From positions 1-48,881 of the forward strand of contig DATEMW010000343.1 of the NCBI GenBank assembly GCA_035275385.1: a stretch of DNA of 48,881 bases, read 5' to 3'. This DNA comes from Candidatus Methylomirabilota bacterium. GTDB taxonomy: Bacteria; Methylomirabilota; Methylomirabilia; Rokubacteriales; CSP1-6. Made by a program: the position numbers and the translations under genes. Under the pieces are notes generated by a model that did not search any database, had not been told where the DNA came from, and was given only the letters and a program-made list of their open reading frames with translations. This document shows positions 1 to 48,881 of the stretch, piece after piece (position 1 is the stretch's first letter; the number at the start of each line of letters is the position of its first letter).

Positions 1-426
1 CTCCGTGTAGATCCACTTGATCTCGATCATGCCGCCGACGTCGGTGTTGATGTCCAAGGCGCCGTTCGTCGCGCTCTTGGTGCCGCCGCCGAAGCCGCCG
101 GCCGCGCCCGAGTTGTTCCCCGGGAAGCCGCCGTCGTTCGAACCGCCCTGGCCGTACATCAGGTCGATTTCGAGACCGAGCACCGCCTTGGTCCGTCCGA
201 CCGCGAACTCGATGTCGGGACGGAAGCGCGTACGCGCATACCACTCACGATCGTTGTCACGGGTGTAGTTACCGTCGTAGAAGTTCCGGCCAGCCGTGGT
301 CAGCTGGTCGAACGTTCCCGTGATCGTCACCTTCGGCGCGGGCGGCGGCGTCTGTGCGAACACAGCCGGCGCCAGCATCGCCAGGATGACGAGCGCGAAT
401 ACAGCGGTGAGCAGACATCTCCTCAT
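1..426 (-). CDS. Outer-membrane beta-barrel porin-like protein, paralogue A (first 142 codons only; the 3' end lies beyond the window start)
   Basis: Manual minus-strand translation from ATG at 426 gives MRRCLLTAVFALVILAMLAPAVFAQTPPPAPKVTITGTFDQLTTAGRNFYDGNYTRDNDREWYARTRFRPD... This has a signal peptide and is colinear with, and clearly homologous to, the N-terminus of the 542..2218 protein. GAGGAGG RBS sits 5 nt upstream. It is not in the ORF track because it runs off the edge. Confidence 0.75.
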   Translation of the reverse strand, partial: MRRCLLTAVFALVILAMLAPAVFAQTPPPAPKVTITGTFDQLTTAGRNFYDGNYTRDNDREWYARTRFRPDIEFAVGRTKAVLGLEIDLMYGQGGSNDGGFPGNNSGAAGGFGGGTKSATNGALDINTDVGGMIEIKWIYTE

Positions 427-541
427 TACTGCCTCCTCAAATGTGGTGAGCAGCAATCAGCTCGTTGCCGAAACTCAACGCCGACATCACCAACAACTCC
501 ACCGCCAGTCGCATCCGGATCGTTCACGTTCGGTGCGTGAC

Positions 542-2218
542 TCAGAACGCCAGGCGCACGCGCGCAGCTAGCTGGTATGCATCGTGTGGATCGCGGCGGG
601 TGTGCACCCCGTTCACGACCTCCGCCGTGGCCAATGCCCCGCCCGCGAACAGATATGAGCCCGCGATGTCGAACGCCGTGTTCGGGGCAAACCGCCACGT
701 GATTCCGAGGTCCACCTCGGTGCCGATATAGTTGGAGTCGCCTTTTACCCAGCTTTGATCGTCCACGGTTGTCCGGCTGACGGAGCCCCCGGCGAGACCC
801 GGCAGGGAGTTCGTGTCGGTATCGACCTTTTCGGCGGTCCACGTCGGGTTCACCATCCCGTACACGGAGAACGCGGGCGTGACGCTGTACGTGGTCCTGA
901 GACCGAACCCTGCGCGGCCATAGCGGTCGTAGCCGATGTGGCGGCCCATGTTCGTCGCCAGCTGGCCGTTGAAGTAATCGATCCCGTTGGCCAGGATCTC
1001 GGCCCAGCCCGCCCAATAGCCAGCATCCGTGGAGAGCGGCTGGAAGTAACGGACGCTCCGCGCGAGGTTGTCGCGGGCCTTGTTGCCCGGGGTATAGACG
1101 CCGCGCGCTTCGAGCAGCAGCGGACCCAGCTGGTAGGACGCGATGATGTCGACGATCCAGGCGCTCATGTCGGCCTCGACGACCCCGACCGTCCCGTCCG
1201 ACCTCACCGCCTGGTGATCGCGGTGCCCCCACTGGTACATGAGCGTCGGATCGAGACCGAAGGCGCCGGCACGCCAGCGCATGTCGACTCCGATCGTGTG
1301 CCGATCCTCATGGAGAGCAGAGTCGCCCGCCGGTGCGCCCCCGCCGAGGGTCGCTGCCGAGTTGGTCGTGTTGGTGACCGCGGCATTCTGGACGAACCCC
1401 CGACTGATCAGGGCGTGGCGCGAGCTGGCGTTCGTCACGCCATCGGCGTGGAAGTAGGAGTACAGCGGCTTGATGTCGAGCCCCTTGAACGGCGTGACTT
1501 CCGGGCTGACCGTGATCGCCCAGTCCTCGCCGCGGCTCGTCCGCAAGTTGGCGGCTGTACGGTTACCGCCGGCGAGCTGGTCCTCGGACACGACGTAGGC
1601 GAGCTTGAGGACGACGTTTGGGTCGAACCTCGTAATCGTCGACAGTCCGGCAAAATCGCCGTTGGCGTAGACGATCTTGTAATTGGCCAGGGTGCTCCAG
1701 GGTTGACCGCCGGCCCGCGCCATCGTGTCGACCGGGATGAACGGCATGATGCTGTCCCGCCCGGTCAGCGGAAATTCGGTGTAGATCCACTTGATCTCGA
1801 TCATGCCGCCGACGTCGGTGTTGAGGTCGAGACAGCCGTTCGAGTTGTTTTTGCAGCCGGTGGTCGCGTTGCCGGCTCCGACGGCGGCGACGCCGCCCGC
1901 CGAGCCTGTGTTGTTTCCGGGGAATCCGCCGTCGTTGGGTCCGGTCTGGCCGTACGTCAGGTCGATCTCGAGCCCGAGCACGGCCTTGACCCGCCCGACC
2001 TCGAACGTGAAGTCGGGGCGGAACCGGGTCCGGGCGTACCACTCCCGGTCGTTGTCTCGCGTGAAGTTTCCGTCGTAGAAGTTCCGACCTGCCGCCGTGA
2101 CCTGGTCGAACAATCCGGTAATCGTGACCTTTGGTGTCGGAGTCTGCGCGAAGACGGCAGAAACTAGGATCAGCAGGACCATCTGAGCCAGAAGTGCGGG
2201 AGCGAGGACCCTTTTCAT
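542..2218 (-). CDS. Outer-membrane beta-barrel porin-like protein, paralogue B (558 aa)
   Basis: The start was moved to the internal ATG at 2218 (MKRVLAPALLAQMVLLILVSAVFAQT, signal peptide), with GGGGAG 6 nt upstream. The sequence is Gly/Thr/Asn/Tyr-rich with alternating strand-like segments. The C-terminus ...QLAARVRLAF ends in an aromatic residue, typical of BAM-inserted barrels. The specific porin family was not recognised. Confidence 0.8.
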   Translation of the reverse strand: MKRVLAPALLAQMVLLILVSAVFAQTPTPKVTITGLFDQVTAAGRNFYDGNFTRDNDREWYARTRFRPDFTFEVGRVKAVLGLEIDLTYGQTGPNDGGFPGNNTGSAGGVAAVGAGNATTGCKNNSNGCLDLNTDVGGMIEIKWIYTEFPLTGRDSIMPFIPVDTMARAGGQPWSTLANYKIVYANGDFAGLSTITRFDPNVVLKLAYVVSEDQLAGGNRTAANLRTSRGEDWAITVSPEVTPFKGLDIKPLYSYFHADGVTNASSRHALISRGFVQNAAVTNTTNSAATLGGGAPAGDSALHEDRHTIGVDMRWRAGAFGLDPTLMYQWGHRDHQAVRSDGTVGVVEADMSAWIVDIIASYQLGPLLLEARGVYTPGNKARDNLARSVRYFQPLSTDAGYWAGWAEILANGIDYFNGQLATNMGRHIGYDRYGRAGFGLRTTYSVTPAFSVYGMVNPTWTAEKVDTDTNSLPGLAGGSVSRTTVDDQSWVKGDSNYIGTEVDLGITWRFAPNTAFDIAGSYLFAGGALATAEVVNGVHTRRDPHDAYQLAARVRLAF

Positions 2219-2317
2219 CTCGATCTCCCCGAAGCCGGGCGGCACTGCCCTGAAAGCTGTCGCGCGAGGGCCGTCACTGTTATCAAGTGTGCACGGCAAA
2301 GCCTTGCACACCGCGCA

Positions 2318-2348
2318 ATTTTTACTGCATGTGGACTTACATCGTCAA
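2318..2348 (-). promoter_or_regulatory. Putative sigma70-type promoter for porin paralogue B
   Basis: The minus strand reads TTGACG (2348-2343), an 18-nt spacer, then TAAAAAT (2324-2318), inside the only AT-rich stretch of the 2219-2399 intergenic region. An inverted repeat GTGTGCA-N11-TGCACAC (2287-2311) follows immediately at or after the predicted start site. Motif-based only. Confidence 0.4.
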
Positions 2349-2399
2349 GAAAAAATACCCGCAATTAAAACAGATAGTTACAGTACGGTACTGCGGAGT

Positions 2400-3080
2400 C
2401 TAGCCCCCGTCCCCCAGGGCCTTGAGGCGGTCGAGAGCGGCGCGCCCCACGGGCGAGTCGGGGCCGAGCTGGCGGGCTTGCCGGAAAGCGGCCTTCGCCT
2501 CGTCCTTCCGATTCTCAGCGATGAAAACGAGGCCGAGGTTGTAGTAGGCCGTCTGCATCTTCGGGTCGAGGCTGATCGCGAAGCGAAGCGTTTGCTCCGC
2601 CTCGCGATACTGCTTTAGGTGGTAGAGAGCGAGACCAAGGTTCTGGTTCGCGGTCTCGGGAATCGTCAAGGTCGGCAGCTCGAGCGATTTCCGGTAACTC
2701 ACGACCGCCTCGTCCCAGCGGCGAGACTCGGCGAGCGCTGTTCCCATGTGGAAGTGAGCGTCGGCGTACATGGGGTTGAGCTCGACGGCCTTCTTGAAGT
2801 GCTCGAGCGCCATGTCGGGTCGGCCGAGCTCGAGGAGCACCACGCCGAGCGTGTCGCGATAGAGCGGCGAAGACGGATTGATGTTGATGGCTTCCTGCAG
2901 TGAAGCCAAGGCGCCCGCCGGCTGCTTGTCGTTCAGATAGCTGAGGGCGCGATCGTACGCAGCGCGCGCCTGGAGCTTCTGGACTTCGGCGTGCTTCTCA
3001 GCCTCTTTCGTGTTCGCACATCCGGCCGCCGCCAGAGCGAAAACAAGCAGAGTCAGCCAAAGCCCGTGTCTTCTTGACAC
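2400..3080 (-). CDS. TPR-repeat lipoprotein (226 aa)
   Basis: GTG start at 3080 is preceded by GGAGGA. The N-terminus VSRRHGLWLTLLVFALAAAGC carries a lipobox (LAAAGC). Several TPR-like repeats follow (ALEHFKKAVELNPMYADAHFHMG, AEQTLRFAISLDPKMQTAYYNLG). The longer 303-aa ORF version would run antisense through the FmdB gene and was rejected. Confidence 0.8.
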   Translation of the reverse strand: MSRRHGLWLTLLVFALAAAGCANTKEAEKHAEVQKLQARAAYDRALSYLNDKQPAGALASLQEAININPSSPLYRDTLGVVLLELGRPDMALEHFKKAVELNPMYADAHFHMGTALAESRRWDEAVVSYRKSLELPTLTIPETANQNLGLALYHLKQYREAEQTLRFAISLDPKMQTAYYNLGLVFIAENRKDEAKAAFRQARQLGPDSPVGRAALDRLKALGDGG

Positions 3081-3110
3081 ACTCAATCCTCCCCATGTAG
3101 CCTCAACAGG

Positions 3111-3464
3111 ATGCCTACCTACGAATATGAATGCCGCAAGTGCAGACGCGTCTTCGAAATCCGCCAGCGAATCTCCGAGCCCGCACTGACGGTGTGCGAC
3201 GTATGCGGCGGCGAAGTACGCCGTCTCCTCTCTGCCGCCCCGTTCATTCTGAAGGGTGAAGGGTGGTACGTCACCGACTATCCTTCGGAGTCTCGCAAAC
3301 AAGCGCTGCAATCCGAAAAAACGTCGGCGGATAAACCCTCCACGGATAAACCTTCCGCGGATAAAACTTCTTCGGACAAGACGAGCGAGAAGCCGGCTGC
3401 CAAGGGCAGCGACGGCACTACGAGCGCCTCCGCTCCCGCCGCCCCACCGGCGAAGTCCGACTGA
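3111..3464 (+). CDS. FmdB-family putative regulatory zinc-ribbon protein with a low-complexity S/T-D-K-P tail
   Basis: MPTYEYECRKCRRVFEIRQRISEPALTVCDVCGGEVRRLLS is the classic CxxC...CxxC FmdB/CxxC_CxxC_SSSS N-terminus. The C-terminal half is a repetitive, charged tail. Confidence 0.85.
   Translation: MPTYEYECRKCRRVFEIRQRISEPALTVCDVCGGEVRRLLSAAPFILKGEGWYVTDYPSESRKQALQSEKTSADKPSTDKPSADKTSSDKTSEKPAAKGSDGTTSASAPAAPPAKSD
3324..3383 (+). repeat. Four tandem 15-bp units inside the FmdB-like CDS
   Basis: The units are tcggcggataaaccc / tccacggataaacct / tccgcggataaaact / tcttcggacaagacg. They encode SADKP-STDKP-SADKT-SSDKT. Confidence 0.8.
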
Positions 3465-4224
3465 CCACGACGGGAGTCCCGCGGCCGGCCCTGAGCGTCT
3501 TGGCCGCGCTTCCCGCGTTGACCGCGATCTCCAGACGGTTGCCCGAGCCCACGAGCGCTCCCGGATTGCCGCGCTTCAGCTCCCCGTAGGTCCGCACCAG
3601 CGGAAGCGTCTTCCCCGCCACCCGCACGGTGATCTCCGGGCCGAGCGAGGTCAGTGCCTCGCCCGGAATCGAGGTCACGAGGTTACCGAAGCGGTCGATA
3701 TGGAGGACCGCGCCGCCGATCTTTCCGCCGGCGATCCGTGCTTCGGGCCACGTGAGCCGCACCGGATCGGTCACCGCGGGCCCGAGCCGGTGAGGCTCGA
3801 GACCTCGCGCCAGGTGGGCGGCCGCCGGCGCGAAGACGTCACGCCCGTGAAACGTCCGGCTCACACGTGCGCCGCGGAACTCCGCGGCCGTCAGCTCGAA
3901 CGCGCGCCAGCCGGCGTCTGCGAGGAACGGCGTGAACAGACCGTTGTCGGGTCCGACGAACGTGCGGCCGCCGGCCGTGACGGCCAGCCCGCGCCGCGCC
4001 GTACCGACACCCGGATCGACCACGGCGACGTGGATCGTGCCCGGCGGAAACCAGCGTGCGGCGGCCTCCAGCGCCAGGGCGCCGGCGAGGACGTCCTGAG
4101 GCGGGATTTCGTGCGTGACGTCGACGACGTGGACGTCGCGGGTGATCGACAGGATCGCCGCCTTCATCTCGGCGACGTAGGTATCGCGCGTGCCGAAATC
4201 GGTCGTCAGCGAGATGACCGCCAC
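3418..4224 (-). CDS. SAM hydroxide adenosyltransferase / DUF62 (chlorinase-fluorinase-like) family protein
   Basis: MAVISLTTDFGTRDTYVAEMKAAIL... and HIDRFGNLVTSI are family hallmarks. The 3' end overlaps the convergent FmdB gene by 47 bp. Confidence 0.85.
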   Translation of the reverse strand: MAVISLTTDFGTRDTYVAEMKAAILSITRDVHVVDVTHEIPPQDVLAGALALEAAARWFPPGTIHVAVVDPGVGTARRGLAVTAGGRTFVGPDNGLFTPFLADAGWRAFELTAAEFRGARVSRTFHGRDVFAPAAAHLARGLEPHRLGPAVTDPVRLTWPEARIAGGKIGGAVLHIDRFGNLVTSIPGEALTSLGPEITVRVAGKTLPLVRTYGELKRGNPGALVGSGNRLEIAVNAGSAAKTLRAGRGTPVVVSRTSPVGRRERRRS

Positions 4225-4225
4225 G

Positions 4226-5224
4226 TCACCGATCGCGATCCACCACGAAGTCCGCGATCAATGCCAGCGTTTCTCGCTCTTCGGACGGGGCGAACACGGT
4301 CAGCGCGGCCTTCGCCGAGCGGGCGTACTCGTGCGCCTGGGCCATGGCGTACTCCACGCCCTCGTGCTCGACGACGTAGCGACGGATCTCGTCGACCTCT
4401 TCGGCCCCGAGGGCCTGGCGCTTGAGCAAGCCTTTGACGCGCTCGCCCTCGGCCGGCGTCACACGCGCGAGCATCGCGATCAGGGGCAAGGTGCGCTTGC
4501 CCTCGCGGAGGTCGGCGCCGATCGCCTTGCCCAGCCGGTCTTGATTCGCCACGAAGTCGAGCGAGTCGTCCGAGATCTGGAACGCGACGCCGATGTCCAT
4601 GCCGTACTGCGTGAGGGCATCGACCTGGCTCGCCGGGAGCCCGCCCAGGAGCGCGCCGATACGGCAGCACGCGGAAATGAACGACGCCGTCTTCTGGGAG
4701 ATGATCCTCAAGTAGTCCGCCTCGGTCGTGACGCCGCTGCGCTTGAGCTGGAGCTGGAAGACTTCGGCTTCCGTCATCGACACGGTCGAGCGCGCGAGCG
4801 TTTCCATCACCGCGCGGTCGTTGTCGCGCACGAGCATCGCGAACGACTTCGAGTAGAGGTGATCGCCGACCAGGACCGAGGCGTCGTCGCCCCACTGCGC
4901 GTTGGCCGAGGGCCGCCCGCGCCGGAGCGGCGCCTGATCCACGACGTCGTCGTGGATCAAGGTCGCGGTGTGGAGCATCTCGACCACGCAGGCCAGCCGT
5001 ACGCCTCGGGGGCCGGTATAGCCGGCCAGGCGTGCCGCCAGCAACAGCAGCATCGGGCGCAGGCGCTTGCCGCCGGCGCCCGCGATGTAGCCGCCCATCT
5101 CCTGGATGAGCGGCACCGGCGAATCGAGCTCGTGCCGAATTTCCGCCTCGACGCGCTCCAGATCGCCGCCGAGCAGCGCAGCGACGCGCTCCTTCAGGAC
5201 CCGCTCGAGGGTGGGTGTGGCCAC
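4226..5224 (-). CDS. ispB: Long-chain polyprenyl diphosphate synthase (octaprenyl/heptaprenyl type)
   Basis: Two Asp-rich motifs are present: LIHDDVVDQAPLRRGRPS and FQISDDSLDF. Overall colinearity with IspB-type trans-prenyltransferases. Confidence 0.9.
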   Translation of the reverse strand: MATPTLERVLKERVAALLGGDLERVEAEIRHELDSPVPLIQEMGGYIAGAGGKRLRPMLLLLAARLAGYTGPRGVRLACVVEMLHTATLIHDDVVDQAPLRRGRPSANAQWGDDASVLVGDHLYSKSFAMLVRDNDRAVMETLARSTVSMTEAEVFQLQLKRSGVTTEADYLRIISQKTASFISACCRIGALLGGLPASQVDALTQYGMDIGVAFQISDDSLDFVANQDRLGKAIGADLREGKRTLPLIAMLARVTPAEGERVKGLLKRQALGAEEVDEIRRYVVEHEGVEYAMAQAHEYARSAKAALTVFAPSEERETLALIADFVVDRDR

Positions 5225-5232
5225 GCGAGCGA

Positions 5233-5970
5233 CTACTTCGGGACGACGCGATCCTTGACCTGGATCCGCGCGCCTGGGGCCACCGTCTGGACGTCAGCGA
5301 CCGAGAATCGCTCGCGCATCTCCGTGACGCGCGCCGTGCCGATTTCCTCGTCGAGATTGCCGAGCACCTCGCCCGTCACCGGGTGCACCAGCGGGATCAC
5401 GTCGGCGCGCCGAAGGCTCACCAGGGTCCCAGGCCGGATTCCGTCGGCCGCGGTCAGGTCGATGACGATCCGCGTCGTGTCGACGTAGACGACGAATCCG
5501 CGCTTGGGACCTTCCGGGGCCTTGCCGTTGGTCGGCTGCGCCTGGGTCGGCGCGGCCGGGGCGGCGCCCTTCGCCGCCGGAGCGGACGCCGGAGCCGCCG
5601 GCGCCGGAGTCGCCACCGGCGTCTGCGCGGGCATCCCCTGACGCGCGCTGATCTTGCCGCCGCCGGGCGGCGCGCCGTAGCGCGCCACGATCTCCGGCGG
5701 CGCGATGATCGAGCCCTTGCCGAACACGACCGTCCCCAGGGTCACCGGCGTCTTGTCTTCCTCGACCCAGACGTATTCGGGCTCGCTCGGCACGTCGCCG
5801 AAGCGGGGATTGCGGATCAGCAGCCACTTGGTCTCCGCCGACTTGATCGCGACCGAGGGATCGCCGGCGTTGGGGACACCGATGACCTGCTTCGCCGTCG
5901 AGCAGCCGAACGCCGTGACGGCGACGACAGCGAGCAGCACGATGCGTCGCACGGTCATGGAGCCGGCCAT
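5233..5970 (-). CDS. Hypothetical lipoprotein with Ala/Pro linker (start may be the ATG at 5958)
   Basis: MAGSMTVRRIVLLAVVAVTAFGCS contains a lipobox (TAFGC). A central PAPAAPASAPAAKGAAPAAP linker is present. The C-terminal ~75 aa resemble a segment of the upstream 5999..6805 protein. Confidence 0.65.
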   Translation of the reverse strand: MAGSMTVRRIVLLAVVAVTAFGCSTAKQVIGVPNAGDPSVAIKSAETKWLLIRNPRFGDVPSEPEYVWVEEDKTPVTLGTVVFGKGSIIAPPEIVARYGAPPGGGKISARQGMPAQTPVATPAPAAPASAPAAKGAAPAAPTQAQPTNGKAPEGPKRGFVVYVDTTRIVIDLTAADGIRPGTLVSLRRADVIPLVHPVTGEVLGNLDEEIGTARVTEMRERFSVADVQTVAPGARIQVKDRVVPK

Positions 5971-5998
5971 ACCATAGCAGGATCACCCCAGCAAGGCA

Positions 5999-6805
5999 TC
6001 AGTCTTCGCTGGCCGGTTCCCACGGGAAGCGCTGCTCCTCGGCCGCCGCCGGCGGCAAGAGAGCCGCGCGGCGCGAGAAGAGCGCGGTGCCGGTCACGGC
6101 GGAGATGAACGTCGCGTCCAGGTAGACGACCCCGCGGCGCTCGATCAGCACCGGGACGATCCAGCCGGCCACCTCGAATTTCCTCGACACGCGCACCGCC
6201 CGATCCGGCAAGGCCAGCACTTCCTGGACGTGTGCGCCGCCGGTCGCGAAGAGATCGTTCACCGCAAGCGGATCGGTCACGTGGAAGCGCTTGGAGCCCT
6301 CGAGCGCCACCGCGAGCAGATACGGCACCCGGCGAAGATCGGGCTTCGACTTCGATTCGGTCAGATCGAGGACCGGCGTGACCGCGACCTTGATCCGCCC
6401 TCGCGTGATCCGGACGCCGTCGTCCGGCTGCGGGCTCGCCTTGCCCTCGATCGGGACGAACAGCGCCTCGCAGAATCGCGGCTGAACCGCGCGAACCTGT
6501 GCGTAGCCCAGCACCTCCTCGTAGCGGCCGAGCACGCGCCGCGTGATCGGGTGATGGAACTCGTCGCCCTTGCGGAAGATCGTGAACTCCTGGCCGACCT
6601 GGGCGCCGCCGGTCTCCCCGATGTCCAGATAGAGCGTGGTGCCCTCGGCGCCGATCACGAGGCCTTCGAGCGGGCTGAACGCCTTGGTGAAGTCGTCGAC
6701 CATGAGGACGAAGGTCGCGCCGACCCTATCTGCCATCCCGGCGTCGGCGGGCGCGCTCGAGAGCGCGCTCAGCGCGATCAGGACGCCGATCGTCCAGGCC
6801 CGCAT
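5999..6805 (-). CDS. Hypothetical exported protein (268 aa)
   Basis: The start was set at ATG 6805, 2 nt after the mutase stop, giving MRAWTIGVLIALSALSSAPADA (signal peptide). The 600-aa ORF-track version is an out-of-frame read-through into the mutase gene. No family recognised. Confidence 0.65.
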   Translation of the reverse strand: MRAWTIGVLIALSALSSAPADAGMADRVGATFVLMVDDFTKAFSPLEGLVIGAEGTTLYLDIGETGGAQVGQEFTIFRKGDEFHHPITRRVLGRYEEVLGYAQVRAVQPRFCEALFVPIEGKASPQPDDGVRITRGRIKVAVTPVLDLTESKSKPDLRRVPYLLAVALEGSKRFHVTDPLAVNDLFATGGAHVQEVLALPDRAVRVSRKFEVAGWIVPVLIERRGVVYLDATFISAVTGTALFSRRAALLPPAAAEEQRFPWEPASED

Positions 6806-6807
6806 GC

Positions 6808-8390
<1,583 letters not shown>

Positions 8391-8394
<4 letters not shown>

Positions 8395-9941
8395 AGGGGG
8401 AGATTACCGTGTTTCTTGGGCGGGTTGCTGTCGCGCTTGGTCCGCAGGAGCTCGAGCACCTCGCAGAGCCGCGCCCGCGTGTCCCGGGGCTCGATCACCT
8501 CGTCGATGTAGCCGTGCTCGGCGGCGACGTACGGCGTGGCCAGCATCTCGCGGTACTCGCGGGCCTTCTCGGCCTTGAAGCCCGCCGGGTCCGCCGCCTG
8601 GTCCGCCTCGCGCTTGTACAGGATGTTCACGGCGCCCTCGGGGCCCATGACCGCGATCTCCGCCGTCGGGTAGGCGAAGTTCGCGTCGCCGCGGATGTGC
8701 TTGGACGACATCACGCAGTACGCGCCGCCGTACGCCTTGCGGGTGATCACGGTGAGCTTGGGCACGGTCGCCTCGCAGAACGCATAGAGGAGCTTCGCCC
8801 CATGCTTGATGATCCCGCCGAACTCCTGCGTCGTCCCCGGCAGGAAGCCCGGGACGTCCTCGAACGTCACCAGCGGGATGTTGAAGCAGTCGCAGAAGCG
8901 GACGAACCTGGCGCCCTTCAGCGAGGCGTTGATGTCGAGACAGCCGGCCAGGTGCGACGGCTGATTGGCGACGATCCCCACCGGGCGGCCGCCCAGCCGT
9001 CCGAAGCCGACGATCAGATTCGGCGCGAAGCCCGCGTGCACCTCGAAGAAGTAGCGCTCGTCGAGCACCGTCCGAATGATGTCGAGCATGTCGTACGGCT
9101 TGTTCGGCTGATCGGGCACGATCGACTGCAGGCTCTCATCGCGTCGGTCGATCGGATCGCGCGTCGGCCGCCGCGGCGGCTCCTCGAGATTGTTCTGCGG
9201 CAGGAACGTCATCAGCTCACGGATCAGCGCGAGACACTCTTCTTCACTGTCGGCGGCGAAGTGGGCGACGCCGGACGTCGTGCTGTGCGTCCGAGCGCCG
9301 CCGAGATCCTCGGCCGAGACGTTCTCGTGCGTGACCGCGCGGATCACGTCGGGGCCGGTGACGAACATGTACGACGTGTTCTTCACCATCAAGATGAAGT
9401 CGGTCAGCGCCGGCGAGTACACAGCGCCGCCCGCGCATGGGCCCATGATCGCCGAGATCTGCGGCACGACGCCCGAGGCCAGCGTGTTGCGCAGGAACAC
9501 GTCCGCGTAGCCGGCGAGCGAGACGACGCCCTCCTGGATCCGAGCGCCGCCCGAGTCGTTCAGGCCGATGATCGGCGCGCCGGTCTTCACGGCGAGATCC
9601 ATGATCTTGCAGATCTTGCGCGCGTGAGCTTCCGACAGCGAGCCGCCGAACACGGTGAAGTCCTGAGCGAACACGAACACGGGGCGGCCGTGGATACGGC
9701 CGGCGCCGGTGACGACGCCGTCACCGGGTGTGCGCTGGGCGGCCATATCGAAGTCGTGGCTCTGGTGGACGACGAGCCGGTCGATCTCGGAGAAGGAACC
9801 CGCATCGAGGAGGATCTCGAGTCGCTCGCGGGCAGTCTTCTTGCCGGCCTTGTGCTGACGACGGATTCGTTCCTCGCCGCCGGCCAGCTCTGCTTCCGCG
9901 TGTCGGCGACGCAGTTCGTCGAAGCGATCCTGATGCGACAT
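8391..9941 (-). CDS. pccB: Acyl-CoA carboxylase carboxyltransferase (beta) subunit, propionyl-CoA carboxylase / methylmalonyl-CoA carboxyltransferase type
   Basis: The start was set at ATG 9941 ([23 protein letters not shown]..., AGGAG RBS). Diagnostic segments include [31 protein letters not shown] and [21 protein letters not shown] overlap with the mutase start. Confidence 0.9.
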
Positions 9942-9957
9942 CAAGCTCCTAGTTTCA

Positions 9958-9987
9958 TTGACTTTCGGTCGATTTTCCACCAATAAT
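9958..9987 (+). promoter_or_regulatory. Putative promoter giving a leaderless or near-leaderless DUF948 transcript
   Basis: TTGACT (9958-9963), an 18-nt spacer, then AATAAT (9982-9987). Only 8 nt separate the -10 from ATG 9996 and no Shine-Dalgarno is present (ttcaacccc). Motif-based only. Confidence 0.4.
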
Positions 9988-9995
9988 TCAACCCC

Positions 9996-10388
9996 ATGCC
10001 GTTCTGGGTCCAAATGCTCCTCTCCCTGGCGGCGTTTGCGCTGCTGGTGGCGCTCGTGGCCGCGGTCTGGGCGCTCAGAGGGGTGGCGCAACGGGCCGAG
10101 GCCGTGCTGGCCATCGTCGAGCAGGAGCTGAGACCGCTGATCGGGCAGGCCCTGGCCCTCACCGAGGACGTACGAGGGCTCACGCGTGAGGCGGGCCGTG
10201 AGCTCGAGCGGGTGGGCGCTGTCACCGATCGGGTCGAGGACGTCGCGACCGGCGTGGGACGCATCGTCATGACGCTCGGCAGCCTGACTCGCGCCGGACA
10301 GATCGTCGGCGTGGCCGCCGGGATCAAGAAGGGCATCGACGTGTTCGTTCATCGCCTCAGGCATCAAGGAGATCACCATGAGCAATGA
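9996..10388 (+). CDS. DUF948-like membrane-anchored coiled-coil protein
   Basis: An N-terminal TM helix ([27 protein letters not shown]) is followed by helical repeats. This architecture is typical of DUF948. Confidence 0.6.
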
Positions 10389-10695
10389 TCGAAGCGACGC
10401 GGGCGGATACATGGGCTGGTTTCTGTTCGGCGCGCTGCTCGGCGCCGGCATGGCGCTCCTGATGACGCCGAAGACCGGCGCGCAGGCGCGCGAGCTCCTG
10501 GCCGAGCGCGGCGGCGACGTGGCGCGGCGGGCGCAGGAATTCGCCAACGAGGCGCAGGGCCGCGCCGGCGAGTGGCTCGACAAGAGCCGCGAGATCTTCG
10601 AGGAGCAGACCCAGCGGCTCATGAGCGCGTTCGAGGCGGGCCGCGACGCCATGCGGGAAGAGATCCGCCGGGGCTCCAGCGAATCGCGTGGCTGA
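10378..10695 (+). CDS. YtxH-domain protein
   Basis: [29 protein letters not shown] is the YtxH signature (TM helix followed by PxSG/TG...R). It overlaps the DUF948 gene by 11 nt. Confidence 0.75.
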
Positions 10696-11278
10696 GATCG
10701 AGGTCCCCAACCCCGAGGAGATCCACGAGCGCGGCGAGACGTCGTTCGGCCGTCGCGCCGCGCTCACCACGGCGATCTACGCGGTCGTGCTGTCGATCGG
10801 GTCGCTCGGCGGCAACAACACGGTCAAGGAGATGCTGCTCGCCCAGCAGCAGTCATCGGACCAGTGGGCGTTCTATCAGGCCAAGGTGATCCGCGAGCAC
10901 CAGTACCGCGGCCAGAAGATGGTCTTGGAGAGCCAGCTGGCCGAGCCGTCGACGCTCAAGGGCGCCGAGCGCGCCAAGGTCGAAGCGCTCGCGGCGAAGT
11001 TCGCCGAGGAGGAGAAGCGCTACAACACGGAGAAGAAGGAGATCGAGGCGGACGCCAAGAAGCTCGAGGCGGCGCGTGACCACCGCCGCGAGCGCCATCC
11101 GTATTTCGAGTTCGGCGAGGTGCTGCTGCAGATCTCGATCGTCAGCGCCTCGGTGGCGATCCTCTCCACCTCACGCCAGATGTTCTGGTTCTCGATGGTC
11201 CTGGCAATCTGCGGCGCCGTGCTCGTCCTGAACGGGTTCGTCCCGCTCTTCTCGCTGCCCTTCCTGCACCACCACTGA
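10688..11278 (+). CDS. DUF4337-family membrane protein
   Basis: GTG start overlaps ytxH by 8 nt. The [15 protein letters not shown] motif is present, with two C-terminal TM helices typical of DUF4337. Confidence 0.7.
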
Positions 11279-11301
11279 TCGAGCCGCCGCCGCGGATCCG
11301 C

Positions 11302-11802
11302 TCATCGCTCCGCAGCGCCGGAGTCCGTGACGCGGCGGGGGATTACGCTGATCCCGCCGTTTTCCTCCAGCATGGCGACGTGCACCTGCCCGACTTCCTC
11401 GACGCCGCTCCGGCGGAGTGCCGCGTTCAGGTCGTCGAGCGTGACGCGCTCGCTCACCAGGTTGTCGTGCAGGATGCGTCCGTTGTGCACCAGCAAGGTG
11501 GGCTGGGCTTCCAGCAGCCGGCGGGCGCGCGGGAACCGAAACGTGAGCTCCACGACTAGATAGTTCGCGAGGAAGATGACCGCGGCGCCGATCAGGCCCC
11601 CGGCGAGCGAGTTGTCCGGACCGATCATCGCGTTCTGCAGCACGTTCGAGATGATCAGCAAGACGATCAGATCGAACGGTGTGAGCTGTCCGACCTGCCG
11701 CTTGCCCAGCAGCCGGAACGCCAGCAGCAGGAACAGATAGACGATGAGCGATCTGAATACCTTCTCCCAGACGCCAACGTCGGGCAGCCAGATGCTCGCC
11801 AT
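11302..11802 (-). CDS. DUF421 (YetF-like) membrane protein
   Basis: FRLLGKRQVGQLTPFDLIVLLIISNVLQNAMIG is the DUF421 core. The start lies only 6 nt after the lpdA stop. Confidence 0.8.
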   Translation of the reverse strand: MASIWLPDVGVWEKVFRSLIVYLFLLLAFRLLGKRQVGQLTPFDLIVLLIISNVLQNAMIGPDNSLAGGLIGAAVIFLANYLVVELTFRFPRARRLLEAQPTLLVHNGRILHDNLVSERVTLDDLNAALRRSGVEEVGQVHVAMLEENGGISVIPRRVTDSGAAER

Positions 11803-11808
11803 CGGCTC

Positions 11809-13191
11809 CTAGATGTGGATCGCCTGGCCCAGCGCGGCCAGCGTTGCCTCCAGGGCGGCTTCCGACAAGGTCGGGTGAGCGTGGATCGTATGGATGATCT
11901 CCTCGAGCGTCGCCTCGAGGGTGCGGCCGACCGCGAACTCGTGGATGATCTCGGTCGCCTCGGGGCCGATGATGTGGACGCCGAGGATCTCACCGGTCGC
12001 CTTGTCGGCGATCACCTTGACGAAGCCTTCGGTCTCGCCGAGCGCCACCGCCTTGCCGCTGGCCGTGAACGGAAAGCGTCCGACGGAGACCTCGCGCCCG
12101 GCTTCCTTGGCGCGCGCTTCCGTCAAGCCGATCGAGGCGATCTGCGGCCGGCAATAGATGCACGAGGGGACGTTGCCGTAGTCGACCGGCCGCGGGCTCT
12201 TGCCGGCGATGGCCTCGGCGGCGACGACGCCTTCGGCCATGGCCTTGTGCGCCAGCAGGGGTGCGCCGGCCATGTCCCCGATCGCGTAGAGCCCCTTCAC
12301 CGAGGTCTCCATCGTCGGCGACACCTTGACGAACCCGCGCTCGAGCTGCACGCCGAGGCCTTCGAGCCCGAGCCCCGTCACCTTCGCGGCGCGGCCGACG
12401 GCCATCAGGACCTGCTCGACCTCGAGCTTCTCGCCGCCGAGGTCGAGGACGGCGCCCGGACCGCCGGGCTTCACGGATGCGACCTTGACGCCGGTCTTGA
12501 CCGTGATCCCGCGCCGGGTGAACGTCCGCGTCAGCTCCTTGGAAACCTCTTCGTCCTCGATGGGGACGATGCGCGGCAGCGCCTCCAGCAGGGTCACCTC
12601 GACGCCGTACGAGGCGAAGACGTCGGCGAACTCGACACCGACCGCGCCCGCGCCGATGACCGCCAGCGACTTGGGCTTGCGCTCGTTGCGCACGGCGCCG
12701 TTCGACGAGATCACGAGCTTCTCGTCGATCGTGACGCCCGGGAGCGACTTCGGCTCCGAGCCGGTGCCGAGGATGACCGCGCGCGCCTCGAGCGTCTCGG
12801 TACCGCCGCTCCCCTTCACCTCGACGACGTTCTTCGACTTGAGCGTGCCGCGGCCGGGGAACAAAGTGATCTTGTTCTTCCGGAACAGGAACTCGACGCC
12901 CTTGGCCATTCGGTCGGCGACCCGGCGGCTCCGCTGCACGGCCTCCGGGTAGCTCGCCTCGAACCCGCTCAGGCGGATACCGAAATCCGCCGCGTGGGCC
13001 ATCAGGTTCACGACCTCGGCGTTCCGCAAGAGCGCCTTGGTCGGGATGCAGCCCCAGTTCAGGCACACGCCGCCGGGCCGGTCATCTTCGACCGTGGCCA
13101 CCGTCAGGCCGAGCTGGGCGCAGCGGATCGCCGAGACGTAGCCGCCCGGCCCGGTCCCGACCACCACGACGTCGAACTTGTGGCTCGCCAT
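11809..13191 (-). CDS. lpdA: Dihydrolipoyl dehydrogenase (E3)
   Basis: VVVVGTGPGGYVSAIRCAQLG is the FAD fold. GGVCLNWGCIPTKALL is the redox-active disulfide. The HAHPTLSEA C-terminal motif is present. Confidence 0.95.
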   Translation of the reverse strand: MASHKFDVVVVGTGPGGYVSAIRCAQLGLTVATVEDDRPGGVCLNWGCIPTKALLRNAEVVNLMAHAADFGIRLSGFEASYPEAVQRSRRVADRMAKGVEFLFRKNKITLFPGRGTLKSKNVVEVKGSGGTETLEARAVILGTGSEPKSLPGVTIDEKLVISSNGAVRNERKPKSLAVIGAGAVGVEFADVFASYGVEVTLLEALPRIVPIEDEEVSKELTRTFTRRGITVKTGVKVASVKPGGPGAVLDLGGEKLEVEQVLMAVGRAAKVTGLGLEGLGVQLERGFVKVSPTMETSVKGLYAIGDMAGAPLLAHKAMAEGVVAAEAIAGKSPRPVDYGNVPSCIYCRPQIASIGLTEARAKEAGREVSVGRFPFTASGKAVALGETEGFVKVIADKATGEILGVHIIGPEATEIIHEFAVGRTLEATLEEIIHTIHAHPTLSEAALEATLAALGQAIHI

Positions 13192-13193
13192 GG

Positions 13194-14549
13194 CTAGACG
13201 AGGAGACGCAGCGGCTCTTCGAGCAGGTGCTTGACGTCCTGGAGGAACCGGGCGCCCATGGCACCGTCCATCACGCGGTGGTCGCAGGAGATCGTCAGCA
13301 TCATGCGTCGGCCGACGCCGAGGCCCGTGTCGTCCACCACCGGCACGCGGCGAACCGATCCGACCGCCAGGATGGCCCCTTCGGGCGGATTGATGATCGC
13401 CGAGAACTCGGCGACGTCGAACATGCCGAGGTTCGAGATCGAGAACGTCGCGCCGGAGAGCTCCTGGGCTCTGAGCTTCCTGCTACGGGCGCGCTCGGCC
13501 AGGTCGCGCGCCTCGACCGCGATCTGGGCCAGCGGCTTGGCGTGGCAGTCTCGCAGGACCGGCGTGATGAGCCCTTCATCGAGCGCCACCGCGATGCCGA
13601 TGTGCGCGCGATGGAAGACGCGGATCGCGTCGCCCTGCAGCGAGGCGTTCACGCCGGGATGCTTCAGGAGCGCCAGCGCGCAGGCTCGGATCACGAAGTC
13701 GTTGACCGAGATCTTGGGCTGACCCTCCAGCGCGTTCAGCTGCTCGCGGAGCTCCCACGCCCGGTCCATCGCCACTTCGCTCGTGACGTAGAAGTGCGGG
13801 ACCGGCGCCTTCGACAGCGGCATCCGGCGCGCAATCGTCGCGCGCATGGGCGTAAGCGGAACATCTTCGAACTCCGCCCCCGCAGCCGCGGCCGGCATCG
13901 CGACAGCCGCGACACTCGCTGCAGCACCCGACCCAGCCGCCTCGACATCCCGCCGGATAATGCGTCCCCCAGGCCCCGACCCCTGAATGAGCCGCAGGTC
14001 GACTCCAGTCTGCGCCGCAATCTTCTTCGCAAGCGGCGACGCCTTCACCCGTCCTCCCTGAGCTCCCTGCCCTAAGCCAGCGGGAGCAGCGGCGACAGCG
14101 CTGACTGCCGCAGCCGGCCGAGCAGCCGGCGCCACCGGCGCTTGAGCGGGTGTCGCTGGAGCGGGACGAGCCGGGGGCGCGGCCGCCGAGGCTGCGGCCG
14201 GTGGGGTGGCCGGGGCAGGCTCGGCGCGAAGTGGGGTTTTCTGAGCGGCCGAGCCTGCCCCGGCCGCCCCGCCGGCCGCAGAAGCGACGACTGAGCCGAT
14301 GTCATCGCCAGGTTCGGCGATGACCCCGATGAGCGCGCCGATGGCGGCAGTCTCCCCGGCCGGGACGAGAATCTTGCGCAGAACGCCAGCGCCGAAAGCT
14401 TCCATTTCGACGTCAGCCTTGTCGGTCTCCACCTCGGCCAGGATGTCGCCGCCCTGGATCTTGTCGCCTTCCTTCTTGAGCCACTTGATGATCTTGCCGC
14501 TCTCCATCGCGTCGGAGAGCTTCGGCATGACGACCTTGGTGACGGCCAT
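13194..14549 (-). CDS. pdhC: Dihydrolipoamide acetyltransferase (E2) with a single lipoyl domain
   Basis: ILAEVETDKADVEMEAF is the lipoyl-lysine motif. A long Ala/Pro linker and an SPLAKKIA E3-binding domain follow. The catalytic motif is SCDHRVMDGA. Confidence 0.93.
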   Translation of the reverse strand: MAVTKVVMPKLSDAMESGKIIKWLKKEGDKIQGGDILAEVETDKADVEMEAFGAGVLRKILVPAGETAAIGALIGVIAEPGDDIGSVVASAAGGAAGAGSAAQKTPLRAEPAPATPPAAASAAAPPARPAPATPAQAPVAPAARPAAAVSAVAAAPAGLGQGAQGGRVKASPLAKKIAAQTGVDLRLIQGSGPGGRIIRRDVEAAGSGAAASVAAVAMPAAAAGAEFEDVPLTPMRATIARRMPLSKAPVPHFYVTSEVAMDRAWELREQLNALEGQPKISVNDFVIRACALALLKHPGVNASLQGDAIRVFHRAHIGIAVALDEGLITPVLRDCHAKPLAQIAVEARDLAERARSRKLRAQELSGATFSISNLGMFDVAEFSAIINPPEGAILAVGSVRRVPVVDDTGLGVGRRMMLTISCDHRVMDGAMGARFLQDVKHLLEEPLRLLV

Positions 14550-14552
14550 CGG

Positions 14553-15566
14553 CTAGCTCCCGCTCGCCTGACCGTTCGTGTGGCCATTGGCGTTGCACAC
14601 GCGTCGGACCGCGTTGACGATCCAGTCCTTCGACGGCGTCTTGAGCCGCTCGAGATTGCGCGCGTACGGCATCGGCGCGTTCGCGCCGGTCACGCGCTCA
14701 ACCGGCGCGTCGAGATCGTCGAACGCCTGCTCGGTGACCGACGCGGCGATCTCCGAGCCCATGCCGGCGAAGCCCGCGCCCGCCTCGACCACGACGACCC
14801 GGTGGGTCTTGCGCACCGATCGGATGATCGTCTCGGTGTCCATCGGGCGAAGGGTGCGCGGGTCGACGAGCTCGACGGAGATGCCCTCCTTCTCGAGCTC
14901 TTCCGCCGCCTCCATCGCCCGATACATCATGCCCATGTAGGCGATCACCGTGACGTCGGTCCCCTCGCGGCGCACGATCGCCTTGCCGAGCGGGATCGTG
15001 AAATCCGGATCCTCGGGCACCTCGCCCTTGACGTTGTAGAGCGTCTCGGACTCGATGAAGATGACCGGGTTGTCGTCGCGGATCGACGATTTCAAGAGCC
15101 CCTTGGCGTCCATCGGCGTCGTCGGGCGGACGACCTTCAGGCCGGGCACGTGATAGAAGTACGTCTCCATCGACTGCGAGTGCTGCGCGGCCAGCTGCGC
15201 GGCCGGGCCGCCGGGGCCGCGGATGACGATCGGCACGTTGAACTGACCGCCCGACATGTAGTTGATCTTGGCGGCCGAGTTGACGATCTGATCCAGAGCG
15301 AGCAACGCGAAGTTGAAGGTCATCATCTCGACGACGGGGCGCAGCCCGACCATCGCGGCGCCGATGCCGACGCCCGTGAACCCCGATTCGGCGATGGGCG
15401 TGTCGACGATGCGCTGGGGGCCGAACTCCTTCAGGAGCCCCTGCGTGACCTTGTACGCCCCCTCGTAGAGCCCGACTTCCTCGCCGATCACGAAGACGTT
15501 CGGATCGCGCCGCATCTCCTCGCGCAGCGCCATGTTCAGCGCTTCGCGATAGGTCATCACCGCCAT
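14553..15566 (-). CDS. pdhB: Pyruvate dehydrogenase E1 beta subunit
   Basis: MTYREALNMALREEMRRDPNVFVIGEEVGLYEGAYKVTQGLLKEFG is a typical heterotetrameric E1-beta N-terminus. Confidence 0.93.
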   Translation of the reverse strand: MAVMTYREALNMALREEMRRDPNVFVIGEEVGLYEGAYKVTQGLLKEFGPQRIVDTPIAESGFTGVGIGAAMVGLRPVVEMMTFNFALLALDQIVNSAAKINYMSGGQFNVPIVIRGPGGPAAQLAAQHSQSMETYFYHVPGLKVVRPTTPMDAKGLLKSSIRDDNPVIFIESETLYNVKGEVPEDPDFTIPLGKAIVRREGTDVTVIAYMGMMYRAMEAAEELEKEGISVELVDPRTLRPMDTETIIRSVRKTHRVVVVEAGAGFAGMGSEIAASVTEQAFDDLDAPVERVTGANAPMPYARNLERLKTPSKDWIVNAVRRVCNANGHTNGQASGS

Positions 15567-15567
15567 C

Positions 15568-16581
15568 TCAGGCCTCCTTGTAGATGTCGGTGAAGAGCCA
15601 GTCGCCAGGCGGCTCCGGCGAGGCGTCGGCGTAGGCCACCGCCTCGTCGACCCGGTCGTTCACGTCCTTCTCCATCGCCCGGATATCGGCCTCCGAGAGA
15701 AGCCCCGCGGCGATGATCTTGTCCCGGAACAGCACGATCGGATCGCGGAGCTTCTCCCGCTCGACCTCTTCCTTCGTGCGGTAGACGGCGCCCGCCGGAT
15801 CGCGCATCGAGTGACCGCGATAGCGGTAGGTGTCGGCCTCGATCAGCGCCGGCGTCTTCTGCTGCCGGGTCCGCGAGACCGCCCGGCCGACCGCGTCGCG
15901 GACCGCGAGCACGTCCATGCCGTCCACCCGCTCGGCCGGGATGCCGTAGGTCTGGCCGAATTTCCAGATCTCGGTCTGCGCCAGCGCACGCTCGACCGAG
16001 GTGCCCATCGCGTAGCGATTGTTCTCACACAGGAAGATGACCGGCAGCTTCCACAGCGCGGCCAGGTTCATCGACTCGTGAAACTCGCCCTCGGGTACGG
16101 CGCCGTCGCCGAAATAGCACACGATCACCTGATCGCCGCCCCGGTACTTGATCGCAAAGCCGACGCCGACCGCGATCGGCAGGTGCGCCCCGACGATCGC
16201 ATGGCCGCCGAGGAAGTTGGTGGTCTTGTCGAACAGGTGCATCGAGCCGCCCTTGCCCTTGGAGAGCCCGTCGCGGCGGCCGTAGAGCTCGGCCATCACC
16301 CGCTTGGGGTCCGAGCCCTTGGCCAGACAGTGGCCGTGCTCGCGATACGCGGAGATGGCGTAGTCGTCTGGGCGGAGGACGGACGTGGCGCCGACGGCCA
16401 CCGCCTCTTCGCCGATGTAGAGATGGAGGAAGCCGCCGATCTTGCCCAGCGCGTACCCCTCCGCCGCCTTTTCCTCGAAGCGGCGGATCAGGGTCATGTC
16501 GGACAAGAGCCGCTTTGCCGCCTCGGCGTCGACGCCGAACCCAGAAGACGCCGCCTCACTCCGTGCCAGTGTCTTGGCCAT
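15568..16581 (-). CDS. pdhA: Pyruvate dehydrogenase E1 alpha subunit
   Basis: GFLHLYIGEEAVAVG, GKGGSMH, the ThDP motif GDGAVPEGEFHESMNLAALWKLPVIFLCENNRYAMGT, and TYRYRGHSMRDP. GGAGGA RBS lies in the 9-nt spacer after the nuoK stop. Confidence 0.93.
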   Translation of the reverse strand: MAKTLARSEAASSGFGVDAEAAKRLLSDMTLIRRFEEKAAEGYALGKIGGFLHLYIGEEAVAVGATSVLRPDDYAISAYREHGHCLAKGSDPKRVMAELYGRRDGLSKGKGGSMHLFDKTTNFLGGHAIVGAHLPIAVGVGFAIKYRGGDQVIVCYFGDGAVPEGEFHESMNLAALWKLPVIFLCENNRYAMGTSVERALAQTEIWKFGQTYGIPAERVDGMDVLAVRDAVGRAVSRTRQQKTPALIEADTYRYRGHSMRDPAGAVYRTKEEVEREKLRDPIVLFRDKIIAAGLLSEADIRAMEKDVNDRVDEAVAYADASPEPPGDWLFTDIYKEA

Positions 16582-16590
16582 GGATCCTCC

Positions 16591-16893
16591 CTACCAACGC
16601 ATGACGCTCAGCTCGTCCACCGACAGCCGCCGGCGAACGCGGAAGATCGTCACGATGATTGCCAGTCCGACAGCGACCTCGGCCGCCGCCACCGCCATCA
16701 CGAAGAACACGACGGCTTGGCCGTCGAGATTGCCCACGCGCTGGCCGAAGGCGACCAGCGCCAGATTCGCCGCATTCAGCATGAGCTCGATCGACATGAA
16801 GATCACGAGCGGGTTGCGCCGGACCACGACGCCCACGACCCCGATCGAGAAGAGCACCGCTGACAGCGCCACATAGTAGCTCTCAGGCACCAT
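16591..16893 (-). CDS. nuoK: NADH-quinone oxidoreductase subunit K (cluster 1)
   Basis: 100 aa with 3 TM helices. Both conserved membrane glutamates are present ([22 protein letters not shown]). Confidence 0.93.
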
Positions 16894-16926
16894 GTCGTTC
16901 CACCAGCCGGTCGCGGGCCTGCCCGG

Positions 16927-17421
16927 TCACGCGCGACGCCTCGCGAGAAGCAGCACGCCCACCATCGCGGCCAGCAGCAGCACCGAGGTGAGCTCGAACG
17001 GGAACAGGTAGCTCGTGAACAGCAGCCGACCGACCGCGCCGGCGGTCCCGCTGGGGCGGGTGGCCGCGCCGGGCCCGGTGAAGCGACCGGCCACGACGAA
17101 TACCAGGAGCAGCAGGAGGATTCCACCGATCGGCAGCGCGAGCAGCCGGGCGCTGCGCCGGGGGTCGGGCCCGGTCTCCTCCTTGCCCGGGATGAGCACC
17201 ATGATCGCGAACACGAACAGCACCATGATCGCGCCGGCGTAGACGATGACCTGCGCGGCGGCGAGGAACTCCGCACCCAGCATCAGGTAGAGCGCCGCCA
17301 CCGATCCCAGGTTGACGACCAGGAACAGGGCGCCGTGAATCGCGTTCGGCCTCAGGATGAGCCCCAATGCCGACCCCACCGTGATCGCCGCGATGACGAA
17401 GAAGGACACGTACGCCATCAC
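16927..17421 (-). CDS. nuoJ: NADH-quinone oxidoreductase subunit J (cluster 1)
   Basis: LGAEFLAAAQVIVYAGAIMVLFVFAIM is the NuoJ core. The position between nuoI and nuoK also supports the call. Confidence 0.9.
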   Translation of the reverse strand: MMAYVSFFVIAAITVGSALGLILRPNAIHGALFLVVNLGSVAALYLMLGAEFLAAAQVIVYAGAIMVLFVFAIMVLIPGKEETGPDPRRSARLLALPIGGILLLLLVFVVAGRFTGPGAATRPSGTAGAVGRLLFTSYLFPFELTSVLLLAAMVGVLLLARRRA

Positions 17422-17966
17422 GCTCTCCGGTTGGCCGGGATAGGAATCGGCGATCGCGGGCGTCCGGTCGGCTCGGCGGGCTCGAGGGACAGCAACATCT
17501 CCTTCGTATAGATCATCCCACCTCGGCTATACGAGGAGAACTCGAGGATGCCGGTGTCCATGCGGATCGCGTCCTCGGGGCACGCCTCCACGCAGTAGCC
17601 GCAGAAGACGCACTTGCCGAGGTCGATATCGAATCGCCGCGGGACTTTCTCGATCTCGGGGTTCGGATGCTCGTCCGCGACGATGTAGATGCAGTGGGCC
17701 GGACAGACGGTCTCGCACATCATGCAGGCCACGCACCGAGGCGAGCCGTCCTCGCGCCGCACCAGGCGGTGCAGCGAGCGCAGGCGCGGCGAGTACGGCC
17801 GCCGCTCCTCCGGGTACTGGATCGTGACCGCGCCGCTCTCGCCCTTACGGCCGAACGCGCGGCCCGTGTGGCGCGCCATGTTACGGAAGAAATGCGCGGC
17901 CGTCAGGCCGAGCCCGGCCAGCACCTCGACCAGGTAGAACCGCTGACGCAGGTTCATCGGGCTCAT
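17418..17966 (-). CDS. nuoI: NADH-quinone oxidoreductase subunit I (cluster 1)
   Basis: Start at ATG 17966 (ATGA overlap with the nuoH stop). Two 4Fe-4S motifs are present: CVACMMCETVCP and CVFCGYCVEACP. Confidence 0.92.
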   Translation of the reverse strand: MSPMNLRQRFYLVEVLAGLGLTAAHFFRNMARHTGRAFGRKGESGAVTIQYPEERRPYSPRLRSLHRLVRREDGSPRCVACMMCETVCPAHCIYIVADEHPNPEIEKVPRRFDIDLGKCVFCGYCVEACPEDAIRMDTGILEFSSYSRGGMIYTKEMLLSLEPAEPTGRPRSPIPIPANRRA

Positions 17967-19051
17967 CGCGTGCCCCAGGCTGCCAGCGCCAGGCCGGTCA
18001 GCACGATGTTGGCGATCGCCAGCGGAAAGAGGCCGAGCCACCCGAGCCGCATCGCCTGGTCGTAGCGGAATCGCGGCAGGGTCCAGCGGATCAGCATCAG
18101 CACGAAGATCACAGCGCCGACCTTACCCACGAACGCCCCCACCTGCAGCAGGGTCACCAGGAGCGGCGAGAGCGAGATGCCGGACCCCCACGGAAAGCGG
18201 AAGCCCTCGGCGAACAGGTACGGGATCTGCCAGCCGCCCAGGAACAGCGAGGTGCTGAGGCCCGCGAGGACGATCGTCTCGACCATGTCGGTCATCAAGA
18301 ACATGCCGAACTTCATCCCGCTGTACTCGACGAAGTAGCCGATGATCTCCGACTCGCCCTCCGGCGTGTCGAACGGGATCCGCTTCGTGGCGGCGATGCC
18401 GGCGGTCACGAACAGGATGAAGGCGAGCGGCTGGGTGATGATGCCCCAGGCCGGGATCCAGCCCCACAACAGGTGGCCCTGGCCGCGCACGATGTCCATC
18501 AAGTTCAGCGAGCCGTGGATCATGACGACGCCCATGATCGAGGCGCCGATCGCGATCTCGGCCGAGATCATCAGCGCCGCGGCGCGCTGGCCGCCGAGCA
18601 GCGCGAAGTTGTTGGCCGACGACCAGCCCGCCATCATGACGCCGTACACGCCGAGCGAGAGCATCGCGAAGACGTAGAGCACGCCCACGTTCAACGTCAC
18701 CGCCTGAAGCGGCACGACGCGGCCCGCCACCTGCAGGGTGTCGCCGAATGGGATCGAGGCGAACGCGACCAGCGCGAAGAAGACCGAGACGGCGGGTGCC
18801 AGCTCGAACAGGAGCCGATCGGCCCGCGCCGGGCGGAAATCTTCCTTCGTCAGCATCTTCAAGGTGTCGGCCAGCGGGTGAAACAGGCCGAGCGCTGTGA
18901 TGCCGAAGATCGAGGCGCGGTTGGCGCCGATGCGATCCTGCATGATCGCCGACTGCTTGCGCTCGACCCAGCCCAGCAGCGCGGCCACGTTCAGCACGAA
19001 GAGCATCACGAACGCGACGCGTCCGAACGCGATGGCCAGGTCGATGAGCAT
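17963..19051 (-). CDS. nuoH: NADH-quinone oxidoreductase subunit H (cluster 1)
   Basis: Start at ATG 19051, 2 nt after the nuoG stop. WVERKQSAIMQDRIGANR and PEGESEIIGYFVEYSGMKFG are NuoH motifs. The 864-aa ORF-track version is an artefactual extension through nuoG. Confidence 0.92.
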   Translation of the reverse strand: MLIDLAIAFGRVAFVMLFVLNVAALLGWVERKQSAIMQDRIGANRASIFGITALGLFHPLADTLKMLTKEDFRPARADRLLFELAPAVSVFFALVAFASIPFGDTLQVAGRVVPLQAVTLNVGVLYVFAMLSLGVYGVMMAGWSSANNFALLGGQRAAALMISAEIAIGASIMGVVMIHGSLNLMDIVRGQGHLLWGWIPAWGIITQPLAFILFVTAGIAATKRIPFDTPEGESEIIGYFVEYSGMKFGMFLMTDMVETIVLAGLSTSLFLGGWQIPYLFAEGFRFPWGSGISLSPLLVTLLQVGAFVGKVGAVIFVLMLIRWTLPRFRYDQAMRLGWLGLFPLAIANIVLTGLALAAWGTR

Positions 19052-19053
19052 GG

Positions 19054-20688
19054 CTACGAGGCGGCTCCGGACGGACCCGCTCCGCGATGTCCCGACGCGC
19101 CCGCCGTGGCCAGCACGCGTCCGGTGTCGCCGAGCAGCTGATAGCTGAGCCCGGCGAACGCCGGCACCGCGTCGACGAGCTGGCGAAACAGGTGCTCGGC
19201 GCGGGTCGCCTGCAGCGATTCGCCGAGCAGGGTCATGACCCGGCCGATGATGTCCCACTCGGGCAGCGCCTGGCCGAGCGGCTCGATCGCGGTCCGGAAG
19301 CGCTGGACGCGTCCCTCGAAGTTGGTATAGGTCCCCTCGCGCTCGGTCCACGCCGCGGCCGGAAGCACCCAGTGCGAATGGGCGCTCGTCCAGTTCGCGT
19401 TCGAGCCGGTGAAGACCACCGTGTCCACGACCCGCAACGCCTCGAGCACGTCGCGCTCCGGCAAGGCGCCCGCCAGGAGGTCGTGGCCGAAGATCCACAA
19501 GAACTTGAGCCGCCGCTGGCCCGCGGCCTCGATGACGGTGCGCGCGTCGGCGCCGAACCCCAGAAGCTCGGCGCCGAGCGAGTTCGGATTCTTGTCGGCG
19601 CGGATCAGGAAATCGTCTTCGTCGCCCGGAACGCGCGACGGTACGTGGCCCGCGACCTGGGTGACTCCGCGCAGATCGAGCAGGCGGCGCAGCGCGAAGA
19701 GGTCTTCGTTGGCCATCTTCGGCGACGCGATGACGCCGATCTGCGCCGGCGAAAGCCGCCGGAGCGCGCCGGCCACCGCGGCGATCCCCTGCTCCCACGT
19801 CGCGTCGGTGCTCGTTCCGCCTTCCCGCTGCGCGGGAACGACCAGCCGGTCCGGCGCGTCCACGAAACCAAAGCCATAGCGCCCGGCGTCGCAGAGCCAC
19901 CACTTGTTGACCTCGGCGTTGAAGCGCGGCTTGAGCCGGGCGACGCGGCGCCCCTCGGCGTGGTGCGGGCGGCGCCGGTTCACGTGGACGTCGATGTTGC
20001 AGCCGCGGGCGCAGCCCGGGCAGACCGACTTGGCGGTGTCGAGGTACCAGACCCGCACCTGGAACCGGAAGTCGCGATCGGTCAGGGCCCCGACCGGACA
20101 GATGTCGACGACGTTGGCGGAGTACTTGTTGTCGAGCTCGTGGCCCGGGAAGAGGCCGATCTCCGAGTGGTCGCCGCGCTGGAAGATCCCGAGCTCGCCC
20201 GTGTGCGTGATCTCGTCGCAGTAGCGCACGCACCGTGAGCAGAGGATGCACCGCTCGGCGTCGAGCATCACGTGCGGCCCGAGCGGCACGGCCTTGGGCT
20301 TGTGGACCTTCTCGTCCTTCATGCGCGGGTCGTAGAGCCCGTGCTTCATGTAGTAGATCTGAAGCCAGCACTCGCCGGCCTGATCGCACACCGGACAGTC
20401 GAGCGGATGGTTGATCAGGTGGAACTCCATGATCGACTTCCGCGTCTCGCGCACCCGGTCGGTCTCGGTATTGACGACCATCCCCTCGGTCGCGACCGTG
20501 TTGCACCCGATCGTCGGGCGCGGCGTCTTCTCGATGTCGACCATGCAGAGACGGCACTGCCCCGCGATCGAGAGACCGGGGTGATAGCAGTAGTGCGGCA
20601 CCTCGACGCCCGCGGCGCGCGCGGCCTCGATGAGGTTGGTCCCCGCCGGAACCTCGACCTCCTTGCCGTTGATCGTGAGCTTAGGCAT
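19054..20688 (-). CDS. nuoG: NADH-quinone oxidoreductase subunit G, compact 544-aa form (cluster 1)
   Basis: YCYHPGLSIAGQCRLCMV...GCNT is the 2Fe-2S site. HPLDCPVCDQAGEC and CILCSRCVRYC...ICPVGAL are 4Fe-4S sites. CPGCARGC...C is an N7-like motif. Confidence 0.9.
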   Translation of the reverse strand: MPKLTINGKEVEVPAGTNLIEAARAAGVEVPHYCYHPGLSIAGQCRLCMVDIEKTPRPTIGCNTVATEGMVVNTETDRVRETRKSIMEFHLINHPLDCPVCDQAGECWLQIYYMKHGLYDPRMKDEKVHKPKAVPLGPHVMLDAERCILCSRCVRYCDEITHTGELGIFQRGDHSEIGLFPGHELDNKYSANVVDICPVGALTDRDFRFQVRVWYLDTAKSVCPGCARGCNIDVHVNRRRPHHAEGRRVARLKPRFNAEVNKWWLCDAGRYGFGFVDAPDRLVVPAQREGGTSTDATWEQGIAAVAGALRRLSPAQIGVIASPKMANEDLFALRRLLDLRGVTQVAGHVPSRVPGDEDDFLIRADKNPNSLGAELLGFGADARTVIEAAGQRRLKFLWIFGHDLLAGALPERDVLEALRVVDTVVFTGSNANWTSAHSHWVLPAAAWTEREGTYTNFEGRVQRFRTAIEPLGQALPEWDIIGRVMTLLGESLQATRAEHLFRQLVDAVPAFAGLSYQLLGDTGRVLATAGASGHRGAGPSGAAS

Positions 20689-21904
20689 GGGGGATCAGCG
20701 CCTCGAACTCGCCCCGGAACTTCTCGATGTAGGAGATGTACGGTCCGACCGCGCCGTCGTAGAAGGCGCAGATCGTCGTCCCCGCGCCCCGCTTGGCCAC
20801 GTCGAGGATCGTGTCGAGATCGTCCTTGTGGCCGTGCCCGTCGACGATCCGGTGGACCATCTTGTAGATCCAGCCGGTCGACTCGCGGCACGGCGTGCAC
20901 TGCCCGCACGACTCGTGCGCGTAGAACCGGGCGAGGACCATGAGGGCCTCGGGGATCGGCACGCTCTCGTCCATCACCATGACACCGGCCGAGCCGATCA
21001 TGGTGCCGGCGTTCTTGAGCCCGTCGACGTCCATCGTGACGTCGATCTCGTCCGCGGTCAGGATCGCGGCCGACCCGCCGCCCGGGACGACCGCCTTGAG
21101 CCGGCCGGTGCCGCTGACTCCGCCGGCCATCTCGATCAGCTGGCGCAGGGTGATCGACACCGACGCCTCGTACACCGCGGGCTTCTTCACCCGACCGGAC
21201 ACCGAGTACATCCGGGTGCCGCCCTGCGTCTTGGTGCCGAGCCCGGCGAACCACTCGGCGCCGCGGGCCACGATCGGCGGGACGCAGCAGAGCGTCTCGA
21301 CGTTGTTGACGATCGTCGGCTGGCCGAACGCGCCCTTGATGGCCGGAAACGGCGGCTTGATCTTCGGCCAGCCCTTCTTGCCCTCGAGCGACGAGAGCAG
21401 GCCGGTCTCCTCGCCGCAGATGTAGGCGCCGGCCCCCCGGTGGATGACGATGTCGAGGCCCTGGCCCAAAAGACCGGCGTCGTACGCTTCCTTCACCGCC
21501 GCGCTGAAGCGTCGCCAGGGCTGGATGTATTCACCCCGGATGTAGACGAAGCTCTTCGTGCACCGGACGGCGCGCGCCGCGATCAGCATCCCCTCGATCA
21601 GCGCGTGCGGGTCGCGCTCGAGGAGATACCGGTCCTTGAAGGTTCCAGGCTCGCCCTCGTCCGCGTTGACGACCAGATAGACCGGGCCCGTGTGGTTCTT
21701 GGGAATGAACGACCACTTCGTCCCGGTCGGGAATCCGGCGCCGCCCAGGCCGCGGAGGTTGGCCTTCTTGACCTCCTCGGTGATCGCCGCAGGCTCCATC
21801 TGGCGGGCCTTGTCCCACGCGGCATAACCACCGCCCGCCCGATAGGCGGCGAGCGTGTGTGAGTCCGGGTTCGAGAAATTCCGCATGAGGACGATCTCGG
21901 CCAT
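20681..21904 (-). CDS. nuoF: NADH-quinone oxidoreductase subunit F (cluster 1)
   Basis: LRGLGGAGFPTGTKWSF is the FMN/NADH site. ESCGQCTPCRE is the N3 cluster motif. Confidence 0.95.
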   Translation of the reverse strand: MAEIVLMRNFSNPDSHTLAAYRAGGGYAAWDKARQMEPAAITEEVKKANLRGLGGAGFPTGTKWSFIPKNHTGPVYLVVNADEGEPGTFKDRYLLERDPHALIEGMLIAARAVRCTKSFVYIRGEYIQPWRRFSAAVKEAYDAGLLGQGLDIVIHRGAGAYICGEETGLLSSLEGKKGWPKIKPPFPAIKGAFGQPTIVNNVETLCCVPPIVARGAEWFAGLGTKTQGGTRMYSVSGRVKKPAVYEASVSITLRQLIEMAGGVSGTGRLKAVVPGGGSAAILTADEIDVTMDVDGLKNAGTMIGSAGVMVMDESVPIPEALMVLARFYAHESCGQCTPCRESTGWIYKMVHRIVDGHGHKDDLDTILDVAKRGAGTTICAFYDGAVGPYISYIEKFRGEFEALIPHA

Positions 21905-22449
21905 CAGCGAAGTCCTTCGAGGAGCCGGTCGAGCTTCTCCGGCGTGAGGTTCAGCTCGTACCGGTCGTCCACCTGCGCCATCGGCGCGGCCTCACAGGCG
22001 CAGAGGCACTCGACCGTGAGGAACGTCACGCGACCGTCCTCGGTCGTCTCGCCGGGCTCGATCCCGAGCTTCTGCTTCAGGTGGGCGATGATCTTCGGCG
22101 CGCCGGCCATGTGGCAGGAGAGGGTGTGGCACACCGCGACGACGTGACGGCCGGGCCGCTCGCGGAAGTAGAGCGTGTAGAACGTGACGACCTCGTGCAC
22201 GTGGGCCGGCGACAGATCGAACAGCGAGGCGACGTATTCTTCGGCCTCGAGCGAGATGTAGCCGAAGGTCTCCTGCGCCATGTGGAGGACCGGCAGCAGC
22301 GCGCCGCGCTTGTCGGGATAGAGCGACTGCAGCCGGCGGACCTCGGCCAGCTGCGCCTCACTGAATTTTATTGTAGCGGGGTCCGTGAGGCCGGCTCGTA
22401 CCGCGGGTGTTCGACTTGAGGCGCCGGTGGCTCCGTGCGTATCGCTCAT
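21904..22449 (-). CDS. nuoE: NADH-quinone oxidoreductase subunit E (cluster 1)
   Basis: The thioredoxin-like 2Fe-2S subunit pattern is present: VCHTLSCHMAG...VECLCACEAAP. Confidence 0.92.
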   Translation of the reverse strand: MSDTHGATGASSRTPAVRAGLTDPATIKFSEAQLAEVRRLQSLYPDKRGALLPVLHMAQETFGYISLEAEEYVASLFDLSPAHVHEVVTFYTLYFRERPGRHVVAVCHTLSCHMAGAPKIIAHLKQKLGIEPGETTEDGRVTFLTVECLCACEAAPMAQVDDRYELNLTPEKLDRLLEGLR

Positions 22450-23819
22450 CGATCGAGCTCCCCGCCGATCATGTTGACCGAGCCGAACGTCGGGATCAGG
22501 TCGGCCACCATCTCACCCACGATCATCCGGTGGAGCGCCGCCAGCGGCGGCAAGCACGGCGGGCGGCACCGGACCCGGTAGGGCCGGTCGGAGCCATCCG
22601 AGACCACGTAGAACCCGAGCTCGCCGTTCGCGCCCTCGACCGGGAAGTAGGCCTCGCCCGCCGGCGGCTGGATCCCGTAGCCCTCCATGATCAACATGAA
22701 GTGGTTCATCAGGCCCTCGATCGACCCGTACGCGTTCTCCTTCGGCGGGAGCACGACCCGCTTGTCGTCGACGTTGACCCGGCGGGCGGCGTCGCGTTGC
22801 TGGCCCTGCAGATTCGGCGACAGGGTGATCGGCAGGAGCAGCAGGCCCTCGGTCTTGCCCTGCTTGCCGCGATCGACGTACGAGGCGGGGTCGATCGGCC
22901 GTCCCTCGAAGTCGACGTTGATCGGGCCGGTCGGAATCGACGCGAGCGCCTGCTCGGCGATTCGCATCGACTGCTCCATCTCGGCCATGCGCACCAGGTA
23001 GCGCGCGTAGTTGTCGCCGTCCTTCTGTGTCGGGACCTCGAACGTGAGCCGGTCGTAGACGTAGTACGGCTGCGCGCGGCGCACGTCGTACCCGACGCCG
23101 GCCGCGCGCAGCAGAGGCCCGGTGATCGCGTAGCCGATCGTCTCCTCGCGCGACAGCACGCCGACCCCGACCATGCGGTCCATGAAGATGCGGTTGCCGG
23201 TCAGGAGGCGATGGACCTCGTCGAGCACCTCGCGCGTCTGCTTGAACGCGTGGAGCGTCTTCTCGGCGAACCCGTCGGGCAGGTCGGCCTTGACGCCGCC
23301 CACGCGGCCGTACGAGATCGTCAGCCGCGCGCCGGTCACGTCCTCGACCAGCTCCCACAGGAACTCGCGCGCCTTGATCATGTACAGGAAGACGGTGAAG
23401 GCGCCGAGCTCCATGGAGGACGCGCCGATGCAGGTCAGGTGGTCGCAGATCCGCGAGATCTCGGACATGATCACGCGGATGTACTTGCACCGCTCGGTGA
23501 TGTCGATGCCGAGCAGCTTCTCGACCGCCGAGGCGTAGCCGAAGTTGTTGATCAGCGGCGACACGTAGTTGAGCCGGTCGGTGTACGGGATCGCGTTGTT
23601 CCAGCCGCCCTGCTCGCAGTCTTTCTCGAACGCGCGGTGCAGGTAGCCGATCTCGACGTCGGCGTTCACGATCGTCTCGCCGTCGAGCTCGGTGACGATG
23701 CGGATGATCCCGTGCATCGCGGGATGGGCCGGCCCGACGCCGATGTGCACATTCTGAGGGCCGCCGCCGGTGCCGCTCCCCTCCCCCAGCATGAACTCGC
23801 GCCGCGTCGTCTTCGCCAT
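22446..23819 (-). CDS. nuoD: NADH-quinone oxidoreductase subunit D with a ~46-aa internal insertion (457 aa, cluster 1)
   Basis: VGPAHPAMHGIIRIV, EIGYLHRAFEK and IPYTDRLNYVSP retain the quinone-site His and Tyr. The C-terminus is GSVNMIGGELDR. There is extra sequence between GPINVD and DDKRVVLPPKE. Confidence 0.92.
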   Translation of the reverse strand: MAKTTRREFMLGEGSGTGGGPQNVHIGVGPAHPAMHGIIRIVTELDGETIVNADVEIGYLHRAFEKDCEQGGWNNAIPYTDRLNYVSPLINNFGYASAVEKLLGIDITERCKYIRVIMSEISRICDHLTCIGASSMELGAFTVFLYMIKAREFLWELVEDVTGARLTISYGRVGGVKADLPDGFAEKTLHAFKQTREVLDEVHRLLTGNRIFMDRMVGVGVLSREETIGYAITGPLLRAAGVGYDVRRAQPYYVYDRLTFEVPTQKDGDNYARYLVRMAEMEQSMRIAEQALASIPTGPINVDFEGRPIDPASYVDRGKQGKTEGLLLLPITLSPNLQGQQRDAARRVNVDDKRVVLPPKENAYGSIEGLMNHFMLIMEGYGIQPPAGEAYFPVEGANGELGFYVVSDGSDRPYRVRCRPPCLPPLAALHRMIVGEMVADLIPTFGSVNMIGGELDR

Positions 23820-23822
23820 GGT

Positions 23823-24311
23823 CTAGCTCGCCGGCCCGATCAGAGGCTGTCGCCGGTTGATCGGATAGTCCTTGCGCAGCGGATGGCCGACGAACTCCTC
23901 GTAGAGCAGGAGCCGGCGCAGATCGGGATGGCCCTCGAAGCGCACGCCGAACATGTCCCAGACCTCGCGCTCGAGCCAGTTCGCGATGGGCCAGAGCCCG
24001 AGCGCGCTCGGGACACGGGCGTCGTCCTCGTCCACGCGCACCTTGAGACGCAGCCGATGGTTCCGGGCGATCGAGTAGAGGTGATAGACGACCTCGAAGC
24101 GGGGCCCGTCTTCGCGGCCGGGAAACTTCTGGTAGTCGACCGCGGTGAGGTCCATCAGGACATCGAACGCCAGCGCCGCCTCGTCCCGGCAGTGAGCCAG
24201 GACGCCGAGCAGCGCGTCGCGCGCGACGATCGCCGTCAGGTCGCCTCGATGGTCTTCCGTCTCGACGATGGCGTCGCCGAACCGTCGCCGGAGCTCGTCG
24301 AGAATGGGCAC
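23823..24311 (-). CDS. nuoC: NADH-quinone oxidoreductase subunit C (cluster 1)
   Basis: ANWLEREVWDMFGVRFEGHPDLRRLL is the NuoC signature. Confidence 0.92.
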   Translation of the reverse strand: MPILDELRRRFGDAIVETEDHRGDLTAIVARDALLGVLAHCRDEAALAFDVLMDLTAVDYQKFPGREDGPRFEVVYHLYSIARNHRLRLKVRVDEDDARVPSALGLWPIANWLEREVWDMFGVRFEGHPDLRRLLLYEEFVGHPLRKDYPINRRQPLIGPAS

Positions 24312-24315
24312 GCGC

Positions 24316-24774
24316 TCAGTACCTCTGCGCCTGGGCGACGATCTTGTCCTGCAGCTTCATGAGCCCGTCGATCACCGACTCGGGACGAGGCGGGCAGCCC
24401 GGGATGTAGACGTCGACCGGAATGATCGTGTCGATCCCTTGCACGGTGGCGTAGTTGTCGTAGAAGCCGCCGGTACACGTGCACACGCCGAACGCGACGA
24501 CCCACTTGGGCTCGGTCATCTGGTCGTAGATGCGCTTGAGGACGGGCGCCATCTTGTGGCTGATCGTGCCGACGACGAAGAGCACGTCGGCCTGCCGCGG
24601 CGAGAAGCGCGGGAGCCCCGCGCCGAACCGATCGATATCGTAGTGCGAGCACGCCGTGGCCATGTATTCCATGCCGCAGCACGCGGTCACGAACGGGTAC
24701 TGGAAGATGGAGTACTTCCGCGCCCAGCCGATGGCCTCGTCGAGCTTGCTCGTGAAGAAGCTGCCTACTCCCAT
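24316..24774 (-). CDS. nuoB: NADH-quinone oxidoreductase subunit B (cluster 1)
   Basis: Start at ATG 24774, a 10-nt overlap with the nuoA end. The N2 ligands are present: ACCGMEYM, GVCTCTGG, PGCPPRPE. Confidence 0.92.
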   Translation of the reverse strand: MGVGSFFTSKLDEAIGWARKYSIFQYPFVTACCGMEYMATACSHYDIDRFGAGLPRFSPRQADVLFVVGTISHKMAPVLKRIYDQMTEPKWVVAFGVCTCTGGFYDNYATVQGIDTIIPVDVYIPGCPPRPESVIDGLMKLQDKIVAQAQRY

Positions 24775-25115
24775 TCGAGGCCCCCTTTGCGCCAGATGTA
24801 CGCGAACCCGAGCATCAGGATGCCCAGGAACACGAGCATCTCGACGAAACCGAACCAGCCGAGCTGCCGGTACAACATGGCCCACGGCCAGATGAACAGG
24901 AGCTCGATGTCGATCAGGATGAAGAAGATCGCGATCGTCGAGAACTTGATCGCGAACTTGCCCTCGGCGAGCTCGATCACGTCCTTGCCGCACTCGAACG
25001 GCTCGGACTTCACCGGCGTGAGCCGGCGCGGCGCGAGCAGGCTCGGCAGCATGATGAGCGCGCCCGCGACGAGCGCCGAGATCGCAAAGACCATGAGAAT
25101 AGGAGCGTAAGTCAT
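24765..25115 (-). CDS. nuoA: NADH-quinone oxidoreductase subunit A (cluster 1)
   Basis: 116 aa with 3 TM helices. SEPFECG and FILIDIELLFIWPWA motifs are present. The ATG overlaps the lipA stop (ATGA). Confidence 0.92.
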   Translation of the reverse strand: MTYAPILMVFAISALVAGALIMLPSLLAPRRLTPVKSEPFECGKDVIELAEGKFAIKFSTIAIFFILIDIELLFIWPWAMLYRQLGWFGFVEMLVFLGILMLGFAYIWRKGGLEWE

Positions 25116-26017
25116 GTCGCCTGCTCTGCCTGGTGTTTCGCGTGATAGGAGCTGCGGACGAGCGGGCCGGACTCGACGTGGCTGAAGCCGAGCTCGCGGC
25201 CGATGGCGCCGAGCTCGGTGAACTCATCCGGGTGGTAGTACTTCTCGACCGGTAGATGCTGCGCCGACGGCCGGAGATACTGGCCGAGGGTCAGGATCGC
25301 GACGTCGACGTCGGCCGCGCGCAGGTCGCGCATGGTGGCGACGAGCTCGTCTTTCGTCTCGCCGAGCCCCAGGATGATCCCCGACTTCCGCGTCAGCGCC
25401 GGCGCCACCGCGCGCGCGTGACGGAAGAGCCCGAGCGTGCGCTCGTAGCGGCCGCCGTGGCGGGCGACCTTGTAAAGGCGCGGCACCGTCTCGGTGTTGT
25501 GGTTCAGGATGTCCGGCGCCGCCGCGATGACGGTCTCGAGCGACGTCGGGCTGCCCTGGAAGTCGGGGATGAGGACCTCGACCCGGCAGCGCGGGGCGTG
25601 ATGCCGGACGGCGCGCACTGTCGCCGCCCAGTGGGCGGCACCGCCGTCGGCCAGGTCGTCGCGGTTGACCGAGGTGATCACCACGTGCTCGAGACCGAGA
25701 TCGGCGGCCGCACGGCCGATGCGCTCGGGCTCCTCGCGGTCCTCCCAGACCGGCCTGCCGTGCGCCACCGCACAGTACCCGCAGTTCCGGGTGCACACGT
25801 CGCCCAGGATCATGAAGGTCGCCGTCGCGTCTTCCCAGCACTCACCGATGTTCGGGCAGTGGGCTTCCTCGCAGACCGTGTGGAGGTTCCACTCGCGCAG
25901 ACGGCCCTTCAGCCGGAGGTAGTTCGGCCCGCCGGGCGCCCGCACCTTGAGCCACGCCGGCTTTCGACCCAGGAGCGGATGACTGTCGGGCTGGATCACC
26001 GGAAGTGATTGCGCCAT
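25112..26017 (-). CDS. lipA: Lipoyl synthase
   Basis: RKPAWLKV, LHTVCEEAHCPNIGECW and the radical-SAM motif CTRNCGYCAV. The start is placed at ATG 26017 (MAQSLPV...). In-frame alternatives exist at 26050 and 26083. Confidence 0.93.
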   Translation of the reverse strand: MAQSLPVIQPDSHPLLGRKPAWLKVRAPGGPNYLRLKGRLREWNLHTVCEEAHCPNIGECWEDATATFMILGDVCTRNCGYCAVAHGRPVWEDREEPERIGRAAADLGLEHVVITSVNRDDLADGGAAHWAATVRAVRHHAPRCRVEVLIPDFQGSPTSLETVIAAAPDILNHNTETVPRLYKVARHGGRYERTLGLFRHARAVAPALTRKSGIILGLGETKDELVATMRDLRAADVDVAILTLGQYLRPSAQHLPVEKYYHPDEFTELGAIGRELGFSHVESGPLVRSSYHAKHQAEQAT

Positions 26018-26179
26018 GAGCAGCCGTTCAGTTCGTTCCAACCGGCTCATTATGCCACACGGCGGCGGGTCGGCGGCCACCACCCCAGGTGGAGCCGCAC
26101 CGGTTTCGAGCCGCTCGGCGTTCAGTGTTCGAGGACGCGCTCAGGATCGGAGAGCCGAGACTCACGGAGAGAAAAGGGT

Positions 26180-26264
<85 letters not shown>

Positions 26265-26287
26265 GAGTGCGAGGCGAAAGTATAGCG

Positions 26288-27148
26288 CTATCGCGCGCGA
26301 CTGACAATTCGGCCGATGCTCTGGCGCAGCCGCGGATCGAGCGCGTCACGAATGCCTTCGCCGAGCAGGTTGTACGAGAGCACCGTCACGAGGATCGCGA
26401 GGCCCGGATACGCCGAGAGCCACCAGCCGATCTCGATCGCGTCCTTGCCCTCGTTCAGGATGTTGCCCCACGTCGCGTGCGGCGGCTGGACGCCGAGCCC
26501 GAGGAACGAGAGGCCCGACTCGGTGAGGATGGCCGCCGGGATGCCGAGCGTCATCGCCACCAGCACCGGTCCGATCGCGTTGGGCAGGATGTGGCGCCAG
26601 ATGGTCCGGTAGGAGCTCGCGCCGATCGACTGCGACCACAGGACGAACTCCCGTTCCTTCAGCGAAAGAAATTCGGCGCGGACGAGCCGGGCGACGCTCA
26701 TCCAGCCGGTGAGGCCGATCACGGCCATGATGGTCCAGATCGAGGGCCGTATGAACGCGAGGACCGCCAGCAGCAGGAACAGGCGCGGGAAGACGAGCAT
26801 GAGGTCGACGAGCCGCATCACCATCGCGTCGATGGTGCCGCCGTGGTAGCCGGCCAGCGCCCCCAGGATGATGCCGATCAGGGTCGCGATGCCGACCGAC
26901 ACGAAGCCGACCGCGAGCGAGACGCGCGCCCCGTAGAGCATGCGCGAGAGGACGTCACGGCCGATCTGGTCGGTGCCGAGCGGGTGCAGCTTCGACGGAC
27001 CGTCGAGGATCTTTCGCACGTCCGGGCGATTGGGATCCCACGGCGCGATGCCGGGCGCCAGCACCGCCAGCAGCACCAGGACGACGACCACGATCCCGCC
27101 GATCAGCGCGAGCCGGTTTCGACGAAACGCCCGCCAGAATCCCCTCAC
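26288..27148 (-). CDS. ABC transporter permease, peptide/nickel (DppC/OppC-like) family
   Basis: [24 protein letters not shown], plus the EAA-loop region [23 protein letters not shown]. Confidence 0.88.
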
Positions 27149-27152
27149 GCGC

Positions 27153-28148
27153 TCACCGGCGGCCCCGGCGCGCGGCGACGCGGATGCGCGGATCGACCAG
27201 GCTGTACGTGAGGTCGGCGATCAGGTTCGCGACCAGGGTGAGCGTAGCGACGATGACGAGGTTGCCCATGATCACCGGATAGTCCCGCTCGAAGACCGCC
27301 TGCACCATGAGCTGTCCCATGCCCGGAATGGCGAAGATCGACTCGACGATGACGCTGCCGCCGATGAGGCCGGGCAGCGAGAGCCCGAGCACGGTCACGA
27401 TCGGCAAGAGCGCGTTGCGCAGCGCGTGCTTGCCGATCACCACGCGCTCGGGCAGCCCCTTGGCCCGCGCCGACTGGATGTAGTCCTGTCGCACCACCTC
27501 GAGCATCGACTGGCGCATGTAGCGCGAGAAGCCCGCGAGCCCACCGAAGGTCGCGACGAGGATCGGCAGGACGAGGTGCGCCAGGAAGTCCCATTGCTGC
27601 GGCCAGAACGCCAGGTATTCCCACGTCGGCGAGCGCAAACCCGAGATCGGCAGCCAGCCGAGCTGGACGCCGAACAGGATCATCAGCATGAGCGCCAGCC
27701 AGAAGTCGGGCGTGGCAAAGCCCACGAACACGAAGACCGTCGTGATCTTGTCGAAGGTAGAGTACTGGCGCGTCGCCGACAGGACGCCTATCGGGATCGC
27801 CAGGGTGACGATGATCAAGAGCTCGACGATGTTGAGTAGCAGGGTGATGGGCAGCCGCTCGCCGATCTTCTGGAGCACCGGGCGGGCATCCGGCGAAAAC
27901 GAGCGGCCGAAGTCGAGCCGTGCCAGCCGCGTGACCCAGTTCCAGTACTGCACGTGCAGCGGCTTGTCGAGCCCGTAGATCTCCCGCAGCCGCTCGCGCA
28001 GCTTGGCATCGGACTGGGTCGAGCTCTCGCCCACGGTCGTTTCGACCGGCTCGCCGGGCGCCAGGTGGATCACCAGGAACGAGATGAACGTGATGCCGAT
28101 GAGGAGCGGGATCGCGAGGATGAGCCGCCGCAGCGCGTAGCCGAACAT
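27153..28148 (-). CDS. ABC transporter permease, peptide/nickel (DppB/OppB-like) family
   Basis: MFGYALRRLILAIPLLIGITFISFLVIHLAPGEP and YIQSARAKGLPERVVIGKHALRNALLPIVT are typical DppB motifs. Confidence 0.88.
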   Translation of the reverse strand: MFGYALRRLILAIPLLIGITFISFLVIHLAPGEPVETTVGESSTQSDAKLRERLREIYGLDKPLHVQYWNWVTRLARLDFGRSFSPDARPVLQKIGERLPITLLLNIVELLIIVTLAIPIGVLSATRQYSTFDKITTVFVFVGFATPDFWLALMLMILFGVQLGWLPISGLRSPTWEYLAFWPQQWDFLAHLVLPILVATFGGLAGFSRYMRQSMLEVVRQDYIQSARAKGLPERVVIGKHALRNALLPIVTVLGLSLPGLIGGSVIVESIFAIPGMGQLMVQAVFERDYPVIMGNLVIVATLTLVANLIADLTYSLVDPRIRVAARRGRR

Positions 28149-28179
28149 GGCGCGCTATTCTATCGCGGCGGCGGCCGAT

Positions 28180-29835
28180 CTATCCGGCTGTGTAGCGATG
28201 CAGGTTCAGCGGGACGAACCACTCGTTGAAGTTGTAGTTGATACCGATCGGGGCCGGGACGATGCCCCGGACCCGCGACGAGACGACCGGGAGCCCATCC
28301 CGGAAGTACAGGAACACGATCGGCTGGTCCTCGGCGAGCACTTCCTGCAGCCGATCGTAGTACTTCTTGCGCTCGGCCTCGACGCACGTGCCCCGCCCCT
28401 TCTCGAGCAGGTCGTCCACTTCGGCATTCGCGTAGCCGATGCGGTTGAGCTCGTCAGGCGAGGTCTTCGACGAGTGCCAGATGTCGTACTGATCCGGGTC
28501 GGGCGTGATGCCCCAGGCCAGGATCACCGCCTCGAAGTTCCGCTTCTTGATGAAGTCCTTCAGCAGCGCCGCCCATTCGATCACGCGGATCTCGACCTGA
28601 ACGCCGAGGTCCTTGAACGAGGACTGGATGATCTCGGACACCTTCCGGCCCTCGTCGCTGCCCTGCGCGAGCAGCAGGTCGAACTTGAACCGCTGGCCGT
28701 TCTTGACGAGGAAGCCGTCGCTGTCGGTCGCGGTCCAGCCCGCGCTCGCCAGCAGCGCGCGCGCCTTGGCCGGATCGAACGGATACTGGTGCACGTTGGC
28801 GTTGTACTGCCAGGTGCCCGGCTTGTAGGGGCCGGTCGCTTCGCGGGCCAGGCCCAGGCGCACGCCCTCGATGATCTCGCGCTTGTTGATCGCGTAGGCG
28901 AAAGCCTGCCGCACGCGCCGATCGGCGAAGCGCGGGTCGCGCAGGTTCAAGCCGAGGTAGACGTAGACGTTCGCCGCGTACTGGTACTTCGTGTAGGCCT
29001 TGCGAAACGCCGGATACTCGGTCTGCCGCTTGAACTGCAGCGCGGTGAGCTTGGCGCCATCGACGCCCTTGGCCTTGAGCTCGAGGAACGTCGTCGCCGA
29101 GCTCGGAATGATGCGGTAGACGACCCGCGAGATGTACGGCCGCCCCTCGAAGTAGTTCGGGTTGGCGACGAGCACGACCTTCTCGCCCGACTTCCATTCC
29201 TTGAACAGATACGGACCGGTGCCGACGGGATTGGTGCGGTTCTGCGGCGCTTCGCGCAGCTTGCCCTCGCGCGCGGCCTCCTCCAGGAGGTGCTTGGGCA
29301 GCATCCAGATGCCCCAGCTCTGCAGCGCCTTCGCGGTGGGATGCTTGTAGCGGACGTGCACCGTGTAGGGATCGACCGCCTGCACCGAATCGACCGACTT
29401 GAAGTCACTGCCGTACGCCGTCGGCGTCCGCGGGCTGATCATGGTCTCGTACGTGAAGACCACGTCGGCGGCCGTGAACGGCTGCCCGTCGTGCCACCGA
29501 ACGTCGCGGCGAAGCTTGAACGTGAGGTCGAGGCAGTCGCGGCTGTATTGCCAGGACTCAGCCAGCTCGGGCTTGAGGATCAGGTCCTTGTCGTACTTCA
29601 CGAGACCGTTGTAGAGGAGCGAGGCCACCTCGAACGACGGCCCGTCGCTGAGCACGTTGGGGATCAGGCCCGAGATGTTGCCCTGCAGGGCCTCGACGTA
29701 GGTATCGCCGTACGCGGGCTTGCCCCCGCCCTGTCCCGCCCCCGCGTCGACCACGGTGTCCGCTTCGCTCCCGCACCCGGCCAGCACCACCAGGAGGAGC
29801 AAGCCGCCGAGGCGCAGCAGGTCGCCGCGATTCAT
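28180..29835 (-). CDS. ABC transporter substrate-binding lipoprotein, family 5 (peptide/nickel/opine type)
   Basis: Start at ATG 29835 (MNRGDLLRLGGLLLLVVLAGCGS, lipobox). LVKYDKDLILKPELAESW and the overall SBP_bac_5 layout are present. The start lies 4 nt after the secG stop. Confidence 0.85.
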   Translation of the reverse strand: MNRGDLLRLGGLLLLVVLAGCGSEADTVVDAGAGQGGGKPAYGDTYVEALQGNISGLIPNVLSDGPSFEVASLLYNGLVKYDKDLILKPELAESWQYSRDCLDLTFKLRRDVRWHDGQPFTAADVVFTYETMISPRTPTAYGSDFKSVDSVQAVDPYTVHVRYKHPTAKALQSWGIWMLPKHLLEEAAREGKLREAPQNRTNPVGTGPYLFKEWKSGEKVVLVANPNYFEGRPYISRVVYRIIPSSATTFLELKAKGVDGAKLTALQFKRQTEYPAFRKAYTKYQYAANVYVYLGLNLRDPRFADRRVRQAFAYAINKREIIEGVRLGLAREATGPYKPGTWQYNANVHQYPFDPAKARALLASAGWTATDSDGFLVKNGQRFKFDLLLAQGSDEGRKVSEIIQSSFKDLGVQVEIRVIEWAALLKDFIKKRNFEAVILAWGITPDPDQYDIWHSSKTSPDELNRIGYANAEVDDLLEKGRGTCVEAERKKYYDRLQEVLAEDQPIVFLYFRDGLPVVSSRVRGIVPAPIGINYNFNEWFVPLNLHRYTAG

Positions 29836-29839
29836 GCGG

Positions 29840-30199
29840 TCAGCGCGGAGCCGGTGTCGGCGCGGCCGGAGTCGAGGGCGCGCCTGCGGGCGGAGCGGGG
29901 ATCGCCGGCGCTGCCGGAGTCGCGGGGGCGTTGGCGGGCGCGGGCGCCTCACGGATCACCGAGCTGCCGCGATCGCCACCCAATATGGCCAGTGAGAACG
30001 AGGTGAGCGTGAAGACGATGGCGATCCCGGTCGTGATCTTTCCGAGCAGGGTCGGTGTGCCCATCGAGCCGAACACCGCCTGGCTGCCGGCGCCGCCGAA
30101 CGCGGACCCGATGTCGGCGCCCTTGCCCGACTGCAGGAGCACGATCCCGATGATTCCAAAGCAGGCCAGGACGTGAATGATCGTCAGGACGATGGTCAC
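29840..30199 (-). CDS. secG: Preprotein translocase subunit SecG with an Ala/Pro-rich C-terminal tail
   Basis: GTG start at 30199, with AAGGAG in the last codons of tpiA. IGIVLLQSGKGADIGSAFGGAGSQAVFG is the SecG core. Confidence 0.85.
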   Translation of the reverse strand: MTIVLTIIHVLACFGIIGIVLLQSGKGADIGSAFGGAGSQAVFGSMGTPTLLGKITTGIAIVFTLTSFSLAILGGDRGSSVIREAPAPANAPATPAAPAIPAPPAGAPSTPAAPTPAPR

Positions 30200-30201
30200 C
30201 G

Positions 30202-30984
30202 TTACTCCTTGGACGCGGTGCTGATGCGCGCCGCTTTTCGCACGATCCCAATGAATCCCTGAGCGTTCAGGCTCGCGCCCCCGACCAGCGCGCCGTCGAC
30301 CTCCGGCTCGGCCATGAGGGCCTCGGCGTTCTCGGCCTTCACGCTGCCGCCGTAGAGGATCCGAACCGACTGAGCGATTTCCTTGGAGGCGAGCTCGGAC
30401 ACGAGCCCGCGGAGATATCCGTGCACCTCGGCCGCCTGACCGGGTGTCGCGTTGACGCCGGTCCCGATCGCCCACACCGGCTCGTAGGCGAGCACGGTCT
30501 TCGCGATCTGGTCGCTCGAGAGCCCCGCGAGCCCCGCCCGCAGCTGGCCCTCGACCGTGGTGAAGGTGAGACCCTGGCGCCGCTCGTCGGTGGTCTCGCC
30601 CACGCACAGGACAGGCGTGACGTCGTGGGAGAGGATCGCGCGGATCTTGAGCTTGATCTGCTCGTCGGTCTCGCCCATCTCCTTGCGGCGCTCGGAGTGG
30701 CCGGCGAGGATCCAGCGGCAGCCGAGCTCGGTGAGCATCGGCACCGAGACCTCGCCCGTGTGCGCGCCGGTAGGCTCGTGATGACAGTTCTGGGCGCCCA
30801 GCTGAATCGGCGAGCCGGTAAGGATCTCCGAGACGGCGGGGAGCGCGGTGAACGCCGGACACACGGCGACCTGCACGCCGCGCGGCCGCTTGAGCCCCTC
30901 GCGGATCCCGGTCGCGAGCGTGCGCGCCTCGGCGACGGTGCCGTTCATCTTCCAGTTGCCGATGACCAGGGGTGTGCGCATCAC
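30202..30984 (-). CDS. tpiA: Triosephosphate isomerase
   Basis: LVIGNWKMNGT, ILAGHSERR, AYEPVWAIGTG and YGGSV motifs. Confidence 0.95.
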   Translation of the reverse strand: MMRTPLVIGNWKMNGTVAEARTLATGIREGLKRPRGVQVAVCPAFTALPAVSEILTGSPIQLGAQNCHHEPTGAHTGEVSVPMLTELGCRWILAGHSERRKEMGETDEQIKLKIRAILSHDVTPVLCVGETTDERRQGLTFTTVEGQLRAGLAGLSSDQIAKTVLAYEPVWAIGTGVNATPGQAAEVHGYLRGLVSELASKEIAQSVRILYGGSVKAENAEALMAEPEVDGALVGGASLNAQGFIGIVRKAARISTASKE

Positions 30985-32165
30985 GCGGCGTCCGTCAGGG
31001 CTTCGACACCGGGCAGCTTGCGACCCTCGAGGAACTCGAGGAATGCGCCGCCGGCCGTCGAGATGTAGTCGATCTTGTCCGCGACGCCGGCCTGGGCAAC
31101 CGCGGCGACGGTGTCGCCGCCGCCGATCACGGTGAAGGCCGGCGAGCCCGCGACGGCCTTCGCGAGCGCGAGCGTCCCCGCCGCGAACGGCTTCTTCTCG
31201 AACACGCCCATCGGGCCGTTCCAGACGATCGTGCGCGCGCCGCTGAGCGCCTCGGTGAACCGCGCCACCGTATTGGGCCCGATGTCGAGCCCCATCTGGC
31301 CGGCCGGAATCTCGCGGACTCCAACCGCGCGGCCCTGCGCGCTGTCGAGACCGTCGGCGACCACCGCGTCGACCGGCAAGACCAGCGCGACGCCGCGACG
31401 CCGCGCGGCGTCGAGCGTCCGGCGCGCCGTCTCGAGCTGATCGGGCTCGACGAGCGAGCGGCCCACCGCGTGCCCGAGCGCGCGCAGGAACGTGAAGGCC
31501 ATGCCGCCGCCGATCAGCAGCGCGTCCACGCGGCCCAGGAGATGCTCGACGAGCGTGAGCTTGTCGGAGACCTTCGCGCCGCCGAGGATCGCGACCAGCG
31601 GCTTGTCCGGCGCTTCGAGGATGCGGCCGAGTGCTGAGAGCTCTTGCTGCATCAGGAGCCCGGCGGCCGCGGGCTGCAGGTACTTGGTGATCGCGGCGAT
31701 CGACGCGTGAGCGCGATGCGCGGCCGCGAACGCGTCGTTCACGTAGCAGTCGGCCAGCGCCGCGAGCGCCTGCGCGAACCCGTCGTCGTTGGCCTCTTCC
31801 TCGGCGTGGAAGCGAAGGTTCTCGAGCAGGAGAACCTGGCCGGCCGTCAACGCGCGCGCTCGCGCACTCGTTGCCTCGCCGACGCAGTCCGGCGCCAGCT
31901 CGACGCGCTGATCGAGCAGCGATTGCAGATGCTCACCGATCGGACGCAGGGAGAATTCCGGCGTGGGCTTGCCCTTGGGCCGGCCGAGATGCGAGGCCAG
32001 CACGACCGACGCGCCGGCCTTGACCGCGTGCTGGATCGTCGGCACCACCGCCCGCAGGCGCGTGTCGTCGGTCACGGTGCCGTGGTCGAGCGGCGCGTTG
32101 AGATCGGCGCGGAGAAAGACCCGCCGCCCCGCGAGATCCAGTTGCGCGATCGTCAGCTTCGACAA
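30981..32165 (-). CDS. pgk: Phosphoglycerate kinase
   Basis: TTG start abuts the gap stop. RADLNAPL, SHLGRPKG, ILGGAKVSDK and WNGPMGVFE motifs. Confidence 0.95.
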   Translation of the reverse strand: MSKLTIAQLDLAGRRVFLRADLNAPLDHGTVTDDTRLRAVVPTIQHAVKAGASVVLASHLGRPKGKPTPEFSLRPIGEHLQSLLDQRVELAPDCVGEATSARARALTAGQVLLLENLRFHAEEEANDDGFAQALAALADCYVNDAFAAAHRAHASIAAITKYLQPAAAGLLMQQELSALGRILEAPDKPLVAILGGAKVSDKLTLVEHLLGRVDALLIGGGMAFTFLRALGHAVGRSLVEPDQLETARRTLDAARRRGVALVLPVDAVVADGLDSAQGRAVGVREIPAGQMGLDIGPNTVARFTEALSGARTIVWNGPMGVFEKKPFAAGTLALAKAVAGSPAFTVIGGGDTVAAVAQAGVADKIDYISTAGGAFLEFLEGRKLPGVEALTDAA

Positions 32166-33215
<1,050 letters not shown>

Positions 33216-33244
<29 letters not shown>

Positions 33245-33968
33245 CTGTTAGGACCCCGACACGGAGCACCCCGGCGTCGCGCAGCGCCCGCGCGCAGGCG
33301 TCCACGGTGGCGCCCGTCGTGAGGATGTCGTCGACCACCAGGACGTGGCGGCCGGCGACGCGGCGGGAGGCCCAGAAGGCTCCGCGAACATTGGCGCGGC
33401 GCTCGCCGGCCGACAGCTCGCTCTGCGGTCGGGTCGGCCGGATGCGCGCGAGCCACCGCGGCCGCGTCGGCACCGCGAGCCGCCGGCCGATTCGGCGGGC
33501 CAGCAAGGCCGCCTGGTTGAAGCCGCGCTCCCGCTCGCGCTCAGGCGCCAGCGGCACCGGGATCAGCGCGTCGATGCCGGCGGGCAGCGACGCCAGGCAT
33601 TGCTCGGCGGCGAGCTCGCCGAGCGGCGCGGCCAGCGCCCTCCGGCCGGAAAACTTCAATGCGTGCAGGGCTTCGCGGAGCTGGCCTTCGTAGACCGCCG
33701 CCGACCGCGCGTAGTCGTACGACGGCGGCGCCGCCTCACATGCCGCGCACGAGCGGCCGCGCGCGAATCGCCGCGAATCGGCGAACGCGGGAGACAGCGC
33801 GGGCGCGGCGCCGCACGTGTCGCACCACGGGACGCCGAGACGAGTGATCGCGCTCCAGCACGTTCCGCACAGCGGATCGCGCCGGCCGGCGCCGAGGATC
33901 GCGTGGCAGACCGGGCACAGCGCGGGAAAGACCAGGTCGAGCGCGGCCAGGGTGATACTCGCGAGCAC
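33216..33968 (-). CDS. ComF-family protein (phosphoribosyltransferase domain with N-terminal Cys-rich zinc ribbon)
   Basis: CPVC...CGTC...C..C Cys pairs. ERERGFNQAALLAR. VLVVDDILTTGAT is the PRTase motif. The GTG at 33968 was chosen because upstream candidates overlap the preceding gene, so the start is uncertain. Confidence 0.75.
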
Positions 33969-33979
33969 GAATGTCGAGG

Positions 33980-34927
33980 CTAGGCGCCGACGGGGCGCAG
34001 CGTGTTCCAGCGACGACACTGATTGCAGCGGTCCTGCCACATCGGCGCCGACGCGCCGCACGCCTCGCAGCGATACGGCCAGTCGAACGCGTGGCCGAGC
34101 TGCAAGGCGCGGCGATACTCCTCGAACGCCTCGCGCGTCTCGCCGCGCCGCTCGAAGACGGCGCCGAGCAGCGCGTGCACCACGGCCGAGCCGGGCGCGC
34201 GCACCTCGACCTTTTCGAGCTGATCGGCGGCTTCGTCCAGCATCTCGAGCTCGAGAAAGACGCGCCCGAGCGCAACGGCCAGCGCGAGGTCGTCGGGAGC
34301 CCGGTCGATCGCCGAGCGATAGAGCGCGATCATGCGGCTCGGCCGGCCCTCCTGATGGTACGCGCGCTCGAGCCGGGCGAGCAGCGGGAGCGCCGGCAGC
34401 GACTCGGCGGCGCGCTCCCAGGTACGGATCGCCTCACGGTGATCGCCGGTCAGCTCGTATGCGTCACCGAGGGCCAGAGCGGCCGGCAGGAACAGGCGGT
34501 CGGCCCGCGCCGCGCTCTTGAAGTGGGCGACCGCCGCCGGGGGGTTGGCGCGCGAGAGCTCGGCGCGGCCGAGCTCGTAGTAGATCGCGGCCAGCCACTC
34601 GGTCTCGGGCGAGCGCTCGGTGGAGCCGACGGCGCCGAGGATGCGCTGCTGGGCGTCGAGGGCTTCGCGCCAGCGCCCGCCCTCGGCCGCCAGCTCGCGG
34701 AGGCCGCGGAGCGCGGCGAGGTGGTCGCGACGGTTCTGGAGGATCTGCCGGAAGATGGTGGCGGCCTCGTCGCCGCGGCCCAGTCGCCGCGCTTCGTGGG
34801 CGCGGCGCAGGAGCTCGGCCGTCGGCGAGTCGTCGGCGTCGGCCGGCCGCCGGCCGCCGCCCTTGAACAGGTCCTTGAGCGAGAGGCCGAGCGAGAGCAG
34901 CGAGCGAACCGACTCGGACAATGTCAC
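33980..34927 (-). CDS. TPR protein with C-terminal rubredoxin-type zinc ribbon (LapB/YciM-like, no obvious N-terminal TM helix)
   Basis: Multiple TPR-like repeats are present. The C-terminus is YRCEACGASAPMWQDRCNQCRRWNT (CxxC...CxxC), as in LapB. GTG start. Confidence 0.65.
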   Translation of the reverse strand: MTLSESVRSLLSLGLSLKDLFKGGGRRPADADDSPTAELLRRAHEARRLGRGDEAATIFRQILQNRRDHLAALRGLRELAAEGGRWREALDAQQRILGAVGSTERSPETEWLAAIYYELGRAELSRANPPAAVAHFKSAARADRLFLPAALALGDAYELTGDHREAIRTWERAAESLPALPLLARLERAYHQEGRPSRMIALYRSAIDRAPDDLALAVALGRVFLELEMLDEAADQLEKVEVRAPGSAVVHALLGAVFERRGETREAFEEYRRALQLGHAFDWPYRCEACGASAPMWQDRCNQCRRWNTLRPVGA

Positions 34928-34982
34928 GGGCGCGGCGATTCCTCGTGGCGCACGAGTGAAAGCGCGGCGGCGCGGCCCACGA

Positions 34983-35348
34983 CTAGCCCGTGGCCATCCG
35001 CTCCTCTTCTTCGATCACCCGCTGGCAGTCGATGCAGTGGCGCGCGAACGGCAGCGCCTCGAGCCGTTTTTCGGAAATCGGCTCGCTGCAGCGCTCGCAG
35101 TTTCCAAATGCGCCGTCGTCGAGCTTCTGGAGCGCGGAGACCACGTCGCGAAGCAGCCGGCGATCGCCGTTGCCCAGCTCGAAGAAGAACTCTCGCGTGT
35201 AGGCAGTGTTGGCCTGGTCGCCCAGGTCCTTGATCGAGTCGTCCTCGGCGTCTTTGCCGTACAAAGCGGTCCGGCCGACCTCTTCGGTCAGCTGGCGCTG
35301 TTTTTCGACGAGTTGTTTTTTGAAGTATGCAAGCCGGTCTTTGCGCAT
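34983..35348 (-). CDS. DksA/TraR-family C4 zinc-finger protein
   Basis: Start at ATG 35348 with GGAAGGAGG RBS. CERCSEPISEKRLEALPFARHCIDC is the DksA C4 finger, preceded by a coiled-coil region. Confidence 0.85.
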   Translation of the reverse strand: MRKDRLAYFKKQLVEKQRQLTEEVGRTALYGKDAEDDSIKDLGDQANTAYTREFFFELGNGDRRLLRDVVSALQKLDDGAFGNCERCSEPISEKRLEALPFARHCIDCQRVIEEEERMATG

Positions 35349-35451
35349 CTGGGCCTCCTTCCGTACCAAGAGGGCGCGCACTCAAGAAACCAACGCTAGC
35401 ACGCACCCCGGGAGCGCGCAACACCAACCACGCCCTCGGCACGCATAACCG

Positions 35452-35808
35452 TCACGAATCGTCGAGCGTCAGGACCGGCGCGTCGCCCCAGAGGCGCTCG
35501 AGCGCGTAGTAGCTGCGCGTCTCTTCCAGAAATACGTGCACCAGCAGGTCGCCGTAGTCGAGGAGCACCCAGCCGCTCTCGGCCACGCCCTCGGCGTGGA
35601 GCACGTTCACGCCTTCGCTGCGCAGCTCGACGCGGATCGCCTCCGCGATCGTCTCCAGCTGCGTCGTCGACTTGCCGCTGCAGATGAGGAAGAAGTCCGT
35701 CACGCCCGACACGCGCTGCACGTCGAGCACGACGAGATCGCCGGCGCGCTTGTCGAGCGCGGCGCGCGCCGCGCGGCGCGCTTTCCACTCGGCCGTCGGC
35801 GCCGTCAC
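35452..35808 (-). CDS. rsfS: Ribosome silencing factor RsfS (iojap)
   Basis: DFFLICSGKSTTQL and WVLLDYGDLLVHVF motifs. GTG start overlaps the nadD stop (GTGA). Confidence 0.9.
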   Translation of the reverse strand: MTAPTAEWKARRAARAALDKRAGDLVVLDVQRVSGVTDFFLICSGKSTTQLETIAEAIRVELRSEGVNVLHAEGVAESGWVLLDYGDLLVHVFLEETRSYYALERLWGDAPVLTLDDS

Positions 35809-36413
35809 GGCCCGTCAGCGCGGTAGAGGCGCCCGGCGCGGATGTACGCGCCGACCGCCTCGGGGAGCCGGTACGCGATGGATCGCCCCTCGCGCACGCG
35901 GCGGCGCAGGTCCGACGCCGAGATCGGCAGCGAGTCGGCGCGGACGATCACGGGCTCGCGCCCGATCTCGTGCACGACCTTGCGCACCGCCGCGCTCTCC
36001 GGATCGAAGGCGCTGCCGACCCGCGGCACGACCGCCAGCTGCGCCAGCTCGGCGACCCGCCGCGGCGACCGCCAGCTCAACAGGTCGAGGAACGTCTCGG
36101 AGCCGATGATCAGGAACAGCTCCTCGCGAGGGATCCGTAGGGCCTCGAGCGTATCCACGGTGTACGAGGGCCCGGAGCGGCGGCATTCCACGTCGGAGAC
36201 GAGGAACTTGGGGTGACCGGCCACCGCGAGCTCGACCATCGCATAGCGGTCGGCCGCCGGCGCCAGGTCGGCGTTTGGCTTGTGGGGCGGGCGCGCGGCG
36301 GGCACGAACAGCACGCGGTCGAGCTCGAGCCGCTCGGCCACGTCGTCGGCAAGCAGCAGATGGCCATAGTGGATCGGATTGAACGAGCCGCCGAGGACGG
36401 CCGTGCGCGCCAA
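35805..36413 (-). CDS. nadD: Nicotinate-nucleotide adenylyltransferase
   Basis: A TTG start at 36413 gives (M)ARTAVLGGSFNPIHYGHL, the (H/T)xGH motif. SASDLRRR is the ISSTxxR-like motif. The start codon is inferred. Confidence 0.85.
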   Translation of the reverse strand: MARTAVLGGSFNPIHYGHLLLADDVAERLELDRVLFVPAARPPHKPNADLAPAADRYAMVELAVAGHPKFLVSDVECRRSGPSYTVDTLEALRIPREELFLIIGSETFLDLLSWRSPRRVAELAQLAVVPRVGSAFDPESAAVRKVVHEIGREPVIVRADSLPISASDLRRRVREGRSIAYRLPEAVGAYIRAGRLYRADGP

Positions 36414-36448
36414 GCCTAGCGCCGCGTCGACACGATCGGGAGCCGCAC

Positions 36449-37708
36449 TTAGTCCCGCACCTGCCCGTCGCCCTGCACGACGAACTTCGTCGTCGTGAGC
36501 TCGCGCACCCCGACCGGCCCGCGCGCGTGCACGCGTGAGGTGGAGATTCCCATCTCGGCGCCCATGCCGAACTGGCCGCCGTCGACCAGCCGGGTCGAGG
36601 CGTTGACGAGCACCGCGGCCGCGTCCACCTCGCGGGTGAAGCGGCGCGCGTGGCCCAGATCGTTGGTGACGATCGCCTCGGCCAGGCCGGTGCCGTGGCG
36701 CGCGATGTGCTCGATCGCCGCGTCGAGATCGTCGACCACGCGGATCGCGAGCACGAGATCGAGATACTCCGCGTCCCAGTCCGCGTCGGTCGCGGGCGTG
36801 ATCCCGGGCACGAGCGCCAAGGTTTGCGGGCACCCGCGCAGCGCGACGCCGGCCTCGGTCAGGCGAGCGGCCAGGGTCGGCAGCAGGCGCGCGGCGCCGT
36901 CGCGATGGATCAGGAGCGTCTCGAGCGCGTTGCACACGCTCGGCCGCTGCACCTTCGCGTTGACGGCGATCGCGGCGGCCGTCGCGAGATCGGCATCGGC
37001 GTCGACGAACAGGTGGACGACGCCCTTGTCGTGCTTCAGCACCGGCACGCGCGAGGTGCGGCTCACCCACCGCACGAGCTCCTCGCCCCCGCGCGGGATG
37101 ATCAGGTCGACGAGCTCGTCGAGCTCGAGCAGCGCGGACACCGCCGCCCGATCGGTCGTGTCGACGAACTGCACGGCGTCGGCGGGCGCCCCCACCTTCT
37201 CGAGCGCCTTGGACAGGACCGTGGCGATCGCGATGTTCGACTCGATCGCCTCGCTGCCGCCGCGCAGCACGACCGCGTTGCCCGACTTGACGCACAGGCC
37301 GGCGGCATCGGCGGTGACGTTCGGTCGCGATTCGTAGATGAACCCGATCACCCCGAGCGGCACGCGAACCCGCGAGATCTCGATCCCGTTGGGACGGCGC
37401 CACGACTCGACGACCGCGCCGACCGGATCGGGCAAGGTGGCGATCTCACGCAGCCCCTGGGCCATCTCCTCGATGCGGGACTCGGTGAGCGTCAGCCGAT
37501 CGAGGAAGGCCTTGGCCACGCGGCCCCGCGCGCGCTCGACGTCGGCGCGGTTGGCCTCGAGCAGCGCCGCGCTCTTCTCGACGAGACCACGCGCCATCTG
37601 CTGGAGGGCTTCGTTCTTGATCCTGGTCGGGCACAGCGCCATCGCGCGCGCCGCCGCCCGCGCCGCCCGTGCGCGTGTCTCGATGAGAGCCTTCGGATCC
37701 ATCGTCAT
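36449..37708 (-). CDS. proA: Gamma-glutamyl phosphate reductase
   Basis: Start at ATG 37708 (MTMDPKALIE...). FIYESRPNVTADAAGLCVKSGNAVVLRGG and VCNALETLLIH (catalytic Cys) are present. Confidence 0.93.
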   Translation of the reverse strand: MTMDPKALIETRARAARAAARAMALCPTRIKNEALQQMARGLVEKSAALLEANRADVERARGRVAKAFLDRLTLTESRIEEMAQGLREIATLPDPVGAVVESWRRPNGIEISRVRVPLGVIGFIYESRPNVTADAAGLCVKSGNAVVLRGGSEAIESNIAIATVLSKALEKVGAPADAVQFVDTTDRAAVSALLELDELVDLIIPRGGEELVRWVSRTSRVPVLKHDKGVVHLFVDADADLATAAAIAVNAKVQRPSVCNALETLLIHRDGAARLLPTLAARLTEAGVALRGCPQTLALVPGITPATDADWDAEYLDLVLAIRVVDDLDAAIEHIARHGTGLAEAIVTNDLGHARRFTREVDAAAVLVNASTRLVDGGQFGMGAEMGISTSRVHARGPVGVRELTTTKFVVQGDGQVRD

Positions 37709-37785
37709 CCTGTTATGGGTGCGCCTCGGCCGGAGGGGCCCCGGCCCCGCGACGGCCTCTCGCGCACACCGCCAAGTGTACAGGC

Positions 37786-40271
<2,486 letters not shown>

Positions 40272-40583
40272 CTAGACCTCGATCTTCGTGATCCGGACCG
40301 ACGTGGCCGCCTGTCGGTGGCCGCGGTTCCGGCGATAGTTCTTCCGGCGCTTGAACTTCACGACCCTCACCTTCTTGTTACGCCGCTGGGCCACGACCTC
40401 GCCCGAGACCTTCGCGCGGCTGAGCGCCTTCTCGCCCGAGATGACCTGGCCGTCGCGGTTGACGAGCAGGACCGACTTGAACTCGACGGCCGCGCCCTTC
40501 TCACCCGGCAGCTTCTCGACCGAGATGATCTGCCCGGTCGTCACGCAGTACTGCTTGCCTCCGGTCGCGATCACGGCTTCCAT
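40272..40583 (-). CDS. rplU: 50S ribosomal protein L21
   Basis: Start at ATG 40583 ([14 protein letters not shown]...). [16 protein letters not shown] is present. Confidence 0.95.
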
Positions 40584-40624
40584 GGCGTCAGACCTTTCTC
40601 TTCCGCTGACTTCGACGAGCGTCC

Positions 40625-40654
40625 ATGAAACCACACGGCGACGCCCGAGGTCAA
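40625..40654 (-). promoter_or_regulatory. Possible extended -10 promoter of the rplU operon
   Basis: The minus strand reads TTGACC (40654-40649), an 18-nt spacer ending in TGG, then TTTCAT (40630-40625). The -10 is weak. Motif-based only. Confidence 0.25.
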
Positions 40655-40682
40655 CCAGCGGTCGCCGGTTCGCCCACGGGCC

Positions 40683-41291
40683 TCAGGCCGTCTTCATGTA
40701 CTCGGCGAGGCGCTTGCGGACGAACAGGCGCGAGCGGTGGACCCGCGACTTCACGGCCGGCAGGCTGATGCCCAGGGTCTCGGCGATGTCCGGGTTCGAG
40801 AGGCCCTCGACGTCGTGGAGGACGAGCGCCGTGCGATAGTCCGGCGGGAGCCCGTCGATCGCGTCACCGAGCACGCGGCGAAGCTCCCCCTGAAGCGCCT
40901 GCTCGTCGACACGCTCCGACCAGTCGGCCATCGGCTCGAAGTGGCGGCCGTCGTCGTCGAACGTCGGCAGCACGTCGTCCATCGCGATCTCGTGGGCCTT
41001 CGACTTCCGCGCCCGCAGCTTCTGATAGGCCGCGTTCGCGGCGATCCGGTAGAGCCAGCTGCCGAACGCCGACTCGCCCTTGAACGTGGAGATCTTGCGG
41101 GCGGCCGTCCAGAGTGCGTCCTGCGCCGCCTCTTCCGCGTCCTCGTTCGACCCGGTGATGCGCAGGGCGAGCCGGTAGACGCGGTCGCCGTACGTCTCGA
41201 CCAGATGCTCCGGCGCTTCCGGGTCCTCGCGTCGCAGCGCCTCGACCAGCGCCGCGTCGCCGTCCCGTTTGGTCGTGTCCATGACCGTCAT
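40683..41291 (-). CDS. ECF-type RNA polymerase sigma-70 family factor
   Basis: Start at ATG 41291 (ATGA overlap with the tetR stop). Region 2 is VYRLALRITGSNEDAEEAAQDALWTA...FGSWLYRIAANAA. Region 4 is DYRTALVLHDVEGLSNPDIAETLGISLPAVKSRVHRSR. Confidence 0.88.
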   Translation of the reverse strand: MTVMDTTKRDGDAALVEALRREDPEAPEHLVETYGDRVYRLALRITGSNEDAEEAAQDALWTAARKISTFKGESAFGSWLYRIAANAAYQKLRARKSKAHEIAMDDVLPTFDDDGRHFEPMADWSERVDEQALQGELRRVLGDAIDGLPPDYRTALVLHDVEGLSNPDIAETLGISLPAVKSRVHRSRLFVRKRLAEYMKTA

Positions 41292-41920
41292 ATCCTCGGC
41301 TCGAACAGTGACAGATATCGTTTGGTCTCCGCCACGCACTGTTCCATGACGGCGATGTCTTTCGTCAGCTTCGTCAGCAGCATCGCGCCCTCGAGCGAGG
41401 CCACCAGGAAGTCGGCCACCGCTTCGGGGCGGCACGCGGCGTCGACGGTGCCCTGGCTCTGCGCGGCGCGCAGCACGTCGGTCAGCCGCTCACGCCAGGT
41501 TGCGAACACGGAGGCCAGGCGGCCGCGGAATCCTTCGTGGACGTCGGACAGCTCCGCCGCGAGGTTGCCGAGCGGGCAGCCGCCGACGCCGTTGCGCGCG
41601 CGCTGCGCCTCCAGAAGCCGATCGAGGAAGCAACGAATCTGCGCGAGCGCGTGCCCGTCGGGATCCGAAAAGCACGGCTCGAGCGTGCGCTCGAGGAACG
41701 AGCCGATGATCTGATCGAGAATGGCGTAACCGAGGTCTTCCTTACTCTTGAAGTAGTAGTAGAAGTTGCCCTTGCCGACGCCACTCTCACGCAGCACGTC
41801 GTCGAGCGAGGTGTGGTTGTAGCCGTGCACGTGCATCAGCCGGCTCGCGGCCGCCAGGATCGACTCGCGCGTCGAGCGGCCTTCCCGAACCTTCACGCTC
41901 TCTGTTGTCTTCGTCGTCAT
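41288..41920 (-). CDS. TetR/AcrR-family transcriptional regulator
   Basis: Start at ATG 41920. The N-terminal HTH is RESILAAASRLMHVHGYNHTSLDDVLRESGVGKGNFYYYFKSKEDL. Confidence 0.9.
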   Translation of the reverse strand: MTTKTTESVKVREGRSTRESILAAASRLMHVHGYNHTSLDDVLRESGVGKGNFYYYFKSKEDLGYAILDQIIGSFLERTLEPCFSDPDGHALAQIRCFLDRLLEAQRARNGVGGCPLGNLAAELSDVHEGFRGRLASVFATWRERLTDVLRAAQSQGTVDAACRPEAVADFLVASLEGAMLLTKLTKDIAVMEQCVAETKRYLSLFEPRI

Positions 41921-41921
41921 G

Positions 41922-41971
41922 TGTACTGACCAGTCGGTACAGAAACTACTCCCCCGAGATCGGGCTGTCAA
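41922..41971 (-). promoter_or_regulatory. Promoter plus palindromic operator of the tetR-ECF sigma operon
   Basis: The minus strand reads a perfect TTGACA (41971-41966), a 17-nt spacer, then TAGTTT (41948-41943). An imperfect 20-bp palindrome TGTACCGACTGGTCAGTACA (41941-41922, 8/10 per half-site) follows and ends 1 nt before the tetR ATG. No Shine-Dalgarno is visible. Confidence 0.55.
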
Positions 41972-42037
41972 GACATGGCCGGTTTAGCGAGCTATCTCGA
42001 TCAGTTAGGGGCAGTTATCGATTCCGGCTGCAGCGGT

Positions 42038-43450
42038 TCAGAAGAGCGGCGTGGCGATCCGGAGAGCGGCCATGACGATGGGCTTGGGATAGACCCCAAG
42101 CGCCACGACAGCGACCGCGCACAGCGCGACGGCCAGCGCGAGGGTGCCCGAGAGCCGAATCCGCCCGGCCGGGGCGTCGGGCGGCTCGATGTACATCCTT
42201 TTGGCGACGACCAGGTAATAGAAGAGCGCCACCACGGTCAGGAGCGCGCCCACGAGCACCAGCCAGTAGAGGCCCGCCGAGGCCGCGGCCCAGAACACGT
42301 AGAGCTTCGCCCAGAAACCCGCCACGAACGGAATGCCGCCGAGCGAGAGCAGGAACAAGAGCATCGCCAGCGCGAGGAGCGGCGAGCGCTGGGCCAGGCC
42401 GCGCAGCGCGACGGTCGACTCCGAGTGCTCGGAGCGCGCGACGGCCTCGACCACTAGAAACGCGCCCATGTTGCCGAAGACGTAGGCGACCAGATAGAAG
42501 AGCACCATCGCCATGCCGGACGCCGAGGCCGCGGCGAACCCGACCAGCATGTAGCCGATGTGGGCGATGCCGGAGTACGCGAGCAGGCGCTTGGTGTTCT
42601 GCTGCGGCAGCGCCATCAGGTTGCCGCCGACGATCGTGATCGCGGCCAGCCCCGCCGCGAGCGGGATCCACGCCGCCGCGCGCTCGCCCATGCCCTCGAA
42701 ATACACGCGGAAGAGCGCGACGAAGCCGGCGGCCTTGGGCGCCACCGAGAGCCACGCCACGAACGGCGTCGAGGCCGCCTCGTAGGTGTCCGGCACCCAC
42801 ATGTGGAACGGGAATGCCGCGATCTTGAACGCGAAGCCCGCGAACACCGCGAGCATGCCGAGCAGCAGGAGCGGCTGGCTCGTCGAGAAGGCCTGCGCCA
42901 CGCGCGCCAGATCGGTCGAGCGCACGGCGCCGTAGACGAACGAGAGCCCGTACGCCATCACGGCGGAGGAGACGCTGCCGACCAGGAAGAACTTGAGCGC
43001 CGCCTCGACCGCCACGTCCTGCTTCTTCAAGAACCCCGAGAGCAGATAGAGCGGGATCGACATCAGCTCGAAGGCGACGAAGAGAAGGATCAGGTCGCGG
43101 GCCGACGCCAGCACGAGCATGCCGAGCAGCGAGGACAGGATCAGCAGGTGATACTCGCCGGCGCGCCGGCCGCACGCGACGCCATCCCGGGCGATCCCGG
43201 CGAGGAGCCCGATGAAGGTCGCCGCCAGGAACAGGCGCTTGGCGAAGATCGCCAGCGGGTCCTGGACGAACATGCCGAAGAGCGTGGGCGGCATCGGCTT
43301 CACGACGGCGCTCAGGACGCCGAGGGCGACGATGCCCAGGGTGGCGATCCAGGCGATCCACCGGCGGTCCGTCCCGCGCGCGAACAGGCTCGCGACGAAG
43401 ACGATCAGCATGAGGATAGCCAGGCCGAGCTCGAGGGCGAGCGGGCTCAT
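42038..43450 (-). CDS. nuoN: NADH-quinone oxidoreductase subunit N (cluster 2)
   Basis: Start at ATG 43450 (ATGA overlap with nuoM). FELMSIPLYLL, FKIAAFPFHMWVPDTYEAASTP and AYSGIAHIGYM are present. Confidence 0.92.
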   Translation of the reverse strand: MSPLALELGLAILMLIVFVASLFARGTDRRWIAWIATLGIVALGVLSAVVKPMPPTLFGMFVQDPLAIFAKRLFLAATFIGLLAGIARDGVACGRRAGEYHLLILSSLLGMLVLASARDLILLFVAFELMSIPLYLLSGFLKKQDVAVEAALKFFLVGSVSSAVMAYGLSFVYGAVRSTDLARVAQAFSTSQPLLLLGMLAVFAGFAFKIAAFPFHMWVPDTYEAASTPFVAWLSVAPKAAGFVALFRVYFEGMGERAAAWIPLAAGLAAITIVGGNLMALPQQNTKRLLAYSGIAHIGYMLVGFAAASASGMAMVLFYLVAYVFGNMGAFLVVEAVARSEHSESTVALRGLAQRSPLLALAMLLFLLSLGGIPFVAGFWAKLYVFWAAASAGLYWLVLVGALLTVVALFYYLVVAKRMYIEPPDAPAGRIRLSGTLALAVALCAVAVVALGVYPKPIVMAALRIATPLF

Positions 43451-44969
43451 GGGCTCACGATCCGCGCGAGCAGCGGCACCGTCGCGGTGTCGATCGGGCC
43501 GATCGCGAGCCCCGGCACCATGCCGAAGAACACCAGCACCGCGACCAGGAGGACCAGCGCGACCCACTCGGGCCCGCGCGCATCGCCCAGGTCGTGGAAG
43601 TGCGCCGACGGCGGGCCCCAGAAGATCTGCTTGACCACTCGCAGCACGTAGATGGCGGTCAGGAACGTCCCGGCGACGGCGGGGAACAGCCACCATGGGT
43701 GCGCGGACCGCCACGAGCCGAGGAACGTCAAGAGCTCGGCCACGAATCCGGCGGTGGCCGGCAGCCCGAGCGAGGAGAGGCCGCCGATCGTGAACGCGGC
43801 CGCGATGCCCGGCATCATCTTGGCGAAGCCGCCCATCTTGCCGATCTCGCGCGAGTGCGCCTTCTCGTAGACCAGTCCGACGAGCGCGAAGAAGAGCCCC
43901 GTCATGACGCCGTGGGCGAACATCTGGAACACCGAGCCGTTGAGCCCGACCTCGGTGAGGGTCGCGGCCCCGAGCATGACGATCCCCATGTGCGACACGG
44001 ACGAGTACGCGATCACGTACTTGAGATCGGTCTGCGCCATCGAGGAGAGCGCGCCGTAGACGATGTTGACGCACGCGATCGTGCCGACGAGCCACGCCAG
44101 GTCGACCGCGCCGTCGGGCAAGAGCCCCATGCCCACCCGCACGACGCCGTACGCGCCGAGCTTCATCAAGACACCCGCGTGGAGCATCGACACGGCCGTC
44201 GGCGCCGAGGCGTGGCCGTCGGGCGACCAGGTGTGGAGCGGCCAGATGCCGGCGAGGATGCCGAAGCCCACGTAGAATGCGAGAAAGACCCAGCGCTGCA
44301 ACCCCCGCGGGAACGCGGTGGCCTCGAAGTCGAGGAACGAGAACGACGCCGATCCCGCGTGGACGTAGAGCGCCAGGATACCGACCAGGATGAACGCCGA
44401 CCCGAACAAGAGGTAGAGGGTCAGCTTCATCGCCGCGTATTCCTTCGTGCCGACGCCGGTCTCGCGGAACGCCCATGCGAAGATCCCGCGCGGCCGCACC
44501 TCGCCCGTGGAGCCCCAGATGCCGATGAGGAGGTACATCGGCAGCACGGCGAGCTCGTAGAAGAGGAACAGCACGAAGAGATCGAGCGAGACGAACACGC
44601 CGTAGACGCCGGTCACCAGCGCCAGGAGCAGCGCGTAGAACTCCTGGCTCCGCACCGTGACGGTCCACGACGCGAAGACGCCGGCCACGATGATGATCGA
44701 CGTCAGGAGCACCATCAGGAGGCTGATCCCGTCGACGCCGACCTCGTACGAGATCCCGAGCGGCGGCACCAGCGGCACCTTCTCGTAGAACTGAAAGCCC
44801 GCTGTCTCGCGCTCGTAGGCGACGTAGATCCAGATCGAGAGCACGGCCGAGATCCCCGTCGTGACCACCGAGATCAGCCGCACGGCGCGGGGGCTGTGGC
44901 GGGCCGTGAACATGATCAGCAGCGCGCCGATGAACGGCGACCACGTGATGATCGAGAGCAGCGGGATCG

Positions 44970-44982
<13 letters not shown>
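43447..44982 (-). CDS. nuoM: NADH-quinone oxidoreductase subunit M (cluster 2)
   Basis: FYELAVLPMYLLIGIWG, WPLHTWSPDGHASAPTAVSMLHAGVLMKLG and AYSSVSHMG are present. The start is either ATG 44982 or ATG 44973; the latter forms an ATGA overlap with nuoL. Confidence 0.9.
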
Positions 44983-46796
<1,814 letters not shown>

Positions 46797-46800
46797 GCGC

Positions 46801-47103
46801 CTATCCCCGCAAGAGGTCGAGCCGGTCGGCGTCGACCGTCCGCCGGACGCGGAAGATCGCGATGACGATCGCGAGGCCGACGGCGACCTCGACCACCGTG
46901 ATGGCGATCGTGAACAGCGTGAAGATCAGCCCGGTCAGGTCGCCGTGAAAGCGCGCGAACGCGACCAGATTGATGTTGACGGCGTTCAGCATCAGCTCGA
47001 TCCCGAGGAGGATGCCGACCGCGTTGCGGCGGGTCAGCACACCGAACAGGCCGATCGAGAACACGAGCGCCGCGAGGACCAGATAGGACGAAAGCCCGAT
47101 CAT
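46801..47103 (-). CDS. nuoK: NADH-quinone oxidoreductase subunit K (cluster 2)
   Basis: Start at ATG 47103 (ATGA overlap with nuoJ). GIELMLNAVNI and [10 protein letters not shown] are present. Roughly half identical by eye to cluster-1 NuoK. Confidence 0.92.
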   Translation of the reverse strand: MIGLSSYLVLAALVFSIGLFGVLTRRNAVGILLGIELMLNAVNINLVAFARFHGDLTGLIFTLFTIAITVVEVAVGLAIVIAIFRVRRTVDADRLDLLRG

Positions 47104-47594
47104 TCCTCGCTCCGCGCGAAGTAGAGGGCGCCGATGAGCCCGGCCACCAGCAGCACGCCCAGGAGCTCGAACGTGACGGCGAATGGGCCGACGAGCGCGC
47201 GGCCGATCGACGCGGTCACGTCGCCGGTCTGCTCCGGCCGTGGGGCCGCGGGCGGCGCCTGCAGGAGGAATCCCGCGATACCCGCGAAGACCGCGGCCGC
47301 CACGATCGCGCCGTTGATCAGATGACGGCTCGTCTGTCTGATCCGCTCGCCCACGAGCCGCTCGGTCAGCATGATCGCGAACACCACGATCGTGACGACG
47401 CCGCCCGCGTAGAGGAGCAGCTGGACGGCGAACAGGAACGGCTGATCGAGCAGGAGGAACACCGCGCCGGTGGCGACCAGGGCCGCCGCGAGGTACAGCA
47501 CGGCGTGGAACAGGTTCGGCGTGAGCACGACGGCGAGGCTCGAGCCGAGTAGCACCGCGGCTACCAGCCAGAATCCCACCGTCTCGACGGTCAC
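47100..47594 (-). CDS. nuoJ: NADH-quinone oxidoreductase subunit J (cluster 2)
   Basis: LDQPFLFAVQLLLYAGGVVTIVVFAIML is present. Position between nuoI and nuoK also supports the call. Confidence 0.9.
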   Translation of the reverse strand: MTVETVGFWLVAAVLLGSSLAVVLTPNLFHAVLYLAAALVATGAVFLLLDQPFLFAVQLLLYAGGVVTIVVFAIMLTERLVGERIRQTSRHLINGAIVAAAVFAGIAGFLLQAPPAAPRPEQTGDVTASIGRALVGPFAVTFELLGVLLVAGLIGALYFARSEE

Positions 47595-48172
47595 TCGCTC
47601 GGCTCCTTCGCTTCTCCCTTGGCTGCCCCCTTACCTTCGCCCCGGGCCTCGCGCGCGGGCTTGGGGGGCGCCTGCATGTCGCGGAGCCTGTTGCCGGTGG
47701 CCCACGACGGCTCGAACTCGAGGCCGATCGCGTGCAGACGATCCTTGTCGAGCAGGAGCTCACGCCGATCGGCGGTCGCCAGATCGAAGGACTTCATCAT
47801 GATGATCGCGTCGGTGGGGCAGACCTGCACACAGAGCTCGCAGAACTCGCACGCGTAGAGCTCGAGCGTGAATTTCTTGGCGTAGTTCCGCTTCTCGCCC
47901 TTCAGCATCTCGACCTTGATGACCTGGGGCGGGCACACGTACTCGCAGAGACGGCAGCCGATGCAGGCCTCTTCGCCGGTGTCCTTCTCGTAGGCGAGGG
48001 CCAGGATGCCGCGGAAGCGGTCGGGGTACGGGCGCTTGACGTCCGGATAGTGGACCGTCACCGGCTTGCGAAAGAGATTGCGAAAGGTGATGCCCATCGC
48101 GCGGCCGACGGCGGTCACGAGCTGCCCCGTCTCCCGCCAGAATCCCGCCGGCGCGCGGCCGTTAGCCGCCAC
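47591..48172 (-). CDS. nuoI: NADH-quinone oxidoreductase subunit I (cluster 2) with a Lys/Glu/Ala-rich C-terminal tail
   Basis: GTG start overlaps the nuoH end by 11 nt. CIGCRLCEYVCP and CEFCELCVQVCP are two 4Fe-4S motifs. Confidence 0.9.
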   Translation of the reverse strand: MAANGRAPAGFWRETGQLVTAVGRAMGITFRNLFRKPVTVHYPDVKRPYPDRFRGILALAYEKDTGEEACIGCRLCEYVCPPQVIKVEMLKGEKRNYAKKFTLELYACEFCELCVQVCPTDAIIMMKSFDLATADRRELLLDKDRLHAIGLEFEPSWATGNRLRDMQAPPKPAREARGEGKGAAKGEAKEPSE

Positions 48173-48881
48173 TGGCGCCTCGCGTCGCGACCACGAACGC
48201 CGTCGCCAGCAGCAGCACCAGGGTCGACGGCAACAGGAGCTTCCAGGAGATCGCCAGGATCTGGTCGACGCGGATCCGCACGAAGGACCAGCGCACCCAC
48301 GTGACGATCAGGAAGATCACGATCGCCTTCAGCAAGAGCCACAGCGGGCCGAGCCACTCCGGGCCGGGCCCGAGCCAGCCGCCCAGGAACAAGAGCGCGC
48401 CGAGGAAGCTGGTGCCGAGCATGTGGGCGTACTCGCCCAGCTGGATCAGCGCGAACTTCATGCCGCTGTACTCGACGCGGAAGCCCGCGACCAGCTCGGA
48501 CTCGGCCTCGAGGATGTCGAACGGCACGCGGTTCTCGGCCGCGAGCGTCGCGATCAGGAACGCGATGAACGCGAGCTGGCCGATGACCGGGTACGCGACG
48601 AACCAGAGGCCCTGCTGCGCGACGACGATCGCCGACATCTGCATCGAGCCCGCCAGCACCACCGGCACGAGCGCGGCGAAGATGAACGGCAGATCGTACG
48701 AGATGATTTGATTCACCGCCCGCATCGCGGACAGGAGCGCGTACTTGTTGTTCGACCCCCAGCCGCCCATGAAGAGCCCGACGATCTCGAGCGACGAGAC
48801 GGCGAGGAAGAAGAGCACGCCGATGTTCAGGTCGGCCACGCCGAGCTGCGGCGCGAACGGGATCGTGGCGAAGATGAGCAG
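48162..48881 (-). CDS. nuoH: NADH-quinone oxidoreductase subunit H (cluster 2), C-terminal 239 codons; the 5' end lies beyond the window
   Basis: The frame stays open to the window edge (LLIFATIPFAPQLGVADLNIGVL...). Canonical GGWGSNNKYALLSAMRAVNQIISYD and EAESELVAGFRVEYSGMKF motifs are present. Confidence 0.9.
   Translation of the reverse strand: MLIFATIPFAPQLGVADLNIGVLFFLAVSSLEIVGLFMGGWGSNNKYALLSAMRAVNQIISYDLPFIFAALVPVVLAGSMQMSAIVVAQQGLWFVAYPVIGQLAFIAFLIATLAAENRVPFDILEAESELVAGFRVEYSGMKFALIQLGEYAHMLGTSFLGALLFLGGWLGPGPEWLGPLWLLLKAIVIFLIVTWVRWSFVRIRVDQILAISWKLLLPSTLVLLLATAFVVATRGASGG

Follow-up and report, generated by a model that had tools for sequence, protein, structure and literature searches.

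Where does a complex I core obtain its pumps when the genes following nuoK encode the pyruvate dehydrogenase (PDH) complex rather than NuoL, NuoM and NuoN? This question is raised by a gene array of the minus strand (11302–26017) within a 48,881-nt stretch of Rokubacteriales DNA, hereafter the window, and the pumps for its core, "cluster 1", may be borrowed from another complex I, come from genes at a further site or be missing in these uncultured soil Rokubacteria.

Gene content and spacing of the array

Gene identities were assigned with Pfam and NCBIfam, and every gene named in the initial annotation was recovered; all 17 lie on the minus strand where it had placed them and contain no internal stops. 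The array starts with lipA (25112–26017), a lipoyl synthase of 301 aa with Radical_SAM and LIAS_N domains that scores 364.6 bits against an NCBIfam equivalog cut-off of 310. An alternative GTG start for lipA lies at 26083. The nuo genes follow: nuoA (116 aa; 24765–25115; Oxidored_q4), nuoB (152 aa; 24316–24774; Oxidored_q6), nuoC (162 aa; 23823–24311; Complex1_30kDa), nuoD (457 aa; 22446–23819; Complex1_49kDa in two stretches), which is above the cut-off of NCBIfam NuoD NF004739, nuoE (181 aa; 21904–22449; 2Fe-2S_thioredx), nuoF (407 aa; 20681–21904; Complex1_51K, SLBB and NADH_4Fe-4S), a short form of nuoG (544 aa; 19054–20688; Fer2_4, NADH-G_4Fe-4S_3, Fer4_Nqo3 and partial Molybdopterin), nuoH (362 aa; 17963–19051; NADHdh), nuoI (182 aa; 17418–17966; Fer4 families), nuoJ (164 aa; 16927–17421; Oxidored_q3) and, ending the nuo series of cluster 1, nuoK (100 aa; 16591–16893; Oxidored_q2). 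NuoG stays below its NCBIfam cut-off (432.9 vs 470 bits) because its C-terminal part is absent.

The PDH complex is encoded by pdhA (E1 alpha, 337 aa; 15568–16581; E1_dh), at 453.8 bits against 393.85 for the equivalog PDH_E1_alph_y, pdhB (E1 beta, 337 aa; 14553–15566; Transket_pyr and Transketolase_C), above the NCBIfam PDH E1 beta cut-offs, pdhC (E2 dihydrolipoamide acetyltransferase, 451 aa; 13194–14549; Biotin_lipoyl, E3_binding and 2-oxoacid_dh), which has one lipoyl domain and scores slightly below PDHac_trf_mito (433.7 vs 445 bits), and lpdA (E3 dihydrolipoyl dehydrogenase, 460 aa; 11809–13191), at 555 bits against 409 for lipoamide_DH. A DUF421/YetF membrane protein of 166 aa (11302–11802; DUF421 and YetF_N) lies at the 3′ end.

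No spacer exceeds 33 nt, the measured range being −10 to +33 nt. The ATGA overlap of lipA and nuoA, the 9-nt spacer GGAGGATCC between nuoK and pdhA, the gaps of 1, 3 and 2 nt between the PDH genes and the 6 nt separating DUF421 from lpdA are all present as initially described. Moreover, nuoH and nuoI share an ATGA overlap, and the −10 nt overlap of nuoA and nuoB is the commonest state among relatives. There is no convincing intrinsic terminator inside the array, nine weak consensus matches being found vs 5.3 ± 2.3 by chance. At its upstream boundary, between oppC and lipA, lies a tRNA-Leu(GAG) gene (26180–26264, minus strand; ARAGORN; Rfam 48.5 bits) that had been overlooked and that precedes lipA, on the same strand, in 17/27 related loci. 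A sigma-70-like match, TTGTCA-17-TATACT (26279–26307, minus strand), is situated directly upstream of the tRNA gene; it is a candidate promoter because of its position and not of statistics, as one such match was observed in 10600–26500 vs ~1.1 by chance. The array had been read as a single, tightly coupled 17-gene transcript. In the present genome, co-transcription of the nuo, lipA and pdh genes is probable, yet coupling is not universal among relatives: the lipA/nuoA and nuoK/pdhA gaps reach ~90–300 nt in many related species, and tight coupling is a local feature.

Recurrence of the array and intactness of its core

Using cluster-1 NuoH as query, 80 species-level Rokubacteria/Methylomirabilota loci were compared, counting gene order as far as each contig extends. 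The order lipA-nuoABCDEFGHIJK-pdhA-pdhB-pdhC-lpdA was found in 80/80 genomes, also on long contigs of 0.9–1.05 Mb (L004, L071), and the array is therefore more than chance. lipA is immediately 5′ of nuoA in all 54 loci extending there, and pdhA, never nuoL, comes next after nuoK in the 67 loci spanning both. In two of these species, a 3-kb insert at the nuoK/pdhA junction carries a 2-oxoacid:ferredoxin oxidoreductase (OFOR) pair, which reinforces the link of the array to 2-oxoacid oxidation. The membership of DUF421, on the other hand, did not hold: it follows lpdA in only 5 loci among those reaching that far, an acyl-CoA dehydrogenase being found there in 22, and it is a local passenger outside the conserved unit. 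In the literature searched, no description of a lipA-nuoA..K-pdh array was found, and the initial annotation knew of none.

That an assembly chimera or a decaying pseudo-operon explains the array, an idea suggested only by the metagenome-type origin of the sequence and backed by no observation, can practically be dismissed. Assemblies produced independently in many studies, 80 in all and the 0.9–1.05 Mb contigs among them, have the same junctions, cluster-1 NuoH is 100% identical on 10 contigs among the matches listed, internal stops are lacking and purifying selection equals that on a second complex I locus, "cluster 2", described below. Over 48 shared species, conservation in cluster 1 vs cluster 2 is 85.1 vs 85.2% for NuoK, 75.4 vs 74.3% for NuoJ, 88.0 vs 87.1% for NuoD and 94.2 vs 94.4% for NuoB, which shows equal purifying selection on both cores. 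The motifs, judged by reading the translations directly, are likewise intact as had been noted: the FMN/NADH and N3 motifs of NuoF (GAGAYICGEETGL and ESCGQCTPCR), the N2 cluster cysteines of NuoB (CC...GVCTCTGG...PGCPP), the quinone-site His (GPAHPAMHG) and Tyr (IPYTDRLNY) of NuoD and both membrane glutamates of NuoK, to which we add the two 4Fe-4S motifs (CxxCxxCxxxCP) of NuoI.

Cluster 1 thus shares with the canonical 14-subunit NDH-1, solved in T. thermophilus, M. smegmatis, E. coli and Paracoccus, the N-module, the Q-module, NuoA/H/J/K and all cofactor and quinone-site motifs. It differs by the PDH genes that stand in place of nuoL/M/N after nuoK, by lipA joined upstream, by its short NuoG and by a ~45-aa insertion in NuoD (aa 303–349, about 22773–22910) seen on alignment to solved structures, the 49-kDa subunits of which match NuoD1 with E ~1e-84 to 1e-97. 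NuoK1 has 61% identity with its M. smegmatis counterpart and 58% with that of T. thermophilus, these two sharing 59%.

The absence of nuoL/M/N in cis, noted in the window, is true of every relative examined (80 loci). The 10-kb surroundings of nuoH1 are free of NuoL/M/N-like genes in all 80 genomes, and none is matched around cluster 1 even at E<1e-3 in ~1.2 Mb. Since the nuoF-bearing comparator operons, of which 9/14 resemble cluster 1 more than cluster 2, all keep nuoL after nuoK, the absence in cluster 1 is a derived state, the genes having been lost after descent from a canonical operon.

A second, NuoEFG-less complex I

The only antiporter-like genes within the window are nuoN2 (42038–43450), nuoM2 (43447–44973) and nuoL2 (44970–46796), all on the minus strand, with Proton_antipo_M/Proton_antipo_N detected by Pfam on identical genes of related contigs (L081–L086). 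They are preceded on the same strand by nuoK2 (46801–47103), nuoJ2 (47100–47594), nuoI2 (47591–48172) and nuoH2 (48162 onwards), which is truncated by the window end at 48881; near-identical contigs (L081–L083) reveal that the operon runs on upstream as nuoA2-B2-C2-NIPSNAP-D2. The full cluster 2, nuoA2-B2-C2-NIPSNAP-D2-H2-I2-J2-K2-L-M-N without nuoEFG, is repeated in ~75 Rokubacteria loci. It is of the 11-subunit NuoEFG-less type and not a second full complex I. Such N-module-less enzymes are known from Chlorobium, from Desulfitobacterium and as the NDH-1 types of cyanobacteria (PMC3144371, PMC11238625). The content of cluster 2 (A,B,C,D,H,I,J,K,L,M,N, no EFG) is identical to theirs, yet in the Rokubacteria operon a tandem-NIPSNAP gene separates nuoC2 from nuoD2, and the operon neighbours a canonical core without LMN. 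Cluster 1 is the reverse of these enzymes, with the N-module kept and the pump arm missing.

Of the 80 genomes with cluster 1, at least 53 also carry cluster 2, a lower bound drawn from the best 80 of 230 NIPSNAP matches. At least 13 contigs have cluster 2 ~33–38 kb upstream of nuoH1, both reading in the same direction. Because cluster 2 is without EFG and cluster 1 without LMN, the two loci together hold one N-module, one LMN module and two cores. Of the 54 nuoF-less operons in the examined loci, 53 resemble cluster 2 more closely than cluster 1, and identity between the paralogs is 49% for K1/K2, 36% for J, 38% for A and 35% for H.

Origin of the pump arm

We tentatively favor, at somewhat less than an even chance, that cluster 1 encodes a functional canonical core given NuoLMN in trans by cluster 2. 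It would form an NADH-oxidising core composed of the N-module (NuoEFG), the Q-module (NuoBCDI) and the proximal membrane subunits (NuoAHJK). Its operon has lost the antiporter-like subunits of its own, but a NuoN-M-L module supplied in trans would still dock onto the core. The likeliest donor would be nuoLMN at the 3′ end of cluster 2, then serving two different cores. Recruitment from the second block had been proposed in the initial annotation, and co-occurrence and synteny with cluster 1 now make cluster-2 LMN a concrete candidate donor. NuoN2 would not necessarily dock onto NuoK1/J1/A1, since the paralogous cores diverged long ago and widely. Co-occurrence by itself says little about sharing, canonical and 11-subunit complex I being common together in other phyla. 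In bins labelled Acidobacteriota and Myxococcota, operons of the cluster-2 type are self-contained and bring their own LMN; the L2/M2/N2 of Rokubacteria are ordinary orthologs of these copies, and nothing in them points to adaptation to a second partner. Moreover, nuoL2M2N2 are translationally coupled to A2-K2 by 4-nt spacers or overlaps, so there is no obvious LMN surplus for a second core.

Alternatively, cluster 2 may keep its LMN for itself, as its self-contained behaviour in other phyla would suggest, and a dedicated canonical-type nuoLMN at a third locus may serve cluster 1. We consider such an ordinary split operon rather unlikely, though precedents exist. In cyanobacteria, ndhB/ndhD/ndhF are dispersed and exchanged on one core, the distal antiporter-like subunits acting there as interchangeable modules; one LMN set for two divergent cores, if the module is shared here, would be the reverse case. 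Dispersed nuo genes are also well documented in myxobacteria, where nuoEFJKLMN and nuoIHGDBA form separate clusters (PMC2330069), and in Nitrospina gracilis, where nuoN lies away from nuoA-M (PMC3578206); membrane-arm subunits encoded apart can still join the complex. An Armatimonadota locus (L211) carries nuoL-M-N with no A-K within 10 kb upstream, and NuoK1 is strongly conserved, which implies that it has some NuoN as a partner. Cluster 1 differs from these sets in that its break comes directly behind nuoK, with the PDH genes in the gap. Against a split operon, the surroundings of nuoH1 lack L/M/N-like sequence as stated above, beside cluster 2 only its own three such genes are seen, and in no lineage does nuoLMN lie a short way 3′ of lpdA, as in an intermediate. 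Separate LMN loci were thus not seen around clusters 1 and 2; in genome scans with NuoL2 and NuoM2 (Rokubacteria genomes being 6–8 Mb), matches were saturated by conserved motifs.

It is less probable still that NuoA-K alone work as an NADH:quinone oxidoreductase translocating few protons, through the E-channel only, or none, in which case cluster 1 would be a low-coupling outlet for PDH-derived NADH. The universal in-cis absence of LMN in the lineage, the intact core under purifying selection and the close PDH linkage, which suits a redox-balancing role, agree with this, and complex I variants without distal subunits (E. coli without NuoL, the Yarrowia subcomplex without ND4/ND5) stay active with lower stoichiometry. 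However, every member of the complex I/group-4 hydrogenase superfamily known to us keeps at least one antiporter-like subunit. NuoK packs against NuoN in solved complex I structures; NuoK1 and NuoJ1 are unrelaxed vs their cluster-2 paralogs NuoK2 and NuoJ2, next to which a NuoN does sit, and since NuoK1 is as close to canonical NuoKs as those are to one another, it shows no sign of the relaxation expected of a lipid-exposed face. Nor does cluster 1 encode an additional membrane subunit or helix to cap the exposed face, DUF421 being unconserved, and an 11-subunit machine would be a costly substitute for single-subunit NDH-2.

Whatever the source of its pumps, the core has been welded in Rokubacteriales to lipoyl synthase and the PDH complex in one co-directional unit; in this arrangement, the maker of NADH from pyruvate, its lipoylating enzyme and the re-oxidiser of NADH are inherited together. 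In E. coli, PdhR controls pdh, ndh and cyo, and binding of PDH to mitochondrial complex I has been reported. Here too, NADH production at the pyruvate node would be coordinated with NADH re-oxidation, yet rather than by a shared regulator as with PdhR, by a physical gene fusion in one array that includes the lipoylation enzyme.

The lipA-nuo-pdh array and its conservation

Cluster 1, the minus-strand array running from lipA (25112-26017) through nuoA-K, pdhA, pdhB, pdhC and lpdA to a DUF421 gene (11302-11802), was verified as 17 uninterrupted genes once the starts of nuoB, nuoH and nuoI had been fixed, in a window of ~68% G+C in which third-position G+C separates real genes easily from shadow ORFs. 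Each gene named in the initial annotation was confirmed by Pfam and NCBIfam, and the junctions are as described there: lipA and nuoA overlap by an ATGA, pdhA is preceded by the 9 nt GGAGGATCC, the PDH genes are separated by gaps of 1, 3 and 2 nt and the DUF421 gene is preceded by 6 nt. Spacers within the array range from -10 to +33 nt, and in agreement with the same annotation we found no convincing terminator inside it. An Rfam scan of the array returned nothing except a tRNA. This tRNA-Leu(GAG), previously overlooked, lies on the minus strand at 26180-26264, between the opp permease gene and lipA, and the region's only sigma-70-like promoter match (26279-26307, minus strand) is directly upstream of it; 17 of 27 related loci likewise have this tRNA upstream of lipA, the distance varying. 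Because the genes overlap or are separated by at most 33 nt, the array is likely read as a single transcript in this genome, and its start would be at the tRNA-Leu promoter or beyond it.

Scanning species-representative genomes for the cluster-1 NuoH yielded 80 loci of 75-96% identity, all from Candidatus Rokubacteria/Methylomirabilota MAGs or from bins evidently containing such contigs. The order lipA-nuoA-B-C-D-E-F-G-H-I-J-K-pdhA-pdhB-pdhC-lpdA, on one strand, is kept in 80/80 loci as far as the contigs reach, contigs as long as 916 kb and 1.05 Mb being among those that show it. When proteins were searched with NuoH1, the best 120 matches were all at least 84% identical, and ten contigs, including one of GCA_035650235.1, encode a protein 100% identical to the NuoH of the window (362 aa). 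An assembly chimera is ruled out, as the same junctions are found in the 80 loci, including the long contigs. A pseudo-operon is likewise ruled out by the 17 uninterrupted genes and by a conservation equal to that of cluster 2, the second nuo block at the right end of the window. The comparators are all metagenome-assembled genomes, several from bins with wrong taxon labels: contigs near-identical to those of Rokubacteria were seen in bins labelled Gaiellaceae, Nitrosocosmicus, Nitrosotalea, Acidoferrum and Binatia (loci L245, L186, L286, L013, L028, L078 and others), which most likely reflects mis-binning.

The DUF421 gene, which had been counted as part of the array, does not share this conservation. 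It follows lpdA in only 5 loci and was rejected as a functional member; in 22 loci, L015, L024, L029, L030 and L042 among them, its place is taken by an acyl-CoA dehydrogenase gene, which starts a few nt 3′ of lpdA, directly adjoins it in most of those inspected and is found further downstream in L011. The tight coupling of the window, with spacers of at most 33 nt, is common among relatives but not universal. The ATGA overlap of lipA and nuoA is present in 22 of 54 related loci and replaced by a spacer of ~90-275 nt in about 20 others, while the median length of the nuoK-pdhA spacer is 13 nt, with 200-300 nt reached in several species, spacers of 90-300 nt being frequent at both junctions. 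Internal promoters are possible in those relatives with longer spacers. In two species (L010 and L033) an insert of 3 kb parts nuoK from pdhA. That of L010 (12598-15334) codes for both subunits, alpha and beta, of a 2-oxoacid:ferredoxin oxidoreductase (POR/POR_N plus TPP_enzyme_C/PFO_beta_C), and that of L033 lies at ~12442-15461. Since DUF421 is rarely kept and the coupling is variable, the conserved unit is therefore lipA with nuoA-K and pdhABC-lpdA, and its theme is 2-oxoacid oxidation together with NADH re-oxidation.

Judged by NCBI equivalog cut-offs, the assignment of the second half of this unit to PDH is specific. E1 alpha scores 453.8 bits with the PDH-specific TIGR03182 (cut-off 393.85), E1 beta 506 with NF006667 (321) and 498.6 with NF008854 (454), both PDH-specific, and E3 555 with TIGR01350 (409). 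E2 has the lipoyl, E3-binding and catalytic Pfam domains and falls slightly short with TIGR01349 (433.7 against 445), so that its substrate specificity is likely, not certain. The complex is of the type with a heterotetrameric E1, and LipA combines a radical-SAM core with LIAS_N and reaches its equivalog score.

Two divergent complex I gene sets

By its domains and motifs, cluster 1 is predicted to function as a canonical complex I core does, one family-defining feature, nuoLMN, being missing from the gene set. The cofactor and quinone-site motifs listed in the initial annotation are all present. The N-module (NuoE/F/G) has its FMN/NADH site and Fe-S motifs, read in the sequence, and the corresponding Pfam domains (2Fe-2S_thioredx, Complex1_51K with NADH_4Fe-4S, and the N-terminal domains of NuoG). 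NuoG (19054-20688, minus strand) is only 544 aa long, with much of the C-terminal molybdopterin-like domain missing, and it scores under the NCBIfam NuoG cut-off because of this short C-terminus. The Q-module (NuoB/C/D/I) is present with the N2 cysteines and the quinone-ligand His/Tyr of NuoD, and so are the proximal membrane subunits NuoA/H/J/K, with the glutamates of NuoK. The antiporter-like NuoL/M/N are not encoded with the complex: pdhA comes after nuoK in the window and is the next gene in 67/67 related loci reaching both genes (in 2 of them after the 3-kb insert), and no NuoL/M/N-like sequence was found at E<1e-3 in the 80 cluster-1 loci (~1.2 Mb in total). The only NuoL/M/N candidates seen for the cluster-1 enzyme are nuoL2M2N2 of cluster 2, at 42038-46796. 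A further peculiarity is an insertion of ~45 residues in the cluster-1 NuoD (aa 303-349; ~22773-22910), which none of the solved complex I 49-kDa/NuoD structures has.

Cluster 2 is cut by the window edge inside nuoH2; near-identical contigs (L081-L083) give its full content as nuoA2-B2-C2, a tandem-NIPSNAP gene and nuoD2-H2-I2-J2-K2-L-M-N. In these contigs and in ~75 further Rokubacteria loci nuoE, F and G are lacking. With A, B, C, D, H, I, J, K, L, M and N in one operon, cluster 2 belongs to the 11-subunit, N-module-less class of complex-I-like enzymes and is a regular example of it. The NIPSNAP protein, 211 aa with two NIPSNAP repeats, is encoded between nuoC2 and nuoD2, just past the right end of the window (2959-3591 of L083). 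Its insertion is seen in ~75 Rokubacteria loci and is absent from the same operon type in Vicinamibacterales/Acidobacteriota bins, and a role as accessory or electron-input subunit is possible. Cluster 2 is preceded by a divergently transcribed response-regulator/PilZ gene and followed by genes for TetR and an ECF sigma factor and by rplU, rpmA, obg and proB.

Genome scans with NuoL2 and NuoM2 were both saturated, the former by the universal HVWLPDAM motif, so that its matches listed, 2 Rokubacteria loci among them, hold no presence/absence information, and the latter by conserved motifs, which makes it a basis for cluster-2 anatomy and linkage, not for a census. The scan with an alignment of NIPSNAP proteins was unsaturated and gave 245 matching stretches, of which 230 were relatives. 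Matching the 80 cluster-1 assemblies against the best 80 of these 230 NIPSNAP hits shows cluster 2 to be present in at least 53 of the assemblies. The two clusters share a contig in at least 13 cases, with cluster 2 ~33-38 kb upstream of nuoH1 and oriented as in the window.

Paralogous subunits of the two clusters are 32-51% identical, which rules out that one cluster is a recent duplicate of the other. Of the comparator operons, which come from other phyla, 53 of the 54 that lack nuoF are nearer to cluster 2, while 9 of the 14 with nuoF are closer to cluster 1, all of these having nuoL directly after nuoK. Cluster 1 therefore derives from a canonical 14-gene operon whose nuoLMN was lost or displaced. 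L2, M2 and N2 have orthologs in operons of this type from bins labelled Acidobacteriota and Myxococcota; a capture of the cluster-1 LMN by cluster 2 is ruled out by this orthology to stand-alone cluster-2-type operons of other phyla. Neither cluster is decaying. In the 48 species with both, identity to the window for cluster 1 vs cluster 2 is 85.1 vs 85.2% (K), 75.4 vs 74.3% (J), 88.0 vs 87.1% (D) and 94.2 vs 94.4% (B).

The possible pump arm of cluster 1 and the proposed working of the array

The two loci together hold exactly one N-module and one LMN module, and both clusters are found together, and linked, throughout the lineage, which points to NuoL2M2N2 serving both divergent cores; we favour this arrangement, if tentatively. 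NuoK is a three-helix subunit, one face of which packs against NuoN in solved structures. NuoK1 is unrelaxed, with 61% identity to the NuoK of M. smegmatis and 58% to that of T. thermophilus, as near to these as they are to each other (59%). A common arm, however, would require interfaces that tolerate 36-49% identity between the two partner sets, and L2M2N2 have no special features and are translationally coupled to A2-K2. Perhaps the array is instead part of a split operon, with its LMN at a third locus, a situation with many precedents. Split nuo gene sets are known, and so are distal subunits that can be exchanged (cyanobacterial NdhD/NdhF); a stand-alone pump-arm locus does occur on the Armatimonadota contig JBMFOT010000021.1 (L211), where cluster-2-type nuoL-M-N have no nuoA-K within 10 kb upstream. 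No such third locus was seen around the two clusters in the relatives compared, and we consider it rather doubtful. The universal absence of LMN in cis would also fit an enzyme made of the peripheral arm and NuoA/H/J/K only, an NADH:quinone oxidoreductase fed by the co-encoded PDH, which is compatible with a role as redox valve beside PDH. This we regard as improbable: constraint on NuoK1 and NuoJ1 is undiminished, cluster 1 contains no replacement membrane subunit and, to our knowledge, the complex I/group-4 hydrogenase superfamily has no member without an antiporter-like subunit.

From the gene content and linkage described here we infer the following route. Pyruvate would be oxidised by the lipoate-dependent PDH, LipA, whose gene heads the array, putting sulfur atoms into the octanoyl group on the lipoyl domain of E2. 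Electrons would go from E3 to NAD+, and the NADH would be re-oxidised by the co-encoded NuoEFG-BCDI core with reduction of membrane quinone; proton translocation would depend on the arm being shared, at a third locus, or absent. Cluster 2, with no NADH module and with the NIPSNAP protein at the C/D position, presumably uses another electron donor. Ferredoxin is the usual proposed donor for N-module-less enzymes.

The usual view of complex I is of a machine with a fixed set of 14 (or 11) subunits. An entire order of soil bacteria, abundant and uncultured, has an intact canonical NADH-oxidising core without its own pump arm. This core is fused to PDH and to the enzyme that lipoylates PDH, and it neighbours an N-module-less complex I with the only pump arm seen. 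A shared arm, if true, would be a new modular assembly in which one distal pump module works with two electron-input cores. If there is no arm, the cluster-1 enzyme would be a natural minimal complex I and the first member of the complex I/group-4 hydrogenase superfamily without a Mrp-type pump subunit, bearing on the debate over the site and number of pumped protons and offering a natural test of the capacity of the E-channel alone. Even with the arm elsewhere, the lipA-nuo-pdh fusion would be an undescribed case of hard-wiring NADH production to oxidation. Calls such as "complex I complete", and similar pathway-completeness statements, can mask such mosaics in metagenome-assembled genomes.

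The initial annotation knew of no described lipA-nuoA..K-pdh operon, and our literature search also found no description of a canonical core operon that ends at nuoK, runs on into pdh and is headed by lipA. What we found in the literature on complex I of Rokubacteria goes no further than "components of NADH dehydrogenase complex I". A recent survey that sorts complex I variants by HMM distinguishes complete, EFG-less and "incomplete" classes, and the lipA-nuo-pdh case is not among them.

Genes around the two clusters

The 16 kb between the clusters (26288-41971) is all on the minus strand and encodes an opp-type ABC transporter, tpiA-pgk-gap, a comF-like gene, a LapB-like TPR protein, a dksA-like gene, rsfS, pro genes, obg, rpmA-rplU, an ECF sigma factor and TetR, as well as a 532-aa ORF with a C-terminal cytidylyltransferase domain (NadD-like). 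Housekeeping genes occupy this interval, and those for glycolysis, lying upstream of the lipA-nuo-pdh array, may owe their position to more than chance.

In one long contig (CAWBMV010000001.1; L167/L248) nuoJ2 was undetected and a weak NuoM-like match lies between nuoK2 and nuoL2, an anomaly that may be a frameshift or a local assembly rearrangement. Cluster-2-type operons with 73-81% NuoM identity were also seen in Vicinamibacterales and Acidimicrobiia bins, where mis-binning or horizontal transfer could account for them. At the other end of the array, three small plus-strand genes (9996-11278) converge on it; the first is DUF948-like, the middle one (10378-10695) was assigned to no family and the last encodes a DUF4337 protein. 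About 20 related loci also carry homologs of these genes downstream of the array.
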